This document shows, in pieces, positions 1-64,000 of a stretch of 64,000 bases of DNA. The notes under the pieces were generated by a model. The model was given only the letters and a program-made list of their open reading frames with translations. It had not been told where the DNA came from and made no database searches. Origin of the DNA: a virus; IMG/VR virus record IMGVR_UViG_3300045141_000181, positions 8,813-72,812 of that record; one strand, given 5' to 3'. Within the stretch, counting starts at the first letter, position 1. Each line of letters opens with the position of its first letter. A program made the translations under genes and the position numbers.

Positions 1-622
1 TGTTGATGTAGAAGATTCCGTATGCCTGAATCGTATTGGCGGCCGAATCTGTCGCGACCACTTGCAGCAGATGAGCGCCCGCCGCTAGTCCGGAAGCATC
101 TACCGTCAGCGCCCAGCCGAAATTAGGGGAGCCAGCCATTCCGGGCCTTGCTGCGGCTACGTCGGTGCGCGGAATGCCGATTGTCACAGTCCCGGCTGGC
201 GCGATGCCGTCTATTACCATCGTCACGCCCGTAACCGTATTGACCGCTCCAGCGACTGCCCATCCGAAGAAATTGATATTTAGTACGCCACCGACCGGAG
301 TGTAGACAAACGTGTGTGATGGCTCCGGATTGTCGATCTGGATCTCGAAATCTCCGTCAAGATTGTGATAGTTCCCGCCCGGTGCGCCTACAAGATTCTG
401 GATTCCCGGCTCGATCCAGTTGTAAATACCGGTCACTTTAGCCGACACTGTTGGATTGATCGCGATGGTTCCAGGGCGCATACCGGACACTCCCGGAGAG
501 ATCCGCGCATTCTGCATTGCAGAGGCGCGCGCGGGCGTTCCCTTACGTTTCTGCGCAGTGGTCGACCATTGGCCCCTCGGCGTAGTGATTTCCTTGCCGG
601 GGGCAAATCCGCTGATTGACAT
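1..622 (-). CDS. Putative virion/tail protein with Ig-like domain (runs off window start)
   Basis: Not in ORF track because it is open at the edge. ATG at 622 reads MSISGFAPGKE...GWAVAG...VIDG...PRTDVAAARPG...GWALTVDASGLAAGAHLLQVVATD with no stop, an Ig-like pattern. Confidence 0.7.
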   Translation of the reverse strand, partial: MSISGFAPGKEITTPRGQWSTTAQKRKGTPARASAMQNARISPGVSGMRPGTIAINPTVSAKVTGIYNWIEPGIQNLVGAPGGNYHNLDGDFEIQIDNPEPSHTFVYTPVGGVLNINFFGWAVAGAVNTVTGVTMVIDGIAPAGTVTIGIPRTDVAAARPGMAGSPNFGWALTVDASGLAAGAHLLQVVATDSAANTIQAYGIFYIN

Positions 623-666
623 TTGGAGGGATGGCAGCCGCCCCGGTTAGAACGGCTGCCGGTTTA

Positions 667-1284
667 CTACAGGGTTACGATTGAATACCAGATCTGGACT
701 TTTGCGGTTCCAGTTCCGGCCGCAAATGCCGTTGACCCGTTGGTGATATCGATACCGAGGTTCGCCGGTACAGTCAGCGCGGTTGCACTCGCGTTACCGA
801 GCACAACGTTCTGACTCCCAGCACCACCGGTTACAACGGCCGCAGCAATCGTTCCGGTATGAGCGATGCTTGATCCGTGGTAATCGAACTCGACCGTGCC
901 GCCTCCGGTGAATGCTGTCGATGTGCGCGTCATCTCAAACAAGATCTGCTTGACGACGATAGCCTTACCCGCCCCAGGTGCGGCGAGGATGGAGACGGGT
1001 GCCCCGTTCATTGCAATGATATTGGCAGCCGTCAGGCTGACGGTTGCGGCAGAGAGCGTGGATCCGTCAGCAAATACGACGTTGTTGTTCGCGTCGACTC
1101 CAATGATGTTGACGACGCCCGTATTGGCCGCATTGATCGCAGTAACGAATTCGCCGTTGAGGATCGTCGGGGGTTGCCCGAATTGCGTAGACTCTCCCGT
1201 GTTGCCGAACCATCCATATTGCATGGTTCTGCGCAGAGAGGCTAGAAAGTTCGTTTTTGTTCCTGTTGCTGGTGCGAATGCCAT
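667..1284 (-). CDS. Putative virion structural protein (205 aa, G/A/T-rich, beta-strand-like)
   Basis: Composition, upstream RBS and position in the late operon. Confidence 0.7.
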   Translation of the reverse strand: MAFAPATGTKTNFLASLRRTMQYGWFGNTGESTQFGQPPTILNGEFVTAINAANTGVVNIIGVDANNNVVFADGSTLSAATVSLTAANIIAMNGAPVSILAAPGAGKAIVVKQILFEMTRTSTAFTGGGTVEFDYHGSSIAHTGTIAAAVVTGGAGSQNVVLGNASATALTVPANLGIDITNGSTAFAAGTGTAKVQIWYSIVTL

Positions 1285-1316
1285 GGTAGTTTCCTCTTTT
1301 CTCGGGAGACTACCCG

Positions 1317-1775
1317 CTAATTCACATTCTGGCCGCCGCGTGCATAGACGAGATAGAACGTTACCGTCTCGCTACATGCACCGTCGGCAAACTCAGTCGT
1401 ACCGTTGTAAAGACGGATCGTGGCTGGGCAAGTCGCCAACTGTAAATCGGGTCGCACATTGGTCGATGATCCACCGGCGAACGGGTACGTGGCAGGATTC
1501 GTGTATGTCGGCGTGCCAACGACCAGCGCGGCAGGCAGATACTTACCGGTCGACGATACTCCCTCTACCGACAATCCGACCACGTCAGCCGGATTAATGT
1601 AGGCCATCGAGAACGGTGCGGCTTGAGTGAGCGGGATGGTGAGGTCAATCGGTAGACCACCGCTTGCTGTGGCGTAAGTAGTGGCCGATGCGACGACGGT
1701 CACTTGAATAAAAGACGGATCTGCGCCTACGGCGATTCTGCCGAAACTGGCGACACTTTGCGTGGTTGCAGCCAT
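1317..1775 (-). CDS. Putative virion structural protein (152 aa)
   Basis: Start revised to MAATTQS after an AAGGAG RBS; late operon context. Confidence 0.65.
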   Translation of the reverse strand: MAATTQSVASFGRIAVGADPSFIQVTVVASATTYATASGGLPIDLTIPLTQAAPFSMAYINPADVVGLSVEGVSSTGKYLPAALVVGTPTYTNPATYPFAGGSSTNVRPDLQLATCPATIRLYNGTTEFADGACSETVTFYLVYARGGQNVN

Positions 1776-1940
1776 TGAAATTCTCCTTATTTCAATCTGA
1801 TAAACGGTTCGGGGTTGATACAAACGCGGCGCACCGCGTCAAGACTTTGAGATTGTTGGTTTTCGACTTACAATAGAAAAGGCCCCGCGCTATGCCAATA
1901 GCGCTAAGGGCCATGCACGCGAGCGATTGAGGCGCTCAAT

Positions 1941-2396
1941 ATGCACCCTAATTCTAAAACACTTGCCTGCCTTGGAAAGTTCATTAGTCCTGAACCCACT
2001 TCTGGCTGTTGGCTTTGGCTGGGATCTACCGACTCCGGCGGATACGGCGTGATAAAGATTTGTAGTACATTGCGCCAAGCGCACCGTATTTTTTACGAAA
2101 TGCTCAAGCATCCGATTCCTGAAGGTTTGGAGCTTGACCATCTTTGTAGAGTGCATTGTTGCGTGAACCCAGATCATCTGGAGCCGGTAACTCACGCAGA
2201 GAATCAGCGCAGATCACACACAGGTAATCGCAAAGGCAACGGAGGCATTAATAATGCCCGAAAGACGCATTGCCCTAAAGGTCATCCCTACGACGCAGTG
2301 AACACCCTGACGTGCAAGGGTAAGCGACATTGTCTTGCTTGTAATAGGTCCTACTACCGCGACCATGTATCTAGGCAATCCAGCCGAACATCATAA
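1941..2396 (+). CDS. Free-standing HNH homing endonuclease, antisense to late operon
   Basis: GCWLWLG, AHR and DHLCRVHCCVNPDHLEPVT motifs, with a C-terminal KTHCPKGHPY...CLAC zinc module. Confidence 0.9.
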   Translation: MHPNSKTLACLGKFISPEPTSGCWLWLGSTDSGGYGVIKICSTLRQAHRIFYEMLKHPIPEGLELDHLCRVHCCVNPDHLEPVTHAENQRRSHTGNRKGNGGINNARKTHCPKGHPYDAVNTLTCKGKRHCLACNRSYYRDHVSRQSSRTS

Positions 2397-2736
2397 TCGA
2401 GTCCCCAACTTGCGGCGTCTGACCAACCGAGAAGACCATATAGCGATTGCCAAACGATACGTCGTAATTCAGAGTCATAAGCACGCCGTTTCTCCAGATT
2501 TGAGCGCGGCGAAGCACCACCCCGACGTGAAAGATTCGGTTTGTCCCGTCAATCGGCCCTATGATCGTGCCGGGATACACGATGCTGTCGCCATATCCGC
2601 CCTCACCATAGCCGCCGTCGCCGTATCCGAGCAATACATCCTTGCTCGTGAACTGCATCGGTGGCGCGGACCCGAGATTGCCAAGGTAGCCGCCGTAGTT
2701 CGGAACCCCGAACCCGCCTTGTCCGAATCCACTCAT
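2371..2736 (-). CDS. Small virion-associated protein with Gly-Tyr repeats
   Basis: GYGDGGYGEGGYG; shares the IDGTN..F...RNGV...PQ.GD motif with the C-terminus of the upstream gene. Confidence 0.65.
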   Translation of the reverse strand: MSGFGQGGFGVPNYGGYLGNLGSAPPMQFTSKDVLLGYGDGGYGEGGYGDSIVYPGTIIGPIDGTNRIFHVGVVLRRAQIWRNGVLMTLNYDVSFGNRYMVFSVGQTPQVGDSIMMFGWIA

Positions 2737-3734
2737 GACGACGGTGCCAAATAGACCTCGAAGGTTAATATGTCTCCGGGCTGCGGTGCCGATCCGCTCA
2801 TGAACGTGACGACATTGCTGATGTACGTGTAGTCCACCAGGAACGTTAGCCCGACGCCGTTACGAAACACAAGAATCTGGGAGACAATGCCGAAAATGTT
2901 AAGCGTAAATACGGTATTGGTTCCGTCGATCACGCCCACGACAGAACCGTCGTTCGTGCCGGTCGATAGTTGAATAGGCACGTTTTGCGCGCCGCCGCCC
3001 GTTGTCCCTTGCTGCGCGGCCACGTACGGGATTGCGCGTCCCGCCCACAAGCGCCGCCCAGCCTGGAACGGTCTGTGCGCAATCTGCACATTTTGCCGAC
3101 TGCGCACGAGCGGCTGGATGAGCATGTAGAGCTGACCGCCCATCGAGCCTAGGAGGTACTTCGGCCCTACGGCCTGCAGGAAGCAACGCTGCGCGATGGC
3201 ATCGTATCCCTTGCGCTGGCCCGCCACACCTACGGCATAGTTACTGAGGAAGGAAAGGCTAGAATCAACCATGACCTGAGTGGCATCGGCAGCAGGAGAT
3301 ACCGGCGCGGTGCCGGATGCTTCCCACTTGATTTCGAGTTGTATGTTCTGTGTGGCACCAATCCAATAAAATGTGTTATTCCTCCAGTTGAACCAGCGCA
3401 GCATATCGCTAGGCTGGCGCTGCGGAAGAACATCGACTGAGGTCATTTCGCGGAACTTATCGCTACTACCCAATGGCCGCTCGCGGAGGAAGACATAATC
3501 CCCGAAGTCCGCAATACCCATGTCGGCGGGCGTCATCCCGGTATTCATCGCCGGTACCGTGATCTGCTGCATCAACTCGATGCGCGGACACTGCGCCGTA
3601 AGCATTGCGGCAAATAGAGAGTCAAAAGCCTCACCGAATGCCGCGTTGAATACATCGTCGGTAAACACGGCTCCGCTCGGGTCATCGAGCAAAGCCCGGA
3701 AGCGCGTCTTGACCATGCCGACGGTTGGATACAT
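2733..3734 (-). CDS. Putative head-completion / head-tail adaptor protein
   Basis: N-terminus TVGMVKTRFRALLDDP...FTD resembles adaptor proteins; located downstream of the capsid gene. Confidence 0.55.
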   Translation of the reverse strand: MYPTVGMVKTRFRALLDDPSGAVFTDDVFNAAFGEAFDSLFAAMLTAQCPRIELMQQITVPAMNTGMTPADMGIADFGDYVFLRERPLGSSDKFREMTSVDVLPQRQPSDMLRWFNWRNNTFYWIGATQNIQLEIKWEASGTAPVSPAADATQVMVDSSLSFLSNYAVGVAGQRKGYDAIAQRCFLQAVGPKYLLGSMGGQLYMLIQPLVRSRQNVQIAHRPFQAGRRLWAGRAIPYVAAQQGTTGGGAQNVPIQLSTGTNDGSVVGVIDGTNTVFTLNIFGIVSQILVFRNGVGLTFLVDYTYISNVVTFMSGSAPQPGDILTFEVYLAPSS

Positions 3735-3735
3735 C

Positions 3736-5934
3736 TTACGGGCAGCTCGTGCTTGTCAGAATTCCGCCGGTAAATACTAAGTTGCAAGCGCCGCCGCCAC
3801 CACCAGTTACCGATATGGTCTGCGTAAGTCCAGCGGTGCCGCCCACGTTATAACCCCCGGTAACATTCAGATGCCCGGTAGTGAGCAATTGCATAATCGG
3901 GGTGCCGGAAATAGGCGTATTGAACGTTTTAGAAAACCAGTCGAACGCGATAGAATCAGCGGAATAGCTCCACGCCAACGGATGCGCCACGTTTGTCCCT
4001 TGGCTGGACCCAAATCCAGATGACCAATTCGGATCGCCTAGATTAATCTGCTCGTTGTAGTGATTCCCGCCGCTGTCTCCACCGGACGCCTCCAGGTTCA
4101 TAACTTGCAATCCGGCCGAATCCGTTACATGCGTTCCGCTGATGTCCAATACAGGGTTGTACTTCGTCGTGTCGTTGACAATAGGATTCTGCGCGATTGT
4201 GCCCTTTGGCGTGCTCTTGAACACCAGAAGGTTCTGTAATGCCGCCGCGCTTAATACCCGGTCTGTAGCGCCTGATCCGCCCGGTCCCTGCGATGGCACC
4301 GTGTATAACTTCATGCCCGCCTCAGTCCCGTACGTTCCTATCCAGCACGCGCCGCCGTTATTGGTTCCATCCGTCTTTAGTCGCCAATTGGTCCCGTCCC
4401 ATGCGCAATTGACCCCAAGTCCGAACTGGAAACCATTCGACGAGCCGACCGATGGGATTAAGCCGGTGGCTGGATTGTCGACACCAACAGACCGCGCGGC
4501 TATTTTTAGGCCAGTGCGCGGATCCATTCTCAACACTTGATTTAGCGGATTGGCGCATACATTTGTGGCATCGCCGAACCCTAGCGCGCAAAGGCTGAAA
4601 GTATTGTTAGCCGAGTCGAATATCGAGATGAACGGGCTAGATATGCTGTTGCCCGAAAAATACCCGAAGTTCATGATTCCGGCATTGTCGGCAGCAATGA
4701 TTTGCGGCGTGACTGGCGTGCCGCCGATAGTCGCCGTGCCGGTATCCCACGATTGCGAAGTGTTTAAGGAAGTAACGCGCGCTACTTGCTGTTGCTTTGC
4801 TGCGCCGTCGTACACACCGGGGGTTATTACGCCTCCCGGAGACAAGATATTGACCGTGCCCCATCCCCAGAAGTTCCCGCTAGCCGTGACGTGTACCGAT
4901 TGCGCAGTATGCGCACCGCTGTACTCGCCCGTAACCATGTACTCGTTTTCGGCTACGTTTCCGTCGCTCTGGATGCATGTTGGCGGCGAAGTGAATGACG
5001 CACCATCGTCCATATTGCACGTGCTCGTAAAGCTCGTGTTGTACATGAATACGCCGGTCTTGAACCAGAATCCGATCTGTCCGGAATGCGCATTCGCCGA
5101 CACATTTAGGAATCGGTTGTATCCAAAACTCGTGTTGGAAGGACTCCCAACCGTCTCAAAGATCCAGCCGGTCGTGTTGTAGGGATCGGTCGGATAAATC
5201 GATGTTGGAACGCCGCCCGCCCAGACGTTATCCCAGGTGTTTCGCTCAGTCCATGCGCCGCCGTTATCCGGGAAGCAATCCAGCCGATCTTGAACGCGAA
5301 TTCCAGCGGCGCTCGCTCCGGTGTAGCCGGTTGCGAAGATCTGTTGGAATACCGCTCCTACGATGCATCCGGTTTGTAGTCCAGCGGATCCGGTTGCCGT
5401 TCCTACGATTCCAAATTTCCCGTAATATCCGGCAGGCTCAACGGAAAACGGACTCATTTGAATCACTACGCCGGGGATAAACGTCGCCGGAACGTGATGG
5501 ATCAGCGCGCAGGATTCGTTTTCGCCCTCGAAGTTAACAAGTTGTGAATGAATTGTAAACGTCCCGGTAAGTCGATACGTGCCGCACGGCATGAAGATCG
5601 TCCCACCGCCCGCCGCTACTGCCGCCGCATATGTCGCATTGAACGCCGCCGTCTGATCGCCCGTGTCATCGCCCACCGCGCCAAATGCTTTCACGTTGAA
5701 CACCGTAGACCCTGGATTGGATCCCGGCTGATAGTGTGAGCCGTCGCAGATGTAGAGCGTATCCGTGGTGGTGAGGTAGAACTGATTCCCGGCAATGGAG
5801 CACGAACTGGGAACCACCGTTCCCGACGTGATCGGCTTATTGCGGATCTGCGTGTTGTAGTCGATCATCGTCTGCGAGAACGCAGGCACTGACCACACCA
5901 TCAGAACCGACAAGTATAGGAAGTAGCGGCGCAT
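3736..5934 (-). CDS. Tailspike-like beta-helix protein (pectate-lyase-3-like N-terminus) with predicted signal peptide
   Basis: Start revised to MRRYFLYLSVLMVWSVPAFSQ; NVKAFGAVGDD..DQTAAFNA...GGTIFMPCGTY motif. Confidence 0.75.
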   Translation of the reverse strand: MRRYFLYLSVLMVWSVPAFSQTMIDYNTQIRNKPITSGTVVPSSCSIAGNQFYLTTTDTLYICDGSHYQPGSNPGSTVFNVKAFGAVGDDTGDQTAAFNATYAAAVAAGGGTIFMPCGTYRLTGTFTIHSQLVNFEGENESCALIHHVPATFIPGVVIQMSPFSVEPAGYYGKFGIVGTATGSAGLQTGCIVGAVFQQIFATGYTGASAAGIRVQDRLDCFPDNGGAWTERNTWDNVWAGGVPTSIYPTDPYNTTGWIFETVGSPSNTSFGYNRFLNVSANAHSGQIGFWFKTGVFMYNTSFTSTCNMDDGASFTSPPTCIQSDGNVAENEYMVTGEYSGAHTAQSVHVTASGNFWGWGTVNILSPGGVITPGVYDGAAKQQQVARVTSLNTSQSWDTGTATIGGTPVTPQIIAADNAGIMNFGYFSGNSISSPFISIFDSANNTFSLCALGFGDATNVCANPLNQVLRMDPRTGLKIAARSVGVDNPATGLIPSVGSSNGFQFGLGVNCAWDGTNWRLKTDGTNNGGACWIGTYGTEAGMKLYTVPSQGPGGSGATDRVLSAAALQNLLVFKSTPKGTIAQNPIVNDTTKYNPVLDISGTHVTDSAGLQVMNLEASGGDSGGNHYNEQINLGDPNWSSGFGSSQGTNVAHPLAWSYSADSIAFDWFSKTFNTPISGTPIMQLLTTGHLNVTGGYNVGGTAGLTQTISVTGGGGGACNLVFTGGILTSTSCP

Positions 5935-5936
5935 TT

Positions 5937-6695
5937 TTATGCTGCGGGCTGGCTTGCGTTCGTCTTCGCCTGCTTGATCGCCGCGCCCTTGAGCGCTTCG
6001 CGTTCTGCCCATCGATCCATATCCACAACTTGCTGGCAGTGCGGGCAGACAACCGCCTCTTTCGAGATCGAGCGCGTGCACATCGGGCAATTGACCACAT
6101 CGAGCGCCGCACCCTCGCGCATCCACGGCGCGACTACGCCGAAATGCGTTGCCGCGGCCCGCGCCGGTGGGGGCACCAGCGGAATGCGCTTAGGGTTGCC
6201 GTCGGTGAATGCGGTGGCATCTTGAATCAGCCGATGACCATAGATCTGGTTGGCATTGTGCGCCGCTGCTAGATCTTCATCCCACATCTGTTTCTTCTCT
6301 GCCGCAGTAGCGTCCCGATACAGCGCCTTTCCTTCGGCGTCCATCTGGATCTGCCCGTCCCGTTCCCCGCCTTCGTGAATCAGGGGAATCGTCTCGCGAA
6401 CCATAAAGATTCCCGGATGACATTCCGGCGTCATCATGTGGCCGCTTGCAGCCCACTCGTTGACGAGATCACGCGCGATGTCACCGGCGTTGATCAGGTA
6501 GCGACGCTTCTGGCGCTTGCCTCCCTGCCCGAGAATGTAGGGACCTTCCTCGACCTGGACCTTGTCGGTCAATTCAAGAATGATCGGATCCGCGCCGCGT
6601 GGTACGGCCGGAATGTCGTAAGGCCCGTGGCCGAACGTGCTGCGATCGGCATGTACGGGATAGAAATAGACAGACGCTATGCGTGCTGTGCTCAT
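5937..6695 (-). CDS. Hypothetical protein with C-terminal zinc ribbon
   Basis: CPMC-x10-CPHC motif; tightly packed in the operon. Confidence 0.7.
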   Translation of the reverse strand: MSTARIASVYFYPVHADRSTFGHGPYDIPAVPRGADPIILELTDKVQVEEGPYILGQGGKRQKRRYLINAGDIARDLVNEWAASGHMMTPECHPGIFMVRETIPLIHEGGERDGQIQMDAEGKALYRDATAAEKKQMWDEDLAAAHNANQIYGHRLIQDATAFTDGNPKRIPLVPPPARAAATHFGVVAPWMREGAALDVVNCPMCTRSISKEAVVCPHCQQVVDMDRWAEREALKGAAIKQAKTNASQPAA

Positions 6696-7165
6696 GATGT
6701 TGCTCCTCTGTAACCTGTTTGCTCGTAACTGTCGATCGCCGAGTAGTTCTGGTTCTGAACGTACTCAGTCCATTCGTCATCTACGGTTTGTATTTGGCGC
6801 TCCATGTCGGCGTTGACTGAGCGCATTTCCTTCGCGAATGTCGTTGACATCTGCGCATCGAGCGCGCGGATTGCTTTCTGGGTCAGTTCGTCCGACGGCT
6901 CTTGTCCGACCGGCAGCGCCCATTCGACATAGGCGTGATACATGCCGTTTTCCGGGTACGGATAGCGGCTATTAAATTCTTTGTGCCATCGCTCGCGCGG
7001 CCAGTTTGGTTTGTCCCAATGGGTCATAACCCACTGATCGCTGAGATGCTTCGACCAGAAGATGAGGCTTGGACCCCACGCCCAGCGGAATCGCGGTTGT
7101 GTTCCTCCCCGAACAAATCCTAAAGACTCTCCGAGCTTCCGGTTGAGCCGGTCAATATGTGTCAT
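6692..7165 (-). CDS. Hypothetical phage protein (157 aa)
   Basis: ATGA overlap with the next gene; late operon. Confidence 0.7.
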   Translation of the reverse strand: MTHIDRLNRKLGESLGFVRGGTQPRFRWAWGPSLIFWSKHLSDQWVMTHWDKPNWPRERWHKEFNSRYPYPENGMYHAYVEWALPVGQEPSDELTQKAIRALDAQMSTTFAKEMRSVNADMERQIQTVDDEWTEYVQNQNYSAIDSYEQTGYRGATS

Positions 7166-7173
7166 GTGTTTTG

Positions 7174-7206
7174 AAAAAGAGGGGCGGCGTTATGGGTCAC
7201 CGCCCC
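7174..7206 (-). terminator. Rho-independent terminator downstream of capsid + HNH genes
   Basis: Minus strand GGGGCGG-loop-CCGCCCC followed by TCTTTTT. Confidence 0.7.
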
Positions 7207-7233
7207 GTAATGGAGGAAAGAGAATCGCCGCGT

Positions 7234-7935
7234 TTACTGTTCTGCCGCCTTGCGGCGGTCGTACATTCCCTTTTGACGAATGTGGCAGCACTCCCTACAG
7301 CGCTTTTGAACTCCCCACTTCGTCTTGTAGAACAAGACATTGTCTGCCGTGAGCGCGTGCCCGCGCAGGCATTCTTTCTTGAACTTTGCAGGATCCTTTT
7401 TATGCTTAGGGCGAATCCGCTTCGCGTCTCGATGTGACTGTGCCTTGATACGGTCACAAGCCCTGCATTCCCGGTGACCACGCACATTGATGCGCGTGTT
7501 TTCCGGCGTGTACGGGTGCCCTGCAGCGCAACAGTCACGATGTGCGGCAATGCTTGAAGCCGTTCCGGGGGTCAACTCTACGATGTGCTCTCGTGGCGTG
7601 ACCGATAGCGTGTGTTCTGGATTCGCGCACGCGCGCCCAGTACATCTGATCGGTTCTTCTACCTGATGGTGTACGTGGCGTTCCGGTGGCACTGGGCCAT
7701 AGGTAAGCTCGTGGCACAGCCGATGAACGGATAGATTACCAGTCTTTCTTAGGCTACGGATTTTGACGACGCCGTAACCAGCAACGCATGATCTTTTCCA
7801 GAGCCAACAGCCCGTAGCCGGTGAATAGTCCATATTTCCCAGCAAGCGTTCTATCTTCTCTTTTCCAATGCCGAGATGGTCATTGAATATTGCTGGGGAT
7901 GCGATCGATGATTGAATTGCTTCTAGCACTGTCAC
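7234..7935 (-). CDS. Free-standing HNH homing endonuclease with two C-terminal zinc modules
   Basis: GCWLW, VHR and HH...CANPEH motifs; CAAGHPY..CRAC and CLRGH..CREC. Confidence 0.85.
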   Translation of the reverse strand: MTVLEAIQSSIASPAIFNDHLGIGKEKIERLLGNMDYSPATGCWLWKRSCVAGYGVVKIRSLRKTGNLSVHRLCHELTYGPVPPERHVHHQVEEPIRCTGRACANPEHTLSVTPREHIVELTPGTASSIAAHRDCCAAGHPYTPENTRINVRGHRECRACDRIKAQSHRDAKRIRPKHKKDPAKFKKECLRGHALTADNVLFYKTKWGVQKRCRECCHIRQKGMYDRRKAAEQ

Positions 7936-8009
7936 ATCCCCATTTTACTTCAGACTTGCACCAGTGTATAATCTTACTGGATTAGATTTTTCGTTGCCTT
8001 CTGCTATCT

Positions 8010-9281
8010 TTATGAATAATAAGACGATAGCGGAAGATTATTGATAAGACCCTGCTCCCCTGGGTTTATGCAATATAGATCTTGATCGCGAGTGAGTCCG
8101 AACCATACGCCCGCAGCCGGACCACCCGACGCGCCGTACAGCTGAATGAATCGCGCGTCAGGGCCGCTCTTGCCGGGAGTCTCGAAGAACCCATCTGGCG
8201 CGAGTTGCGCACGTCCCCAAGTGCTCGGATCGATGTAGGGCACAACCGTCTGCGATTGGTGGATGTCCACGTAGTGCGGAATGCCGCCCCACATGAACGA
8301 TTCCTTGCCCTTGATCTTCGGCAAGCGATCGACCACCGGAGCAGTGCCGCCGTCGAGCAGCGACATCTGAATCGCCATCATCTGGGTGTAAGCGTACGCG
8401 CGCTGCGCGGGCGCTGCGATTCCCAGAAGATTCGGCACTTCGCCACGATCCATCAAGATGCGGTCATACAGAGCCATGACCGCTTCAGTCGTCAGGCCGT
8501 TGGTGCCGTCTACCGATTTGGAAATGATCTGATTGGTCAATGCGCGGTCGATACCGGCAGTTGTGCCCGATGCGGCATTGCTGATCCAGTACTGCAGACC
8601 GCGAGGACCGGCAGGCTGAGCGCCCGAAACGCCTTCAAACGCGATTAGGTCGCCCGATGCCCCACCAGGCACCACGCCCGATAGAGTCAGCGTGCGAGCT
8701 TGCGTGCCAATCTGAGTCGCCCACAGAACCCCGGCGCTCTTAACCGTAGTGCCGGTCGAGTCGTAGACCGTGTAATACTGCCCGATGCGTAGCAACTGCG
8801 TACCGAACGCATTGGTCATCGTGTAGACCGATACGCCGGTGCCGGTGGAATAGGCGTTGGACGTCGCCAAGAATGCGGTGCCGTTGCCGTGGATGATCTT
8901 GTCCCACAGCAGTTGATTTTCCTTCCACCCGTCCGCGATGCATTGCAGAAACGGATTCTGTACGGCGATTTTCTTGTTGGTCGTCGCCTTGATCTGCATC
9001 TGATCAAATTCGAAGTTAAGTCTCCAACTGAAGAACGACTGGAACATCACGTTGCCGGTCGGTGAAGAGCCGCGCCCCATGTCGCCCAATTGGTTGTCGT
9101 AGTGACCGCCTCGGCCACCGAACGTTAACTTGAACGGAATGCGGTAGTCACGCTCACCGACAATCTCGATCTCGCCTTTGCTGATGAAGTCGGACAGCAC
9201 CTTGAAGTCCGCCTCTGCCCAGAACGGGAAGAGTTTGGTGCGGACTACTTCGGACTGCTGCCAGAGTGTATTTGAAGCCAT
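8010..9281 (-). CDS. Major capsid protein (putative)
   Basis: 423 aa, directly after portal and scaffold; GLQYWI...AGIDR-type motif; followed by a terminator. Confidence 0.75.
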   Translation of the reverse strand: MASNTLWQQSEVVRTKLFPFWAEADFKVLSDFISKGEIEIVGERDYRIPFKLTFGGRGGHYDNQLGDMGRGSSPTGNVMFQSFFSWRLNFEFDQMQIKATTNKKIAVQNPFLQCIADGWKENQLLWDKIIHGNGTAFLATSNAYSTGTGVSVYTMTNAFGTQLLRIGQYYTVYDSTGTTVKSAGVLWATQIGTQARTLTLSGVVPGGASGDLIAFEGVSGAQPAGPRGLQYWISNAASGTTAGIDRALTNQIISKSVDGTNGLTTEAVMALYDRILMDRGEVPNLLGIAAPAQRAYAYTQMMAIQMSLLDGGTAPVVDRLPKIKGKESFMWGGIPHYVDIHQSQTVVPYIDPSTWGRAQLAPDGFFETPGKSGPDARFIQLYGASGGPAAGVWFGLTRDQDLYCINPGEQGLINNLPLSSYYS

Positions 9282-9310
9282 TGGTTAATTCCCCTGATTG
9301 TTTTGCACTC

Positions 9311-10762
9311 TCACAGGCCGAGCCGCTTCATTTGCGCTGCCGCTGTTTTCGGGTCATACACGCCGTCTTTGAAAGCCGGAAAGTCTTTGGGTATGAGCGA
9401 ACGCGGCACCGTTCCTGTAGCGGATTTCGGTGCGGTGCGGTTCTGAGCGCTTGCTTGCCGCTCGTGTCTCTGGTCGGCCTGCTGTTTCAACCGGTTTGCG
9501 GCGAATTCGAGGACCGGCTTTTTAACCGCCTCTGCCGCCAACTTGGCGCGATTAACTACAATCCTCTTCATTTCCTGACCAATCTCGTCTCGTCTCTGTG
9601 CAGAAACGGCGCGTTTGGCTTGGCTGTCTAGTTGATTGAGTCGTGCATTGAAACCCTCGTCGCTCTTTAGAACTTCGTTAACCTTCTTGTGCAAGCGGTC
9701 AACTACCAGATCGTTATAGTCGTCGGGGAATTTTTCCCAAGACTTCTCGACAGAAGACAAAGCAGGCTTGATTACCTCGTCGAGAACTCCTGTTTTTACT
9801 GCTTTAGATGTCGCCGTTTGCCACGCGTCAAACTGTTCAGCTTGGGTGGCAGTCGAACGTCCATCTACTATTGCCTGTAAACGCTGTAATTCCGCACGCA
9901 TCGCTGCGTCCGGCTTAGCGGCCCCAGGCTTCATTCCGGGCATTTCCTCAAGCGAGAAAAACGGAATCTTTTGACGGCTGGCGATATCCCGCATTTGGGA
10001 TACATCTGCAATCCCATCCGCATTGGCCAACGTTCTCGCCAGTATTTGCGTAGAGGTAAATAAATCACGGTTACCCTTCTCCGCAGCCTCTGCGAACATC
10101 TCGCCAATAAAGTCTCGGGCGGCCATCATCCGCAGATTTGCGTAGCCATCCGGCGACCGCTCCTTCAGTTGCGAATACACCGCCTCCCCGAACGGGACAC
10201 TCGAATCGACGCCGGTTTCCCCGGTTTCGCGCGCGCGCTTCATTTCATCCAGGAAGGTGTTGACGATATTCTTCTGAGTGGTTACATCCCCAGCGCCCAG
10301 GTCGCCGTATAGGTTCTCCTGCGCTAGATAGGCTTCGTGGCGTAACTGGAGCGCTTCAGCAGTTGCCGGTTCGCCCAGCATCTCGGAAACTTTCTGTACG
10401 AGCTGGTGATTTCCGTAAATATTGTGGTAGCGGTTCTCTTCGAGGAAAAACCCCGGTTTTCCGTTGCGATCCTTGCCGCGCTTGACGCCCTCAGGCAGTT
10501 CTTCCTCGTCGGGCTTGGCTTCTTCCGGCTTCTCGGATTCTTCTTCGGGCAGTTCTTCGGTTCCCGGCTGCGGTTCTACTTCCGGTTGCTCGACTTCGGG
10601 CGCTTCCTGTGTATCAATTTCGGATTCGCCGATATCAGGTTGCGCATCTGCGCCCTGATCTGAGGTGCTATCAGTCCCCGCATCGAGACCGGAGAATAGA
10701 TCGGCTGGCGCGGCATTGACTAGATCCGCACCGCTACTTACAACAAGTGGCATGGTTGCCAT
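9311..10762 (-). CDS. Putative scaffolding protein
   Basis: Very acidic disordered N-terminus with helical body; lies between portal and capsid. Confidence 0.7.
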   Translation of the reverse strand: MATMPLVVSSGADLVNAAPADLFSGLDAGTDSTSDQGADAQPDIGESEIDTQEAPEVEQPEVEPQPGTEELPEEESEKPEEAKPDEEELPEGVKRGKDRNGKPGFFLEENRYHNIYGNHQLVQKVSEMLGEPATAEALQLRHEAYLAQENLYGDLGAGDVTTQKNIVNTFLDEMKRARETGETGVDSSVPFGEAVYSQLKERSPDGYANLRMMAARDFIGEMFAEAAEKGNRDLFTSTQILARTLANADGIADVSQMRDIASRQKIPFFSLEEMPGMKPGAAKPDAAMRAELQRLQAIVDGRSTATQAEQFDAWQTATSKAVKTGVLDEVIKPALSSVEKSWEKFPDDYNDLVVDRLHKKVNEVLKSDEGFNARLNQLDSQAKRAVSAQRRDEIGQEMKRIVVNRAKLAAEAVKKPVLEFAANRLKQQADQRHERQASAQNRTAPKSATGTVPRSLIPKDFPAFKDGVYDPKTAAAQMKRLGL

Positions 10763-10766
10763 ATTC

Positions 10767-11080
10767 GTGATGTCCTTTGGTAATTCGTCGCGAATGCGAC
10801 TAGATGGGTGTGACTTAGAAAGATTCTGGCTTCGCGATCGATCTCACGAGAGCCATGAATCCTTTTTGTAGATCTGTCTTGGCGATGGCAAACCAGCGTG
10901 CATCAGCTACGCCTTCCGGCGCATCGCCACCACCCGGATTTCCGTAGCTTATGCCGTCGAGTAGTTCCTTGACCTGCTCGCCTGTCGCCTTGATTTTGTT
11001 CATTAGGTCTATTTCGACCTGCGATAGATCACGATAGCCCTTAATTTTTTGGTGTTGATTTTCCATTGTGATGTCCTTTG
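10767..11080. repeat. 13-bp direct repeat GTGATGTCCTTTG (10767-10779 and 11068-11080) flanking acb2
   Basis: Read directly; on the minus strand it is the RBS region (CAAAGGACATCAC) of both acb2 and the scaffold gene. Confidence 0.85.
10815..11066 (-). CDS. acb2: Anti-CBASS cyclic-nucleotide sponge, Acb2 family
   Basis: MENQHQKIKGYRDLSQVEIDLMNKIK...RWFAIAKTDLQKGFMALVRSIAKPESF closely matches the Acb2 signature as I recall it; Y11 and K26 are in register. Confidence 0.9.
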   Translation of the reverse strand: MENQHQKIKGYRDLSQVEIDLMNKIKATGEQVKELLDGISYGNPGGGDAPEGVADARWFAIAKTDLQKGFMALVRSIAKPESF

Positions 11081-11087
11081 AGTTTTG

Positions 11088-13460
11088 TTACTGAATTGGC
11101 TGCGGCATCTGCCCTTTAGGCAGCGCCGTCAACGGCGGCAGCGGTTCGGCTTGCTGCTGTCCGCCCATCGGCGCCGGAGCACTGAAGTTTGCCGGAGCGC
11201 CGGGGGCCGCAGGGGTTGCGGGGATCTGCGGCGGTCCCGGCTGTCCGGTGATCCCGGCGCTCTGTAAGAACTCTGGGATCAAATTTGGCACGTCTTCGGC
11301 CTTCAGTGTCACATTCAAGCCGCTGCGCATCGGTGGAGGCGCGAGAGGCGGCGGAGGCACGGCCAGTTCTTGATGTGCAGCTTGGAACGCCACGACATTG
11401 TCGAATCCGGCTGGATTGGATTGCCGCGCGGTCTGACCGGTCTTCGAAACGAGCCACTTGCCCAACAGATTCGCCACGATCACGTGATTGTCGAAGGAAT
11501 CGGGCGGAATCGACGGCTGTTTTGGTCCCGGTAGTCCATCCGGCCCCGGAGCTCCAGGAATCGGCTGCGATTGCAGCAATTGCGCCACATCTACCGACAG
11601 CGTCTTGTTGACTTGCTCTCTCACCGCGCTTTCGAAGCCGGGGAGTTCGATCAATTCGAAGATCGACTCGATATTCATCGGATCCAGCAGTGAAAGAGCT
11701 TGCTGGACGTCGGGCGGGAACTGTTCCAGCGCCTGCAGCAGCGAATCGCGCGTATCCGCGGCGGTCATCGGCCAGGAATCGTCCGCTTCCGCGTGCCAGC
11801 CGCTATCTTTGAGCGCCGCCATATCTACCATGTCGATTTCGGTCCCATACGCGCCTTTACGCTGCGCTTTGACCGTCCCGGAACCGTATTTCGCGCGCAA
11901 TTTGACCAGTAATGTAGCTGTTTCCGCTGCGGCGTAGCGCATTTCGTCCGCTTGCGGCGCGAGTTGCAACAAAGCCTGATCCCTGCGCTGCCGGGCCTCG
12001 CGATAAGTCTGTGTCGGCTCCCCGCCACCCGTCAATTCGGGCCGGATGCCGTTGATGTCCTGCCACCAGTTGCGAACCAGTCCGATGACCGGGATAACTT
12101 GGTCCCCCAGCCGCGCCGGTGGGATCTGCGCCATCTGTTTGTTGATGTCGCCGTCGATCGGCGTGGCCGTGAGGATAATTTCTCCCGGAATCGCCTCTTT
12201 CGTGCTGTACGCCTCGCGGTCGATCAGCATCGAGTTCATGATGGTCTGCGGAATTGCCCGCAAAACCGTCTCGATGGTCATTCCGACGAGGTCATTAATG
12301 GCCGTCTGTAACGGAACCGTGTCCGCGCATATCGGGCGGTCGTTAATTCGCTCGGTATGGCCTACTTTGCAGACCGTCCAGACCTCGGTAGCGGCCTGAT
12401 TCTCAATCTTCATCGTCAGACTGCCGACTTTGGAGATATACAGGCCGTCGGGAAAGTGATCTTCGAAGATTTTGCGCGCTTCCGCGTCCGTGATGGCCTG
12501 ATAAAGGTGTGGCTGCGCCCAAATCTCCGAATGTCGCCATTGATTCTGCTTTTTGGAGTATTCCGTGCCGCTCGGCGTGAAGGAACTCTCGCGCACCGCC
12601 GCCGCAGTAGTCGACGCGCCCGTCATATCGTCGTCCGGCACATCTCCGGTACGGTACTGCTCCAGTTTTCCGGCCGTTCCGTCGGCATCGGAGTACTCTT
12701 TGAGCAGTTCCCACTTAGACCGCATAACTTCGCACTTCAGGAACCCGCATTCGTCGATGGTTTTGGAGTGCCACGGCGCGGAAACCTCAAGAATGGAGTA
12801 AACGCGCGGCTCGGCATCGCCGTTTACGTACTCTTTTTGGCCGACTTCGACCGGCACCGGCACTCCGTCCTGGCCCTCCTGCACTTCTAGCTGCGGTTCG
12901 GTCGACGAACCGTACTTTTTGCGGTCGGTATTCCAAAAACAGCGGATAAATGCCGGTCCCGTTGCATACTGATGGAACGCAACCGTGCGCCACAGCCGAT
13001 CAATCTCGTTTTTCTCCCACAAATCGCGTATATTGGCGTCCGCATTGTGCGCTGCGTCGGCAGATTCGCCATCGTGCGGATCGTCGGCGATCGCTTTAAC
13101 TTGCGGCGCGCGTTGGCCGAGCACCGCCGTGTATTTCCAACAGTCGCCACCGATGAAATTGATGGGCGGGCAGAGCCGAACGTTCGCGCCGTTCTGGTCT
13201 CCGTCTTCCCCGCCGTCAGCAAACGGCAGATAATCGACATAGTTGCCGAATTCGCCGCCGACTAAGCCCGGAACTCCGAACTGCTGGCCGCGGATCTTCA
13301 TGATCTGCTGGCGCGCACAGTTCAGAAGGAAAATACGCTCAGCGTCGTACTGGGTCTCGACGCAGGCTTTACAGATGGCCTCCACAGCGCCGGGATATTT
13401 CTTCAGAATGTCGTCCGCAGACAACGATTCTTCAGGGCTTGCTGGTCCGATTACTTCCAC
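11088..13460 (-). CDS. Portal protein (P22-like, long Pro-rich C-terminus)
   Basis: 790 aa, downstream of terminase; GIRPELTGG..PTQT..EARQRRDQAL clip/stem-like motif. Confidence 0.8.
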   Translation of the reverse strand: MEVIGPASPEESLSADDILKKYPGAVEAICKACVETQYDAERIFLLNCARQQIMKIRGQQFGVPGLVGGEFGNYVDYLPFADGGEDGDQNGANVRLCPPINFIGGDCWKYTAVLGQRAPQVKAIADDPHDGESADAAHNADANIRDLWEKNEIDRLWRTVAFHQYATGPAFIRCFWNTDRKKYGSSTEPQLEVQEGQDGVPVPVEVGQKEYVNGDAEPRVYSILEVSAPWHSKTIDECGFLKCEVMRSKWELLKEYSDADGTAGKLEQYRTGDVPDDDMTGASTTAAAVRESSFTPSGTEYSKKQNQWRHSEIWAQPHLYQAITDAEARKIFEDHFPDGLYISKVGSLTMKIENQAATEVWTVCKVGHTERINDRPICADTVPLQTAINDLVGMTIETVLRAIPQTIMNSMLIDREAYSTKEAIPGEIILTATPIDGDINKQMAQIPPARLGDQVIPVIGLVRNWWQDINGIRPELTGGGEPTQTYREARQRRDQALLQLAPQADEMRYAAAETATLLVKLRAKYGSGTVKAQRKGAYGTEIDMVDMAALKDSGWHAEADDSWPMTAADTRDSLLQALEQFPPDVQQALSLLDPMNIESIFELIELPGFESAVREQVNKTLSVDVAQLLQSQPIPGAPGPDGLPGPKQPSIPPDSFDNHVIVANLLGKWLVSKTGQTARQSNPAGFDNVVAFQAAHQELAVPPPPLAPPPMRSGLNVTLKAEDVPNLIPEFLQSAGITGQPGPPQIPATPAAPGAPANFSAPAPMGGQQQAEPLPPLTALPKGQMPQPIQ

Positions 13461-13463
13461 GGT

Positions 13464-13850
13464 TTAACTTTGGGAATACAGATTCTTGACGAACTCAAGC
13501 GAGGCGTTCGAAACCGCTTCGCTCGGCAACTGTCGGCCACGTCGGCCGACCGGCTCATTGCTTTCTTGCGCGTGTTGACGTACCGGCAAATGCGGTGCAT
13601 CTGGGTATGGAACCCCGCCACCCTGCCTCTGGATACTCAGGTTTACGTGCATCTGGTACGCGATCTTCATTTCGTCGATCGATTTGGCCATCAGATCCCA
13701 GAGCTTCGTACGATCCGCGAGCGCCGCTTCCAGCCTGTCTTCGAGGCGCAACTTTTCCTGCACACTCACTTGCAAGGCTTCGCGCACCAGCGCCAAGTCA
13801 TCCTCAAGCGCCCGGAATTCGGGCAGCCGATATAGAAGCCAGCGAAACAC
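13464..13850 (-). CDS. Hypothetical coiled-coil protein
   Basis: Packed between terminase and portal. Confidence 0.65.
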   Translation of the reverse strand: MFRWLLYRLPEFRALEDDLALVREALQVSVQEKLRLEDRLEAALADRTKLWDLMAKSIDEMKIAYQMHVNLSIQRQGGGVPYPDAPHLPVRQHAQESNEPVGRRGRQLPSEAVSNASLEFVKNLYSQS

Positions 13851-14140
13851 TAATACCCAGGCCCCTGACCGCTTTCGGGAGTTGCGGGCGCACTCGGCGG
13901 CGCGCCGGAATCGTCGCCTTGATCTCCCTGATCGCTGCCGTCGTCCGTCATGCTCATGATGTAGTTGATGAGCTTGTCGGCGGTCGCCTGCGGAATCTTG
14001 GGCACGTCGGAATCGTCGCCCATGTCTTCTTTCGGCGGCATCGGCGCTTTGGTATCGCCGAAACCTGCGGGCGCTCCGAAGTCCCCGCCGCCCATCGGCT
14101 TTTTGCCGATACCTACCTTGATTGCTAATCCGTTTGCCAT
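13850..14140 (-). CDS. Hypothetical low-complexity protein
   Basis: RBS present; abuts neighbouring genes. Confidence 0.6.
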   Translation of the reverse strand: MANGLAIKVGIGKKPMGGGDFGAPAGFGDTKAPMPPKEDMGDDSDVPKIPQATADKLINYIMSMTDDGSDQGDQGDDSGAPPSAPATPESGQGPGY

Positions 14141-14150
14141 TCTTTTTCTC

Positions 14151-16139
14151 CTAATTCAGCCGGTGCCGTGCGCTTCCAGTTCGCGGAAGCGTCAGTGTTT
14201 TGGATAATCCGGCATGCTGCCTGTCGAATCGAGCGCTTTGCGTCGCCGCGATCATCGCGAGCCGGGTATTGTCCGTCAATTCTTCGCCAAACGCCTGCAC
14301 ATGCCGTTCTTGCGCCTGCGTCATTTGCTCATTCAGCCAATACGACTTCGGCATGACCGCCTCGACTTCCTTGTAGCCCATCGCGAGATACCGCAGGCAG
14401 TCCAAGCCGTCATCGCCGCCCACGCCGTCAACCGCGTCCCACTTGCGTACGTCCTCAGACTTCGGCGGCTCGTCGTGCATGGCTTCCGTCAGCCCGCGAA
14501 TAGCTTCCGTACACTTCGACCAGAGCACCATCTTCGGCAACTTCTCTTCACCGTGGCCTTTGGCGCGGCCGAGTTCCTTCTCGTACGCCTCAACACCGGC
14601 CCGCGTAAACGTCGCCTGCAACCGTTCTTTCAATTCGTCCTGCGTCTCAACCAAGACCGGCCTGAAGCGCAGCAACTCGTGAAGGTAAGACCACCCGGCA
14701 AGCCGGTCATTATTCGCCGGTTTCAGCGCAATACAGATCTGACCGCGCGCCATCTCGCCCTTCCGGCGCTCAAATAACATCTGCGCCATCTTGGGATCTT
14801 TGCCCATCGCCATGCGCTCGTCATCGTTGTAGCGGAGCAGAAACGCCCCGTACGGCCCGAGTACGTCTTTGATCCCGTCGGCCATCTGTTCGGCGCGAGT
14901 TCTGGTTGCATCGGTTTTCGAAAAGGCATCTGGCGAAAGCGCTAACGTGATTTGCTTGTCGGGCAAGTATTCCAGATCCGGCAGCCACCACTTTGCGATC
15001 ATGGTCCCGAGTTCGTAGGAACCTATGCCGCGCACGGCCATCTCGTCATAAACGTGGATTTTGCCGTCCTTCTCGTTGCGGCACGCCTTATGCACGACCG
15101 ACAAGTGGCCGAAACCGATATCGCATCCGGAGAAGCGACGCCACCACGGCTTTAATTCGACCGGCTCAATGACGTGCCGCGCCCAGGGATATCGCGCTTC
15201 CTCGTCCGATCCTACGGGACCATCCGGCCGGAATTCCGTGAAGTACTGACCGGCTCCTGCGTCCCAATCCCCATCCATCCATTGTTTGCGAGTGACTGGG
15301 TCCTGAGAAAGCAACATTCCTTCGTACTGCTTGTTGTCCCTAAGAAATGGGTTGTCGGAGAGGCGCATCGGAACGAATATGCGCCGCAATCCAGAGATCG
15401 GATCCCGCATCGGCGTGTTCCACGGGATTAACTTCCCGTCGGACGAGTACACCTTCACGAAACGCTTTTTGACCCATTCCTTACCGACACCGTCCGGATT
15501 CGTGGTAGAGAGAATCTGGCAACGCATTGGCTCAAATGTCTGCTTGCCGTGCACCCGGATCTGCTTCTTATTGCGCAATGAGCCGAGTAGCTTCAGATAC
15601 CAGCGCTCCTCTGGAATCTGCGTCAACTCTTCTACGCCGATCTTGGTTAGTCCGTGGCCACGATATTTCTCGTACGCTTCGCGGTCGCCCAAGTGGTTCG
15701 TGTATATCTTTGGCCCGTCTTTGCCGCCCTTGCGCTGGAATATAACCGGGTCATCGTGCGGATAGAGATCAAAGGCCCGGAGGAAGTCGGCCGCTTCGTC
15801 CACAAATTCGGCCATTGCCTGATATTCCCTTCTCAAAATGAGTGCCCTAAATGACGGCTCATTCAAATACGAATACCTTGCGGGATCGTTTTCCGCTAGC
15901 GATAGGTCTCCCATGGCTAGCCACGCAATAAGCGCGGCTGTTTTTGATCCGCCGCGCCGACCACCAATAACTATTTCATCGAACGGACAGAGTAGAACCC
16001 AAGTCTGCGGCCCCCTATTTGAACGCCAATGGACTTCTCCTTCGCGCTTCCTGATCTCAATCTGAAAATCCGGAGATGGCATTACCCCCAGTAGCCACGC
16101 CGGGATGGGTGGTGTCGGATATTTTTCTTGTTGATCCAC
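14151..16139 (-). CDS. terL: Terminase large subunit
   Basis: Walker A GGRRGGSKT, Walker B IGVEELTQ, coupling motif TTNPDG, DNPFL, nuclease DIGF and DDGLDCLRY. Confidence 0.93.
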   Translation of the reverse strand: MDQQEKYPTPPIPAWLLGVMPSPDFQIEIRKREGEVHWRSNRGPQTWVLLCPFDEIVIGGRRGGSKTAALIAWLAMGDLSLAENDPARYSYLNEPSFRALILRREYQAMAEFVDEAADFLRAFDLYPHDDPVIFQRKGGKDGPKIYTNHLGDREAYEKYRGHGLTKIGVEELTQIPEERWYLKLLGSLRNKKQIRVHGKQTFEPMRCQILSTTNPDGVGKEWVKKRFVKVYSSDGKLIPWNTPMRDPISGLRRIFVPMRLSDNPFLRDNKQYEGMLLSQDPVTRKQWMDGDWDAGAGQYFTEFRPDGPVGSDEEARYPWARHVIEPVELKPWWRRFSGCDIGFGHLSVVHKACRNEKDGKIHVYDEMAVRGIGSYELGTMIAKWWLPDLEYLPDKQITLALSPDAFSKTDATRTRAEQMADGIKDVLGPYGAFLLRYNDDERMAMGKDPKMAQMLFERRKGEMARGQICIALKPANNDRLAGWSYLHELLRFRPVLVETQDELKERLQATFTRAGVEAYEKELGRAKGHGEEKLPKMVLWSKCTEAIRGLTEAMHDEPPKSEDVRKWDAVDGVGGDDGLDCLRYLAMGYKEVEAVMPKSYWLNEQMTQAQERHVQAFGEELTDNTRLAMIAATQSARFDRQHAGLSKTLTLPRTGSARHRLN

Positions 16140-16746
16140 GTGCCGCTGAGAGCTTTTTATTTCTGGCGTTTTCCCGGTTCCTAATGCATATCCTGCATTG
16201 TCGACCGCTGGAATTACTAAGTGTGTTGTCGGGGGCTAATTCATGACCCCTGAGGCAATGGGTTCTTGGTTTCCTGGGTGGGGTAGGGCCGCGAGCTGCT
16301 TTAATTACAGCCCAATTATCAACACTTCTCTTTTGGGTGCACGCTATACACTCCCGCCCACCGGCATGAATTCCTGTCCTGATATGCGTGTTCTCTTCAT
16401 TGTATGGATGCCCCTGCGGGCAATGCGTCTTTGCGCGCATGCGTTCACCCGCGCGGATTCCAGCCACGCCTCGACGAATATTCTCAGACTTTGTAACCGC
16501 CTCAAGATGATCCGGATTGACACAGCAACGAACCCTGCAAAGGTGATCTATTTCTAAGCCTTCCGGTATGGGACCGCGCATCTCCTCATACGCAATCCTA
16601 TGCGCCATGTATGAGAGCCCGGCGGGACGCTGCATTCGGCCATACCCTTCGCCCGTCTGCCCCAACCATAGCCAACAACCGGAATTTGGTTCTGGAGAAA
16701 CAAATGTTAGGAATCTCTCAAGTACTGTAAGCTTGGATCGGGCCAT
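16057..16746 (-). CDS. Free-standing HNH homing endonuclease overlapping terL start
   Basis: SPEPNSGCWLWLG and DHLCRVRCCVNPDHLEAVT motifs, two THCxxGH...CxxC modules; start revised to MARSK after an AAAGGAG RBS. Confidence 0.9.
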   Translation of the reverse strand: MARSKLTVLERFLTFVSPEPNSGCWLWLGQTGEGYGRMQRPAGLSYMAHRIAYEEMRGPIPEGLEIDHLCRVRCCVNPDHLEAVTKSENIRRGVAGIRAGERMRAKTHCPQGHPYNEENTHIRTGIHAGGRECIACTQKRSVDNWAVIKAARGPTPPRKPRTHCLRGHELAPDNTLSNSSGRQCRICIRNRENARNKKLSAARGSTRKISDTTHPGVATGGNAISGFSD

Positions 16747-16813
16747 GTGACTCCTTTCAGTCGCATCGGTCAAGGGCTACTCGGTGCTAGTCACACCGCG
16801 TGGCCCGCCTCTA

Positions 16814-17065
16814 TTATCCCTTACTTTCCACCGGTAAAGCTTCTAAATACGCCGTGCCATCGCGCACGCTCAAGACGGCTCCGGAGACTTCGAGCCAACC
16901 CTTGGGTGCACCGAGCGGAGCGTTCACGTCGAATACCGTCGTGGCTTCCACGCCCTTACCGAGAATGACCCACTGCACATGAATCTCGCTGCTCTGGTTC
17001 CCACTGTCCACTGACCAGACTTGCGGCGCGTTTTCGGTGCGATGGTAATACAACCGGTAATTCAC
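16814..17065 (-). CDS. Hypothetical protein
   Basis: Coupled overlap with the upstream gene. Confidence 0.6.
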   Translation of the reverse strand: MNYRLYYHRTENAPQVWSVDSGNQSSEIHVQWVILGKGVEATTVFDVNAPLGAPKGWLEVSGAVLSVRDGTAYLEALPVESKG

Positions 17066-17256
17066 TTTCCGTATGGCTTGCGCTTCTTATTGGCGTTTAC
17101 TGCGAATCTGGCTTTCTCGCCGACTTTGCCTTTGGCGTGGTAATGATCCCGCGCGAACTCCATCGGGCTTTCGCCCGCTTTCTTGGCGATGCGCGTCAGG
17201 GAACCCTTTTCCTTCGGGTCAACCGCTTTCTGGATCCAGTTGGTATTACTCGCCAT
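17062..17256 (-). CDS. Small basic phage protein
   Basis: NWIQKAV...GSL...ARFA pattern typical of small basic late proteins; start revised. Confidence 0.6.
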   Translation of the reverse strand: MASNTNWIQKAVDPKEKGSLTRIAKKAGESPMEFARDHYHAKGKVGEKARFAVNANKKRKPYGK

Positions 17257-17654
17257 CACTCGCCCTTTCTGAATCCGCCCCAAAAGCCGCGCTTTTCTTC
17301 GACAGACTCTGGCTCCGGAAGGTATGCCGGATTGATCTGGTTTCCTGCCGCATCAGCGGGCGGCACGGGCGGCCATACCGCTGCGACCGGCTTGCCCCGA
17401 TGCTCCTCGATCAACTTGACCAGCGCAGGTTCTGCTGGCTTCCCGTCGACCCAATCCGGATATTTCTCGTTGTTGCCTGCCGCCTCGGGTTCGAACGTCA
17501 GAACAATCTTACCGGGAAGGTATAAATAGCCAGCGGTCAAGCCGTCCAGCGTCATCGTGTCGGCCGTTACTTCCCCGCCCGCGTCACGTATCGCTTGCAC
17601 AATCTCCAGATAGTGATGTGGGCTTACCCTGAACTCGTAATGCAGATTGGTCAT
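17256..17654 (-). CDS. Hypothetical protein
   Basis: Overlapping start and stop codons on both sides. Confidence 0.6.
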   Translation of the reverse strand: MTNLHYEFRVSPHHYLEIVQAIRDAGGEVTADTMTLDGLTAGYLYLPGKIVLTFEPEAAGNNEKYPDWVDGKPAEPALVKLIEEHRGKPVAAVWPPVPPADAAGNQINPAYLPEPESVEEKRGFWGGFRKGE

Positions 17655-17863
17655 ATCTTCGCTCCGTAGTACTTGCGTTTGGGTCTGAATGGTTTGGGCG
17701 CGGCAGGCGCGGTTTCCGGCAAGCCTTTTTCCGGAGTCGACGCGAAATCACTCATCTGTTGCTTGTTCATTCCGCTGGGCATTTTCCCTTCTGCGCGTGC
17801 CTGCGCGGGATTGTGCTCGGCCCAGGCAAAGTATCGTCGCTGTTTGATTGACGTGGCGGGCAT
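17651..17863 (-). CDS. Small basic protein (MPAxSxKQRR, DUF3008-like)
   Basis: MPATSIKQRRYF...DFASTPEKGLP motif. Confidence 0.6.
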   Translation of the reverse strand: MPATSIKQRRYFAWAEHNPAQARAEGKMPSGMNKQQMSDFASTPEKGLPETAPAAPKPFRPKRKYYGAKI

Positions 17864-17864
17864 G

Positions 17865-18056
17865 TCATCTCCCCCACCGGTACGGCGCAACCACCGGCCC
17901 CGGCAACAGCCCGACAATCCCCAGCAGCCATAGAAGCACGACCAGAATCACCAGCACGCGGATGATCGTTTTGATCGTCGCGTCCATCGGAATGAGTTGG
18001 ATCAGATACAGCACCACCCCGATAATGATCAGCGCAACTATGAGTTCAATCAGCAT
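17865..18056 (-). CDS. Small two-TM membrane protein (Thivi_2564-like)
   Basis: LIIIGVVLYLIQLIPMDATIKTIIRVLVILVVLLWLL; GGAGG RBS. Confidence 0.75.
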   Translation of the reverse strand: MLIELIVALIIIGVVLYLIQLIPMDATIKTIIRVLVILVVLLWLLGIVGLLPGPVVAPYRWGR

Positions 18057-18065
18057 GGGACCTCC

Positions 18066-18278
18066 CTACAACTTCGCGTACTCTTCCAGATCACAAGGCG
18101 TCTTGTGTCCGTCCCGATTGGGGTGATGCACCAGCAACGAAGGAATTTCCAGCACTTCGCCTAATTGGTGCTTCTCGATAGCCTTATTCGCGTCGTCGAG
18201 AGAATCGAATACCCCCACGCAATCCCCGCATCCGCCGCCGGGATAATATCCTCGATAGCCAAACGCGATAAACTTCAC
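18066..18278 (-). CDS. Hypothetical phage protein
   Basis: YYPGGG.GD..G.FD motif; coupled overlap. Confidence 0.6.
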   Translation of the reverse strand: MKFIAFGYRGYYPGGGCGDCVGVFDSLDDANKAIEKHQLGEVLEIPSLLVHHPNRDGHKTPCDLEEYAKL

Positions 18279-18547
18279 GTAATCAGCACCGGCTTTTCTT
18301 TCGGCTTCTGCATCCCCTCAAGTTCCGTCACCATGTCGGCCAGCGCCGTCAGCACCGCGTTTCCTCGCTCTTTCGCATCGGCATCCTTGTGAATCTGCGC
18401 CACGTCTTCTTGCACTCGCATCAGAACCGCCGCACAGCCGAGAAAGAAAGCTTCCTGCAGCATCCGGTACGGGCGGCTCTCTTCCCGCAACCCCGCATGC
18501 TTCGCGCCGTAAAAACGCGACCAGGAATGCTCTAGCGAATCGCTCAT
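18275..18547 (-). CDS. Hypothetical phage protein
   Basis: Start revised to MSDSLEH (ATGA overlap). Confidence 0.55.
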   Translation of the reverse strand: MSDSLEHSWSRFYGAKHAGLREESRPYRMLQEAFFLGCAAVLMRVQEDVAQIHKDADAKERGNAVLTALADMVTELEGMQKPKEKPVLIT

Positions 18548-18861
18548 ACCGCAACCGCCTGCACCGCATTCCAAGAATCGATCGCTTCCTGCGTCGTCGG
18601 GAACTCCGCGCTCCTGCACAGCGAAGACTGCGTACATTTGCCGCAATTAGACGGAACCGGCTCAATCCAGATTCCGCCGTGACCATCCTTTGTCACCATC
18701 GTGACTGGGCACGTCCGCGCCCCGCATCTCGCACAATCCACCGCGGCAGTCGCGCCCGTTCCATTAATGTTCTTCTGCGCCGTCTCCATCGCTTCAAGCA
18801 CCTGCTCGCTCAACGGCTTCTCTACTTCGTGTTCCGTCCATCCCATATTTCGATTATCCAC
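18544..18861 (-). CDS. Lar-like (restriction-alleviation family) zinc protein
   Basis: CARCG...CGKC...TTQEAIDSWN matches the Lar-family CxxC..CxxC..EAI..WN pattern. Confidence 0.5.
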   Translation of the reverse strand: MDNRNMGWTEHEVEKPLSEQVLEAMETAQKNINGTGATAAVDCARCGARTCPVTMVTKDGHGGIWIEPVPSNCGKCTQSSLCRSAEFPTTQEAIDSWNAVQAVAV

Positions 18862-18928
18862 CGGTTTACCGAATTACCGCTCCGCAATTCTACCGGCCAA
18901 CGCTAAAATCGGTTGGTAATAATACGGC

Positions 18929-19114
18929 ATGGATGCCGAGCTCAACGCTGTTTTAGCGGATCAAGGGGTCCTTCCCCTGGACAAGATGAAGTTGGCTCGC
19001 CAGATTGTAGAGAAAGATCCACGCACCGTAATGCTTCGCGATTCTCTTTCACAAATTCAGGACTTCCAATCCATCGAAGATATTTTAAGGAATTTTCAAG
19101 GGCCGATCCAATAG
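18929..19114 (+). CDS. Hypothetical protein, antisense cassette
   Basis: Preceded by extended -10-like TGGTAATAA 6 nt before the ATG. Confidence 0.5.
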   Translation: MDAELNAVLADQGVLPLDKMKLARQIVEKDPRTVMLRDSLSQIQDFQSIEDILRNFQGPIQ

Positions 19115-19132
19115 CCCTTCGTGTTTCTAAAT

Positions 19133-19351
19133 TCACGCACAATTCTCCCTTTTCCCGGCCCGCTCATCCTGTCCATGCTCATCGGGAATCTTGCATGAAC
19201 CGCTTTTCTTACGTCCGGTCGCCCACATTGCACATACTTTCAGCACCGCTATCTGTTGCTTGAATGTTCCGCTCTCCCAGTACACCTCCAGCAACTTGGC
19301 CCCATCGAATCCCGGATATGCCAACTCAATCGCTTCAACCATCGGATCCAT
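19133..19351 (-). CDS. Hypothetical protein
   Basis: AAGGAGAG RBS upstream of ATG. Confidence 0.5.
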   Translation of the reverse strand: MDPMVEAIELAYPGFDGAKLLEVYWESGTFKQQIAVLKVCAMWATGRKKSGSCKIPDEHGQDERAGKRENCA

Positions 19352-19595
19352 TTAACTCTCTCCTTTGGGAATCACAGCGCCCGCGTGTGAGTTTTAGGCC
19401 CATGGCCCGGAGTTTTAAGTACCTAACGATTTCGGGTATGGGGGTGGGTGCCGGGTCCTTCTGAAAAAGAATTACTTGCTCGCCCTAGCGCACTAGAATC
19501 AGCGCTGTCCTGCCTCAACATTGGGACATCGTTGGTACATCTTCTTTGCTCTCAACACTTTCGTTGCATGTGCATCTGATTAGGAATCCGATGTA

Positions 19596-20159
19596 CTAGC
19601 GTTTCGGTAGCGCAATGTCGATTGTCTGATACGCTGCAGGCTCTGTAAGGTCTGCTGTAAGGCTTTGTAAGGTTTGCGGTTGCGAAGCGGGATAAACGAT
19701 CTGTATTGCCACGCTGTTGTTTGCAACGCTCTCCAGCTCGCCAGTCGCGCGTCCCAGGATCTCACAGTTCTTATGTGCTTGATTTATAAGGGGTGCAAGT
19801 AAGTGAATGTCGCCATCCGCCTTCGCCTTCTCGATCGACTCATCGGTTACGCCCCAAAGTTTTTCAACTCTTTCCCTGAAGGGCGACGACTTCACGATAT
19901 CCCTTGTAAGGCTTGTTTGTTCTGCAACCCTTACAGCGTTAGGTTTCGTAACTCCTTGCAGCGCTTGGACTTTCTGAGCGGTGAGAATTGCTGGGAGCAG
20001 AACCTTTGTCTTATACTCGCCAACCTGCTGAGCGCTGATTCCGACCAGTTTCGCAACTTTGCGCAACGGCTGACCCGCAAGAAGTGCGTCAACCACTTTA
20101 GATCGTTGCACTTCCGGGAGATTATCAATGACGGATCTGGATGTTTTAACGGCAGGCAT
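19596..20159 (-). CDS. Putative terminase small subunit
   Basis: N-terminal HTH (LRKVAKLVGISAQQV), helical core and C-terminal beta strand; upstream of terL and next to an HNH gene. Confidence 0.6.
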   Translation of the reverse strand: MPAVKTSRSVIDNLPEVQRSKVVDALLAGQPLRKVAKLVGISAQQVGEYKTKVLLPAILTAQKVQALQGVTKPNAVRVAEQTSLTRDIVKSSPFRERVEKLWGVTDESIEKAKADGDIHLLAPLINQAHKNCEILGRATGELESVANNSVAIQIVYPASQPQTLQSLTADLTEPAAYQTIDIALPKR

Positions 20160-20169
20160 GTCAGGGCTT

Positions 20170-20225
20170 TGTAAGGGCTTATAAGGTTTATGTAAGGTTT
20201 ATGTAAGGTTTGGGGTTGAATAAGG
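20170..20225. repeat. Phased (TG)TAAGG repeats upstream of putative terS
   Basis: tgtaagggctt ataaggttta tgtaaggttt atgtaaggtt, ~11-bp period; three more TGTAAGG copies at 19644-19672. Confidence 0.75.
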
Positions 20226-20308
20226 CTCACCCTTGCCAGGGGTGTCGCGCACTTTCTTAGGGTGCGGCCGGTGTCTGTGCGGCTGGCTTGACGCGCAACG
20301 CGTCGGCC

Positions 20309-20884
20309 CTAACGATCCCGCACAACGCCATTTGCCCGAATGATTCCGCTTTGTATCGCGTTTCCAGAGAGGTGCTGGCTCCTGGCTTCATTCTTCGGGC
20401 CGACCATCCCAGCTAGTGCTGGCATATGGTCACCGGTGCGACCTTGCGACCGTTCTACTTTTTTGCGCTCCAAACGCTGGCGCTTTGCCTTCTTGACGGC
20501 CTTGATTTCTTTTGCGGCGCTCGGGATTCCGTGGTAAGCGCGATGGCAGTCATCGCACGTCACAACCACGTCCGTAGGCAGTTCTTTGCCGAGGCGCTCG
20601 TAGGTCAAATGATGAATCTGTGGATGCTTGGTGTACGCTTTGCACACTTCGCACGCAGAGCCACGTTGCGCGAGCGTATTCATGCGGAATATGCGCCATT
20701 CGGCTGAGCGCAGATACGTTTTGTATTTGCTCTCTTTGGGCCTGAATTGTTCAGCACGCTTGCGTTTGGCCGCTTTTCGCTCGGTTGGCGTCAGTGACGT
20801 ATGAGTCGCGTATTCCAGCGACATCGCGCGCAGTTTCATCATCTTACGCGCACGCTCACGGACTAATTTATTCGGTTGCGGCAT
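20309..20884 (-). CDS. HNH endonuclease (packaging-region type)
   Basis: YLRSAEW...CEVC...IHHLTY...CDDCH motif. Confidence 0.85.
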   Translation of the reverse strand: MPQPNKLVRERARKMMKLRAMSLEYATHTSLTPTERKAAKRKRAEQFRPKESKYKTYLRSAEWRIFRMNTLAQRGSACEVCKAYTKHPQIHHLTYERLGKELPTDVVVTCDDCHRAYHGIPSAAKEIKAVKKAKRQRLERKKVERSQGRTGDHMPALAGMVGPKNEARSQHLSGNAIQSGIIRANGVVRDR

Positions 20885-20911
20885 TAGCCCAAATCTTTTT
20901 TCACTTTGTTC

Positions 20912-20946
20912 TTGACTTAAGCAGCTAGCAGCTTTAGTATTGAGCC
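20912..20946 (+). promoter_or_regulatory. Sigma70-type promoter for leaderless transcript (cassette 1)
   Basis: TTGACT-N17-TAGTAT-N6-ATG. Confidence 0.75.
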
Positions 20947-21180
20947 ATGGAACATATAGCAGATCGGATCAAGGCGCACTTGGCAGCCGATCCGAACAAT
21001 GTGATCGTGGTGGCCACGTATACGAAGGCTTGGCAGATCCAGCAGAAGGACATCGATAAATTCGCCAAACGCGGTTATGAGCTAATCAGCAAGCGTGACG
21101 GCGAATCCGGATTCTACATGCAGCAGGGTAAATCCAAGGTCTATTGCACTGGCGGTGTTCGCTTCGGAGCTTACCGCTAA
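20947..21180 (+). CDS. Hypothetical protein (cassette 1)
   Basis: ATG immediately after the promoter. Confidence 0.7.
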   Translation: MEHIADRIKAHLAADPNNVIVVATYTKAWQIQQKDIDKFAKRGYELISKRDGESGFYMQQGKSKVYCTGGVRFGAYR

Positions 21181-21194
21181 ACCGGGAGCCTAAC

Positions 21195-21365
21195 ATGCCA
21201 CTCAGCCAAATCCTAGAAGCTATCAACGATTGCCACTTAAGCCAGGAGGAACTGCGCGATGTTTACTCGGCAGTCACTCAACGATTGGCCCAGAACGAAA
21301 CGCAAGAAATGGAATTCGACCCAGACGAAAATTATTTTGCATTAGCTCTTGACATAACCAGCTAG
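21195..21365 (+). CDS. Small acidic hypothetical protein
   Basis: GGGAG RBS, start MPLSQIL. Confidence 0.55.
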   Translation: MPLSQILEAINDCHLSQEELRDVYSAVTQRLAQNETQEMEFDPDENYFALALDITS

Positions 21366-21383
21366 CAGGTTTAATATAAGGAC
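21349..21383 (+). promoter_or_regulatory. Sigma70-type promoter for leaderless transcript (cassette 2)
   Basis: TTGACA-N17-TAATAT-N6-ATG. Confidence 0.8.
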
Positions 21384-21602
21384 ATGAGCAAAACGACAGT
21401 ATGCCCAGAGAATCTAAAACAGCTAGCTAGGAATGTAGGGTTAAGAGCAAAGTCTAGCGATGGCCAGATAGTTATCTATGCGGACGGAAAGCAAATTTGG
21501 AATTTCACAATCCAGGAAGCCCTTAGCACTATTGAAGCTTATGCTGGAAGCCATGAGAACTATGAGATGGCGCTTAAAAATTATAAGGCATTATCCGCAT
21601 AG
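21384..21602 (+). CDS. Hypothetical protein (cassette 2)
   Basis: AT-rich ORF right after the promoter. Confidence 0.65.
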   Translation: MSKTTVCPENLKQLARNVGLRAKSSDGQIVIYADGKQIWNFTIQEALSTIEAYAGSHENYEMALKNYKALSA

Positions 21603-21611
21603 GAGCATGAC

Positions 21612-21815
21612 ATGTTTACAAACGAAACCATCGAACAATATCGGCCAGCCGTTGAGCTATTTGCCGATGCATTCGGCAGACCGGAAGCAGTTCTGTTGAA
21701 CTTTGAGACCGGCGAACTTACCGCCATCGAGGATATGCGGTGCTTGCCTGAATTGCGCTATTCGATTCGCGCGGAGTACATCTACAGTACTCCGTGGTCT
21801 GGAGGTGCTGTTTGA
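21612..21815 (+). CDS. Hypothetical protein
   Basis: AGGAG RBS. Confidence 0.6.
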   Translation: MFTNETIEQYRPAVELFADAFGRPEAVLLNFETGELTAIEDMRCLPELRYSIRAEYIYSTPWSGGAV

Positions 21816-22009
21816 CATCCTACAAACCAGTCTGGGATCTAACCACGATCCCAGATCCCCAATTCAATTCCGAACACGCGCGCCGCAATAGCGCGAAGCG
21901 CAAGACCCATTCCGGGGGCAAGGACGGCAGGCCGCGAACCGATGCGCCTAGATGCGCTTGTGGGCTCATGACGGCTAGATTGGCTACAATCCGTAAGCAT
22001 ATCTGTTAG
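21812..22009 (+). CDS. Small basic Cys/His protein, putative DNA-binding regulator
   Basis: GGAGG RBS with TTG start; GRP AT-hook-like motif and CxC...HxC. Confidence 0.5.
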   Translation: MTSYKPVWDLTTIPDPQFNSEHARRNSAKRKTHSGGKDGRPRTDAPRCACGLMTARLATIRKHIC

Positions 22010-22179
22010 GCGCTAGCGCTCTTCGCCTTCTCAAACCCGCGCAATTGCAGGAACTTAGCGATCGATCCGTTTGGCTGAACTAGAATGTCCAATTCCTCAA
22101 GAATGCCCGCAAGATCCGACACTTGCTTTTCCAGGCTTCTCACTTTGGCTTCGAGGTCGGCTTTTGTGTCGACAGCCAC
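22006..22179 (-). CDS. Small coiled-coil protein (57 aa; below ORF-track cutoff)
   Basis: GTG start, MAVDTKADLEAKVRSLEKQVSDLAGILEEL; fills the gap between two plus-strand cassettes. Confidence 0.45.
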   Translation of the reverse strand: MAVDTKADLEAKVRSLEKQVSDLAGILEELDILVQPNGSIAKFLQLRGFEKAKSASA

Positions 22180-22201
22180 AAAAATAAATCCATTTTTCTT
22201 C

Positions 22202-22236
22202 TTGACTCTCTACATGCACGCATGTAATATTGAGAC
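22202..22236 (+). promoter_or_regulatory. Sigma70-type promoter for leaderless transcript (cassette 3)
   Basis: TTGACT-N17-TAATAT-N6-ATG with palindrome TACATGC-ac-GCATGTA. Confidence 0.8.
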
Positions 22237-22527
22237 ATGGAAACGAAACCGGCTTCTAAAGTTTTCTCAGAGATTCGGCGGTTGCTTGCTTCCGCTAACT
22301 CGCGGGCTAATGGGCTGTACGTCTACTTGTCTACCAACCAAGAACGAGACCTCTTGAGGTTGGTGAGCGATGCCAGATTCCGGGGTGGCCTACAGACTCA
22401 TTCCGAATATCGTGGCTCCTCAAGAGCGTTGCTGATCGGGCGCAACCAATACTCTATCGTTGACGGATGCCTTATGGACATGCTGGAAGAGTCTAGGCGC
22501 ATCGCATCGGAGGCGGAAAATGTCTAA
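22237..22527 (+). CDS. Hypothetical protein (cassette 3)
   Basis: ATG right after the promoter. Confidence 0.65.
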   Translation: METKPASKVFSEIRRLLASANSRANGLYVYLSTNQERDLLRLVSDARFRGGLQTHSEYRGSSRALLIGRNQYSIVDGCLMDMLEESRRIASEAENV

Positions 22528-23020
22528 CCGGATCGACTGGAACGCGCTGGAGGGAGTCGCAAAACGAATCCATGAACTCAATAAAATCAACGATGCGGCC
22601 TCACACTTGCGAGTAGCGCTCTCGCAAGTAATTCCACAAGATGACCGGGTGATTATCGGACATATAGAAGCGGCATTGCACGCGCTGGAGTCGTGCCATT
22701 TGGCCGATGACGAACCATCGAAAGATCCGCCCATGAGACGCAACCTACCCACCGATCCAGCTTGGACTTGTCCGCCATGTAAAACGACCAACCTGCCAGA
22801 CGCCGAGAACTGCCGGGTGTGTGGCTATCCAACTCACGATTTAACCACCGTACCGGACGAACAACTATACTCCGAAACGCAGCGTAGGCGAGCGCTAAAG
22901 CGTTCGTATCAACTGAAAACATCCAAGAGCGAGACAGTGAACGAATCCCGTCGCAAGAAACGTGAGGCGATGCGCAAGTATCGGGAAAAGCTGAAGTCAA
23001 GGCTTCTTAGTGCTCACTAG
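22520..23020 (+). CDS. Protein with RanBP2-type zinc finger and basic tail
   Basis: WTCPPCKTTNLPDAENCRVC = W-x-C-x2-C-x3-N-x6-C-x2-C; start revised after GGAGG. Confidence 0.6.
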   Translation: MSNRIDWNALEGVAKRIHELNKINDAASHLRVALSQVIPQDDRVIIGHIEAALHALESCHLADDEPSKDPPMRRNLPTDPAWTCPPCKTTNLPDAENCRVCGYPTHDLTTVPDEQLYSETQRRRALKRSYQLKTSKSETVNESRRKKREAMRKYREKLKSRLLSAH

Positions 23021-23167
23021 CCATTGGTGCGTCGCAATCCCGTACACACCGCGCAAGTAATCGCGGGCAAACGCTTTGAATTGCTTCCAGTTGAGCGGCA
23101 TGACGGTTTGATTCTTGGCGATTGCGGATGTTTTGGTCAGATAGAACGTCTGCGCGGGCTGCGTCAT
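22997..23167 (-). CDS. Hypothetical protein
   Basis: ATGA overlap with the LuxR-like gene. Confidence 0.45.
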   Translation of the reverse strand: MTQPAQTFYLTKTSAIAKNQTVMPLNWKQFKAFARDYLRGVYGIATHQWLVSTKKP

Positions 23168-23382
23168 TGCGTGCGCAGCCAAACGCGGAACTGAGTGCCT
23201 TTGGGGAACTGAATCACCCGACGAATCGTGCGCACGTGATTCTTGACGCTCTGCTCCGTGATGCTCAGCTCTTCGGCCGTATCGCTGTTGCGATAGCCGC
23301 TCAGGATACAGTCCAGCACTTCGTTCTCGCGCGCGGAGAGTAGTGGACGCTTATCGGCCAATACCTCAAGCCTCGCGACCAT
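23164..23382 (-). CDS. LuxR-type HTH DNA-binding protein (stand-alone)
   Basis: LSARENEVL..ILSGYRNSDTAEELSITEQSVKNHV motif. Confidence 0.85.
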   Translation of the reverse strand: MVARLEVLADKRPLLSARENEVLDCILSGYRNSDTAEELSITEQSVKNHVRTIRRVIQFPKGTQFRVWLRTQ

Positions 23383-23750
23383 CAGACGAACTCCCACTCA
23401 ACATCGGTGTTGTCTTTCATCTCCAGCCAATCCCAAACCAGTTGCCCGAGGTCGATGCCGGCGCCGTTTGTGGTGTGGGCTTCGATCGGCTGGTTGTACA
23501 TCTTGCGCTGATTGCTTTCAGACAACGGCCGCGCACCACGCAGCACATATTCGTCATCCTGCTCAGACCACGGGCCGGTGTCCAACACTTCGGCCTGTAT
23601 TACCTTACCGTTCAATGGGTTGCGAACACGTACCCAACGCTTCTTGACTGCCACAGATGGCAGCGCTACAAACGCGCGCTCATTGCTGATTGGCCAACCG
23701 GTTGAGGTCTGGCCGCCCTCGAGACCTTCTCTCGTGGCCTTAACGATCAT
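23382..23750 (-). CDS. RlpA-like double-psi beta-barrel protein, candidate endolysin/lytic transglycosylase
   Basis: VALP...VRVRNPLNGK...VLDTGPW...GIDL pattern; next to a holin-like gene. Confidence 0.6.
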   Translation of the reverse strand: MIVKATREGLEGGQTSTGWPISNERAFVALPSVAVKKRWVRVRNPLNGKVIQAEVLDTGPWSEQDDEYVLRGARPLSESNQRKMYNQPIEAHTTNGAGIDLGQLVWDWLEMKDNTDVEWEFV

Positions 23751-24025
23751 TTGGGAGGCTCAACCGTGGTGGATTGCACTGCGGGCTGATTCGGTGGTGG
23801 CTGCCAACGCTTGTACAGCGACAGCACAGCTCCACCGATGGCGATAGCGGAGAGCCGATGGAAATCAATCTTGTTCAGCTCGATCTTGCCTTTGGACAGA
23901 TCCACAGCTTGCACGTAGATATCGCCCAGCGCACCAACTGCGCCGCCGACGGCAATACTAAACGTTGATTTCAGCCAAACCTGCCATGACGGCGGGAGTT
24001 CAATGGAAATCAGCTTAAGAGCCAT
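23747..24025 (-). CDS. Putative holin (two hydrophobic segments)
   Basis: 92 aa, two TM-like helices, coupled to the candidate endolysin. Confidence 0.55.
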   Translation of the reverse strand: MALKLISIELPPSWQVWLKSTFSIAVGGAVGALGDIYVQAVDLSKGKIELNKIDFHRLSAIAIGGAVLSLYKRWQPPPNQPAVQSTTVEPPK

Positions 24026-24069
24026 AGCAACAGCCTGAAGAACGGATCGTATAGAATCGGCGGAAGCGT

Positions 24070-24342
24070 TTAGTTCTCCGCAGCCTTAGCCTGCCTGCGC
24101 TTCACTTTGGCCGCTTCGTAATCCCAGACCTTTTGCGCGAGAAAGTCGTTTTTCACGTGCAACTGATCGCAAGCCGTCTTTTCGTGCTTCAGTTCTGCCC
24201 GGGCGACTTCCAGATCAAAATCTAGCTTCGTGATGCGCTTTTCGAGAATCCGGCCGGTAATCGTCCATGCAATGGCGGCTCCCAGCGTCGCGCCGGATGC
24301 GGCACCCCAGAACACCGGAATGGCATGTGCTAACGGTCCCAT
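24070..24342 (-). CDS. Membrane-anchored coiled-coil protein (start uncertain)
   Basis: N-terminal TM segment followed by heptad repeats. Confidence 0.5.
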   Translation of the reverse strand: MGPLAHAIPVFWGAASGATLGAAIAWTITGRILEKRITKLDFDLEVARAELKHEKTACDQLHVKNDFLAQKVWDYEAAKVKRRQAKAAEN

Positions 24343-24716
24343 CCGTCCGCGCGGCCCCATTCCAAGCCTGGTTCCAGCACGGCCGCCTTCGTTGTGCGCC
24401 AGCACTCTTGCCATTTGGAGGGCCTGGATTCTAGCCGTATCCATTTGACACGCTTGGACTTCCAGCAAATCGTGTACTCGTTACGGCGCAGCCGTACAAT
24501 AGCTTGGCGCGGTTCGATTGATAGGCTTGAGCCATCCAGCAGGAGCTTCACCTTGGGATGGTCAGGGCGCTCTAGAAGCGCAATCGCCTGCTCTGCTTTG
24601 TAGGACACGTGGAAGGGAATCAAAAGGGTTCGCGATGGAACCCGGCACGCGATCAGATTGGCCCCTGAGCGAATACTTCCTTTGGGCGGCAAAGCGCGGG
24701 GTAGGCGCTCTCGCAA
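24330..24716 (-). CDS. Hypothetical protein, first gene of leftward late unit
   Basis: ORF position only; start uncertain. Confidence 0.4.
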   Translation of the reverse strand: MRERLPRALPPKGSIRSGANLIACRVPSRTLLIPFHVSYKAEQAIALLERPDHPKVKLLLDGSSLSIEPRQAIVRLRRNEYTICWKSKRVKWIRLESRPSKWQECWRTTKAAVLEPGLEWGRADGWDR

Positions 24717-24848
24717 CGCTTCACCCCGCCTTGTTCAAATGCTTTGTTGTTTGTAGGGTATAGTACTTTCCCTACGTAGTAAATAGCGTAGGCGGGGCTA
24801 CTGTGGAAAGCCTGTTAAAAGTATTTACCGCTTTACCGAAGATTTCTC

Positions 24849-24883
24849 TTGCAATGTGGTAGGCATGCCTATATAGTTATGAC
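24849..24883 (+). promoter_or_regulatory. Sigma70-type promoter for leaderless transcript (cassette 4)
   Basis: TTGCAA-N17-TATAGT-N6-ATG with perfect palindrome TAGGCATGCCTA; TTTACCGCTTTACCG just upstream. Confidence 0.75.
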
Positions 24884-25153
24884 ATGAGGATTGAAGCGAA
24901 AAACCTAAAAGGAATCCTAAGAACTCGTCGCACTTACGATGTGAGAGTAGATTCCAAAACTGGTCAGAAATCTGAAGTATCGCCGCTTGAATGTACGTGC
25001 TGCCACAAGCAGATTTACATTGTCTCCGAATTGGAGAATGGGGATCTTGTCGGCTCTGAATGCCAAGGGCTTCTTTCGATTCCGGTATATCGCCTAGGTC
25101 GCACATTGACCACTAAACAAGCCGCTTACGCGGGAGCGCGGGGATTGCTATGA
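24884..25153 (+). CDS. Hypothetical zinc-binding protein (cassette 4)
   Basis: CTCCHK...VGSEC motif. Confidence 0.65.
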   Translation: MRIEAKNLKGILRTRRTYDVRVDSKTGQKSEVSPLECTCCHKQIYIVSELENGDLVGSECQGLLSIPVYRLGRTLTTKQAAYAGARGLL

Positions 25154-25323
25154 CGCTGAGGCTTAAATGTCTACGGTGTGGCCATGAATGGCTGAGGCGC
25201 AATCTTGATAAGCTACCTGCGAATTGCCCAAACCGTGAATGCAACTCGCCGTACTGGAACAAGGAAAGAAAGCTCGCCGCGATTCGGAAGCACAAATGCA
25301 ACGCAGAGGAAGGAACAAAATGA
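25150..25323 (+). CDS. Small zinc-ribbon protein (57 aa; below ORF-track cutoff)
   Basis: MTLRLKCLRCGHEWLRRNLDKLPANCPNRECNSPYWNK; ATGA overlaps at both ends. Confidence 0.7.
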   Translation: MTLRLKCLRCGHEWLRRNLDKLPANCPNRECNSPYWNKERKLAAIRKHKCNAEEGTK

Positions 25324-25553
25324 AAAAAACCGCAGTGGAAATACGCTCTGAAGTATATCTTGCCAATCAGATAGTCGACTTGGAGGATGAGAACAAACGG
25401 CTGCGGAATGAGATCGCGCGGAAGGATGAGATTATCCGGCTAATGTGGAACGGAAACGACTACTTTTTATCGCTAGAGATAGCGGAGCGCAACGCACGAG
25501 AGGCAATTGAGCGTACATTATCCGCAGACCAGAAGAACGCGCCATTCGACTAG
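25320..25553 (+). CDS. Coiled-coil hypothetical protein
   Basis: Start revised to MKKTAVE (ATGA overlap). Confidence 0.6.
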   Translation: MKKTAVEIRSEVYLANQIVDLEDENKRLRNEIARKDEIIRLMWNGNDYFLSLEIAERNAREAIERTLSADQKNAPFD

Positions 25554-25635
25554 GGATATGCGGACCGCTGGCGTGTGCAATCGCTTCGCCAGCGGCCTTC
25601 AGATCCAAAAGATCGAGAAGGGGAATAGAGAGTAA

Positions 25636-25833
25636 ATGAAAAAACTATTGGTTGTGGTAGCGGTTTCCGCCTTGACAACGTTCGCCGCCACCACACCCGT
25701 ACAGGCTACCCGTGTTATCGAAAAGCCTGTCGTTCATGCTATCACCGTCAACGTGAAGCAGGAGTTGCCAGTCCAGACGAGCCAAAGTATTTGGGGAGAC
25801 CTCCAAGCGCTTGCTGGCTTCTTCTCGTTGTAG
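25636..25833 (+). CDS. Small secreted/membrane peptide
   Basis: Signal peptide MKKLLVVVAVSALTTFA; flanked by hairpins. Confidence 0.65.
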   Translation: MKKLLVVVAVSALTTFAATTPVQATRVIEKPVVHAITVNVKQELPVQTSQSIWGDLQALAGFFSL

Positions 25834-26019
25834 ATAGGAGCGTGCCGGGAGCCCCGACTGTGGGCTCCCGGTTCCCAACTTTAACCCTTAATTCTCCGAT
25901 TTTATGTTAAATGCACGCTTGTATTGCCAGATTGTTACGGCTATACTACGCGCAATTCAGCCCCGCCTATTGCGACCGGGCTATGTAGTCTCCCTAAACC
26001 GAACCAATCGGAGGTTCTC

Positions 26020-26823
26020 ATGAAATTCCCTACATTTGTTCTCATCGCAGTATCCCCGCTTTTCGCCTCGCCCATCATCACCAACAGTGTCACGTGCGGC
26101 GCAACCGGATTTCAATCAACCACAGGCACAACGTTCTGCGAAGCAGGCTTGGCGTCTAGTCCTATATCGCCGCAATACAACCCGCCGTACGGTACGGCAT
26201 CCAGTTCGGCAAGCGTACAACTGCAGCAGCAAGCCAGCGATCAACTGGTTATCAATATCCTAAGCAGCGCAACGTCAAGAGACGGCCTGTCTTGGTATCA
26301 GACGCAAGGGCAGTATTTGGATCGCGCCATCTCAGCTCCAGGCTTCGCGGCGGCCGAGACAACTCTTCACATTGATCTATCCACGGATGGCCCGCAACGT
26401 CAGGGCATCTTCACCATGCAAGTAACCCCGATCTGGCAGGGCGGATTTGGCGATACGAGCGCAATGGCCACTTTCAGCATCGGATCGCATCACTACACCT
26501 GTGCTGGCGCTGGCTCATCTTCGCCCAACTGCGACACGCCTGGGATATTCTCGACTGATCCGCTCACGCTCATGTTGGGAACGTCATTCACATTCGATAG
26601 CGATGTTAAATTCTCGAACGAAGCGGATAATGGCAACCAGAACGGCTTCGCGGGCCTATTGCTTAAGTTCAATTTTTACGAAGCAGACGGCATTACGCCA
26701 GTGCTCGCGATTGATCCGCCTGATTCAGTGCCCGAGCCCGCCACGTGGGGGTTCATGGGATTGGCTAGCCTCGGCTGCGCCATTCATGCGTGGCGAAAGA
26801 GCGAAGGAAGGGGGAAGGGATGA
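26020..26823 (+). CDS. PEP-CTERM sorting-domain surface protein
   Basis: Signal peptide MKFPTFVLIAVSPLFA; C-terminal VPEPATW + TM helix + basic tail. Confidence 0.9.
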   Translation: MKFPTFVLIAVSPLFASPIITNSVTCGATGFQSTTGTTFCEAGLASSPISPQYNPPYGTASSSASVQLQQQASDQLVINILSSATSRDGLSWYQTQGQYLDRAISAPGFAAAETTLHIDLSTDGPQRQGIFTMQVTPIWQGGFGDTSAMATFSIGSHHYTCAGAGSSSPNCDTPGIFSTDPLTLMLGTSFTFDSDVKFSNEADNGNQNGFAGLLLKFNFYEADGITPVLAIDPPDSVPEPATWGFMGLASLGCAIHAWRKSEGRGKG

Positions 26824-27062
26824 GCTTAGAAGAATTTCGATCAAACCTCGACGATCTCTACACGATCACTCTAGCTTCTGATTCTCACACCATGACTAGA
26901 CTAACCGCACATATTGAAATAAGCGAAGCGTGCGGCGTACAGTCTACGTTCTACCGCATAAAAGGACCGGAAGCCAATCTTAGGACGCAAAGCATAGCAG
27001 AAGCTACCAGAGCTTACTATGGTCTAGTCTACGCCGCGAAGGAAGGAGCGAAGGGGAGATGA
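26820..27062 (+). CDS. Hypothetical protein
   Basis: ATGA-coupled. Confidence 0.55.
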   Translation: MSLEEFRSNLDDLYTITLASDSHTMTRLTAHIEISEACGVQSTFYRIKGPEANLRTQSIAEATRAYYGLVYAAKEGAKGR

Positions 27063-27478
27063 CGAAAGATCAGGAAGCAATACTTGCATTAACCGGACAA
27101 CTAGCCGCATCCCAGAAGCGCGAAGCTGGGTTGACTAAGGACGTAGCTGACTGGAAGCAGATGTATGAGGAACAGACGCAAGCCTACACCTACCTACGCG
27201 ACACGGCGGGCAAGCTACAGGCGGAAAAGGAAGCGTTGCGGATTGAACGCGACCAGATCCAGGGATATTTGACACTGGCTGACGAAGTGAAGGATATCCA
27301 GTGCAAAATGATCGGTAAATTGACGCAAGAAAACGACCGGTTGCGGGCTGCGTTGGTCCGCTCGCGTAAATGGGCTATGGTTGACGCGGATCGAATGACA
27401 GAAGAGGATATCGACCGATACAACGAAGATGCGGAGTTTATCAAGCAAGCGCTAGCCGGAACAACGGAGGTCAAATGA
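27059..27478 (+). CDS. Coiled-coil hypothetical protein
   Basis: ATGA-coupled; heptad pattern. Confidence 0.65.
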   Translation: MTKDQEAILALTGQLAASQKREAGLTKDVADWKQMYEEQTQAYTYLRDTAGKLQAEKEALRIERDQIQGYLTLADEVKDIQCKMIGKLTQENDRLRAALVRSRKWAMVDADRMTEEDIDRYNEDAEFIKQALAGTTEVK

Positions 27479-27702
27479 CACGAGACGAGAACTTTAGAAG
27501 AGTGCTCAGGGCGAGCAGATTAGCCAGCGAGGGTGTAACGATGGAATCACTTATCGAAGAAAACGACCGGCTGCGGTCTGCGTTGAAATTAATTCAGTTT
27601 ACGGCTGAGCCTCTAGATTCATTAGGCGCTGATTTGATCGCTCATACAGCCAAGCAAGCGCTCGCCGGGGAGAAGGTTCAGGAAGCAACGCCCACCGCAT
27701 AG
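27475..27702 (+). CDS. Hypothetical protein, partial paralogue of upstream gene
   Basis: Shares ENDRLRxAL and KQALAG motifs. Confidence 0.6.
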   Translation: MTRDENFRRVLRASRLASEGVTMESLIEENDRLRSALKLIQFTAEPLDSLGADLIAHTAKQALAGEKVQEATPTA

Positions 27703-30593
27703 CCGCGAATCTCTTCCTCGGCCAGCGCCTTTGGTTTTAATTGCTGTCTGAGTGCTGGCGAGTTCTCTCCAAGCAACGTCGCCCTATCGTCGGTGAAAAC
27801 ATGCAATGTCTGCGCCGCCCGCGAACCACCTACATACACAAGCGACTTGTCCATCAGTGAACGTATGCGCGAATCCCCGGTATCAAGATGCAACAGAACA
27901 TTCTCGGCGGTCGCATACTGCAAGCTGTAGCTCGTCATGGCATAGGAGTAGTCGACATGCGGCATGGCGCGCGCATCCCAGCGCACCTTGCGCCCATCCT
28001 CAAACTCCAAGACTCCTCGCCCTTTAGCATCTAGCGCCTTAATTGTGGTCATCGCGCGGTTGGGTATCCGTTCGTTCTTATTGAGTCGCCACGGTCGCGT
28101 AATCTGGACCCGCTCGCCCACTGCTAGTTTGCGGCGCTCCGCATTGTAGATCTCGACGCCATAAGCCAGCCTGGGGTTGTATGTCTTCTCGACGCCGTAG
28201 ACGTCGATCGTGACCAGATTCTTTGCCGTATCCGTGCGGACCACGGGCGTATAGTCGCCGCTCTTTACCCCCAGCATGGCCACGCCTTTCCCCCACCGGA
28301 TCACGTTACCCGCTTCGTACATCACGGCTAACTTGCGGTCTGCCTCGCGTACATCGCGCGTGCCGACAAGGATTGTGGCCTCGTACCGATCCGCTCCCAA
28401 CTTCTCGACCTTGCGCATCTCAACGCGCGCCGCGGCGTTCAACTCTGCGATCGATCGGTTATCCGGCGCAACCATGAGCGTGTCGTCATGGGCCGCATAC
28501 CACTGCGCCATTGCCTGAAACCGTTTCTTGCGGTCAGGCACTTGCCACACATGGGCCTGCTCATCCAGTTTCTTCAGCCCTTCTGTGATTCGGCCTTCCT
28601 TCCAGTCGTTCACCACTTCGAGCAAAGCCGGATTATTCCGCTGGCGTACGATCTTTTCCACCTGAAACATGGGCACCCCGGCCATCTTCATTTCTTCGAT
28701 GATTCGGCCCGCCTCTACAGATTGGTGTTGTCTCAGGTCGCCCGCCACTACATAGCGATCCTCGGGCCTAATGCTGCGCAGGAAAGTGTAGAACTGCCGT
28801 GTGCCGATCAATGAGCCCTCATCCAGGATGTAGAGGCGCTTATTCTCCGATGGATCAACCGACGCATGATTATGCGCCTGAATTGTCATGGGCTCGATTC
28901 CCAGTGTGCGCAAGTTCTCTGCTGCCTTGGATGCGCTGGCCATTCCGATGACCGTATAGCCCTGCTCTCTGGCTACCTCCGCAATCGGCTCCAAGGATGT
29001 GGTCTTGCCGGTGCCCGCCGCGCCGAATACCAGCATGCCTTGATGCGGAGAGGTTAAGACATTGAACCCTATGCGCATCTGGCCACCATTCGGAATGATG
29101 ACCTTGTCGCCCTTTTTGCGCTCCTGGTAGCGCTCCCTGAATTCATCGGCGGTCAGATCAGGCGCAATCGGGGTTACAGTTCCCTTTCCGGCCAGCATTA
29201 CCTCAATGCTCTGCCGCTCCATCTGCTGCATGGCTTTTGTCGTATAGCGCGCGCCAGGAGCGTTTTCCCGGTAATGCCCTACCCTAACGAACTCCTGCCG
29301 CCCCGCAAACGCTTCCTCAACGTCCTGGAGTCGCAAATGCCCCAATCCGGCTCTTAGGGCATCGCGCATTAGCTCGTAATGGTCATTTACCGCTTGGTGC
29401 TCGAAAAGCCGGTCGCGAGCGTGGTCTATCGAACGGTGCGCCCGTTTGCCCAGCTCGGCGGGGGAAAGTATGTGAACCTGACGCGCCTTCGATTCTGCCA
29501 CGATGCGCTCCGGATGCTGGCCGAACTCTTCCGCCTGCCGTCGGTGTTCGGCTTTTAACGCCCCCGGATCCCATTCCTGTTTTGGCTGGCGCAGCGCTTT
29601 GTTGATAATCTCGTCGGCGGCGGCACCGGTTACGCCGCGGCGCTCTTTCTCGGCTTCAATCTCATTCGTGCGGGCCGAGATGCTTTCCAGGTACTCATCC
29701 GAATAGCCCTTGATGCGTGTGCTGAAGTTTTTCCCGTGCTCCAGTTCGAATCCGCCCGCCCATGCTTGTCGAGCAAGTGACGCCTCGTATACGGCATTCA
29801 TGTAGCTTTGAATGGCGAAGATTTCCCACGTCAGGAGCGCCCTCACCTTCCCATCCGCGTCCGTCATGTTCATAATCACGCAATGTGTGTGTAATTGCGG
29901 ATCCGGCGCACGATTCTCAACGGGGCGAGATGTGTCATGTACGAACCTAGCAACCGCCCAATTGCCGGTAGTGTACGGCAACCGCGCCTTGCCCATTCGG
30001 GTTTGCGCGTAGAGTTCTCCAGCGTCGAGCATTTCCGTCACCGCGCGATTGTGCCAATCCACAATGCGCTTGTCCCCACCGACCAACGCGGACGCACTGT
30101 AGCTTTTGTGGGGCGAAACGACTACATCCCAGGATGCTACATGTAGAGACGGTGCCTTAGCTTCCTTCTCCGGCTTACCAGGCGGCACAACACGGAACTC
30201 GACGGGGTCCAATTCGAGCGGGTCGACTTCGTCCATGAATTCGCGCACGCCTTCCGGCAACTGCGCACGCTCGCCAAGTGCCCATAGATTCCTTACGTGT
30301 TCCTCCCACGCTACATGGTCAGTGAGCCATTTCGGTTCCCATAGTTTTGGATCGGGCGCCGGCAATCGGTGCTTGATTAATTGCTCCTCGGTATGGGGAT
30401 GTTTCCCGGCAGCCAGCAGATCATAGTGCGCCATGTCGATCGGCCCGACCAGTCCCCACTTTTCCGCAAGTTTGCCGTGCCAAGTTCCGGGAGCGTGCGC
30501 GCCTTCCGTGTAATAGTAGGCGTTCTGTTGTTCGCGCGGATAGTCTTTTGTGTGCGCTTCCCCGAGCGGCTTCGATACCTTGGCTACACCCAT
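27678..30593 (-). CDS. trwC: MOBF (TrwC/TraI-like) relaxase-helicase
   Basis: N-terminal YYY, DVVVSPHKS, HDTSR...DPQLHTH (HUH) motifs; helicase GAAGTGKTT, LDEGS, GDLRQHQSVEAG, YAMTSYSLQ, YVGGSRA. Confidence 0.95.
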   Translation of the reverse strand: MGVAKVSKPLGEAHTKDYPREQQNAYYYTEGAHAPGTWHGKLAEKWGLVGPIDMAHYDLLAAGKHPHTEEQLIKHRLPAPDPKLWEPKWLTDHVAWEEHVRNLWALGERAQLPEGVREFMDEVDPLELDPVEFRVVPPGKPEKEAKAPSLHVASWDVVVSPHKSYSASALVGGDKRIVDWHNRAVTEMLDAGELYAQTRMGKARLPYTTGNWAVARFVHDTSRPVENRAPDPQLHTHCVIMNMTDADGKVRALLTWEIFAIQSYMNAVYEASLARQAWAGGFELEHGKNFSTRIKGYSDEYLESISARTNEIEAEKERRGVTGAAADEIINKALRQPKQEWDPGALKAEHRRQAEEFGQHPERIVAESKARQVHILSPAELGKRAHRSIDHARDRLFEHQAVNDHYELMRDALRAGLGHLRLQDVEEAFAGRQEFVRVGHYRENAPGARYTTKAMQQMERQSIEVMLAGKGTVTPIAPDLTADEFRERYQERKKGDKVIIPNGGQMRIGFNVLTSPHQGMLVFGAAGTGKTTSLEPIAEVAREQGYTVIGMASASKAAENLRTLGIEPMTIQAHNHASVDPSENKRLYILDEGSLIGTRQFYTFLRSIRPEDRYVVAGDLRQHQSVEAGRIIEEMKMAGVPMFQVEKIVRQRNNPALLEVVNDWKEGRITEGLKKLDEQAHVWQVPDRKKRFQAMAQWYAAHDDTLMVAPDNRSIAELNAAARVEMRKVEKLGADRYEATILVGTRDVREADRKLAVMYEAGNVIRWGKGVAMLGVKSGDYTPVVRTDTAKNLVTIDVYGVEKTYNPRLAYGVEIYNAERRKLAVGERVQITRPWRLNKNERIPNRAMTTIKALDAKGRGVLEFEDGRKVRWDARAMPHVDYSYAMTSYSLQYATAENVLLHLDTGDSRIRSLMDKSLVYVGGSRAAQTLHVFTDDRATLLGENSPALRQQLKPKALAEEEIRGYAVGVAS

Positions 30594-30596
30594 CCC

Positions 30597-30983
30597 TTAT
30601 CCGTTCAGCCAGCGCATGAATTTACTCTTTTTGCTAGGCGCTTGCTTGACGGGTTTTGGCGTTCGTTTTACGGCGCGCTTTTTCCTGCGAAGTTCTTCGA
30701 TTTCCGCTAAAGCGCGTTGAAGTTCTCGCGTTTGAGCCATGTGCGCATCGGACAGCCCATCTAGCGACGCGTCTGCCTCTTCCCAGAGACATATGGCGCA
30801 TTTGTCCATTCCATCTACACCAACCCAGCACTGCAACGAATGTCCACATGGTCCGATCGCTTTTGCTTCAGCTAGTTCGCTACGCAGCAACGCGACCGTC
30901 TTATCGTAAAGCTCGATCTGGGCACGCTTTGTGGCAACTTCAAATTCTAATTCCGCGAGGGTTGGTTTCCCTGTATCGCTCAT
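30597..30983 (-). CDS. Coiled-coil/Cys hypothetical protein between T4CP and relaxase
   Basis: Start revised to MSDTGKP (GGAGG, ATGA overlap). Confidence 0.6.
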   Translation of the reverse strand: MSDTGKPTLAELEFEVATKRAQIELYDKTVALLRSELAEAKAIGPCGHSLQCWVGVDGMDKCAICLWEEADASLDGLSDAHMAQTRELQRALAEIEELRRKKRAVKRTPKPVKQAPSKKSKFMRWLNG

Positions 30984-32908
30984 ATCCCCTCCGTAAGCGG
31001 ATTCGGATTCGGCGCTTGCTTTGCGGTTTTCTTCGGCAACCGCAACGGTTCCGGCTCCTCGTCGCGCGTCGGGATAGTGATAGGCATTTTGCGCGGGATT
31101 GGCGCAGGCGTGACATCCTCCGCAGCGGGAGTTTGTTCCGGTTCCTCCAGACGAGGAATCAATCTTTCCATGCGGCAAGTTCTCGTCTTGCGCGGTAACG
31201 GTTGTATGTTGATCTTCACTGTTTTTCCTTGCTGCTTTAGCCAGCCCTCGAACAGCGGCACGCCTTGCACTTCGGACCCCATGACCGGGTCAATCGTTGG
31301 AGTCTGATTAGACCAAGAACGCGATCGGTTATGTTTCGCCATCATGTGAGCTGGTCGGCTTTCTGTCATGCGCTCGATTTCTTCTTTACCAATCAGTCCA
31401 GCCATTTCCGCTGCTGCCTTGTCGCTTTCGGTTTGCAGAATGATATTCGTTGCGGCCTGCGATGTGACAGTGACCGCGCCGTTGTCGCCGTAGCGATCCT
31501 TAAGTTGCGCCATGTCGTGAATTCCCAGGATCAGCACGTTACCAGACGCGCGTTGTTTCGTCATGCCGGATTGCAACTGCGGTAGCCGTTGCATACTGGC
31601 TAGTTCGTCCAGAACAAACCACACCTTGGGAAGCTTTACACCGGGAGCGGGCGGCGCTTGTGTACTGAGAATCAGCAGATCGATCACGGCAGATTGCAAA
31701 GGCAATAGCGCCTCTGCGGTGAGTGGATCGCTGGTCATAAAAATCCACCCTGTACGCTTCGCTGCAAATTCCCTGACAGAGAACTGCCTACGACCTTCCG
31801 GAGTTGCTGGCATCATGCGGAGCGCTTTGGATACTTCGCCAAGCGTGGCCCATATTCCGGCTCCCTGTTGCGGCGCTTTCGGATCTGTCGCAACCGCAAA
31901 TTCCGTACCCTTTAGCTTTGGTGCCACTTCTTTTTCTGGATGTGCCAGCCAATAACCAAGAGTGGACATCGGAGCGGGATAGCGAGACATCAGAAACGAA
32001 AAGATTCCTTTGGCGTAATTCCGAAAGAATGGCTGCGAACGCGGCAGTTCTGGCCAAAAGGCAGAACCCCAAGGCGTGGCCTGCGCTTCATCTTTTGCCT
32101 CTGACTCAAACGCATGATATACGCCTCTGGAATCCGTTGGATCATAGATCGAGTCCCCGCGCGACTCGTCGTAAAACTCATCCCTGAATTCGCCCTTTGG
32201 ATCGTAGATGACCGCCGTCTCGCCTCGGGCCTGCACTTGGTGCAAGATCTCCCTAATGAGCGTAGACTTGCCACGACCCGTCGCGCCGAATATTCCGAAG
32301 TGGTACGCAAGAAACTGCTCAGCGATGTGGATCTTTTGCCACGACCGTTTGCCAACTCGCAGTGTCAACCCGACCGGCTTAGGCGACTCCGAATTGAACC
32401 GGCTCCGGCTCACCATGCGCGTGCCGCGCACATGTACGCCCCACTGTCCCATGCGCTGGCGGCGACGGTCATACTCCACGCCCACCGCCACGCACAGAAC
32501 GAACCAACCGCAGAACAACAACCCGAACACTCGGAATGTGCTTAGGATGTCGCCCGCGTACACGTCCTTTTCGAGCCACGTGCGCAACTTGGACGGAACG
32601 GCTTGCACCATTTGCACGCGCTCCTCTGCAACCGGCTGCGTCACCAGGTGCGGCGCGTTTGCCGGACCCGTAACCACCATCGGGTACCACTTCCATCGCT
32701 CCGTCTTGTGCAATCCAGACAGCGCACTTTGCGCAACCGTGCGCACGTACGTTGACAAGTAGTATTGCTGCAAGATTGGTCGATAGTGTACGCCGACTTT
32801 CCACCAGACCGGTACCAACACTAGCGCAAGCAGAATGCCGCACAGTTTGCCGATCGGTGCGCGTATCGGGAACGGTCCCCAGCGGCCAGGCGTTGCGCGC
32901 TCAGACAT
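30980..32908 (-). CDS. trwB: Type IV coupling protein (TrwB/TraD-like)
   Basis: Two N-terminal TM helices, Walker A GATGRGKST, IYDPKGEF, Walker B VLDELASMQRLP, QLKDRYG. Confidence 0.92.
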   Translation of the reverse strand: MSERATPGRWGPFPIRAPIGKLCGILLALVLVPVWWKVGVHYRPILQQYYLSTYVRTVAQSALSGLHKTERWKWYPMVVTGPANAPHLVTQPVAEERVQMVQAVPSKLRTWLEKDVYAGDILSTFRVFGLLFCGWFVLCVAVGVEYDRRRQRMGQWGVHVRGTRMVSRSRFNSESPKPVGLTLRVGKRSWQKIHIAEQFLAYHFGIFGATGRGKSTLIREILHQVQARGETAVIYDPKGEFRDEFYDESRGDSIYDPTDSRGVYHAFESEAKDEAQATPWGSAFWPELPRSQPFFRNYAKGIFSFLMSRYPAPMSTLGYWLAHPEKEVAPKLKGTEFAVATDPKAPQQGAGIWATLGEVSKALRMMPATPEGRRQFSVREFAAKRTGWIFMTSDPLTAEALLPLQSAVIDLLILSTQAPPAPGVKLPKVWFVLDELASMQRLPQLQSGMTKQRASGNVLILGIHDMAQLKDRYGDNGAVTVTSQAATNIILQTESDKAAAEMAGLIGKEEIERMTESRPAHMMAKHNRSRSWSNQTPTIDPVMGSEVQGVPLFEGWLKQQGKTVKINIQPLPRKTRTCRMERLIPRLEEPEQTPAAEDVTPAPIPRKMPITIPTRDEEPEPLRLPKKTAKQAPNPNPLTEGI

Positions 32909-33203
32909 GCTTTTCCTTGTGCCACTCTTGTATGGAATCGGCATCGGCCAGTTCCTGCAACAAAGCACTAGCGCGATATCCAGCGGCACCAAGTAGCGTT
33001 GCTAATTCTTCTACATAGCTGAAGTATGTCTCCAATTCATCTGGATCAAGTGGAGGCTTTCCAGCAATCGCCCTTTGAATTACACTGTGAGCTTTCGCCA
33101 GCGCACAGCACGCCATGATTAACGCAGTGTCTAGCGTCTCCATGTCCAGCGGTTCTTCAGTCACGTTTGCACGCCTCCGTACAGATCTCCCGGTACTCTT
33201 CAT
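32901..33203 (-). CDS. Hypothetical protein
   Basis: Fills the gap between the RHH and T4CP genes; start uncertain. Confidence 0.45.
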   Translation of the reverse strand: MKSTGRSVRRRANVTEEPLDMETLDTALIMACCALAKAHSVIQRAIAGKPPLDPDELETYFSYVEELATLLGAAGYRASALLQELADADSIQEWHKEKHV

Positions 33204-33480
33204 GCGTCATTGGTACGTGTCCGTTATCAATTTCCCATTCCTTGATGAATCTCGTGACACGCAAAAGATCGCCCAACTTTTTACGGATGATGCGAATGCT
33301 TTCCGAATCTTCTGCGCTACCACTGCTTGCTTCACCGTTGCCGACAATCTCGCGCAATATCAGATGCCGAATATACGAACTTTCGTCCATGCCCCGACCG
33401 CTCGCCAAACCACGAAACAAAGCGGCCTGTTCCTCGCTCAGCTTCGTCCCAACCGACACCGTTTTTGATCCGTTTTTCAT
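33157..33480 (-). CDS. Ribbon-helix-helix relaxosome accessory protein (TrwA/NikA-like)
   Basis: TVSVGTKLSEEQAALFRGLASGRGMDESSYIRHLIL RHH pattern; first gene after the candidate oriT. Confidence 0.75.
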   Translation of the reverse strand: MKNGSKTVSVGTKLSEEQAALFRGLASGRGMDESSYIRHLILREIVGNGEASSGSAEDSESIRIIRKKLGDLLRVTRFIKEWEIDNGHVPMTHEEYREICTEACKRD

Positions 33481-33590
33481 GTGTATTCTACTTAACCCCA
33501 GTAACCCCAGTAACCGATCTGAATTCCAGAGACGTCATCTCAGGGGGGAGTAAACCCGTGTCGCCTTTTTGGTTTACCGTTGGCTCTATC
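33481..33590 (+). other. oriT: Candidate origin of transfer (oriT), putative nic between 33587 and 33588
   Basis: Direct repeats TAACCCCAG x2.5 (33493-33515), inverted repeat GTAAACC/GGTTTAC (33550-33577), then CGTTGGCTCT^AT, resembling the R388 nic GTATTGTCT^AT. Confidence 0.65.
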
Positions 33591-33840
33591 ACGTTATGGG
33601 TTGCTTGGCTAGTTCTTCTTGGCATTCACACCAATAGGCTGCAAGGCATACCGCCATTTCCACTTCAGACAGAAGTTCGCCACCATCCCTAGCCATCATC
33701 TGCGCAGCCATCCGTCTAGCAACACGCTCTTGCACTGGGTTGGTTAGGCTTAGCTCTCGCAACGCCCTTTCGCACCTAGCCTGTATGTTTGGGCGCATGG
33801 CAAGCCTTATTTTTGCCGCCATGCCAATGACCCACCTCAT
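33589..33840 (-). CDS. Hypothetical protein
   Basis: GGAGG RBS upstream. Confidence 0.55.
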   Translation of the reverse strand: MRWVIGMAAKIRLAMRPNIQARCERALRELSLTNPVQERVARRMAAQMMARDGGELLSEVEMAVCLAAYWCECQEELAKQPIT

Positions 33841-33883
33841 AGCCGATATCCCTCCGAAACCGCCATAACCTCGCGCCCAACAC

Positions 33884-34099
33884 TCATGGAACTATCTCTC
33901 CGTCTATCCAGTGACCCAGCCATTTGCCTAAGCTACCGTCAGGATTTTGTTCAAAGACAATGGGTGCCGACGGCAGCATTTCCGCCAAGTCGTACCACGC
34001 CAGAAGGCACTCAAGAAGCGATTGCCCGATATAACTTTCAGTATTCGATAACCCACAAACGAAGTACATCCACCGAAAGAGCATCTGGCGCAGATTCAT
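33884..34099 (-). CDS. Hypothetical protein
   Basis: ATGA-coupled. Confidence 0.5.
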   Translation of the reverse strand: MNLRQMLFRWMYFVCGLSNTESYIGQSLLECLLAWYDLAEMLPSAPIVFEQNPDGSLGKWLGHWIDGEIVP

Positions 34100-34323
34100 A
34101 TCCCATATCCCTCAGAAATCTCCTTCACTTCTCTCTGCGCTGCGACTTCTCTATCGATTGCTGCATTCCTAATCGGAGTAGCGCCAATGCGTAATTTATC
34201 CAGGAATGATAGGTAATCCTTGCGTCCGTATTCATCACCCATCCACGGCGGGCCGCCGTCATATTTGTCAAGATACGCCCTCCTGACAATCCGCACCTCG
34301 TCTTCAATCTGATCACTTTTCAT
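34096..34323 (-). CDS. Hypothetical protein
   Basis: ATGA-coupled. Confidence 0.55.
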   Translation of the reverse strand: MKSDQIEDEVRIVRRAYLDKYDGGPPWMGDEYGRKDYLSFLDKLRIGATPIRNAAIDREVAAQREVKEISEGYGI

Positions 34324-35312
34324 AGCCGATACCCTTCTGATTGAACAAACTTTTCTTCGTTTTTTATGCCCTCCTTTTTCATATGGGTAACGTATTTGTC
34401 AAGCATTTCTACGGCGGTAATGCCCGGCTGCTCGCGTCCCATTTCGTTCATTCGTCTACTTACCTCTTCCGGCGTATGCCGCTCTCTCATTAGCCAGTAC
34501 AGATTATCTTGTGCTGACTCTTCCAGAATTTGTTTTTCTACTTGCATATAGCCCCCACTTCCAGAAACCGCCATAACCTCGCGCTCTTGCTGCGCGTACA
34601 CATGCGCCTGCCCCGTGTTTACCGTGTAGCCCTTTTCGCGCGCTTCGACGATCATTTCGGCGAGCTTTCCGAGCGCTTTGTTGTGCGCTTCCTGCGCCTT
34701 CTCCGGGCTGTCCGTAATGTACGTTTGGCTGAGATCTATGGTCCGATTCCCAACTGACAATTGATTCGAGAAGTCGCGCGCCATGGCCGATACAGGTAGC
34801 TCGATGCGCATGTGCTCAACGTCAACGAGTTGGATCTTTCCGTTGACTTCTTTCTCCATCTTGCCGTCGGCATAATTGAGCAGAATCTCTGCCATCTTTA
34901 GGCGCGATTCATGCTCTGGCACCCAGTTCGAAATGGCTTGCTGCGCACCTTGGTGGTAGCGATATTCGACGAAGTTTATCGCACCCTTTTCTGTCGTATC
35001 GAACTGCAATGCAGCCGCTGTCGCGAATGGCATAATGCGGCGTTGGTGGTCATTCAATAGCTCGTCCAACTGCTGCATATTGCGCGGGAACGGTTCAGCC
35101 TGGAGGCGCTTCATTTCGGCCTCGTAGCCAAGCTTTTCCGGGTCAGCCTTAATCAACTGATGCTCTATTTCCTTGATTCGTCCGTACCCTTTGTCGAGAT
35201 TCAGCATGCGCTCGTTGGGTGCCAAATCGTTCACATGGCTGAGCTGATCGATGATTAAGGCCCGCTCAGCGGCGAGCCTTTCGCGAACGCTTTCCTGCGC
35301 CTGAGCTTCCAT
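34320..35312 (-). CDS. Hypothetical 330-aa helical protein in transfer region
   Basis: Long open frame with no recognised motif. Confidence 0.75.
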   Translation of the reverse strand: MEAQAQESVRERLAAERALIIDQLSHVNDLAPNERMLNLDKGYGRIKEIEHQLIKADPEKLGYEAEMKRLQAEPFPRNMQQLDELLNDHQRRIMPFATAAALQFDTTEKGAINFVEYRYHQGAQQAISNWVPEHESRLKMAEILLNYADGKMEKEVNGKIQLVDVEHMRIELPVSAMARDFSNQLSVGNRTIDLSQTYITDSPEKAQEAHNKALGKLAEMIVEAREKGYTVNTGQAHVYAQQEREVMAVSGSGGYMQVEKQILEESAQDNLYWLMRERHTPEEVSRRMNEMGREQPGITAVEMLDKYVTHMKKEGIKNEEKFVQSEGYRL

Positions 35313-35534
35313 CTACGCCACCTTTCGGATAGCTTCTTTAGCGGCCTTTGTGCGCCGCTGTTTGGCCGGTTTGTCGCTCGGCAGAACCTGATCAAGGATC
35401 TGGCCGACGACGTAGTCCACGCTGCTGTCGAGCGATTCGGCGTACCCGATTAGCCGAGTTATCAACTCCGGATGCACCTTAATCGTGAGCGCTTCCGGTA
35501 TTGCTTTGTCTTCTGGTTTAATGTCAATCTTCAT
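35313..35534 (-). CDS. Small RHH-like DNA-binding protein
   Basis: LTIKVHPELITRLIGYAESLDSSVDYVVGQIL; AAGGAGG RBS. Confidence 0.6.
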   Translation of the reverse strand: MKIDIKPEDKAIPEALTIKVHPELITRLIGYAESLDSSVDYVVGQILDQVLPSDKPAKQRRTKAAKEAIRKVA

Positions 35535-35981
35535 TACTTTTCTCCTCCTTAAATCGGTCACACTTCCCACATGGGCAGTTGCGGACATCATCTCCGTCAA
35601 TGCCTATGTAATGTCGGTCTCTTATGCACCCACAGGCGGCGCATTTGGTGTTTCTCTTCTCTTCCAGTAGGCGTTCGTATTCGCGATCGCATTCCCAAAA
35701 GCACGTTACCGGGCGCGGACAAGTCTCTCCGGTTTCTGGACAAATCCTCATTCCGCGCATGGTTCCACAATTGACTCTGTTTTGTACTTCCTCTTCATTG
35801 GGCCATCGCAACTATAAGCCCAAAAAACAACGGCAACACGCCAAACGTAATCACCCCGGACAGCAAGCAATAACGGAACTTTGCATGCCGCCGTAGCCAC
35901 CGAAATACCGTCACCAGAAACCACACCGTACCGGCAATACAGCACGCCGATTGAGCCACCCAAATCAAAGGCCAAATCATG

Positions 35982-36524
35982 TTATCTCCAGTTCGCCGTA
36001 AATACCGGCTTCGCATAAAACGCAATCTGTTGCGGTGCAACGACTCCAAAATAACGAGAGTCGAAACTGTCAGGACTGAAGTCGCTAATGGCCCAATAGC
36101 CGTAGTGATATCTTCCAAAGTCGTAGTGTGTGAGGGGCTTTCCGGCCAACGATACTTTCTTGGGTGCGGTGTTCGGCAGCAGCTTTCCGTCTACATAAAA
36201 GCCTTCTGCGGCCAACTTGATCGGATTGTCCATAGTGGCCTCGTATACCGGCTTAAGAATCGGCTGCAGGCCAGTGTTGGGGCACTCCCCAGGGCGCAGG
36301 TCGATGCCAGCTGCAACTGCCGGTGCGAGTTGTTCCATAGACAGGCAGATCGCGGCATATCGCGCTGTGCTGGTGGTCCGGTAATACATGCCTACAGGGA
36401 CAGATTTGGAGAGATTCAGCCGCAGATTTGAAGCGCGCAGGGTGTCGCCAATCACGAAGTATGCCGGGAATCCTACAGCCACAACCAGAGCGGCAATTGT
36501 TACGGTCTTGATGTTAATTTTCAT
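35982..36524 (-). CDS. traF: Pilin-maturation S26 peptidase TraF
   Basis: NLSKSVPVGMY (catalytic Ser), LKPV (catalytic Lys), SFDSRYFG. Confidence 0.92.
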   Translation of the reverse strand: MKINIKTVTIAALVVAVGFPAYFVIGDTLRASNLRLNLSKSVPVGMYYRTTSTARYAAICLSMEQLAPAVAAGIDLRPGECPNTGLQPILKPVYEATMDNPIKLAAEGFYVDGKLLPNTAPKKVSLAGKPLTHYDFGRYHYGYWAISDFSPDSFDSRYFGVVAPQQIAFYAKPVFTANWR

Positions 36525-37813
36525 TTGATCTCCGTAGGCTGATAAGGACCGGGGAATACGATATTTTTCTTAACGAAGATCTCGAAATTGTCGCCCGGGC
36601 GGATCTTGATAGTTGGCTGAATATTTAGATTCTTGCTTGTGATCTGCTGCCCGACCGTAGCCGCTTGCTGGGCGATTGCGGCACTGGCTATCTGCGCGTT
36701 TGACGGATAGGCCAATACACCGCCAGCGCCGCCGTTTGCATGATTCTGCGAAATCTGGAGACCAGCCGCAAACAAAGAACTGAGAGCCACTCCGCCAATT
36801 AAACGTTTATAGTGGTTATCCACTTGATCTTTTAACCCGGCTGAACCATCGGCGGAATGGCCCGGAAATCTAGCCAGATCGACATACGATCCGTCGGGAA
36901 ACCGCAGATACGTCCATGCGATCTGAACCCTGTTCTGGCCATACGACACTGACGAATTGTATTCGCCAGCGAGAAGCGATCCTGCGGGAATCATGACGTA
37001 CCTGTGTGTCGGCGTATCGTATACGTCGCGCTTCACCATTGCGATAAGATCACCCGGCAAATCAGACACAACCTTGTTGGGCAGACCGGCCGGAATAACC
37101 TCTCCCTTTTCGACAATCCAGCGGCTCAAGGGCGCGATGCGTGTTGTCTTCATGTAGTCGTCGGTGTCGGCAGGTTCAGAGTTAAACTTGCGCTTTTGCT
37201 CCTGTCCATTAGGATCATCTTCCATGGCTTGCTGGTTAGCTTGAGGCGCACCGGAAGGCCCCACCTGACCAGCCAGTGAGCGGATGCGATCCACCTCTGC
37301 TTGGTAAGGATCTTGCGGCGCCACTTGCGGCTGTGACTGCGCCTTGCTGGTTGCTCCCGTTGGCGCTTCCAGTGCTGCTTGATGGCGCTCGTATTGATGC
37401 GCTAATTCCTGCGCCTTTATGGTTTCCGCTGGGCTTTGCCTTCCGGCTTCCGCATCATACGGTGGCACATACGAAGGCGCATAATACGGAGTCGGTGCTG
37501 GCTGATTGGCTGGTATATGCGCGACGACGGGCGTGACTGTTGGACTGGGCTCAGCGAGCGTACTGGCCGGTTGACTGTTTGGCCCGTCCGTCTGTCCACC
37601 CCGGACTTGGGGGCGGTTACTCACTGCCGCATCTCCAGCCGCAACATGCTCTTGTGCGGCGTGCTTTCGCTCCTCTTTCTGTTTGATGCGTACGTGAAAG
37701 CCCCAGATCACCACCACAACCAAGAGGATTATCAGGGCTACGCCAGTAGCCAGTAACCGGCCCGATACCGTGCGCTGGATCATCGGAATGCGCCCCCGAA
37801 GATTGATCGCCAT
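36521..37813 (-). CDS. trbI: T4SS core protein TrbI/VirB10
   Basis: N-terminal TM, Pro-rich linker, SDLPG, IPAGSLLAGEY, GSAGLKDQVDNHY, NIQPTIKIRPG. Confidence 0.95.
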   Translation of the reverse strand: MAINLRGRIPMIQRTVSGRLLATGVALIILLVVVVIWGFHVRIKQKEERKHAAQEHVAAGDAAVSNRPQVRGGQTDGPNSQPASTLAEPSPTVTPVVAHIPANQPAPTPYYAPSYVPPYDAEAGRQSPAETIKAQELAHQYERHQAALEAPTGATSKAQSQPQVAPQDPYQAEVDRIRSLAGQVGPSGAPQANQQAMEDDPNGQEQKRKFNSEPADTDDYMKTTRIAPLSRWIVEKGEVIPAGLPNKVVSDLPGDLIAMVKRDVYDTPTHRYVMIPAGSLLAGEYNSSVSYGQNRVQIAWTYLRFPDGSYVDLARFPGHSADGSAGLKDQVDNHYKRLIGGVALSSLFAAGLQISQNHANGGAGGVLAYPSNAQIASAAIAQQAATVGQQITSKNLNIQPTIKIRPGDNFEIFVKKNIVFPGPYQPTEIK

Positions 37814-38808
37814 TAGTTGGCCGCTCCCTTCAATCCGTTGTTTTTGATGCAGGCCCGTTGCTGCTTTTTACCTACGCCTTCCAGTAGGCAGGCATTTTCA
37901 AAGAGAGCATCTACAATGAGTTCGTTACCCGCTTCCCAGTGCATATTTGCCGGAATGGTCCCCTGCGCATCTTTGATCTCGATTACCGGCAAGCCACGAT
38001 AGCGGGCCTCGTCCGACATCTTTATGTGCGTGTGGATTCCGTCATCGCCAATCTGAATCGGCTTCATGAATTGTGCATCTTTGCCGTGCAGTTCGACCGT
38101 ATAATCCCAGTTCTTAATTGGGCCTACCGTATTCAACTGGGCGAGCTTTTCGGCCTCTAACTTTTGCCGTTCTGCGGCTTCAACCTGCGCCGCCGCTTCT
38201 GCTTTCTTTCGGGCCGCTTCCTCGTCTGGGTAGGAGAAGGCAACCCGCGCCATATGCTCGGCCGATGTGGAAATTAGGCGGATGTAGTAGGACCGGCGAT
38301 CTGTGCCGATCGTCAGTGTCGTATCGAGTCCCACCTGGGTAGGTTTAACCACCACATAAACGAACTGATTGGAGCCGGATCCAGCGGTGCGGCTAGCAAT
38401 CTGCCAGCGCGTATCTCCCCAATCCAGTGCGTCAGCGGTTAGCTTCTCCCCCGGCTCCAGATCTACTTCGCACACCTGGAGAATGGCGCATACTACGGTT
38501 GGCAGGATCTGGCCGTACCTGAAAAGCACTCGGCCACTCTTTGCTTCTGGCAGGGGGCCGTTATTGAGCCATTCTCTTGATAGATTTAGAGCCGTGCGCG
38601 CGGCTGGCGTCAAGACCAGTTGCCGCTCAACCGTTACCGTGTCCAGCGTTGCCTCGGGCGCGGGTTTCTTTTTTCGGCTCTTGGCGTCGGGCGCGTCCTC
38701 AACGATACGCTTGGCTTGCAGATAAACATCTGGCCCCGGCATCGGAGGCGCGGGCTGTTGTGCTACGCCTAACAGCGAACACGCTAAGAATAGAATTGAT
38801 AGCTTCAT
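37813..38808 (-). CDS. trbG: T4SS core protein TrbG/VirB9
   Basis: Signal peptide; FRYGQILPTVVCA...LEPGE...GDTRW...VVKP...TDRRSY; start revised to MKLSILF. Confidence 0.92.
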   Translation of the reverse strand: MKLSILFLACSLLGVAQQPAPPMPGPDVYLQAKRIVEDAPDAKSRKKKPAPEATLDTVTVERQLVLTPAARTALNLSREWLNNGPLPEAKSGRVLFRYGQILPTVVCAILQVCEVDLEPGEKLTADALDWGDTRWQIASRTAGSGSNQFVYVVVKPTQVGLDTTLTIGTDRRSYYIRLISTSAEHMARVAFSYPDEEAARKKAEAAAQVEAAERQKLEAEKLAQLNTVGPIKNWDYTVELHGKDAQFMKPIQIGDDGIHTHIKMSDEARYRGLPVIEIKDAQGTIPANMHWEAGNELIVDALFENACLLEGVGKKQQRACIKNNGLKGAAN

Positions 38809-38819
38809 GTTTCCTTCCC

Positions 38820-39533
38820 TTACTGAACCGGCTCGGCTTGCAACTCGGTAATGAGAATGCCTAGCGGGTTTTCTTCGCGGGCCTTCTCGGCCGTGGGGAT
38901 GCGAATCGAGTAGACGATACGCGCTCGCCATGACTTCTGAGCCGTCACTTCGCCGCTGGTAGATGTTGTCGTCTCGGTCCACCAGATCCCATACGTGTGT
39001 TGGCCTTCGACATCGTAGGTCTTGTACTGCACCGTTACGAGGTGCCCGTCGTCGGCAGCCTTGATTGGATCGTGCTCTTGATACCACGTCGCCACAACCC
39101 GCTTGGCTTGGCTGGCATCGCCGAGATAAGAGAAGCTCCTATCCCATGCGGTTGCTTGCGCGGTGCGGTCGCTCGTTACCGTGCGCCATGACTCAATGAA
39201 CCGCTTGAGAGATTGGACCTTAACCGCGTCCCATGTTGCAGCATCCATATCCGCAGGCTTGGTCGGCCCGGAATAGGAGACTTGATTAGCCGCATCTCGC
39301 TGTAGCACATATACGTCGGTCTTTGACAGCGTAGCCACATGCCAGAGGGCGGCGACCAGTGCGGCAACGATCCCTATCAGCCCGAAAGCCGCCAGCATCC
39401 AGTTGCGCCTACCGGCCGCAAGGTTGCTCCATGACTCTTCCCATGCGCGTGCGGCGAGCTTTGACCGAATCGCCGGGTCCTTATCGGCAGACTCTGCCTT
39501 GGTTCTTTGAAGTGTTTCTAGAGTGTGTGCCAT
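38820..39533 (-). CDS. trbF: T4SS inner-membrane protein TrbF/VirB8
   Basis: RRNW + TM helix, FIESWRTVTSD, ENPLGI. Confidence 0.93.
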   Translation of the reverse strand: MAHTLETLQRTKAESADKDPAIRSKLAARAWEESWSNLAAGRRNWMLAAFGLIGIVAALVAALWHVATLSKTDVYVLQRDAANQVSYSGPTKPADMDAATWDAVKVQSLKRFIESWRTVTSDRTAQATAWDRSFSYLGDASQAKRVVATWYQEHDPIKAADDGHLVTVQYKTYDVEGQHTYGIWWTETTTSTSGEVTAQKSWRARIVYSIRIPTAEKAREENPLGILITELQAEPVQ

Positions 39534-39541
39534 ATTTTTCC

Positions 39542-40759
39542 CTAATGATTGAATCCGTTGAATCTTGGCGTGCTACCGCCCGCGCCGGAATGCGGCATGC
39601 GGGCCGCTGAATTGACCGCAACCTGCGCCATGCTGACAGCGCCGCGCGCCATAGCTCCTGATGCTGCCGAGCGACCGCCACCAGGGGACACTTGCGGTGT
39701 TTCATTACCGCCCGATGGTGAGCCACCCGGCGCTACTCCATTAACAGAGTTCGCTGCACTGGCAGCACCAGAGACCGCACCACCTACCGCTGCCGTAGCG
39801 CCGCCGCTGGCGAACCCTGCCGCCACCATTGCCCCGGACACTGCGGCGCCTATTGCTGGCGCGACAAAGCTCAACATGTCGCTATGGCTAAGGTTTGGAG
39901 AGCCACCCAGTAGACCGGCAATGTGCGACGGCAGAAACCAGCAGACCGATGCGTACAGAACTGCACCGGCCGCGATCAGATAGGAAGCCTGCACACCGGC
40001 CTGAGTGAATGGGATGGCTTGCGCTGCCGCTATCCAGGAATTCGTCATCATCCAGCCCGCACCGATGAGCAAATACATCATCATCAGGCGGATTCCTGCC
40101 CCGAACGAATACGCGAAGTATCGCTCAACATACGAACTGGTATAGCCAGATCCGCCGAACCCCAGGAACAAGACACCCGCACCAAGCGCGACGAACGTTT
40201 GTACTTTGGCGATTATGAATTGTATGGTGATGACCAAAAAGCACGCGATGATCACCGTCCCGGCAAACACAAGCGCATGCGCTGTGGCGATATCGGCCAT
40301 CAAGCCGTGCTTGAATGCTTCCCATAGCAGCTTGCCGAATATCTTGAAGCCCTGGAGAAGCACTACTGACGGAGCTATAGAGGGCACCCCGCTTGCAGCT
40401 TTGCCGATCTGCACAAAGCTGTTGATAATCGCGCCCATCCATGTGCCAGCATTCATCAGTAGGGCCAAAAACATTCCAATCATCAGAATTTTGTTGGTAG
40501 CAGTGAAGATTACGCTTCGGATATCCTGCCCATTCCATGTACGCCACAGCGTCCAACCCAGAAAGGCCATTTCCAGGCCTGCCAACGCCCAAAAAATCTC
40601 AAATGCGAATGGAGAGATGGACGTGAACCATACAGTGGATACTTGCTCAATTGCCTGAGTAAGCGAGGACGGATCAGAGATGACCGGCGCGGACGGAGGG
40701 CCGAATTGCCCAAACAATACTGGCGCTAATAACAGGCCGAGCAAAAGGCGTTTATTCAT
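39542..40759 (-). CDS. trbL: T4SS polytopic protein TrbL/VirB6
   Basis: Multiple TM helices, FLGFGGS, LPSHIAGLLGG, G/A-rich tail. Confidence 0.92.
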   Translation of the reverse strand: MNKRLLLGLLLAPVLFGQFGPPSAPVISDPSSLTQAIEQVSTVWFTSISPFAFEIFWALAGLEMAFLGWTLWRTWNGQDIRSVIFTATNKILMIGMFLALLMNAGTWMGAIINSFVQIGKAASGVPSIAPSVVLLQGFKIFGKLLWEAFKHGLMADIATAHALVFAGTVIIACFLVITIQFIIAKVQTFVALGAGVLFLGFGGSGYTSSYVERYFAYSFGAGIRLMMMYLLIGAGWMMTNSWIAAAQAIPFTQAGVQASYLIAAGAVLYASVCWFLPSHIAGLLGGSPNLSHSDMLSFVAPAIGAAVSGAMVAAGFASGGATAAVGGAVSGAASAANSVNGVAPGGSPSGGNETPQVSPGGGRSAASGAMARGAVSMAQVAVNSAARMPHSGAGGSTPRFNGFNH

Positions 40760-40764
40760 TGGAG

Positions 40765-41085
40765 TTACCACGCCCGCGATCTGTCGGCGAGCGGTTCAGG
40801 TGCCGGGGTAGCCATCATTGCGGCGCGGCAGACGGTGCCTTCAGAACTGCGCCCCCAACTTGCTGTAGCGTTCAATTGCCGCTGCTGGCATGCCGTAGAA
40901 ATCTCCGTTGCCAGCGTGGGACGATTGGCGAACCACGTTCCCAGACTCAAGGCGTCAAAGGTGGACAGATCCCCAGCACCCGCCGCCTCAACCCGGCGCA
41001 CGATTGCCGATTGCTGAGCGTTCGGGTCATAGCAACCGATCAAGGAAATTATTCCCAGCATGGCTACACCTAGCCGACTAAACAT
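40765..41085 (-). CDS. Lipoprotein, candidate TrbK-like entry exclusion protein
   Basis: Lipobox LIGC; lies between trbJ and trbL; C-terminus ADRSRAW mirrors TrbJ ADTRAW. Confidence 0.65.
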   Translation of the reverse strand: MFSRLGVAMLGIISLIGCYDPNAQQSAIVRRVEAAGAGDLSTFDALSLGTWFANRPTLATEISTACQQRQLNATASWGRSSEGTVCRAAMMATPAPEPLADRSRAW

Positions 41086-41353
41086 GCGTGGCCTCCGTAT
41101 CAGTGCAGGCGAGTTTGGTCTCCGATATGACCGGTGGTGCTCCGCAAAACATGTATACTAAGCTCACCACCACGACCTGCATAACGGCAAACGCATTGCC
41201 GAATAGACGCACATCGGCTTCATAAGCGGCGGGCAAATCCCCAAACTTCAGAACCGCCCAGCACACACATAATGGCCATATTGCTACAACCAGAAGCCCT
41301 ATCACGTGCCTATATCTAGAGACAAATGATGCCGCTATCTTTATAGTTTTCAT
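41078..41353 (-). CDS. Small two-TM membrane protein inserted in trb operon
   Basis: Two hydrophobic segments. Confidence 0.6.
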   Translation of the reverse strand: MKTIKIAASFVSRYRHVIGLLVVAIWPLCVCWAVLKFGDLPAAYEADVRLFGNAFAVMQVVVVSLVYMFCGAPPVISETKLACTDTEATHV

Positions 41354-41359
41354 ATTGCC

Positions 41360-42085
41360 TTACCATGCCCTCGTATCTGCTGAAATGCTGCTCGGGTCGC
41401 CAAACCCAGAAGTGGCCGCCTGAATCTGTGCCTGCTGGGTATTAATCTGCTGTGCCGAAATAGCGGCCTTGGCTGCCATGTCAGCAGCAAAGAGTGCGCG
41501 CAGCTTCATGAGTTGAGCGACCGTTTCTGTGCCTACCGAAACGCCGAGCTGCAGACTTTGATTGCGTCCCTGCGGAGTAACCATTAGCGCTTGAATCCGC
41601 GCCATGAATTGCTGATCGTTGGCTAAGCTGTTACCCTGCATTCCGGCCGTATTGGCCACGCCCTGAATGGTCTTTAGTGCGGTATCTGACCAAGTGTTGT
41701 ATGCCGTAGCGTAAGTTTGCGTGCCTGTAGAAGCAAACGGTACGTAGACCGCGCGGAATTGATTGTCCATCTGCGCAAAGTCAAGCGCTAAGCCGCGCGA
41801 CTGCTGCAAGATACTTCCAAAACTTGAAATATCCGCCAAGATGTTCGTGCTCGGATGTTGCGCCAGATCAACCCCTTCTCGCACCATGATTTGAGCCATT
41901 TGCACGGCATTTAACGCGGTTTGGGCCTCCTTCACGTAATTTGATAGAAGCTGGGCGTGGTTGAGAAGCTGGGTAATTTCTGATGCTGCTAGTGGGTTCC
42001 AGAACTGCGCCCGCGCTTCCTCTGCCGGAACAAGCAAGAGCGCTGCCGGAAGAATCACAAGTGGGAAAGTGGATAGTTTACGCAT
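41360..42085 (-). CDS. trbJ: TrbJ/VirB5 minor pilin
   Basis: Signal peptide, ASEITQLLN, QLMKLRAL, C-terminal Trp. Confidence 0.88.
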   Translation of the reverse strand: MRKLSTFPLVILPAALLLVPAEEARAQFWNPLAASEITQLLNHAQLLSNYVKEAQTALNAVQMAQIMVREGVDLAQHPSTNILADISSFGSILQQSRGLALDFAQMDNQFRAVYVPFASTGTQTYATAYNTWSDTALKTIQGVANTAGMQGNSLANDQQFMARIQALMVTPQGRNQSLQLGVSVGTETVAQLMKLRALFAADMAAKAAISAQQINTQQAQIQAATSGFGDPSSISADTRAW

Positions 42086-44570
42086 ACTGGGCCGTCTCCT
42101 TTTCGGCCAGATTAGAAATCTGCGAATAGTAGTCTGCCCATTCGTTGAGTCCTCGCGAGCGAAGCCAAGTGGCTACCCAGCCGTGCCCATTGCGAGCGAT
42201 CATATTGTCAACGCGAGCGCGATCCGCATCAGTGGATGCCGCCACAAACGACAATGTGAGCGCACCCAATTCCAGCGCGATAAGGCGCTTCCCGTCGGGC
42301 GACATCACGTAGTAGTCGGACTTCAGCTCTGCATGTGCGATCTTTTCACGGTCCAGCGAATTGCAGCCCATCGCCTCGTACGCCGCCGCGCCCTCCAGAA
42401 TTGCTTGCGGATTAGGCAGGCACACTTTCGTTAAGCATTGATCCAGAACCGCCGATTTCAGCGGAGAAGCGAAGACCTTGGACAATTCCTGAAGAACCAG
42501 CCAAACCGACATGTTGAGCTTTCGCCCCTCAAGCAGGAATTCCTCGAAGCATTTAGCGGCCATCGGATGCGATAGCGCCTCTCGGAATTCATCAACCGTA
42601 ACGAGAGTCGGAACGTCCGAGCGAAGGCGCTTGCGGATCTTGTGGAAGATATAAAACAGGGCTCCATTCATGGTCTTTTTGTCGAGACGATACAGTTCAT
42701 CCATCTCGAACACGACCATGCGGCTTAGCTCTAAATTATCCTTTTCCCCGTCAAGGATGCCACCGCAGTAGAACTTCAGCGCTTCCTTTACCTCAATCGA
42801 AGCCACGGCCATCCTAAAATCCGTAAGGGAGCGCCCGCCCTTGCTGCCCGCGAGCAATTGCAGCGCTTCCGCTACATCATTGCGGATATCTGGAGTTACC
42901 GTTAAGCCGTTCTGATCCAGAAGAAGCTCGATCCACTGAGATGCCCAATCTAGATCCCGCTTTGTCTCTAATTGCGCCAGCGGACAAAGCAGCGTCTCGC
43001 CTGAATCGGGGCTGATATCTATGAAGTCGCCACCCATCGCCTTCGTGAGCGTATAAAGGGCGCGCTTCTTATCGAATGCATATACCTGCGCGCCTGGGTA
43101 GCGGAACCACTGCGCGATAGAGAGCCCCAGCCATGTGGTCTTACCGCTGCCGGTCGGGCCGGTTATCAATTGATGGCCTACGTCTTTAACTAATGGATGG
43201 AAGCGATACGCGCTGCCACCACTCGTAACCGCATGAAAGAGTGGTGGAGACTTATATGGAAAGTATGGCGACGGGCAAAACTCCAAGCCACGGAATGGTG
43301 CCGACAATGGCATCATATGCACTAAGTTTTCCGTAGTCACGATAAACGTGCGCGGGTCCTTGTACTGCTGTCCTGGAAATGTAGCCAGCCATGCCGCTAC
43401 CGCGTTGGTGGTCTCGACCCGACAAGAAAATCCGCAATTCTGGCGAATAACCCTTGTGATGGCCTGGGCCGCTTCGCGCAAACGCTCCACGCTTGACTCC
43501 ATAACTATGACCTTGCCCGAATACCGCACCGAGACCTCGCGTCCATGCTCTGCGAGATTCATGGCGCGCAACGCATCGCCCTCCAACTCAGCGGCTACCG
43601 TATCCGCAAGCTCCGGGGATGCATTCTGCATCAATTTGCTCTTGATGGAGGTCTTTTTGCTTTTCCACTTTCCCTTGTTCGCCTCATGCGCTTTCGTGGC
43701 TTCCTGCGCGTCCATGAGAGCACCCTGCTGGCAGAAGCGGAAATCATAAGGGATGGAGTCCAGTTCGCGCATAATACCGGCAAAGCTTAACTGTGGGAAT
43801 CCATCTATCGCGATGACACAGATGCGCTTTCCGGGGACCAGTTCATTCATTGGATCGCCCAGCTCCGGCTCCCCGCCACCCGTGAAATCATCCGCGGCCA
43901 AATATTGATTCAGGTGCGCCGGAACGTCTGGGATAGCGAATGGGAATTCTTCTCCACAGATACACCAGCGCACGTATTCCAGAAGCTCATCGCAGACCAT
44001 AGTGGCCTCGCCTACGCGCTTCTCATAACTCTTGAGACGGCGCACGCCGGGAAGATTCGCCCGCAGAAGTGAATCGATCTCGGATACCTTCTTTCCAAAT
44101 ACTGCGAGGTCTTTTTCATCAGATCCGCCGCCCTGCGTTGCGTCGAATAGAAACCGGGCGGCTTTCGCTGATCCTCCCGCGCCAGCCTCATACGAGACAG
44201 CCATAAAATAGCGGCTGAGTCTCGTTCCGCTTTCGTCGGCCAGCATATAGCGATTGCGGCGCTCATGGTCGATCATGTGCGAGACCGCATCGGGCCAGTC
44301 GGCACTTGGTGAATACTCCGACTTCTGGGAACGGATTAAATCGCAATGAATCGTCCAGCCCTTCCCCATGCGCAACTTACTAGACATGCGCTTGGCGATC
44401 TGCCAGCACTCCTCAATGGGCAGTGCGTCCATATCCGGACCCCAGAATTCCCATGCGGCCACAAGCACATTCGTAGATAGAAGCAGCACGCCATCGTCCG
44501 CAAGCGCGAAGTAGTCAATCAGGTCTGACAGACCATTAGCGTTTTTTCTGGCTTCAGCCTGAATAAACAT
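42078..44570 (-). CDS. trbE: T4SS ATPase TrbE/VirB4
   Basis: DVGHQLITGPTGSGKTT, AFDK, VDEF, GRKLN, LPNP motifs. Confidence 0.96.
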   Translation of the reverse strand: MFIQAEARKNANGLSDLIDYFALADDGVLLLSTNVLVAAWEFWGPDMDALPIEECWQIAKRMSSKLRMGKGWTIHCDLIRSQKSEYSPSADWPDAVSHMIDHERRNRYMLADESGTRLSRYFMAVSYEAGAGGSAKAARFLFDATQGGGSDEKDLAVFGKKVSEIDSLLRANLPGVRRLKSYEKRVGEATMVCDELLEYVRWCICGEEFPFAIPDVPAHLNQYLAADDFTGGGEPELGDPMNELVPGKRICVIAIDGFPQLSFAGIMRELDSIPYDFRFCQQGALMDAQEATKAHEANKGKWKSKKTSIKSKLMQNASPELADTVAAELEGDALRAMNLAEHGREVSVRYSGKVIVMESSVERLREAAQAITRVIRQNCGFSCRVETTNAVAAWLATFPGQQYKDPRTFIVTTENLVHMMPLSAPFRGLEFCPSPYFPYKSPPLFHAVTSGGSAYRFHPLVKDVGHQLITGPTGSGKTTWLGLSIAQWFRYPGAQVYAFDKKRALYTLTKAMGGDFIDISPDSGETLLCPLAQLETKRDLDWASQWIELLLDQNGLTVTPDIRNDVAEALQLLAGSKGGRSLTDFRMAVASIEVKEALKFYCGGILDGEKDNLELSRMVVFEMDELYRLDKKTMNGALFYIFHKIRKRLRSDVPTLVTVDEFREALSHPMAAKCFEEFLLEGRKLNMSVWLVLQELSKVFASPLKSAVLDQCLTKVCLPNPQAILEGAAAYEAMGCNSLDREKIAHAELKSDYYVMSPDGKRLIALELGALTLSFVAASTDADRARVDNMIARNGHGWVATWLRSRGLNEWADYYSQISNLAEKETAQYA

Positions 44571-44572
44571 TC

Positions 44573-44875
44573 TTAAGTTCTCCAGCGCTTCGCCCGGATC
44601 GGCTTAGCCGTCCAGAATCCTCGGTTGTAGCGTTGCGAATTGTGGTGGACCTCGATGAGGCGTGGGTCATCCTTAGCCATTTCTTGGAGCATTTTGCGGA
44701 GAAAAAAGAAAAGGCCAATCGACAGCCCAATCCCGTAACGATTGGGCACCGACAGCACCACCACCACGCACAATACCCCTACAAGCACTATCGCGGCCGG
44801 TTCGCACCCAACAAGTAAGTGTGTCCGATTAGACGACTCGTGGAACTTTGCGCAAAAGCTAGGGTGAATATCCAT
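44573..44875 (-). CDS. trbD: TrbD/VirB3
   Basis: SSNRTHLLVGCE + two TM helices + MAKDDP. Confidence 0.9.
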   Translation of the reverse strand: MDIHPSFCAKFHESSNRTHLLVGCEPAAIVLVGVLCVVVVLSVPNRYGIGLSIGLFFFLRKMLQEMAKDDPRLIEVHHNSQRYNRGFWTAKPIRAKRWRT

Positions 44876-44887
44876 TGGCCTTTTGAG

Positions 44888-45205
44888 TTAAATAATTGCG
44901 CCCTGGACGCCAGGGATAAAGCTGAGCAGTGAAGCGCTGCCCAAGGCGATTCCAGCAACCGCCAGAGTTCCCATTGCTCCGTTACCTACCGCGCCCATAT
45001 CGTGGTGGTGCCGATACCATGAGATCGCGCCAACCACCACCATGATTAGCGAGAGCCCATAAGCCAGAGGGCCAGCCACTTCGTTTGATAGCCCGAAAAT
45101 CGCTTCAGTGGCTACTAGCCTTCCACCACCGACAGCAAGCATGTGCGGGGCCGTTAGCAGGCTCGACAATATAAATCCAGAAGCACGTAATGCAAACTTT
45201 TTCAT
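44888..45205 (-). CDS. trbC: Conjugative pilin TrbC/VirB2
   Basis: Signal peptide, AGPLAY + two TM helices, C-terminal GAII tail like TraF-processed pilins; start revised to MKKFALR. Confidence 0.85.
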   Translation of the reverse strand: MKKFALRASGFILSSLLTAPHMLAVGGGRLVATEAIFGLSNEVAGPLAYGLSLIMVVVGAISWYRHHHDMGAVGNGAMGTLAVAGIALGSASLLSFIPGVQGAII

Positions 45206-45218
45206 CTCTAATTTCCTT

Positions 45219-46301
45219 TCAGACAAATCGATATGCGTAATCCTGTTTTTCTCGGTCGAATCCATCGATGAGCAGGATTTCGCGAACCTTTCGACCAGCG
45301 GAGACTCGGTCTTCGCCATCAATGAAAATCACCATGTTGATCGCTGACGCGATTCTTTCTCTGGTGGATGCCTCATGGCCACCCACCAAAGTCTCTAGCT
45401 TTCTAAGACCCTGTACGGCATCGTCAGCGTGGAGTGTAGCCAATCCACCCGAATGTCCCGTATTCCAAGCGCTTAATAGCGTGCGCGCTGGATGCTCCTC
45501 TCGCACTTCTCCAACCACGATGCGTTTCGGTATCAGGCGCAACGTCGTAGTTAGCAGTTCCGCTTGCGATATGTGCGCGGTTGACAATAACTGCACATGA
45601 TTAGGCAAACTGCATTGCAACTCGGGCGTGTCCTCGATTATTACGACCCGATCTCCCGGCGTGGATTCTAGCCAATCGTGAATCACGCTGTTCGCTGCGG
45701 TGGTTTTGCCGCTGCCTGTAGGCCCAACCATCAAAATATTCCTGCGATGACGATTGGCGGCTCGAATTACGTCAACGTGGTCAAGCGACGACGACTCCAT
45801 TTCTCGGCTGAACTCGTCGCGATTGCGTTTACTGTTGAGTGGATCGTCCTTTCGGGTTGTTATTCCGCCATCGTGCATATCCTGCAAAGAGAAGATTTTC
45901 TTCTGTCTGGTGCGGATGGCGAACACTGGAGATGTAACCACCGGGCTACATACCCCCTCTATTCGGTCCCCTGTCAACGGGAAGATTGTTTCCAGGATTG
46001 GGTGGTCATGATCAAATTGAATGCCGCGAACTGTTGCGATTCCAGAAAGCAGCAACGCGCTTGAGTTTGGCGGAAAATGATCCACACACATAAACCCATA
46101 ACCCAATCGATTTACCCACAGCCTAGAGTCTGCGTTCACCACCACATCAAGCGTTAACGGATCCTGAAGGAGTTCGACGATCGGACCAGCATGGCAAGCC
46201 AGATTGTGTAATTGCCGCCTCTCCTGGTCCGATGTCGTCTTCATAGATACTTTCGCTCCAATCGCAGATGTAACCGGTGTAGCCATCGCCTCATGATTCA
46301 T
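45219..46301 (-). CDS. trbB: T4SS traffic ATPase TrbB/VirB11
   Basis: GPTGSGKTT, IIEDTPEL, RIVVGEVR, WNTGHSGGLATLHA. Confidence 0.96.
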   Translation of the reverse strand: MNHEAMATPVTSAIGAKVSMKTTSDQERRQLHNLACHAGPIVELLQDPLTLDVVVNADSRLWVNRLGYGFMCVDHFPPNSSALLLSGIATVRGIQFDHDHPILETIFPLTGDRIEGVCSPVVTSPVFAIRTRQKKIFSLQDMHDGGITTRKDDPLNSKRNRDEFSREMESSSLDHVDVIRAANRHRRNILMVGPTGSGKTTAANSVIHDWLESTPGDRVVIIEDTPELQCSLPNHVQLLSTAHISQAELLTTTLRLIPKRIVVGEVREEHPARTLLSAWNTGHSGGLATLHADDAVQGLRKLETLVGGHEASTRERIASAINMVIFIDGEDRVSAGRKVREILLIDGFDREKQDYAYRFV

Positions 46302-46386
46302 TCCTTTTTGTTTTGCGCGGCGAGTGGTTGCCCGCCGCGCTATGTCGTCACCCTTTGGTTTTAAGTACTATCTCCTCCTAGTTCAT

Positions 46387-46415
46387 ACTGTACACATTTT
46401 TGTTTACACTGTCAA
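46387..46415 (-). promoter_or_regulatory. Putative trb operon promoter
   Basis: Minus strand TTGACA-N17-TACAGT with TACAC repeats in and around the spacer. Confidence 0.7.
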
Positions 46416-46467
46416 CCATTATCTTGTATAATTCTTTGTAGATAATGGATTACACTTATGCCAAGGG

Positions 46468-46650
46468 ATGAAAACTAAACAGCCCGTGAAGAAGCGTAGA
46501 GACGACGTTGAGCGAGCCCCAGTCAATATACGAAATGTTGCAAAACGAGACTGGGAGAACATAAAAGACATCGCCAAACAGGAAGGCTTGAGCCTCTGGA
46601 TGGTACTCGATGAGATGTTTCATGATTGGCTTAAGAAGCACCGCCATTAG
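46468..46650 (+). CDS. Small RHH-like regulator divergent from trbB
   Basis: VNIRNVAKRDWENIKDIAKQEGLSLWMVLDEM pattern. Confidence 0.6.
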   Translation: MKTKQPVKKRRDDVERAPVNIRNVAKRDWENIKDIAKQEGLSLWMVLDEMFHDWLKKHRH

Positions 46651-46961
46651 GCTGCTCGTTTCCCCGTCAATTCCTCGATCAATCCCCGAATCACCCACTC
46701 CAGCTCCATATCAACCGCCCGCTGCGCATCCACCATCCGGCACGCATAAATCACGGTGGCGTGATTCTTCCCGCCGAAGTATCGTCCGATCCACGGAAAG
46801 CTATTGCCGTTGATCGTTCGCATCAGGTACATCGCAATCTGGCGCGGATGCACAATCGCATGGCGTCCATCACGCCTACGCAGATCTTTCGATTCCAGCC
46901 CATAGCGGACAGCAACGGCCCGCAGTATCGCGTCTGGTGCAACGCGACGAGGCAGAGTCAC
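46647..46961 (-). CDS. Stand-alone DnaA domain IV (C-terminal HTH) protein
   Basis: PRQIAMYLMR...SFPWIGRYFGGKNHATVIYAC. Confidence 0.9.
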   Translation of the reverse strand: MTLPRRVAPDAILRAVAVRYGLESKDLRRRDGRHAIVHPRQIAMYLMRTINGNSFPWIGRYFGGKNHATVIYACRMVDAQRAVDMELEWVIRGLIEELTGKRAA

Positions 46962-47140
46962 GCGCGTCGCCTCTTGGCCGCTAACCGTTTCCAGCGCCTA
47001 CTCTCGCGTGCGCGTTTGTATCTGTCCGCGCAACCCATACAGCAGAACTTGGCATTGGGTCCGTAGGGCGCAAACCAGCGACCACAGAGACATTGCTTCT
47101 CTTTCGGGAGATTCTTGCCGAGGAATATTCCTTGAATCAC
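46958..47140 (-). CDS. Small Cys-rich hypothetical protein
   Basis: CLCGRWF...KFCCMGC; coupled overlaps. Confidence 0.6.
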   Translation of the reverse strand: MIQGIFLGKNLPKEKQCLCGRWFAPYGPNAKFCCMGCADRYKRARESRRWKRLAAKRRRA

Positions 47141-47487
47141 AACCGAACCCCAGCAAGTCGCGACATGTGCTCCAAGATCGCCGGGTTTTTGTAGTAATCC
47201 GCTGCGGCGGCTACCTGCTTCGCAAAATACTCGTTACCGGCTTTTCCTACCCAGTCATCCACACGTGGCTCAGCCGGTCGGCTTGCGCGTTCCGCATCTC
47301 GCGCAGCCCGCTTCTTCGCATTCCGTGCATTTTGCAGTTTTCTCGAACAGGCGCGACAGCGTCTCGACCGTGTTATCCCCGTTTGCCAGATGTGACAGAT
47401 TACGCAGCTCTCGTATCCCGCATCCCAGAGCCAGCGCTTCATGCGCATTTCCAGGTACGTTTTGCAACCGAACTTTGGGTACTTCAT
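47137..47487 (-). CDS. Hypothetical zinc-binding protein
   Basis: CVIC...CRAC; ATGA overlap. Confidence 0.6.
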   Translation of the reverse strand: MKYPKFGCKTYLEMRMKRWLWDAGYESCVICHIWQTGITRSRRCRACSRKLQNARNAKKRAARDAERASRPAEPRVDDWVGKAGNEYFAKQVAAAADYYKNPAILEHMSRLAGVRL

Positions 47488-47625
47488 GCAGCTCTCTTTT
47501 CTTCCGGCTTCACTGGCTCTAAACCTAGCGACCAGAGCTTGCTGTTTGCCCGCTTCAGCGCAATCTCGGTGGCCTCCAGCTTATTTTCCAGATTCTCGAT
47601 TTCGTCTTCCCACCAGAACCGATGC

Positions 47626-47808
47626 TCAGGCGACTGAATAGGCATTGCCGTCCTCCAGTTCCTCCAGCGCAATCTTTTCCGACAGCCAGTCAACGTGTCC
47701 CAGCGTCGCGCCAAATCGCTCCGTGGCCGTCAGGCTTTCGTCCCGCGCGTTCTTCAGGCATAGTTCCGCTTGCTTGGCGCAGTATTCGATGTGCTCGTCT
47801 CTAGTCAT
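47626..47808 (-). CDS. Hypothetical protein
   Basis: ATGA overlap with dnaB. Confidence 0.55.
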   Translation of the reverse strand: MTRDEHIEYCAKQAELCLKNARDESLTATERFGATLGHVDWLSEKIALEELEDGNAYSVA

Positions 47809-49130
47809 GCCGCTACTGGCCTTTCTTCGACCTCGTCAAATCGCGCATATCGCGAAGTGAAGATCAGATTTCCGTGTCCCTTGGGACCGCCACGCTGCTT
47901 CTTGAGTCGGATTATGAACGGCTGCACGTCGGCCTCGTCATCGTCCGTTACGCGCTCAAGGAAGATCACGTGATTCGCGTCTTGCTCGATGCCCGACGAT
48001 TCCTTCAAGTCGGTAAGCTTGCGGTTCTTTGTGTTGCCGCTTTTTTCCGGCCTGCTGAATTGAGACAGCACCATGACGGGGATATCAAAGTCTTGCGCAA
48101 TCTGCTTCATCCCCCGGCTCAGACTGGCGACTTCCTCGGCGCGCGTTCCAAATCTCCCGATACCGCTCATGAGTTGCAAATAATCGACCACTAGGAACTC
48201 AATGGGCTTGCCAATGGACCGATAGCGGTGTAGGTCCTGCCGTAGCATCGGGATCGTGATAGTCCCGGTGTCGCGATACAAAATCAGATCCCCGAGTTCA
48301 GCGATCTTCCAGGCCGTAGCACATGCCTTGCCGCGCTCGTCTTCCTCGCCCAGCCCGATACTCAGCCGGTGCATGTTGACGCGCCCGACTTGCCCGATGA
48401 TGCGGCACAGTACCTCCTCGTTGCTCATCTCCATCGAGTAAAGCGCCGTTCTTTTGCCAGCGTGCGCCGCCGAGTAAATCGACTGCATGGCGCATGCTGT
48501 TTTCCCTTCTCCGGTATTCGCCGCCAGCACCGTAAGCGTTTTGCGCTTAAACCGCATCCTCGACCGCAGCCAAGCGAATGGAGGCTCGATGCCGTTCTGT
48601 GATGGCCTGATTAGGTCGTTGATGCCAACGCGCTCGATGATCTGGTCGGCCGTCTCGAAAGCTTTCTCACCCTTCGGCTGCATGCCCTCCCCGACGCGCC
48701 GTAGCTCTTCCGCCAGATCCCCAGGTGATTCGCCGCGATAGGCCCGCGATTTGATGCTCTCGACATCGCAGATCAACTTCCGCAGCATCGCTTTTTCCCT
48801 CAAGATGCTGATGTAGTTGTCGATGTGATGAACATGAGGCAGTCCGTCATCCAACGAGACCAGATAGCTCAATCCGTCGACCGAGGCCAGTTCACCGTGG
48901 CGCTGCAATTCCTCAGCGACCGTGACGCGATCGATCTTGCCGCCCCGCTGCTGGATCTCGCCCATGCGCAGGAAAATCCGCTTATGCTTCTCAAGCGAGA
49001 AGTCAGTCTGCGCCAAGCTCGTCATGATCGCCTCGACAGGCGTTCTGGCCGGGTCCGCGCTCATCAGCGCACCGAGCACAAGTCTCTCGCAGTCCAGGTT
49101 GTCGGGTAACGGTAAGTCTTCAGTATTCAT
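47805..49130 (-). CDS. dnaB: Replicative DNA helicase DnaB-like
   Basis: ERLVLGAL N-domain, AANTGEGKT, SMEM, VVDYLQL, LSQ, DLKESSGIEQDA, KQRGGP. Confidence 0.96.
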   Translation of the reverse strand: MNTEDLPLPDNLDCERLVLGALMSADPARTPVEAIMTSLAQTDFSLEKHKRIFLRMGEIQQRGGKIDRVTVAEELQRHGELASVDGLSYLVSLDDGLPHVHHIDNYISILREKAMLRKLICDVESIKSRAYRGESPGDLAEELRRVGEGMQPKGEKAFETADQIIERVGINDLIRPSQNGIEPPFAWLRSRMRFKRKTLTVLAANTGEGKTACAMQSIYSAAHAGKRTALYSMEMSNEEVLCRIIGQVGRVNMHRLSIGLGEEDERGKACATAWKIAELGDLILYRDTGTITIPMLRQDLHRYRSIGKPIEFLVVDYLQLMSGIGRFGTRAEEVASLSRGMKQIAQDFDIPVMVLSQFSRPEKSGNTKNRKLTDLKESSGIEQDANHVIFLERVTDDDEADVQPFIIRLKKQRGGPKGHGNLIFTSRYARFDEVEERPVAA

Positions 49131-49918
49131 CGCAAAAAAATCTCTCCCAGGGGTCTAGTGTCTACGGCCGGTACATCCCGTACGGGAGAGGCGCGGGCCG
49201 CGAAAAGCGTGGGCGGCTCCTGCTCGTAACGCTCCATCGTGGCCGCGAGATAGTTGCTGAGGGCCTTCGCGTACTCGCCGCCGTTTTTAGTCCAGTCCTC
49301 GGATTCTGACTTTGCTTGGTGGATGGCAACGATTTTCCGCACATATGCCGCAGTTTCATCAAGCGGCTTTCCCTCAGCAGTCACCAACCGTTTATGCTTC
49401 AGAATCGCCACGAGCCGTTTTCTAACTTCGCTCGGGCCAATGTCGCGCCTATTCGGCGGATGGGTCTGGTGAATGTCGGTGGAGGCTTGATCGAGTACTG
49501 CCTGAAAGGGACTTAAGGGTTTATCTGAAGATGAAGACAGAAGAAGTAATGTTGAACCACCCTTGGGTAGCTGGTTGGTTTTTTGTAACTTCTTACTTTC
49601 TGCGGAGTTACGCCCACCTGTACTAGACTTTTCGGCCCATTTCTGCTGCTTTTCGCGCTCCAACTCCAGCCTCTTGTGAACCAACCTTGTGTTGTCGGTT
49701 GCCGAGTGGCTGAAGCATTTTGTAACCACCCTTAATACGGTGCTGTCTGCACCCTTGCATAACCGTGAGAGCATGACTTCATCGGCAGGAATGCTGCCCT
49801 CTCGCCAGCAGTAGGACAGCAGCCGGATATACGCGCCTTCTTCCTCAAGGGTCATCAACTGTACTTGCTCGTCGGCAAGGTAGTCGGCAGCGTAAAACTG
49901 AAAAGCTGGAGCCTTCAT
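49127..49918 (-). CDS. Phage replication initiator (YdaU/DUF1376-like)
   Basis: FQFYAADYLAD...EEGAYIRLL..CW; directly upstream of dnaB. Confidence 0.85.
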   Translation of the reverse strand: MKAPAFQFYAADYLADEQVQLMTLEEEGAYIRLLSYCWREGSIPADEVMLSRLCKGADSTVLRVVTKCFSHSATDNTRLVHKRLELEREKQQKWAEKSSTGGRNSAESKKLQKTNQLPKGGSTLLLLSSSSDKPLSPFQAVLDQASTDIHQTHPPNRRDIGPSEVRKRLVAILKHKRLVTAEGKPLDETAAYVRKIVAIHQAKSESEDWTKNGGEYAKALSNYLAATMERYEQEPPTLFAARASPVRDVPAVDTRPLGEIFLR

Positions 49919-50610
49919 GCTGTGGCCTCCGCGTCGAACGAGAACACTTCCTGACTTAGCCGCTCGGCAGCTATTTCGCAGTAGCGCTCCTCCCGTTCAA
50001 TACCCACATACGGAATGCCCAATTCATGGCACGCGTGCGCCGTAGTGCCGGAACCCATAAACGGGTCGCAGACGCTTGTTCCGCCGAAGTATTTTAGAAG
50101 CCACCGCGCATGCTGTGGCTTCCTGGGTGTTGGATGGCGCAATGTGGCGATTGCCTCGTCTGTAGCGATTTTGTTGCGGCCATTGCCACGCGCAAACCCC
50201 TTGTCGTTTCGTGTGGCGACTATTCGCCCCGGAATTACATGAGCCCCCTCGCGCGAAGGGGGGGGCTCACCAAAGGCATAGGCCACGTCTGCCGTATAAA
50301 GCAGGCGTCCGATGTAGTTCGGGCAGGCCAGTTCCAGCCAACATACGCGAAAGAAAGCAAATCGGGCCGGAACTGCTGCCAGAAATCTAGGATCGGAATT
50401 GCATCCCAGATGGATCACTATTCGCTTGGTCTCCTTGCCGCATTTATCTAATGCCTCACCAAGAAGCGCTTGTGGGTCTTCGATGTCAAGAAAGACCGAA
50501 TTAGGCCAAACGGGATCAGTGATTATGGCTTCTGCCTCGACCTGCGGCAGCACTTCCCGGCAATCGCCGTGATAGATGGTTATTCCAGCGTGCTGATAGT
50601 ACGGCTTCAC
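49915..50610 (-). CDS. Amino-methyltransferase (N4C/N6A, beta class), orphan
   Basis: YHGDCRE, TDPVW (variant motif IV), HPTPRK, DPFMGSGTT, GIE. Confidence 0.85.
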   Translation of the reverse strand: MKPYYQHAGITIYHGDCREVLPQVEAEAIITDPVWPNSVFLDIEDPQALLGEALDKCGKETKRIVIHLGCNSDPRFLAAVPARFAFFRVCWLELACPNYIGRLLYTADVAYAFGEPPPSREGAHVIPGRIVATRNDKGFARGNGRNKIATDEAIATLRHPTPRKPQHARWLLKYFGGTSVCDPFMGSGTTAHACHELGIPYVGIEREERYCEIAAERLSQEVFSFDAEATA

Positions 50611-50876
50611 TTCTGTCGCTCCTCGATCGCCGCGGTCTCAGCCGCCAGCCTGCGCACGTCCTCGTAATCCGCCTCAAGCCGCGCCAGGGCTGCGCGCGTA
50701 CGGCGTCTCTCGCTGGCACTCTTTTTCTGCCACGGCGCATTGCCATCGTTTTTGCACCGTCCGTGATCCAAATGGAGCCGAGCATCCTGCTCCGTGTAAC
50801 CGCATGACGGACAATATTCGCGCGTTTCCTCTATGCGGCGGCGCAGCTCTGCCATCAGGCCGGTTATGGGGGTCAT
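50607..50876 (-). CDS. Hypothetical protein
   Basis: CPSCGY...DH..C; coupled overlaps. Confidence 0.6.
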   Translation of the reverse strand: MTPITGLMAELRRRIEETREYCPSCGYTEQDARLHLDHGRCKNDGNAPWQKKSASERRRTRAALARLEADYEDVRRLAAETAAIEERQK

Positions 50877-51373
50877 GCGGCCGCTTCTCCCCTTGGGAAG
50901 TTTAGAATTGCAAACTCCCCGAACAACTCTAGTGCTTTGGCGTCATAGGCGCGGGCGGCCTCTTCCGCCGTTGCGAAGCGACCTATGTTTATCTGTTTGC
51001 GATTCAGCCCAATGGTCGCGCTCCACTTACCGCTCCTGGTAGCCGCCACTCCGCGATACGGGCGATTTCCACGCTTTGGCATCACCCTGTTTGCGTTGTT
51101 CTGAGTGCGGGTAGCCACTCGTAGATTCAATCTGCAGCAATTTAATCCGTCGCGGTCACGATGATCAACGTGCTGATCCGGTCCGGCCTCCAGCAGGAAT
51201 CGATGAAGGTAAATCATCTTTCCGGCTTCCATACGCACGGCATAAAGGATGTCCCTGCGCTTTCCGGTTCTCAGTAGTGACCACGTGTATTGAGCCACTA
51301 GGCGATAGTCGTCCCGGTCAATAGTGGCGAATTCGCCACGCGAGAGCGGTATCCGGAGCGTGGCCGACGTCAT
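50873..51373 (-). CDS. HNH endonuclease with AP2 DNA-binding domain
   Basis: VDHRDRDGLNCCRLNLR, then YRGV...W.A.I...GRFATAEEAARAYD. Confidence 0.92.
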   Translation of the reverse strand: MTSATLRIPLSRGEFATIDRDDYRLVAQYTWSLLRTGKRRDILYAVRMEAGKMIYLHRFLLEAGPDQHVDHRDRDGLNCCRLNLRVATRTQNNANRVMPKRGNRPYRGVAATRSGKWSATIGLNRKQINIGRFATAEEAARAYDAKALELFGEFAILNFPRGEAAA

Positions 51374-51447
51374 TTACGGTCCCCTATCCGGTACACATAG
51401 GTGCAGTTAATTGGGACAGCCGGGCTTGTCTTGCCGCTTAAGTTATT

Positions 51448-51494
51448 GAGCCGGCAGGGGGAGTTGAACCCCCGCCTTCGGATTACAAATCCGA
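51448..51494 (-). other. attP: attP core: 3' half of tRNA-Thr(TGT)
   Basis: Minus strand TCGGA-TT-TGT-AA-TCCGA anticodon arm, GGGGG-TTCAACT-CCCCC T arm, TGCCGGC acceptor 3' strand. No 5' acceptor strand or D arm; ~110 bp downstream of the integrase. Confidence 0.85.
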
Positions 51495-51605
51495 CGTATT
51501 CCCTATCGCCACGTGTTGTGGTGTTGCTTTTCAATATATTCACGTCGCCGGTTTGTCGCCATGTGCTCCACTTTTGCCCACCAATACCGCAAACATTGGG
51601 ACAGG

Positions 51606-52679
51606 TCATTTGACCCTCCGCAACAGCGGTTTTTCAGCTCGCCCCATGCTTCGCTTCTCTCTGGCGATATCAAGGTTTTCCTTGTCCACGATTCCGTAGC
51701 GCCGGTCGATCGACGGCGTCTTCATCCCCATAACCTTCATGCGGACGCCTTCTGGAATACCGCAGTCACGCATGCCCATGTTGGCCGAGCGCCGCAGATC
51801 ATGGAAGCGCAAACCGGGGAACCCGGCACGTTTGCAAGCGCTGGCCCACGCCTTGCGGATCGTCTTCAACCGCCGCCCGTTGTGCGTAAATAGGGCCGGT
51901 TCGCCAGGGCATACCGAATCGTGATAGATCAGTTCCTCAGTGAGCAGATCCAGCATCGGCCCATCGAATATAGGGACCTCTCGCGGCTCACCATTTTTTG
52001 TCTTCCGAAGGTATATCGCCAGCCCATCCAGATTGAGGTCAGACACATCGACCGACAGCCACTCTCCCCGGCGAGCGCCAGCGTAGAATGCGCAAGCGCT
52101 GACGGCCCTCAGGTAGCGAGGCAATTCCGGCAACAGTTTCTTCTCGAAGTCCTCGTCGCGGATGAACCCTTGGCGCACGTTGTCTTTCTCTGACTCCATC
52201 GGGAAATGCGGCAGAGTGGGGAGCGCCTTGGGGCGACGCTCCGCCAAGTCGTTCATAGCTGACCGCAGGAACGCCAATTCCCGATTGATGGAGGTCTGAC
52301 TGGTGCGCGGCTGCTTCTCGCGTTGCTCCCGGTAGTCGGTCAGCATGTCCGTTGTGATGCGTGTCAGCAACGTGTCGCCAAAGAACGGGTTGAGGTGCTT
52401 CCGGGCTTGCGATGCATAGGTCTTGTGTGTGCCGACGGCGAGCTTCTTGCGCTTCAGGAACGACTCCAGGAGTTCCGGGACAGTCAGTGTGTCCCGCCCA
52501 TTGCTAAGCGTTCCAGCAGCGGCTTTCTGCTGTAATTGCAGTAACAGCTCGACAGCCTTCCCGCGATCGCTGCTGCCGGTGGCGTATTCCTTACCGTGGA
52601 ACCGCACAGACCAACGCTGACCGCGCTGAAAGACTCGACCGAATCCGTACTGGCGCGTGCGTTTGCGCTTGATACGCAT
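51606..52679 (-). CDS. int: Tyrosine recombinase / integrase
   Basis: GARRGE (R), TKNG (K), HDLRR, RRY (Y). Confidence 0.95.
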   Translation of the reverse strand: MRIKRKRTRQYGFGRVFQRGQRWSVRFHGKEYATGSSDRGKAVELLLQLQQKAAAGTLSNGRDTLTVPELLESFLKRKKLAVGTHKTYASQARKHLNPFFGDTLLTRITTDMLTDYREQREKQPRTSQTSINRELAFLRSAMNDLAERRPKALPTLPHFPMESEKDNVRQGFIRDEDFEKKLLPELPRYLRAVSACAFYAGARRGEWLSVDVSDLNLDGLAIYLRKTKNGEPREVPIFDGPMLDLLTEELIYHDSVCPGEPALFTHNGRRLKTIRKAWASACKRAGFPGLRFHDLRRSANMGMRDCGIPEGVRMKVMGMKTPSIDRRYGIVDKENLDIAREKRSMGRAEKPLLRRVK

Positions 52680-52861
52680 TAAGCTAGTACCGCCGCCGAG
52701 TATGTACTGATCGCTTCTTTAATGCCTTCCATCCATGCCGCCTTTACTTCTTGGGGCACCTCGTCCCAGGAAAGTACATACTTAGAATTCCGGAATGCTT
52801 GTCTGTATGCCTCATAGGCAACCTGCGCCAAAGCCATCCAGTTCCATTGTTGGTTCATGCG
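52679..52861 (-). CDS. Hypothetical protein
   Basis: LAQVAYEAY...SWDEVP...AW pattern; start approximate. Confidence 0.5.
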   Translation of the reverse strand, partial: RMNQQWNWMALAQVAYEAYRQAFRNSKYVLSWDEVPQEVKAAWMEGIKEAISTYSAAVLA

Positions 52862-53112
52862 ATCCTCTCTACTGACCTTGCCGCCCACTCGTCCAGGTCC
52901 ACCCGGCGAAACTGCATCGACCTATCCGCCCGCACTGCGGGGATTTGGCCGAACCGGTGTAGATTGCGAAGCGCCTGAACGGAGCGGTCTATATATTCGG
53001 CGGCCGTCTCGATCGACATCACCGCTGGCCAGTCATGTCTATCGGGCTGCTTTTTACTGATCCGCTCAGAAATAGCATCCGCCAATTCGTCCAAGAATGT
53101 CTTGTCGAACAT
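52855..53112 (-). CDS. xis: Excisionase-like HTH protein
   Basis: MSIETAAEYIDRS...GQIP...FRRVDLDEW; upstream of int. Confidence 0.8.
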   Translation of the reverse strand: MFDKTFLDELADAISERISKKQPDRHDWPAVMSIETAAEYIDRSVQALRNLHRFGQIPAVRADRSMQFRRVDLDEWAARSVERIA

Positions 53113-53324
53113 CAGGCTTCCCCCAACTTGCGCAATTGGCTGACTCTCCAGAATCCGCCGCCCTCAAAGAACGCTATGGCCTCTAAGTTCGGGAATCTTT
53201 CGAGGGCGTCTTTACCGTACACTTTGACTTCCTCCACTTTGCACGTAAACGGCGAGCCATCTGGGTTATACCCCCAGTTCGGTCCGGTGACGATATCGCC
53301 GGGTTGACATTCACACACCTTCAT
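53112..53324 (-). CDS. Hypothetical protein
   Basis: Abutting start and stop codons. Confidence 0.55.
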   Translation of the reverse strand: MKVCECQPGDIVTGPNWGYNPDGSPFTCKVEEVKVYGKDALERFPNLEAIAFFEGGGFWRVSQLRKLGEA

Positions 53325-53801
53325 CTACGCCGCCTTTCCGCTAATTTTCGAGATGTCGTACCCGTAGACGCTGACGGCCAGTGCTGCCCACATATGGCTT
53401 GCGATGCCGAACGTAGGACCGGGCGCTTTGCGATTTCCGGGAGGTCCAAGCCGGTCAATCAAAGCTTCCCGCACATGTGAGTCGTTCGCTCTGGCAACCC
53501 CGCATAGATGCGTCTTGATGGTAGGTCTGGTCGCAAACTCCGGCATCGTTCGCAGATCCTTCCAGCGCTGAGTAAATCGCCCCGTCCAGAGGATCGTCTT
53601 GATGGTTGATGACCCCATCTGCGTGCCGTAGTTCTGCACCATTTCGATGAAGCAGGTCGGGTACTCCAGTTCTGCCCACGCCTTTAGTTGCCACTCTTCC
53701 AGTTCGTCATTGTCGTAGATTCCGTAGCCGATAATTCGCGCGCCGTCCCACATAACCGCTGCTGATTTATCGCTGCCGGGATCGATGCCCAGAATTGTCA
53801 T
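53325..53801 (-). CDS. RuvC-like Holliday junction resolvase / RNase H-fold nuclease
   Basis: ILGIDPG, FIE, HMWAALAV motifs. Confidence 0.75.
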   Translation of the reverse strand: MTILGIDPGSDKSAAVMWDGARIIGYGIYDNDELEEWQLKAWAELEYPTCFIEMVQNYGTQMGSSTIKTILWTGRFTQRWKDLRTMPEFATRPTIKTHLCGVARANDSHVREALIDRLGPPGNRKAPGPTFGIASHMWAALAVSVYGYDISKISGKAA

Positions 53802-53986
53802 TTGCGTTTCTTCTCCACGGGCTTAGCCCACTCGCGGGAGAAGCCCCAACCCGGATGCGCGGCCTCGCACGGAATAATGCCAACACCCATGCGGCGGCCG
53901 TGAGCGGGTATTTGCCCGCGCTCAGTTAGATCGACCGTCTCGGCACATACCGGACATTGAATTGCCTTTTGCTCGTCCTGTTTCAT
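53798..53986 (-). CDS. Small zinc-binding hypothetical protein
   Basis: CPVC...H...C. Confidence 0.5.
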   Translation of the reverse strand: MKQDEQKAIQCPVCAETVDLTERGQIPAHGRRMGVGIIPCEAAHPGWGFSREWAKPVEKKRK

Positions 53987-54130
53987 CGACGCCCTCCCAA
54001 TAACTCACGCACTTTATTCAGCGCCCAGAACCATGTCGGCCCGAATCCTTCCAGTCGCGCATCCCTGATGCGGTACACGTGCCACCAGCCGGATTCGCGG
54101 CAGATTCGGTATTGGGCGGATTGCTTCATC

Positions 54131-54502
54131 TCAATCGACAAATTCAAACTCAATTCGGGTTACTTCCGTCTCTGGCGCGCAGCCCTTATGGGATGCGCAG
54201 AAGAACTTAACGAACTCTGACGGGAATCGCAATGTAGGGTGATAGGCAAACCCTTCCTTGACGCATTCTGCTATCCCGTATCTGACATCGTCGGTCATTC
54301 TATTAAGCGGCTCTTGAGAGGTATCTACTACTCGAATTACGGCAAGTTTGGTGATCTTCTCGCCCCTCTTTAATCCTTGACTCTTCAGAACTCCCTGAAG
54401 CAGCGTTCCCGGCTTGAGCGCCCGCCAGCCATTCCTGCGCGTAACGGTCTTCGTCCGATTCCGGATCTGTTCCCTCGTTAAAGCGAACGATATATTTCTC
54501 AT
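54131..54502 (-). CDS. ASCH domain protein
   Basis: ISFALT..QI..RTKTVTRR.GW...EGF...RIEF. Confidence 0.85.
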   Translation of the reverse strand: MRNISFALTREQIRNRTKTVTRRNGWRALKPGTLLQGVLKSQGLKRGEKITKLAVIRVVDTSQEPLNRMTDDVRYGIAECVKEGFAYHPTLRFPSEFVKFFCASHKGCAPETEVTRIEFEFVD

Positions 54503-54510
54503 CTATTGCC

Positions 54511-55533
54511 CTATCGTGGAATATCCGCATCAGTAATGCTTGTCCGCTTCTCCATCTGTATTGCGGTCCAAATCTCTAGCAATGCTGGCCGTGCGCCACT
54601 GGTCTTCTCGCCGCGAAACTGATTGCTCCGCTCTACACCTTGCGCGCGCAACGCTGCGCGATAGATACTCTCCGCTTCGTTGATTCCAATCAGCTCTTCT
54701 AGTGCTTCCTTGAGCCGCTGGAACACCTTAACCGTGGAAGCAATATCCGTCATCTCCTCACAGAGCACCAGCAACGCATCCGGCGTTATGTCTTCCTCGG
54801 TTTCCGGCTGTGCAAACTCGCGCTTGGCCTTGATGGACTGGAACAGTAGCTTGGCTACTTCGCGCTTTTGCTCTAAGTCCAACTCGCTCGACTTGGTAAC
54901 ATTGAACCGCTTGATTATGCGGTCCAGTTCGGCCTTGGCATCTTCGGCTTTGAAGTACTTCGGCATCTCCATCTGCACCAGATTCGTCAGGACGACGTTG
55001 ACTTGGTTTAGGCTGGCCTGTTTGATCTGCTGATTGAATCGCTCGGAATCGGATAGGTTCTCATCCACAGTGGGCGGTTCTTCACGTCGAATCTGCTGTA
55101 GTTTTCTGTCTCTTACTTCCTCTGCCGCCTGCCTGCTTCCGTTCAATCCGCTACCCTCGTTTCCGTCGTCATCCTCTGGAGCGATCCCGGCAACCGCCAT
55201 GAGCGTATATCGTCGCGCGTAAGTGATTGCGCTACCAAGCCCCTGAGGATCGCTCTTAATCGGGTTTATCGGATAGTCGCCTTCTAGGAACTGGCCACTA
55301 GCATGGATGAGTCTGGTAGTAAGTATTAACTGCCCAGAGTCCATTCCGGTGATCTGCACAATCGACAATCCGTACTTAGTAAACGGCTCACGTATCGCAT
55401 TCCATGCCGCCGAGAGCGATGCATACTTTGAGTTAAAGTGCGGATTCTTGCCATCCTTGGAGGCGTTCTCCACTTCTCCCTGCGCCTGCGAGAGCGCCTT
55501 TGCTAGGTCATTAATTGCTTCGCTCTGTCTCAT
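54511..55533 (-). CDS. erf: ERF-family single-strand annealing protein with long C-terminal extension
   Basis: KNPHFNSKYA, HASGQ, GSAITYARRY, EDDDG; start revised to MRQSEAI. Confidence 0.9.
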   Translation of the reverse strand: MRQSEAINDLAKALSQAQGEVENASKDGKNPHFNSKYASLSAAWNAIREPFTKYGLSIVQITGMDSGQLILTTRLIHASGQFLEGDYPINPIKSDPQGLGSAITYARRYTLMAVAGIAPEDDDGNEGSGLNGSRQAAEEVRDRKLQQIRREEPPTVDENLSDSERFNQQIKQASLNQVNVVLTNLVQMEMPKYFKAEDAKAELDRIIKRFNVTKSSELDLEQKREVAKLLFQSIKAKREFAQPETEEDITPDALLVLCEEMTDIASTVKVFQRLKEALEELIGINEAESIYRAALRAQGVERSNQFRGEKTSGARPALLEIWTAIQMEKRTSITDADIPR

Positions 55534-56916
55534 GCGGCCTCCATCTTCAGATTCCGCACGACTTCCAACATCGTATTTTCGTGGTCCTCGATCCGCACCA
55601 ATGCGCGGGTCTTGAGTTCTCGTTGCGCTTTGGCTATCCCGAATGAGACGCCAGCGAAATAGATTGCAGCGGCACTTCCGATTCCCGCCGCCCACAGAAT
55701 GACCGTGATCATTTGTACGCCAATCCAATCTGGGAAGCGGTCTCTTCCACTTCCTCTTTATCGAAGAACTTTTCGCCCATGAATGAGATTGCAACCAAGA
55801 CGTTACAGCGCTTGTGCCCTATTCTGAAGTCGTCACTGCCGCGCGTTCTAAATCCGTGAGACATGGCGTTCTTGAGCGTACGCTTTTCTTCCATGTCGCT
55901 ATACCAAACAGTCTCGAATGGTTTCCCGTTTCCGCCAATTATTTGGCCGGTTATGACTATGTACCTCATACGGCCACCCCGAATATCTCGTCTAGCGGCT
56001 CACTTCGGGCCATACGGCGGATCTGTTCCAGCTCTTGCGACTTACACTCCAAGCAAACGACACGGCCGCTGATCAGCGTGCTGCAATGATCGACGCAGAC
56101 CATGCCGTTGCACTTCTCGCACATCTGGCCATCGTGCTCATCGATTGCGTCTCGGCACCATACGCATTTCGGCAACGATTCGTAGTAGGCGTTTTCGCGG
56201 TCCATTTCGCTCATTTCGCATCCTTTATCTCGGCCAGAATGCAATTGGCGAGCCAGCCTGCCGCGCGCGCTCGCAATGCGCTCAGCGCCCGATCCAGCGC
56301 GTCCTCGACAATCCGCAGGCGCTTATTCAGCCGCTCTATCTCTGCCGCGCCGTCCTGCACTGATCGCGCGAGCACCGCTGGCGATACGGCTTTGATCTGG
56401 TCGATATTCATCCCTTTTCCTTTGTTGGCACCAAGATAAATGTCAGGAGCGCATCGGGCGATGGATAGCAGATGTTCTCTGGGGCTCATCTGCGCACCGC
56501 GCGGCCGGTCTCACGAATATTTCGGCGGATGGCCTTAATAGTCGCCACGATTAACATTCCGAAGCCGATAAGCAATGAGAGGGGATAGGCGTACATGCCG
56601 AGCCAAACGCGCGCAATCTGCCAGAACCCCAATGCCCACGGCCATACGGCGACGGCCAACAGGCCGAGCACCGCAACAAGGAACAGGTTCCAGTACATCC
56701 AGACTCGGGGCGTCATTGATTCACCTCCTCCGGTAAGTCGATCGCGCTTACTTCTCCCTCGTCATCGCGGTCGTAGTAAGTCTCCATGTAGAACTTGCAG
56801 CGAATCTTGATATCTCGCTTGAGGTCGTCGGCTTCCTCGTCGCTAAGTGGCGACACTCCCTGCCCGATCCCATCAAAGTGAAACAGAATATAGGCGTTAG
56901 TCATTTCAGCGTTCAT
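55530..56916 (-). CDS. Run of six small, translationally coupled early hypothetical genes (55530-55712, 55709-55969, 55966-~56214, 56211-~56411, 56486-56716, 56713-56916)
   Basis: Mostly ATGA-type overlaps; includes two TM proteins and a Cys-rich zinc protein. Confidence 0.55.
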
Positions 56917-57000
56917 GCTTTCCTCCCAAGTACCATCCGGTACGTAGTAGATCTTGCGAATACGCGAGCATCGCCCTTACCGTTGAGGTTCATGGCGTGC

Positions 57001-57192
57001 CTATTCTGCGGAGTCTTTTTGGCTGTCGTTTCCGACCGCGACGTTAAGCTTCTCGATGACGAACTCCCGCATCTTCTTGCCTTCGGCGGCAGCCTGAGAC
57101 TTTACCTGCCGGTGGAGATTGATCGGGAACGGACGAATCACTAGCGCCTGCCCCTCGTCTTCTCGTGCTATAGTTTGTGTCTCTTGTGTCAT
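57001..57192 (-). CDS. Arc/RHH-like regulator (Cro-position gene)
   Basis: LVIRPFPINLHRQVKSQAAAEGKKMREFVIEKL. Confidence 0.7.
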   Translation of the reverse strand: MTQETQTIAREDEGQALVIRPFPINLHRQVKSQAAAEGKKMREFVIEKLNVAVGNDSQKDSAE

Positions 57193-57211
57193 CTGTGTAT
57201 GGCCTGATGTA

Positions 57212-57240
57212 ACTGTACTCTTTTACCGCTTTACCGTCAA
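57212..57240 (-). promoter_or_regulatory. Early leftward promoter overlapped by TTACCG direct-repeat operator
   Basis: Minus strand TTGACG-N17-TACAGT; TTTACCGCTTTACCG at 57222-57236. Confidence 0.75.
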
Positions 57241-57285
57241 GTAGAATTACCGAAAAACCGCAAGTATTTTTTACGCATCACATTT

Positions 57286-57768
57286 ATGGGAAAAACCAGC
57301 ATATCGATCCCTGATGAATTGGAATGGGCGTTCAAGGCAGAAGCCAACAAACGCCGGATTTCTTACACCACGGCGATACGCGCCGCCTTCGCCGCGTTCG
57401 TCGAACGGAAAGATATTTCCGGAGAATGTATTTCCACGCCGCCCACAGACTCTTCTGTAGATGGTGGCTCAGCCAACACTGAGCGCATCGCGTTTCATCG
57501 TATGCTGGACGAGATTCTGGATTCGGGAATCCCGAAATACGTCACAGGAATAGAGGCAAATCTGGAATGGGGAGCCAGATCGACTAACCATAAGAAGGAT
57601 AAGGCACTTGTTGAAGGTCCAGGAGATACGGAAGACGAGCCGCCCCGCTCTGCGGAGCAGGCTAAACGAGACGCTGAAAGGGCAACTAAGCACGCTGCGG
57701 ACGCTCTTAGACGCGCGCGAGGAGTTAAATCAGGAGATCGAAAGACTCCAAAACGAGATGCTTCGTGA
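57286..57768 (+). CDS. RHH (CopG/Arc-like) regulator, candidate immunity repressor
   Basis: KTSISIPDELEWAFKAEANKRRISYTTAIRAAF; divergent from the early operon. Confidence 0.7.
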   Translation: MGKTSISIPDELEWAFKAEANKRRISYTTAIRAAFAAFVERKDISGECISTPPTDSSVDGGSANTERIAFHRMLDEILDSGIPKYVTGIEANLEWGARSTNHKKDKALVEGPGDTEDEPPRSAEQAKRDAERATKHAADALRRARGVKSGDRKTPKRDAS

Positions 57769-57822
57769 ATACGTACGAAATGGCAGCACACCAGACAATC
57801 TCTGGGAAATGTGACCAAACGC

Positions 57823-57847
57823 AAAAAGGCCCGGGTTTCCCCGGGCC
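57823..57847 (-). terminator. Intrinsic terminator between convergent late operon and repressor gene
   Basis: GGCCCGGG-loop-CCCGGGCC followed by TTTTT on the minus strand. Confidence 0.75.
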
Positions 57848-58055
57848 AAATGCTATATCCCTACAGTTCAGTGTTTAGATTATCACACTTGCTGTCCTGA
57901 TTCCACCGCAGCGAGTTTAATCCGGATCTCTTCCGCCAGCATCTGCAGCGGTTCGGCCGTAACAGGCGTCAGCTTCGTGACGCGCAGATCGTCCTGAATC
58001 ATCGCAATGACGCAGTCCAGACCGGCAATAAAGCCTTCTCGAAAGTCCTCGGACA

Positions 58056-58382
58056 TTAGCGCCGCAGGCTCTCCATGCGGTCCACCCGCGTGTCCGTATG
58101 GGAGATGTGATCGTTTACCCGCTCCATCTCGTCCTTTAGTTGCTGAATCTCGTTACTGGTGGTCTTGTCGGCAGAGCGGTATTCCACCATAAACGTTTTG
58201 AAGTCGGTAGCGAGCGAATCCATCTTTTCGCTCATCGTTTCCATCCGGTCTGAGTGTTTGGTGTAATCCACCAAAATCGTCCCGTAGTGCCCCAGCACGC
58301 TTCCGGCCGCGATCAACACGAATGTCCAGATATTCAGCCATCCCGGCTTTTTGCCCTGTTCCGACGTACCTAGATCTTGCAT
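58056..58382 (-). CDS. Single-TM coiled-coil protein (lysis-accessory-like)
   Basis: TM segment then heptads, at end of the virion module; start approximate. Confidence 0.55.
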   Translation of the reverse strand: MQDLGTSEQGKKPGWLNIWTFVLIAAGSVLGHYGTILVDYTKHSDRMETMSEKMDSLATDFKTFMVEYRSADKTTSNEIQQLKDEMERVNDHISHTDTRVDRMESLRR

Positions 58383-58706
58383 GGTAAAGGGGTTCCTGGG
58401 TAGAGTAAGTGCGCTAACTAATGATCGCAAATTAGCCTCGTTTCGGCATGCCGGTGCCGGAACTGGCGACGAGTGGAGGGGGTTCGCCTGGGACAGCCCT
58501 AGGCGCTAGGTGGCGGCGTTGGCGGGGATTTCTGGAACGCTACCAGCAGATTGCTCAGCAGGTCCTCGCTGGCATTCAGAATCACCATCCCCTGATTGGA
58601 ATGAATGAAGATCGGCGCGTCTTTCGCGGCTGTTGCCAGCAACGCCAACAGAATCTTCTCAAATGGGTTCATCTTTACTGCTCCTTGATTGTGTGATTGT
58701 GAACTG

Positions 58707-61700
58707 TTAGGGAATGTTTACGGTAGTTGCTGGTGAGCCATTTACCAGCCCATTCGAGCCACCTGTCGCGCCCGACAAGGTCCCGAACGTGTCGATGGTG
58801 ATGTTCGATAGTCCGACGCTAGAGAAATCCTCTACGTCGAAGTAATACTGCAGGTTTCCGTTGGTGCTGATTACCGAATCTCCGGTCCACTGGATCGCAC
58901 CCATGTCGTTGACCGCACCACCGCCTCGCTCCACGGACATATCGGTGTTGTCTATCGTGGTGCCGAGCATGTTATTGTTGGTGTTCACGCTGCTGGTATA
59001 GCTAAACACCGGGCCTCCCGCATCGTAAAAATATGCTCGCGTGCCATACATCCCGTTTCCGGTAGCATGACTACTGGTGAGCGCAACTCCGCCCGGTTTG
59101 CCTGGGCCAGAGTTACCTACCACGTCGTGCTCGTTGGTGATGTGAAAGCCGGAATTAACGTTATTAATCGAGGTGATGTTAGCTCCAGAGATTGACGTGT
59201 TTGCTGGAGAATCCGCGGCTGTCAATAAATCCAAGTGACAAGTGAACCCATTGCCGTTGCTTGCGGCGTGATCCGTAGAAACGCCGTTGCCCGACAGCGT
59301 AAGATTTATCAACTGTATGTTCACCAACCTGTCGAGCGAGTAGACATGGCCTACTGCTTCATTTGGTTCGATATCGATCCCGGCGTATGGTCCGTCGGGA
59401 GCCGCGCCGTTTTCACCCTTTGTGTTGCTGGAGGTCGTGTCGTGGATGTTGCATGTGTCGCAGGATATTATCGTTATTCCATTGCGGCTATTGTTGTCAA
59501 ATAACGCATTGGCTACCTCGATGCGCAGCGCGTATCCCCTGGTTCCTTCGCCGATGTATATTCCATCGCCGCCAGAGTTGTTACACGCTATGCCCTGAAA
59601 CAGCACGTCGGTCGACCCGGCGAATCTAATGCAATGCCGCGACTCCCCGCTGGTATATTCTGACTTTCTTCCTTCAATCGAACTAGACCCTGGAGATCCG
59701 TTGAACGTGATATTTGAGTGGTTGTCGCAGTTGATGATTGCAACCCCATCGCTGATTCCAGTATTTGCTTTGATATGGGCACCCGCATCCATGAGGACGT
59801 TCATGTGATCCACGCACGTTAATGGGTCAACGTTATAGAACCCGCTGGACGGCGCAGGCATCTCCAATATCTGAAGTGATCCAGCCGTAGACGTGAAGGC
59901 GTTCTGAATACACGTCGTATCGTTGCCACCAGAGCCAGCCGTGCTGCATCCAGACAGCGTTTGTAGTAGCACGGTAACCGATGCATTGGATGTTCTGAAC
60001 ACTCCCTGCGGCTGCTCTACGGCGCACTGAATTCGATAGTGATACAGGGTGGCAGCGGTCAAGCCCGTAGCCGAAACGGTTCTCGGTCCCGCCACAGTTC
60101 CCAGATCGTTAAATCTTGCCGGTGTAACTCCAGACGACGGTATGGCCGACGTCGATACATCAACCGGGCACCCTTGATGATCCGGCGCATTGAAGGCGAT
60201 TACTGCCGACGTGCTGGTGATTGTGTTTTCTGGAACTCGTGCGCCTGACACCTTGCCGGTTGCTCGTTCTAGCATCGTTATATTTGCGCCAACGTCCTGC
60301 GCATCCAAACCCTTACTGGCACCGCCAGATCGATAGGACGATGTATTGGACAGCCGATAGTTGTTGTCCGACAATCCCAGCCAATTTATATCGGTTAGAC
60401 TGGCCGGACTGGACGGCGCGAAGTTGGGCGTAGATCCCCAGGACGTGATCACCTGCGCCTGTGTCGAATCGACTGACCCCATGACGTTTTTGCTGAATAC
60501 ATAATTGGGCGTGAAGAAGCAATCCGCTAACGCCTTGGCTTGTAGGCCGGTACACGTACCAGTGCCCAATCCGCCTTCCATTTGCATGCCCTGTGTGGAT
60601 TGGTCAAAGTAGAAGAAGTTGGAGGCTACCAGCGTTCCCTCGACTGGGTAATTCTGAAGTCTGAAAATGTCTGGAGCGCTTCCGGTAGGGCCAACAAAAG
60701 TGTTATGGTCGACGATTATGTCTTCACCACCTCCAGGACCTTGAAACATCCAGCCCCTACCAGCTGGACCGCCCGTGGCCACGTATGTTCCGTTGATGTC
60801 ATAGAACAGATTGTTGTAAACCATCTGGCGGTTGGGGGGAATGGTTATCGGGTCATTTCCACCAACCAACTGAATGTTGATTCCGCCAGGACCGTGCTTG
60901 AAAATGTTATTGCAGATATTCGTATCGGTGATTCCCTCACCATTCACTGAGGTAAGTGTGAGAAACAAGCTGGTTGGGGTAACTTCGTTCCAGGTGCGGT
61001 CGAAGATGTTGCCGCAAACTAGATTGCGCCAGCCCGCCTTGAACTCCAGCGGTTGACGCATGTAGTAGTGGTGCCCGTCGCTAGTTGCGGAGCCTAGCTG
61101 CCATTCCTCTTTTGCGAGAAGCGTATTTCTAATGAAGGAGTAGTCGCCACGAACAAATTGTGTCCCACCCTGATCGTCGAAGTGAATCGTTACGCCTGCG
61201 CCCTCGATACGATTGTTGTAAAACACAACAGGGCCGGGTCCGCGCGTTATGGTTCCGCTAGCGCCTTCAGTGGTACTCCCGCCGCCGTCCCAATTAGTCA
61301 TGTTTAGAAACAGCGAGTTAATCCAAGCTGCATTGAATCCGTTTGCCGTGAAATTTGGACAGCTTGAGCCGCCCCACCTCTGGGGGGTTCCGGTGCTTGA
61401 GAAAATGTCGCGATCAAAGATCCAGTCAGTGTTCCAGGTGCTAGTTACGAACTGATTGCAGTATGGTCGATTGCTGCCATCGTTCTCGTTGACTATCTTG
61501 ATGCCAGGGCCGATTCGGATCTGACCCGCCATAGTTTCGTCTTGTCCATCAGCTTGCCCACCAGTGATGAACCACGCTAAAGAGCCGTTGTTGTTGACGT
61601 TGCCAACTGGAACCGTCAGGGTTGCCAGGAACCCGGCCGAGTCGTAATCCTCCGACATCCGGACGCCTTCCGGAGGCAATTGCAGATCTGAAGCGCTCGA

Positions 61701-62711
61701 CCGAATAATGATAGGTAGCAGACCCGGCCGCCGCTGGAACGTGCACGGCGTAGTTCCTTCCGTGCTCGGGCAGTTACCGGATGCCGATACGTGCGGCACG
61801 AAATACAGATCTTTAGTGGTCGCCCCGGCATCCGAAAACGCCATCGTTAGGTTGGACCCGTCCCCACAGATGACGTTGACGTTCTGGGTGCTAGTAACCG
61901 ATGCGATGTGAATCTTGTAGATCCCTCCCTCTACGAACCCATTCGCGAAGTTGCAAGAGGTTGAAGCTGGGGGCGTAGTGGTCCCGTCCGAATACTGCCG
62001 CCCAAACGTTACGATCTGCCCCTCCGTCCAAGTGCTTAACGGAAACGCGATGATTCCAGGCGTACCAGGCGTAACGTCAGAATCCCTCCATGCGTGACTG
62101 GTTGCGTCGGGAGCATGGACCGCAAATTGAACCTGTCCGGCAGTAAAGGCGGCCGATGGATTGCCAGCGGGACAGACGGCACCTGCCGGGATCTTAATAA
62201 CCGTGCATGTGCTTCCCTGTATCCCCTGCGCGGTGGCTATCCGCGTGTTTAGATCCGAGCAGTCGGATGCAGCCGTAACCACCGTACAGAGCGATGTATC
62301 CGGGTAGCTGGTATCGAATGATGCCGGGGCGGTCGGGAGCGCTGGGTGAGGATTGGGCAACGCGAGGAACGTTATGGCCGTAGATACGCCGCTGCTCCAC
62401 CCGTCCGAGTTGTGGACCTCTGGGCAAACGTTGTAGGTCAAGCCTGCGGTAGCGCCGGTCACAAGTACGCGCATCCCGCTCGTGAGATTTCCAGGTGGTG
62501 TTGCTTGGTCTCCGATTACCGTTCCACCGGTTCCACCGGTACACGTGCCTGGGCTGGCGATATATCTGACTTGCCAGTGATCATAAGCTCCAGACGTGTT
62601 GAATGTAATTCTGGCGTCGGAATGGCTTATCGCATCCACTCCGGTGATGGTGACAGTGGGGGGGACCGCAAACAGCGGCAACGCCAAAAGAAGCAGAGTA
62701 AGGCGTTTCAT
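58707..62711 (-). CDS. Large (1334 aa) beta-helix/FN3-like protein with signal peptide; spike/depolymerase or adhesin
   Basis: MKRLTLLLLALPLFA signal; FN3-like segments; parallel beta-helix repeats (GGDGIYIG, NNSRNGITII, GIDIEPN). Confidence 0.8.
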   Translation of the reverse strand: MKRLTLLLLALPLFAVPPTVTITGVDAISHSDARITFNTSGAYDHWQVRYIASPGTCTGGTGGTVIGDQATPPGNLTSGMRVLVTGATAGLTYNVCPEVHNSDGWSSGVSTAITFLALPNPHPALPTAPASFDTSYPDTSLCTVVTAASDCSDLNTRIATAQGIQGSTCTVIKIPAGAVCPAGNPSAAFTAGQVQFAVHAPDATSHAWRDSDVTPGTPGIIAFPLSTWTEGQIVTFGRQYSDGTTTPPASTSCNFANGFVEGGIYKIHIASVTSTQNVNVICGDGSNLTMAFSDAGATTKDLYFVPHVSASGNCPSTEGTTPCTFQRRPGLLPIIIRSSASDLQLPPEGVRMSEDYDSAGFLATLTVPVGNVNNNGSLAWFITGGQADGQDETMAGQIRIGPGIKIVNENDGSNRPYCNQFVTSTWNTDWIFDRDIFSSTGTPQRWGGSSCPNFTANGFNAAWINSLFLNMTNWDGGGSTTEGASGTITRGPGPVVFYNNRIEGAGVTIHFDDQGGTQFVRGDYSFIRNTLLAKEEWQLGSATSDGHHYYMRQPLEFKAGWRNLVCGNIFDRTWNEVTPTSLFLTLTSVNGEGITDTNICNNIFKHGPGGINIQLVGGNDPITIPPNRQMVYNNLFYDINGTYVATGGPAGRGWMFQGPGGGEDIIVDHNTFVGPTGSAPDIFRLQNYPVEGTLVASNFFYFDQSTQGMQMEGGLGTGTCTGLQAKALADCFFTPNYVFSKNVMGSVDSTQAQVITSWGSTPNFAPSSPASLTDINWLGLSDNNYRLSNTSSYRSGGASKGLDAQDVGANITMLERATGKVSGARVPENTITSTSAVIAFNAPDHQGCPVDVSTSAIPSSGVTPARFNDLGTVAGPRTVSATGLTAATLYHYRIQCAVEQPQGVFRTSNASVTVLLQTLSGCSTAGSGGNDTTCIQNAFTSTAGSLQILEMPAPSSGFYNVDPLTCVDHMNVLMDAGAHIKANTGISDGVAIINCDNHSNITFNGSPGSSSIEGRKSEYTSGESRHCIRFAGSTDVLFQGIACNNSGGDGIYIGEGTRGYALRIEVANALFDNNSRNGITIISCDTCNIHDTTSSNTKGENGAAPDGPYAGIDIEPNEAVGHVYSLDRLVNIQLINLTLSGNGVSTDHAASNGNGFTCHLDLLTAADSPANTSISGANITSINNVNSGFHITNEHDVVGNSGPGKPGGVALTSSHATGNGMYGTRAYFYDAGGPVFSYTSSVNTNNNMLGTTIDNTDMSVERGGGAVNDMGAIQWTGDSVISTNGNLQYYFDVEDFSSVGLSNITIDTFGTLSGATGGSNGLVNGSPATTVNIP

Positions 62712-64000
62712 TAGTTCTCAATCCACAACTGAATGTCTGAAGCAGAGAAAGTCGCTGTTGATATACCGTTCTGCGAGTAAAGATTGCAGGTGACAACATC
62801 ACCGGCAGTAAAGTGCTGAGAGAATGACGCCACTATCGCGCCAAAATTCACAATCGTTCCGTTTCCACCAGAGGCAGCTATTTGAGTACCATTTCTCATA
62901 ACAGTCAGGAATTCCCCGCCAGCGCCGGTGTCTGCGCCAGTCCTGACTTGACAAGCGCCGTGGTAGAAACCAGTTGCTACGACCGTGAATTGATCTGGAT
63001 TGGAACTCGTGGAGTGAGTAACTCCAGATGTGTTGTTGGCGTCATTGGTCCCGTCAAAATTTATATTTGATGACGTGCCCGCACCGACAGCCTGCGTTGA
63101 CGTAGCGGTAGCCAGAAACCACACCTTGCTTCCGCTTCCGCCACCTAGCGGCGTATCCGTTCCGCTGGAGTTAATCTGATGAAACGTCCCGTCTGTATTC
63201 GCGTACAGATGCAAGTTACCGGCAGATGGCGTAGATCCGCTCGACTGAGTTGTAAAGTCAGCACCGATCTGATACAGCCAATTGGCCGCAACGGTGCTGG
63301 TATTAGTTAGGCGCGGTATGATGCTGTAATCGAGCGACAGCACATTGGTTGATCCGGGCGAGCCAGGGCACGACGTACTTCCCCAACACATCCCGCCGCC
63401 TGACGCTAGCGAAAGCCATTGATGCCAGTTACCGGTGCCGGAACCAGTCGAATAGTAGAGCGGCAATCCGGCATTCGCGGCCGATGTATCGAAGTAGGCA
63501 CCGCCCGCGGCTGCCGCGCTGGGCGGGCTAGCGAATGTGCTCGTTTGGAAGCCGGTCGCTATACCGCTTCCCGCCGCAGCCCATTTCAGCCCCAGGGTTT
63601 GGGTTGAATCAGAGGTCAATACTTGCCCGTCTGTCCCAACTGGCAACCGCGCATTCACCGTAGAGAATCCATACAGATCTCCCTTGGTGGTTAATGGTGA
63701 CGAACTCCCGCCCGCTGCCCATTTGATGCCCAATGTTTGAGTAGAGTCGGCCGTCAGAACTTGCCCATTGGTGCCGACCGGGAGGCGTGCTGCGACTGTC
63801 GAGAATCCGTATATATCGCCCTTGGTGGTTAGCGGCGATACTGAGCATGGCCCCCCCGCCGTGACTATCCGGTAGGGATTGGACCCATATTGCAAACAAT
63901 CCCCGGCCGCTGGCGGGCTGCCGATCAGATACGCCATCGCCAATGTGCTTGATCCATTGCCGAACTGATACGTGTTCGACCCGGTATCGTAGGCGATTGC
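62711..64000 (-). CDS. Tail fibre-like protein with internal repeat and C1q/TNF-like C-terminal domain (5' end outside window)
   Basis: Frame is open to the window edge; two TTKGD..RLPVGT.GQVLT.DS..G.KW repeats; FTVVATGFY...TAGDVV C-terminus. Confidence 0.75.
   Translation of the reverse strand, partial: AIAYDTGSNTYQFGNGSSTLAMAYLIGSPPAAGDCLQYGSNPYRIVTAGGPCSVSPLTTKGDIYGFSTVAARLPVGTNGQVLTADSTQTLGIKWAAGGSSSPLTTKGDLYGFSTVNARLPVGTDGQVLTSDSTQTLGLKWAAAGSGIATGFQTSTFASPPSAAAAGGAYFDTSAANAGLPLYYSTGSGTGNWHQWLSLASGGGMCWGSTSCPGSPGSTNVLSLDYSIIPRLTNTSTVAANWLYQIGADFTTQSSGSTPSAGNLHLYANTDGTFHQINSSGTDTPLGGGSGSKVWFLATATSTQAVGAGTSSNINFDGTNDANNTSGVTHSTSSNPDQFTVVATGFYHGACQVRTGADTGAGGEFLTVMRNGTQIAASGGNGTIVNFGAIVASFSQHFTAGDVVTCNLYSQNGISTATFSASDIQLWIEN
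63575..63838 (-). repeat. Tandem duplication of a 42-aa fibre motif (46-codon period)
   Basis: SPLTTKGDIYGFST...GIKWAA and SPLTTKGDLYGFST...GLKWAA. Confidence 0.85.

Follow-up and report, generated by a model that had tools for sequence, protein, structure and literature searches.

The window (the whole stretch of DNA analyzed, 64,000 nucleotides of IMG/VR record IMGVR_UViG_3300045141_000181) carries the structural genes of a tailed phage, a conjugation system, and a phage-type early region that includes an integrase (Table 1). It represents 88% of an element that closes into a circle of 72,685 bp through an exact 127-bp overlap of the contig termini, and about 7 kb more of the virion module lies beyond the window on the same circular contig. 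The classification of the source record gives direct terminal repeats and 100% completeness. As the original prediction had it, the virion module, the conjugation module, and one integrase share a single element. We are confident that the element is one genuine replicon in which both modules are intact. It is probably the complete circular genome of a soil temperate phage, podovirus-type and tailed, with an acidobacterial host.

Table 1. Features of the element (window coordinates; G003, G004, and G007 are phage relatives, L031 a related T4SS locus)
Feature	Position	Strand	Evidence
Conserved tail protein, 786 aa (3' part in window)	1..622 (contig 7074-9434)	-	Full-length 54% identity to G003, 34% to G007
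Conserved tail fibre-like protein, 333 aa	2733..3734	-	51-56% identity to G003/G004, 32% to G007; weak phrog_2710 tail fibre match
Tailspike, pectate-lyase-like beta-helix, 796 aa	3736..6126	-	phrog_2234 tail spike 1.9e-7; Pfam Pect-lyase_RHGA_epim 1.8e-8
HNH endonuclease, inserted after capsid gene	7234..7935	-	phrog_826 7.4e-33; missing there in G003/G004
Major capsid protein, HK97 fold	8010..9281	-	188 homologues; AF2 pLDDT 65; 81/76/50% identity to G003/G004/G007
Scaffold-position protein, 483 aa	9311..10762	-	Between portal and capsid genes; 53/51/30% identity in G003/G004/G007
Acb2/Tad1-type anti-defence sponge, 83 aa	10815..11066	-	Pfam Acb2_Tad1_hairpin 2.3e-17, above cut-off
Portal protein, 790 aa	11088..13460	-	718 homologues; AF2 pLDDT 85, pTM 0.78; Foldseek
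Large terminase subunit (TerL)	14151..16139	-	phrog_2 1.1e-24, phrog_979 3.3e-24; 72/66/41% identity to G003/G004/G007
HNH endonuclease upstream of terL	16057..16773	-	phrog_826 2e-57; Pfam HNH_3 3.8e-18
187-aa protein common to phage relatives	19596..20159	-	50%/43% identity to G003/G004; weak N-terminal HTH (HTH_23 E 0.0079)
MOBF relaxase-helicase (TrwC + AAA_30), 971 aa	27678..30593	-	Pfam TrwC 1.8e-63, AAA_30 5.9e-38
Type IV coupling protein (T4CP), TrwB/VirD4 type	30980..32992	-	TrwB_AAD_bind 5.6e-67; Walker A GATGRGKS; 47% identity to L031 T4CP
RHH-like putative relaxosome accessory protein, 107 aa	33157..33480	-	Position upstream of T4CP and RHH-like N-terminus in translation
Candidate oriT region	33481..33600	.	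Intergenic, upstream of RHH gene; GGTTACTGGG tandem and 7-bp hairpin
TraF pilin signal peptidase	35982..36524	-	TIGR02771 TraF_Ti 8e-24, residues 23-176 of 180
TrbI (VirB10)	36521..37813	-	Pfam TrbI 1.9e-52
TrbG (VirB9/CagX)	37813..39087	-	Pfam CagX 4.5e-32, residues 189-416
TrbF (VirB8)	38820..39533	-	Pfam VirB8 2.6e-26
TrbL (VirB6)	39542..40771	-	Pfam TrbL 1.2e-21
Lipoprotein, 106 aa, TrbK/VirB7 position	40765..41085	-	LIGC lipobox; homologues in 13/39 related T4SS loci
TrbJ (VirB5)	41360..42085	-	TIGR02780 TrbJ_Ti 1.3e-23
TrbE (VirB4 ATPase)	42078..44570	-	Pfam CagE_TrbE_VirB 26.3 bits (cut-off 21); Walker A
TrbD (VirB3)	44573..44875	-	Pfam VirB3 5.7e-4, below cut-off; 60-63% identity in 18/39 related loci
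TrbC pilin (VirB2)	44888..45322	-	Pfam TrbC 6.4e-6, 26.7 bits (cut-off 27.9)
TrbB (VirB11 ATPase)	45219..46301	-	Pfam T2SSE 5.6e-29; Walker A
Promoter-like site upstream of trbB, module's best	46387..46415	-	TTGACA-N17-TACAGT, 10/12 consensus match
DnaA C-terminal HTH protein	46647..46961	-	Pfam Bac_DnaA_C 4e-23; stop overlaps next ORF's start (TAATG)
DnaB-type replicative helicase	47805..49130	-	DnaB_C 3.7e-49, DnaB 6.9e-21
DUF1376 replication-associated protein	49127..49918	-	Pfam DUF1376 1.2e-7
N6/N4 DNA methyltransferase	49915..50610	-	Pfam N6_N4_Mtase 2.5e-12
tRNA-Thr(UGU)-like fragment, 59 nt	51452..51510	-	Rfam tRNA 33.5 bits (gathering 29); anticodon loop UUUGUAA
Tyrosine integrase	51606..52679	-	Pfam Phage_integrase 4.2e-11, Int_N, Phage_int_SAM_3
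Holliday-junction resolvase	53325..53801	-	phrog_1770 3.8e-13
Erf-like single-strand annealing recombinase	54511..55794	-	phrog_155 1.1e-41; Pfam ERF 5.7e-21
1334-aa beta-helix protein	58707..62711	-	Atlas feature search: right-handed beta-helix clusters, score 0.90, lead only

Virion module

The terL, portal, capsid, and spike genes had been called intact from the sequence, and all four calls were confirmed (TerL by phrog_2, portal and HK97 capsid by fold, the spike as a pectate-lyase type). The best Foldseek matches of the portal in the PDB are the SU10, N4, Pan3, Pa223, P22, and T7 portals (E 2.4e-13), and those of the capsid are phage capsids and encapsulins (SU10 capsid E 2.6e-6). Full length is preserved in the TerL, portal, capsid, and tail proteins, which share 50-81% identity with G003 and G004. 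Decay of virion genes outside the window, raised earlier as an objection, was not found: all genes shared with the T4SS-free relatives are full-length, in and outside the window. The proposed scaffold gene is conserved at the right position, but PHROG and Pfam profile searches gave it zero family matches, and its function is assigned from position and conservation only.

The 796-aa tailspike has no counterpart in the relatives, which is to be expected of a receptor-binding protein with host specificity. The 1334-aa beta-helix protein, for which a search of the phage relatives found zero homologues, is probably a second spike or depolymerase. Among atlas viral clusters, the nearest named family to the 786-aa tail protein is Phage_stabilise (P22 gp10-like; score 0.89, a lead only). 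Four HNH endonucleases are interspersed among the phage genes, and the presence of the 187-aa protein in relatives marks the DNA left of ~24 kb as belonging to the phage family. No endolysin, holin, or repressor was recognized among the 70 element proteins that were profile-scanned, a set that leaves out many small ORFs. On balance, we lean slightly toward the element still making virions.

Conjugation module

The transfer genes occupy the minus strand from 27678 to 46301. Profile searches recovered every one of the predicted trbB, C, D, E, J, L, F, G, I, and traF genes, with TrbC and TrbD below the Pfam curated cut-offs and TrbJ and TraF full-length but below those of NCBIfam; the TrwB-like coupling protein and the MOBF relaxase-helicase were likewise recovered. 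The trbK call stands in part: the ORF has a lipoprotein signal and lies in the TrbK position, but a family profile search returned zero matches, so that TrbK family identity did not follow. Of the recognizable transfer genes, all 12 are intact; they align over their full length with related loci and have retained catalytic motifs (in the relaxase, Tyr18/Tyr26, H219-x-D...H235-T-H237, and a Walker A). Translation of TrbG probably begins further downstream than the listed GTG. Judged from its translations, the Trb-type T4SS is complete and intact; whether the module functions we would put at even odds.

The oriT proposal fared less well. The hairpin (33550-33577) does not stand out from shuffled sequence (of 200 shuffles, 195 fold at least as well), and the adjacent RHH-like protein gave zero matches in a family profile search and has zero homologues in related T4SS loci. 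Promoter-like sites, which are consensus matches only, number 14 in the region versus 13.4 by chance.

Module borders and the integration site

The module lies, as proposed, between the replication genes (DnaA_C HTH, DnaB, DUF1376) and the late region. Convergent overlaps had been described at both ends; that at the left (27678-27702) is indeed convergent, but that at the right (46647-46650) is a co-directional TAATG stop/start overlap. The claim that the module has no recombinase or flanking repeat of its own was borne out, with one integrase in all and zero repeat pairs bracketing the module. That integrase adjoins the tRNA-Thr(UGU)-like stretch, in agreement with the proposed single att site, and this fragment is probably the attP core. 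It is single-copy in the contig and no second att copy was found; ARAGORN reports zero tRNAs in the window because the D-arm is missing. Since the module has no integrase or att of its own, the whole element relies on a single integrase and a single tRNA-Thr-like attP.

Relatives and origin

Among reference genomes, the TerL closest to that of the element (58%) is encoded by a MAG contig of Bryobacteraceae, and the nearest TrbE proteins (65-67% identity) come from sources that name Silvibacterium sp. and a Bryobacteraceae bacterium; the best plasmid TrbE has only 36.9% identity. By sequence comparison, the nearest kin of both modules are in Acidobacteriota.

A search for related genomes with both modules, proposed with the original prediction, came back empty. 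TrbE or relaxase was found in 0/5 long phage relatives and VirB4 or T4CP family matches in 0/4, while the phage family's capsid, portal, and TerL were found in 0/39 loci of the T4SS lineage (415.5 kb), and no other viral contig carries the element's TrbE lineage. The records of G003 and G004 have terminal repeats and no T4SS. The combination of virion genes and T4SS is thus a singleton and could be a short-lived accident. The genes from trbB to the relaxase alone recur across the 39 related loci, which sets the module boundaries. In none of the relatives does the module appear as a separate insertion bearing an att site of its own; the entire early half, integrase included, differs from all phage relatives, so that an insertion site is undefinable.

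A 2025 review states that neither a conjugative phage-plasmid nor a conjugative prophage was yet known. Phage-ICE tandems have been published since (2026), and a 2025 preprint describes a plasmid cointegrate as a "conjugative phage-plasmid." The earlier statement that the two strategies are rarely found intact on one element therefore needs updating.

Assembly validation

In run X1, a 22,841-base Logan contig matches window positions 20214-33999 with 0 differences and extends further, crossing the left junction between relaxase and phage genes. Its depth is 10.4, versus 12-12.4 across terL, so that coverage of transfer and virion genes is similar. X1 may be the source sample, and it therefore counts as an independent assembler only, not as independent data. 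Run X2, from another study, contains pieces with 100% identity in terL, in the relaxase and T4CP genes, and at 19.5-24.0 kb (depth 2.2-4.4), and run X3, from a third study, has terL and T4CP pieces (depth 2.8-3.9), some with differences; none of the X2 or X3 pieces spans any junction.

A false join by the assembler, fusing a phage with an unrelated conjugative element that was present in the same sample, is very improbable, and we regard this reading as already largely refuted. The metagenome was assembled from short reads, the closing overlap (127 bp) has the length of a k-mer, the independent assembly covers the left junction and not the right (~46.3-46.7 kb), and the module combination is otherwise unseen in relatives. 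Yet the left junction is bridged exactly by a second assembler at similar depth on either side, both halves occur at matching depth in two further studies, a circular product would require two false joins, and both halves have Acidobacteriota kin. Composition is also uniform: the tetranucleotide signature of the conjugation module correlates at 0.85-0.89 with the element's other main segments, versus 0.75-0.82 with ICE relatives.

Alternative explanations

The element could instead be an ICE fused with a phage, its virion genes disused or heading for decay and the whole merely classified as viral. Integrase, attP, replication genes, T4SS, and relaxase together read like a standard ICE backbone, and the divergent early half, the unrecognized lysis gene and repressor, and the singleton status all agree with such an origin, as does the reduction of the 13-kb giant virion-associated gene of G003 and G004 to a 207-aa piece. 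We consider it unlikely, because the virion genes shared with those two phages have zero stops or truncations, phage-specific accessories are present (the Acb2/Tad1 sponge and the HNH endonucleases), and Erf and the resolvase are of phage type. The giant gene is also missing in G007 (terminal repeats, CheckV 100%) and is therefore not core. Its near-absence fits the 72.7-kb size, which falls within the 67.5-76.5 kb of phage relatives with terminal repeats, an argument that is soft, given larger relatives (the 93-kb linear G005 and the 96.7-kb contig P0022).

A working phage might also have gained the T4SS by illegitimate recombination, without useful expression, and be about to lose it. The empty search of relatives, a layout not conserved at family level, and an oriT that is only a candidate are all compatible with this, but the hybrid occurs in three studies, and X3 holds pieces of both modules from a slightly diverged variant, so it has spread and persisted. 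With the transfer genes intact, a composition that resembles the element's other parts more than ICE relatives, and the region's best promoter-like site upstream of trbB, a transient recombinant seems quite improbable. It is hardly credible that the T4SS serves another use, such as adhesion or aggregation of lysogens via the pilus, exclusion of plasmids or pilus-dependent phages, or mobilization of other DNA. Lysogenic-conversion modules are common in temperate phages, and the lipoprotein in the TrbK (entry-exclusion) position and the candidate status of the element's own oriT would suit such a role; nevertheless, DNA transfer, unlike secretion or adhesion, calls for a coupling protein and a relaxase-helicase, both of which are present here, the latter with its catalytic residues intact, and the order RHH-T4CP-relaxase, of the type seen in R388, is that of a conjugative DNA-processing operon.

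A phage with two proposed exits

The best explanation as a whole, to which we assign a probability of roughly 0.6, is a temperate acidobacterial phage with an acquired conjugation module, one integrase, and two exits. The phage family keeps a conserved ~23-kb virion module and swaps the remainder. Here, the variable half comprises a phage-type early region (Erf, resolvase, integrase-attP, methylase, DUF1376, DnaB, DnaA-C HTH) and, directly downstream on the same strand, the Trb mating-pair-formation system, coupling protein, and TrwC-type relaxase-helicase, presumably acquired from an acidobacterial lineage of ICE-like elements. The prophage would reside at a tRNA-Thr gene, and integrase-mediated excision would yield a circle. 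From there, the lytic exit would have the DNA replicated, packaged into HK97-type heads through terminase and portal, and released. In the conjugative exit, the relaxase would nick an oriT near the RHH-T4CP-relaxase operon and the coupling protein would pass the strand to the Trb channel, with re-circularization and then integration in the recipient.

The element may have two ways to spread, in virus particles and through DNA transfer between cells. That both routes work is a tentative suggestion, against which we would currently bet. If the conjugative exit is real, it would allow the phage to bypass the receptor specificity of its tailspikes.

Gene content of the transfer module

By CONJscan-style criteria, an MPF type T system has a relaxase, a T4CP, a VirB4-family ATPase, type-specific MPF genes, a cognate oriT in cis, and contact-dependent transfer. 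Pfam and NCBIfam profiles place the first four of these in the transfer module, which, judged by its sequence, is real, complete, and intact. The relaxase-helicase is a TrwC domain (E 1.8e-63) fused to AAA_30 (5.9e-38; both Pfam) and keeps Tyr18, Tyr26, and the H-x-D...H-T-H triad. The T4CP matches TrwB_AAD_bind at 5.6e-67 and TraG-D_C at 2.6e-17 (228.7 bits in the family search), and TrbE scores 26.3 bits against CagE_TrbE_VirB (cut-off 21). TrbB, TrbF (VirB8), TrbG (CagX), TrbI, and TrbL also lie above their Pfam cut-offs, and the TrbC pilin and TrbD (VirB3) give weaker Pfam matches that are significant but just below the curated cut-offs. NCBIfam models match nearly the whole of TrbJ (1.3e-23) and of the TraF pilin peptidase (8e-24), with scores below the equivalog cut-offs, as expected because the lineage is deep. 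Walker A motifs are kept in the relaxase-helicase, T4CP, TrbE, and TrbB, and the 106-aa ORF at the TrbK position has a lipobox. No VirB1-type transglycosylase was recognized. Profile matches and catalytic motifs thus bear out the original prediction of a module with a relaxase, T4CP, TrbE, other trb genes, and TraF.

The claim of an oriT fared less well. The candidate combines a GGTTACTGGG tandem, a 7-bp hairpin, and a TCTAT motif, and lies upstream of an RHH-like gene. Its hairpin is weaker than those of 195 of 200 shuffles, and comparison lends it no support; the RHH-like gene has no homologue in related T4SS loci. Separately, a 21-nt block with a ribosome-binding site and start codon is found in three copies, each preceding one of three consecutive small minus-strand genes within the module.

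Positions of features of the element and of matching contigs (window coordinates unless a contig or locus is named)
Feature	Position	Strand	Remark
HNH endonuclease genes	7234-7935; 16057-16773; 20309-20884; 50873-51373		one with AP2 domain
Predicted major capsid protein	8010-9281		423 aa
Acb2/Tad1-family protein	10815-11066	-	83 aa; between portal and scaffold-position gene
64-nt promoter-like element	20886-20949; 21323-21386		two copies, 437 bp apart, 72% identity
Protein with weak PEP-CTERM-like motif	25924-26823	+	299 aa; convergent with relaxase
Transfer module	27678-46301	-	
Candidate oriT	33481-33600		
21-nt block	33837-33857; 34096-34116; 34320-34340		three copies
tRNA-like stretch	51452-51510		59 nt; just downstream of integrase
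Beta-helix gene and neighbor	58707-64000		1334 aa and 410 aa; deviant tetranucleotide signature
214-aa protein	contig 985-1629		shares C-terminal domain of 410-aa protein
207-aa ORF	contig C1 (this element):2034-2657		stand-alone; outside window
Giant gene of relative G003	L028:643-13776		4,377 aa
X1, part of 22,841-base contig	20214-33999		0 differences
X2, identical pieces, terL	14470-14819		
X2, identical pieces, small-gene region	19539-19887; 22740-22978; 23758-24024		
X2, identical pieces, relaxase	29799-30004		
X2, identical pieces, T4CP	30773-30986; 32310-32518		
X3, joint in one low-depth contig	19188 to 30185		10,996 bases dropped

Limits and flanks of the module

Related TrbE proteins were found in 39 metagenome loci, one of them in a contig of 1.07 Mb (i.e., chromosome-sized). 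Across these loci, recurrence is confined to the stretch between trbB and the relaxase (both included) and extends to neither flank. The natural limits of the module are therefore those originally proposed for it here, and it arrived without a backbone. Among the module proteins scanned (Pfam, NCBIfam) no integrase or transposase was recognized, and the repeat search returned no direct or inverted pair bracketing the module, the sole four-copy "repeat" being a P-loop coding motif. It had been said that the module has no recombinase, transposase, or flanking repeat of its own, and this holds for the proteins scanned and the repeats searched.

It had also been claimed that the module overlaps convergent genes at both ends. 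This is correct at the left end, where the end of the relaxase gene and a convergent 75-codon ORF share 25 nt, but not at the right end, where the DnaA-C stop and the start codon of a small ORF in the same direction overlap (TAATG). In the 150-bp intergenic region beyond the right-end overlap lie the two sigma-70-like sites that rank best in the whole 20 kb, and one of them (TTGACA-N17-TACAGT) points toward trbB; the promoter-like count across the region is at chance level, and these sites serve as a pointer only. The site at which the module was inserted is undefinable by comparison, as no relative has the same early half and DnaB finds no viral relative.

Two further observations concern the left side. 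The 64-nt promoter-like element has the layout TTGAC..., a CAGCTAGCAG core, a TA-rich -10, and then ATG, and its two copies, in the stretch that separates the late genes from the transfer module, may act as paired leaderless promoters under operator control. The 299-aa protein convergent with the relaxase ends in a weak PEP-CTERM-like motif (E 0.001, below cut-off); since PEP-CTERM serves as a sorting signal in bacteria with an exosortase, this protein may be host-adaptive cargo.

Early region, integrase, and att site

The right flank is a phage-type early region that encodes Erf (1e-41), a Holliday-junction resolvase, a tyrosine integrase, an HNH-AP2 protein, an N6/N4 methylase, DUF1376, DnaB, and a DnaA C-terminal HTH protein. 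The integrase is the only one found in the element (Pfam). The tRNA-like stretch beside it scores 33.5 bits with Rfam (gathering threshold 29), lacks the D-arm, and has the anticodon loop UUUGUAA, that is, Thr(UGU); ARAGORN makes no call there because the stretch is truncated. A partial tRNA copy beside an integrase is the usual form of attP, so the tRNA-Thr att site of the original prediction is supported in this form.

Matches to the tRNA-like stretch occur in 90 of 301 sampled Acidobacteriota genomes (a tally that includes two unpublished genomes, G031 and G159, which carry no conclusion here) at generic tRNA level only, the best being 87% over 45 nt, with a few 24-nt matches at 96%. These 301 genomes yielded neither an attB nor a host species, and a search of 401 sampled genomes for prophages with the capsid-family profile gave a single match, too distant to be informative. 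No plasmid Rep or partition (Par) family was found among the proteins scanned. By composition (integrase, att, and complete conjugation module), the whole 72.7-kb element would qualify as an ICE that also encodes a virion.

Virion module and phage accessories

The virion module is real and extends ~7 kb beyond the window. TerL matches phrog_2 and phrog_979 at about 1e-24 (2.6e-23 in the genome search); it is ~25% identical to any cultured phage TerL, and all 537 matching records are below 60%. Searches of PDB sequences with the portal profile and with TerL gave 0 matches each, and so folds were compared instead. The protein with 188 homologues listed in the table as capsid was modeled from 36 of them (pLDDT 65) and has 35 PDB matches at E<=0.001, the top listed being phage capsids and encapsulins; the best is the SU10 capsid (E 2.6e-6, probability 1.00), with a TM of only 0.34-0.43. 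The model thus points to an HK97-fold major capsid protein. The 790-aa protein after TerL (718 homologues) is likewise a predicted portal: its model, from 66 homologues (pLDDT 85, pTM 0.78), matches the portals of SU10, N4, Pan3, Pa223, P22, and T7, all of them podoviruses, with E down to 2.4e-13.

The proteins that follow the capsid are conserved with relatives, and one spike is of pectate-lyase type by family. For the 1334-aa beta-helix protein an Atlas match of 0.90 is a lead only, as it is for the tail hub, and no adaptor or nozzle was identified by family. The pectate-lyase-type spike and the beta-helix protein fit a short-tailed, spike-bearing virion. Intact virion genes had been predicted, and we recover terL by profile, capsid and portal by predicted fold, and a spike by family. 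No endolysin, holin, or repressor was recognized among the proteins scanned (small ORFs only in part); in so divergent a family this absence is weak evidence either way.

The Acb2/Tad1-family protein (Pfam 2.3e-17) belongs to a family of cyclic-nucleotide sponges against CBASS/Thoeris-type defense, and its gene has no counterpart at the same place in relatives G003, G004, and G007. The four HNH genes look like free-standing homing endonucleases; two are wedged beside the capsid gene and terL, where relatives have none. Together, the sponge and the endonucleases argue that the element, or a recent ancestor, lives as a phage. The region that holds the beta-helix gene and its 410-aa neighbor, neither of whose proteins has a homologue in relatives, has a tetranucleotide correlation of 0.44-0.68, versus 0.81-0.89 among other segments. 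The C-terminal domain of the 410-aa protein is also present in a 214-aa protein elsewhere on the contig.

Phage relatives and origin of the T4SS lineage

Among the listed non-self clusters of the capsid family (55-82% identity), 22 of 119 have a longest contig of 59.9-77.4 kb. We retrieved 12 related viral contigs, three of which have terminal repeats (G003, 67,457 bp; G004, 70,593 bp; and G007, 76,503 bp). Protein by protein, identities to G003, G004, and G007 are 72%, 66%, and 41% for TerL, 56%, 53%, and 34% for the portal, 53%, 51%, and 30% for the scaffold-position protein, and 81%, 76%, and 50% for the capsid; those of tail proteins are 32-57%. The virion block and two small genes at 19.6-23.8 kb are common to the relatives, with nothing shared in 24-64 kb. 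The variable half of G003 encodes instead a VapE-type primase, helicases, methylases, YqaJ, an RDF-like protein, a weak integrase match, and a giant SNF2-domain protein. Within the family, then, virions are conserved and early halves are mosaic.

At 72.7 kb the element lies within the 67.5-76.5 kb of its terminal-repeat relatives, despite 19 kb of transfer genes. In G003 and G004 a giant gene of ~13 kb with SNF2/helicase domains (4,252 aa in G004) stands at the end of the virion module, and here only the stand-alone 207-aa ORF matches the giant protein, at residues 375-539. The giant protein could conceivably be an injected anti-restriction protein. The near-absence of this gene is consistent with selection to stay packageable, an argument that is soft because G007 too is without the giant gene and relatives of 93-97 kb exist. 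Incidentally, G003 and G004 (the records behind loci L004 and L007) have terminal repeats of 127 and 80 bp, yet CheckV rates them 70% and 73% complete, and rates a 93-kb linear relative 96%. Two genome-size classes in the family would explain this, as would a completeness reference that is itself a larger relative.

The nearest TrbE proteins (65-67%) come from sources that name Silvibacterium sp. and a Bryobacteraceae bacterium, and TrbE/VirB4 as the protein; the best plasmid TrbE in PLSDB is at 36.9%. The nearest TerL in reference genomes (58%) is on a contig of a Bryobacteraceae MAG. By sequence similarity, then, both halves point to one phylum, Acidobacteriota.

One molecule or two

The virus record is one contig of 72,812 bp (the window being bases 8813-72812), classed as having direct terminal repeats and as 100% complete. 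Its terminal 127 bases are identical at both ends, the signature of a k-mer overlap and hence of a circular element of 72,685 bp, although the circular assembly says nothing about the state in lysogeny. Nearly all long genes are on the minus strand and GC is even (0.51-0.58). The tetranucleotide signature of the module correlates at 0.85-0.89 with the other main segments of the element versus 0.75-0.82 with four related ICE-type loci, and this compositional support for a single element is modest because all of the sequences compared are fairly alike.

To see whether the contig is a chimera of a phage and a conjugative element, Logan contigs from three studies (runs X1, X2, and X3) were aligned to window 14000-33999, which spans the left junction. 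In X1, which is possibly the source sample, so that its independence lies in the use of another assembler, a single contig of 22,841 bases reaches from the phage side to the end of the aligned region and continues for ~9 kb more into the T4SS; its depth is 10.4, compared with 12-12.4 for terL contigs. A second assembler thus also connects the phage side with the relaxase. The mine metagenome X2, which belongs to another study, has contigs of 200-350 bases (100% identical, depth 2.2-4.4) from both sides of the junction, and X3, a soil metagenome from a third study, has pieces of terL (with 1-5 differences) and of the T4CP region, both at depth 2.8-3.9. No piece from X2 or X3 in window 14000-33999 spans a junction, but a chimera would hardly give both halves the same low depth in independent studies. 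With the left junction bridged without a single difference and both modules present in three studies, we judge a chimera in this region unlikely, and the hybrid persists across those studies. In X3, one low-depth contig joins two distant positions (see table), with 6 foreign letters between them and a shorter side of 20 letters. This joint is probably spurious, as such short-sided joints often are; if real, it is a deletion variant without the left junction.

Two other readings were rejected. One is that the T4SS is a trait of the phage family, against which its distribution speaks: TrbE or relaxase was found in none of the five long phage relatives (positive control 1/1), and VirB4 and T4CP families matched in this element's own record (G000) alone among five, with no match in G003, G004, G005, or G007 (G006 excluded). 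The fragmentary relatives L001 and L002 also have no T4SS match. The other is that a phage and an ICE accreted in tandem, which is rejected because no second att copy exists anywhere in the circle (at <=2 mismatches of 18 or <=4 of 22). The search for relatives with both modules was equally negative from the conjugative side. Profile HMMs of the family's capsid, portal, and TerL had no match in the 39 T4SS loci (415.5 kb, flanks <=10 kb; the positive control matched), and TrbE, as a single protein or as an alignment, found no other viral contig. The hybrid is a singleton among the relatives compared (five long phage relatives and 39 T4SS loci).

Comparison with known systems

Among the closest published parallels are the 612 phage-ICE composites of Huang et al. 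2026 (PMC13651849), drawn from RefSeq genomes of cultured bacteria, mainly Pseudomonas, Streptococcus, and Staphylococcus. In the accessible text these are mainly tandems, with nested ICE::Phage and Phage::ICE forms and listed cases of an ICE inserted in a phage, and tRNA genes are frequent att sites. In streptococcal tandems, the phage integrase forms the circular intermediate and the ICE machinery conducts it. According to the authors, the partners "retain distinct identities", and what results is two such elements "rather than a hybrid element"; each partner brings an integrase and att borders of its own (PMC13651849). The present element resembles what that text describes in the physical linkage of phage and conjugative modules. 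It differs in that, where tandem or nested forms have two integrases and an internal att, it has one integrase, one attP, no internal att copy, and no repeats around a module that is co-oriented with the early genes. Its total size is that of a single phage genome of its family, and it is a circular record of a viral collection whose nearest kin are Acidobacteriota.

Like phage-plasmids of the P1, N15, SSU5, and VP882 types (PMC7969092, PMC10879196, PMC12282955), the element combines a full tailed-phage set with functions of plasmids or conjugative elements, and conserved phage genes with a variable other half. Phage-plasmids are defined by plasmid-type maintenance (replication/partition), and in its place the element has a tyrosine integrase and a tRNA-like attP, with no Rep or partition gene among the scanned proteins. 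In the available text on this subject, P1-derived plasmids gained only an oriT or mob, after loss of phage genes, and a 2025 preprint, in its available part, reports T4SS domains as only "sporadic" among putative phage-plasmids. The E. coli "conjugative phage-plasmid" p1002-1, described with SegMantX (10.1101/2025.03.14.643293), is, like our element, a single replicon that unites a conjugation system and a phage gene set by fusion. As described there, p1002-1 arose from two complete replicons, a conjugative plasmid and a phage-plasmid, as a cointegrate whose gene composition resembles that of both parents; here a bare transfer module (trbB to relaxase) without its own backbone sits in an integrative phage whose size is within the family range. 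The single integrase and att, the backbone-less module, and the single-phage size set the element apart from phage-ICE composites, p1002-1, and putative phage-plasmids as those sources present them.

Streptococcal Phi1207.3, a "conjugative prophage", is reported, in the part of the source available, to be capable of conjugal transfer (PMC4260502). Phi1207.3 is not known to have an annotated T4SS or relaxase set of its own; our element encodes the conjugation machinery within the phage.

Each half also has its own counterparts. The module shares TrbB-C-D-E-J-L-F-G-I and TraF, a VirD4-type T4CP, and a TrwC relaxase fused to an SF1 helicase with the Trb/MOBF systems of Ti plasmids, and its order of small RHH-like gene, T4CP, and relaxase is the TrwA-B-C order of R388. 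Unlike plasmid Trb systems, its TrbE is 36-37% identical to that of any PLSDB plasmid, and its nearest kin (65-67%) are uncultured acidobacterial elements. SU10 (Kuravirus) and N4 provide the best structural matches of capsid and portal and have beta-helix-type spikes, as here; unlike them (9-14% sequence identity in structural alignments), this phage is temperate, as its integrase indicates. The giant virion RNA polymerase gene of N4 has the same end-of-virion-module place as the giant gene of G003 and G004, but the giant protein of these two relatives has SNF2-helicase domains, not an RNA polymerase.

Interpretation and implications

The architecture of the original prediction (gene content, intactness, linkage, and a single integrase with attP) stands; that of a fused phage-ICE is supported, and its function is predicted from sequence. 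In the proposed mechanism, a temperate podovirus would integrate at a tRNA-Thr gene, and the excised circle would either enter the lytic program or be nicked by the TrwC-type relaxase and exported through its own Trb channel, with the phage integrase serving conjugation as an ICE integrase would. Excision, nicking, transfer, packaging, and regulation are steps that we infer. We give a probability of roughly one in three to a dual-route element of this kind, that is, a temperate podovirus with a transfer module fused into its early region, in which one integrase-attP pair feeds two exits, its own capsids or relaxase/T4SS conjugation. A genome size kept within packaging limits, as the near-absence of the 13-kb accessory gene of two relatives may reflect, fits such a dual-route element.

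If true, this would be a natural counter-example to the statement of a 2025 review, in the text available, that no phage-plasmid or prophage has been found conjugative (PMC12282955). It would carry the range of phage-ICE composites beyond tandems of separate elements, to cooperation in a fused form, and to uncultured soil bacteria, in Acidobacteriota, where conjugation and phages are little studied. Classifiers that decide between plasmid and virus will mislabel such elements, and the available text of a recent preprint makes the same point (10.64898/2025.12.20.690322). Virion transfer and conjugation are presented, in the available text of the review, as alternatives whose trade-offs run in opposite directions, with burst size and dispersal on one side, and host range, donor survival, and cargo size on the other (PMC12282955). 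An element with both routes under one integrase would make these trade-offs measurable against a common genetic background. Such an element would further demonstrate that a 19-kb transfer module is compatible with the capsid size limit, and how a phage could escape the host-range limit imposed by its receptor-binding proteins.

Follow-up and report, generated by a model that had tools for sequence, protein, structure and literature searches.

The closest described system to the locus analysed here is R388, where the origin of transfer (oriT) stands beside the genes for an RHH protein, a type IV coupling protein (T4CP) and a two-domain MOBF relaxase; the present locus resembles it in having the same trio (PMC4853378). 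According to PMC4176350 the proximal arm (nt 12–16) and the tail (nt 17–25) of the R388 site are critical, and a purine is needed at nt 26. The R388 oligonucleotide given in Table 1 of PMC4814116 has the tail GTATTGTCT/AT following the arm GGTGC. The minimal origin of R388 is 17 bp, and TrwA is both the RHH accessory protein and a repressor (PMC4853378, PMC3264647). Two further systems share parts of the present module. TraI of the F plasmid is homologous in its relaxase domain and its helicase (5n8o, E 4.5e-28), and the core sequence described below is G-rich and contains GGGGTG, which is a further likeness to F; we know of no RHH-T4CP-relaxase trio at the F origin. The small RHH proteins of this family resemble NikA of R64. 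NikA works with a MOBP relaxase, whereas its counterpart here is partnered with a MOBF relaxase.

The window, i.e. the whole 64-kb stretch of DNA that was analysed, is part of a 72,812-bp IMG/VR record with 127-bp direct terminal repeats. The phage-type genes of the record encode a large terminase, tail-spike-like proteins and HNH endonucleases, with weak matches to portal and major-head proteins. There are homologues of VirB2, 3, 4, 6, 8, 9, 10 and 11 (VirB2 and VirB3 falling below the Pfam cut-offs), and DnaB, an integrase and an ERF recombinase are also encoded. The presence of a packaging and structural module, an integrase and DnaB together with conjugation genes in one record is a likeness to phage-plasmids and phage-ICE tandems (PMC13651849). 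Phage-plasmids are described as transferring as phages (PMC12282955).

The RHH, T4CP and relaxase genes lie on the minus strand, as a sequence-only reading of this DNA had proposed, and this is confirmed by the open reading frames, Pfam and the family alignment. Upstream of them is a gap of 108 bp (33481–33588), extending from the start of the 107-aa ORF to the stop of the 83-aa ORF, both on the minus strand. This is the expected and conserved place for an oriT upstream of an RHH-T4CP-MOBF relaxase operon, and the earlier assignment of the oriT to the gap is upheld; the gap is very probably the origin of transfer. To the more specific reading, that this is the oriT of an acidobacterial-type MOBF module in which RHH half-sites flank the core, with the minus strand nicked near 33529 and the operon entering the recipient first, we give an even chance. 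Such an origin would be of the MOBF kind, and its probable novelty lies in a family-specific core and in the inverted orientation of that core in the clade of the window. The features are collected in Table 1.

Table 1. Coordinates of the genes and sequence elements of the putative transfer module (positions in the window)
Feature	Position	Strand	Basis or remark
MOBF relaxase-helicase, 971 aa	27678..30593	-	Pfam TrwC 1.8e-63, AAA_30 5.9e-38
Type IV coupling protein (T4CP), 670 aa	30980..32992	-	Pfam TrwB_AAD_bind 5.6e-67, TraG-D_C 2.6e-17
100-aa ORF, overlapping the end of the RHH gene and the annotated start of the T4CP	32901..33203	-	ORF list
RHH relaxosome accessory protein (NikA/TrwA-like), 107 aa	33157..33480	-	Alignment with syntenic proteins of relatives
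Direct repeats TAACCCCAG x2 and partial third, TAACC	33493-33501, 33502-33510, 33511-33515		Likely RHH half-sites
13-nt spacer, core to repeats	33516..33528	-	Collinear with relatives
Candidate relaxase tail / nic region ATGACGTCTC	33529..33538	-	Family tail pattern; alignment A2 invariant block; model R1
Weak stem-loop CTC-CCCCCT-GAG directly 5′ of the tail	33539..33550	-	3-bp stem, 6-nt loop
Inverted repeat GTAAACC-N14-GGTTTAC	Arms 33550-33556, 33571-33577		100% complementary, 7 bp
Nic motif of the sequence-only reading, CGTTGGCTCTAT, i.e. CGTTGGCTCT^AT; TCT^AT at 33587/33588	33578-33589	+	Present
83-aa ORF, stop at the edge of the gap	33589..33840	-	ORF list

The relaxase aligns with the structure of the TrwC domain (1omh, E 7.6e-28) through the HxDxx...HxH motif, with HDTSR...PQLHTHCVIMN against HETSR...PQLHTHAVILN; tyrosine 18 and a YYY run near position 26 are aligned to TrwC in a weak local match only. 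A TrwC domain, the histidine triad and a fused helicase, the features of a MOBF relaxase, are thus present next to the gap, and the genes for the T4CP and the RHH protein lie between the gap and the relaxase, as in trwA-trwB-trwC. The 107-aa ORF itself has no Pfam match above threshold (NikA-like, E 0.1). It can be aligned with the small syntenic proteins of relatives, of which 18 of the 19 scanned match PF21983 (NikA-like, best 9.6e-11), and a profile of this protein family matches the RHH structure 1x93 (E 2.9e-4). It is assigned through family alignment and profile as an RHH protein of the NikA/TrwA type. The NikA type of this protein, with the copy in the window giving no significant match of its own, is a difference from R388. 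The 100-aa ORF has no match in Pfam or PHROG, and tblastn against the first 85 loci gave none either. The 83-aa ORF has no family match in either Pfam or PHROG. A DNA search of the plasmid database with 27600–34400 gave no match, and nor did viral contigs scanned with a single protein.

About 240 relatives of the relaxase are found at E ≤ 1e-10, of which 27 are in alignment A1, and the nearest named ones are Acidobacteriota. With this alignment 80 loci were retrieved from genomes, 5 from viral contigs and at least 80 from metagenomes, and 77 of the 80 genome loci are titled as Acidobacteriota. The metagenome matches listed are mostly distant (33–36% identity), with only one, L087, close among those listed. 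The closest relaxases, P0005 (75%), P0006 (65%) and P0007 (62%), are known from protein only and lie outside the DNA comparison, as the JGI contigs of P0011, P0015, P0018, P0022 and P0024 lie outside the locus set. The close comparison set denotes here the five loci with upstream sequence, L002, L003, L004, L005 and L087, whose relaxases are 48–58% identical. In most related loci the T4CP gene is directly upstream of the relaxase, with the RHH gene before it. A FastTree phylogeny of 42 hand-picked relaxases from the 112 of full length (L004 and seven others have no complete ORF and are out) groups the window with L002, L003, L005 and L087 with 99% local support, the order within the group being unresolved. 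A tree of the first 470 residues was discarded as misleading because several relatives have a primase-like insertion there.

The loci of this family share a conserved core, in which a small covarying hairpin leads into a 10-nt tail of pattern [AG]TG[AG][CA]GT[ACG]T[CA]. Among the 117 loci with at least 3300 nt upstream of the relaxase, 95 contain GGTGGCGT[ACG]TC (with up to two mismatches) and an adjoining small stem (3 or 4 bp with a loop of 3–5 nt in the detector), 2.0–4.0 kb before the start of the relaxase; in these 95 the core is located upstream of the RHH gene. The core is on the strand opposite to the genes in 86 loci, on the gene strand in eight and on both in one, and is absent from 22. 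Three of the eight matches on the gene strand (L112, L014 and L037) look like chance. Alignment A4 of the 71 distinct opposite-strand sequences gives the layout in full: accessory repeats, hairpin 1 (CCCN-NNN-N′GGG), the 10-nt tail (for example GTGGAGTGTC), 8–14 variable nucleotides and hairpin 2, which is GCGNAGC on the same strand as the tail in 61 of the 71. The base following the tail is a purine in 68. Pairing in the two flanking hairpins is 94.2%, and they show 51 double-sided changes; shuffled alignments give 7.6, and none of 500 shuffles is as high. Hairpin 1 has its loop closed by U-A in 51 sequences, G-C in five, A-U in four and C-G in two.

The layout of stem, conserved tail and purine parallels that of R388, and the core is therefore read as a nic region; like R388, the family has the 3′ arm of a hairpin, about 10 conserved nucleotides and then a purine (PMC4176350). 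Part of the core in the distant clade, GGTGGCGTAT, resembles GGTGCGTAT of the R388 oligonucleotide (PMC4814116). The family differs from R388 in that its tail has no TTGTCT/ATAG, its hairpin has a 4-bp stem with a 3-nt loop, and most relatives have the second GCGNAGC hairpin 3′ of the tail. In R388 the hairpin is 5′ of the tail, and by this analogy we infer that the nicked strand is the one that carries the hairpin 5′ of the tail.

It is unlikely, though the best of the alternatives, that the core is the nic region and yet is cut on its plus strand, or that the cut is elsewhere in the gap, with strand and direction left open. The choice of strand draws on the R388 analogy and on the GCGNAGC hairpin of 61 of 71 distant relatives, and this second hairpin, placed 8–14 nt 3′ of the tail in the family, is absent from the window and from all five close relatives. 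On the other hand the sequence and the spacing between small hairpin and tail are fixed across the family, whereas the spacer to the second hairpin varies in both length and sequence. This fits a proximal arm and tail that are read on the strand of the motif, as in the preferred reading of a gene-strand cut in the window.

All five close relatives carry the core on the gene strand, with accessory repeats to either side, as a stem of the form CCAC-ACC-GTGG or similar followed by [AG]TGGCGTCT[CA]. The next branches of the relaxase tree carry it on the strand opposite to the genes. The core is thus inverted relative to the genes in the clade of the window, which is a further difference from R388. 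The spacer between core and repeats, counted by eye in the relatives, is 13 nt in L003 and L005, 14 nt in L087, 15 nt in L004 and 6 nt in L002. On the minus strand of the window the order is a GTAAAC-type inverted repeat, the weak stem, ATGACGTCTC, the 13-nt spacer, the direct repeats and the start of the RHH gene. L003 has the same order, and collinear repeats flank the core on either side in the window and in L003, L005, L087 and L004. The candidate tail, read from 33538 to 33529 and located 49 nt upstream of the RHH start, matches the family tail pattern. Across the 72.8-kb record the pattern is matched exactly five times, two of these matches being copies of the same terminal repeat, and this is the only one of the five with a stem directly 5′ of it.

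When the minus strand of the window is aligned with the five relatives by MAFFT there is an invariant block G.TG.CGTCT. Local alignments of the gap in the minus orientation exceed 500 shuffles for L002 (p 0.016) and L087 (p 0.044), and those with L003, L004 and L005 are not above the shuffles (p 0.25, 0.13 and 0.22). In the plus orientation none of the five is matched (p 0.97, 0.99, 0.41, 0.22 and 0.94). A covariance model (R1, from alignment A5) was built from the five relatives alone, with the window excluded. Its top match in the window, searched on both strands with filters off, is 33514–33554 on the minus strand (11.3 bits, E 0.22), and the other 9 kb of the record contains nothing better (9.8 bits). 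The score is weak, and the match takes its weight from falling within the expected 108-bp gap. With a position matrix made from the five relatives, there are 70 positions in the window whose scores equal or exceed that of the candidate site. The stem in the window (3 bp with a 6-nt loop) is poorer than that of any relative (4 bp with a 3-nt loop), and because of it the site fails the strict detector. The base following the tail is T rather than a purine. A matrix from the distant clade did not single out the site; its top match (49142–49168, 7.3 bits) was judged to be chance. Viral contigs scanned with GATGRCGTCTCNNGAAT gave 62 loci, which were rejected as chance matches since none has an RHH, T4CP or relaxase gene.

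The mechanism that we infer from this arrangement would run as follows. Dimers of the RHH protein would occupy the GGTTAC, GGTTTAC and GGTAAAC half-sites on both sides of the core, at 33493–33515 and 33550–77. The relaxase would recognise the short stem and the 10-nt single-stranded tail on the minus (gene) strand, and would cut this strand at the 3′ end of the tail or no more than a few bases from it (about 33526–33531). The minus strand, bound at its 5′ end by the relaxase, would be transferred towards lower coordinates. The repeats would enter the recipient first, followed by the RHH, T4CP and relaxase genes and then the phage module, and the T4SS genes and the inverted repeat would be last. 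Most loci of the family have the core in the opposite orientation, which would make the transfer genes the last to enter, as the sequence-only reading assumed. Entry of the Dtr genes first is unusual in plasmid biology and counts against this mechanism. This direction is the reverse of that predicted by the sequence-only reading, in which the plus strand was transferred rightwards with the relaxase genes last; that prediction is not supported, and the core of the nearest relatives is on the other strand. Its proposal that the whole molecule would be the substrate holds whichever strand is cut, if the record is circular.

The gap might instead serve the RHH-T4CP-relaxase operon as operator and promoter only, with the functional oriT elsewhere or lost. 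The core in the window is degenerate, RHH accessory proteins are also repressors, as TrwA is of trwABC (PMC3264647), and L002 has an oriT-like module elsewhere, upstream of a virB11-like gene. We nevertheless consider a regulatory role alone to be distinctly unlikely. There is no better core in the 72.8-kb record, and 95 of 117 relatives have theirs in just this place upstream of the RHH gene. Moreover no sigma-70-like promoter was found in 33300–33900, although the promoters of this host may be of another kind. A scan of the same stretch for terminators was likewise empty. An origin with its nic region at the minus-strand core remains the preferred reading.

The direct repeats read GGTTAC-TGG-GGTTAC-TGG-GGTTAA on the minus strand, and such tandem 9-mers are beyond chance. 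The repeat blocks located 3′ of the core in L003, L005 and L087 are collinear with 33493–33515, and the earlier suggestion that the repeats are binding sites for the RHH protein is plausible. The inverted repeat is different. It is one of five inverted repeats of at least 7 bp within 800 bp, and taken alone it is no more than chance. Units of the GGTAAAC type are found again as direct repeats in L087 and in L005, and L003 has an inverted repeat of its own half-site, with 7-bp arms, in the same place. The right arm of the repeat in the window has the unit GTTTACCG; this is present in L087 and L005 inside the repeats on the flanks of the core, in L087 as direct repeats, and thus behaves as an accessory-protein site. 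The inverted repeat at 33550–33577 is read here as a pair of accessory-protein half-sites and not as a relaxase hairpin.

The contrary view of this element was that of the sequence-only reading, in which the inverted repeat is the hairpin of the relaxase and the plus strand is nicked at 33587/33588 in the manner of R388, so that transfer is rightward. Its elements (the direct repeats, the inverted repeat and the TCT^AT motif) are all present where it placed them, within one base. The geometry, with a 7-bp arm, 10 nt and A at +1, fits R388 better than does the candidate core, and that part of the comparison stands. However, the tail shares only TCT/AT and two more of the nine bases with that of R388 and the arm is unrelated, and CGTTGGCTCT/AT does not match the R388-type nic sequence. 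A perfect stem of at least 7 bp followed by TCTAT 5–12 nt later occurs at three places on the two strands of the window (33585+, 23145- and 1877-), so that, argued from its location, its chance occurrence is about as unlikely as that of the core. An order of gene, repeats, hairpin and nick on the strand opposite to the genes is also what 86 of the 117 family loci show.

Comparison with relatives goes against it. That reading had itself named a lack of conservation of the hairpin with TCTAT next to homologous relaxase modules as a refuting result, and this is the result obtained. On the strand opposite to the genes in the region upstream of the module, a stem of at least 6 bp with TCTAT is found in one of 117 loci, compared with two of 117 control stretches inside the relaxase genes. 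The lone locus (L023) has it about 650 bp from its own core, and the site is unrelated in sequence. The motif at 33578–33589 is not among the 13 matches of R1 at E ≤ 10, and in the plus orientation the site has no similarity to the cores of the relatives. Folding of the hairpin as single-stranded DNA is no better than that of dinucleotide shuffles (z +0.71, +0.43, +0.17 and -1.01, both strands). With GTTTACCG-type units acting as accessory sites in L087 and the core of the five nearest relatives on the gene strand, a nick on the plus strand at 33587/33588 is very unlikely. By the comparative evidence the textbook resemblance to R388 pointed to the wrong strand, which is a caution for the reading of such sites.

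For the minus-strand core, sequence runs from other samples give a small amount of additional information. In one (X2) a 190-nt contig covers 33387–33576 with seven changes, all of them at 33519–33525 in the spacer, which are replaced as a block; the core and both the inverted and the direct repeats are unchanged. These changes fit a free spacer 3′ of the core, a comparison of little power. Run X4 covers 33490–33661 with no change and is uninformative, and runs X3 and X5 give no cover of the gap.

If correct, the gene-strand core in the window means that the orientation of the nic module with respect to the transfer genes can be reversed inside a single relaxase clade, so that different genes enter the recipient first. 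The family core also offers a testable origin consensus for a large unstudied MOBF group of soil Acidobacteriota; a full-text literature search found no paper on transfer origins in Acidobacteria. A working origin would moreover give one genome two routes of horizontal spread. It is conceivable, if doubtful, that the 72.8-kb record represents a single replicon, a tailed phage and at the same time a self-transmissible conjugative element, packaged by its terminase and portal and transferred as single-stranded DNA through its own VirB-type T4SS, with an inverted nic module and the relaxase operon leading. Phage records bearing a relaxase are very rare. Just five of 50,697 deposited phage records match the relaxase; in one of them the match falls in the relaxase domain, and in none does it span 80% of the protein, whereas the terminase has 537 phage matches.

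The 72,812-bp virus record from which the window is taken (G000, with terminal repeats of 127 bp) carries both a phage-like and a conjugation/maintenance gene set. The genes of both are itemized in the table below; the matches of the portal and major-head genes are weak. Nearly all the long ORFs are located on the minus strand. The relaxase domain was matched by just one of 50,697 deposited phage records. The 64-kb window additionally contains four genes for HNH endonucleases. One of these genes abuts the terminase gene, and one of the four endonucleases is fused to an AP2 domain.

Coordinates of the HNH endonuclease genes and of the two gene sets
Feature	Coordinates	Set
HNH endonuclease gene	7234-7935	
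HNH endonuclease gene	16057-16773	
HNH endonuclease gene	20309-20884	
HNH endonuclease gene	50873-51373	
TerL	14151-16139	Phage-like
Portal	11088-13460	Phage-like
Major-head	8010-9281	Phage-like
Tail-spike-like gene	3736-6126	Phage-like
VirB-type T4SS	36521-46301	Conjugation/maintenance
T4CP and MOBF relaxase		Conjugation/maintenance
DnaB	47805-49130	Conjugation/maintenance
Integrase	51606-52679	Conjugation/maintenance
ERF	54511-55794	Conjugation/maintenance

Among the closest relaxases, many have a length of about 1300 aa and include Toprim/primase Pfam domains (loci L002, L003, L004, L026, L037 and L087; proteins P0005, P0008, P0009 and P0012-P0019). At locus L026 the tblastn match is interrupted by ~945 nt after query residue 103, placing the extra domain inside the N-terminal relaxase region. 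The relaxase of the window lacks this Toprim/primase domain.

The origins of the distant clade of related loci include a covarying GCGNAGC hairpin with a G-N-A loop, present in 61 of the 71 distinct sequences aligned (alignment A4, columns 41-57; for example L095:3954-4012). It lies 3′ of the conserved tail, at a distance of 8-14 nt, and is restricted to the strand that bears the tail. Two origin-like modules, oppositely oriented, occur at locus L002 (L002:2560-2760 and L002:4351-4409). One of them precedes a virB11-like gene; it comprises a distant-type core that is complete and has a GCGTAGC hairpin, and is closely similar to the module of L010. The other has a close-type core and lies upstream of the RHH gene.

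Core-like sequences also occur elsewhere in the window. The second-best match to R1, the covariance model built from five close relatives with the window left out, is found at 16091-16133 on the plus strand (9.9 bits, E = 0.69), within the stretch where the terminase and HNH genes overlap. It includes the core-like sequence CCAC...TGGGTGGTGTC, and probably arises by chance. The close-clade core TGGCGTCTC is found exactly at 55642-55656 on the minus strand; this lies inside the ERF gene with no adjoining stem, and was judged to be a chance occurrence.

The spacer between the candidate core of the window and the direct repeats differs in one other sample. In a 190-nt contig of sequencing run X2, which derives from a different sample, CTGAATT at 33519-33525 is replaced as a block by GACCTAC, and the remaining 183 bases are identical to the window.
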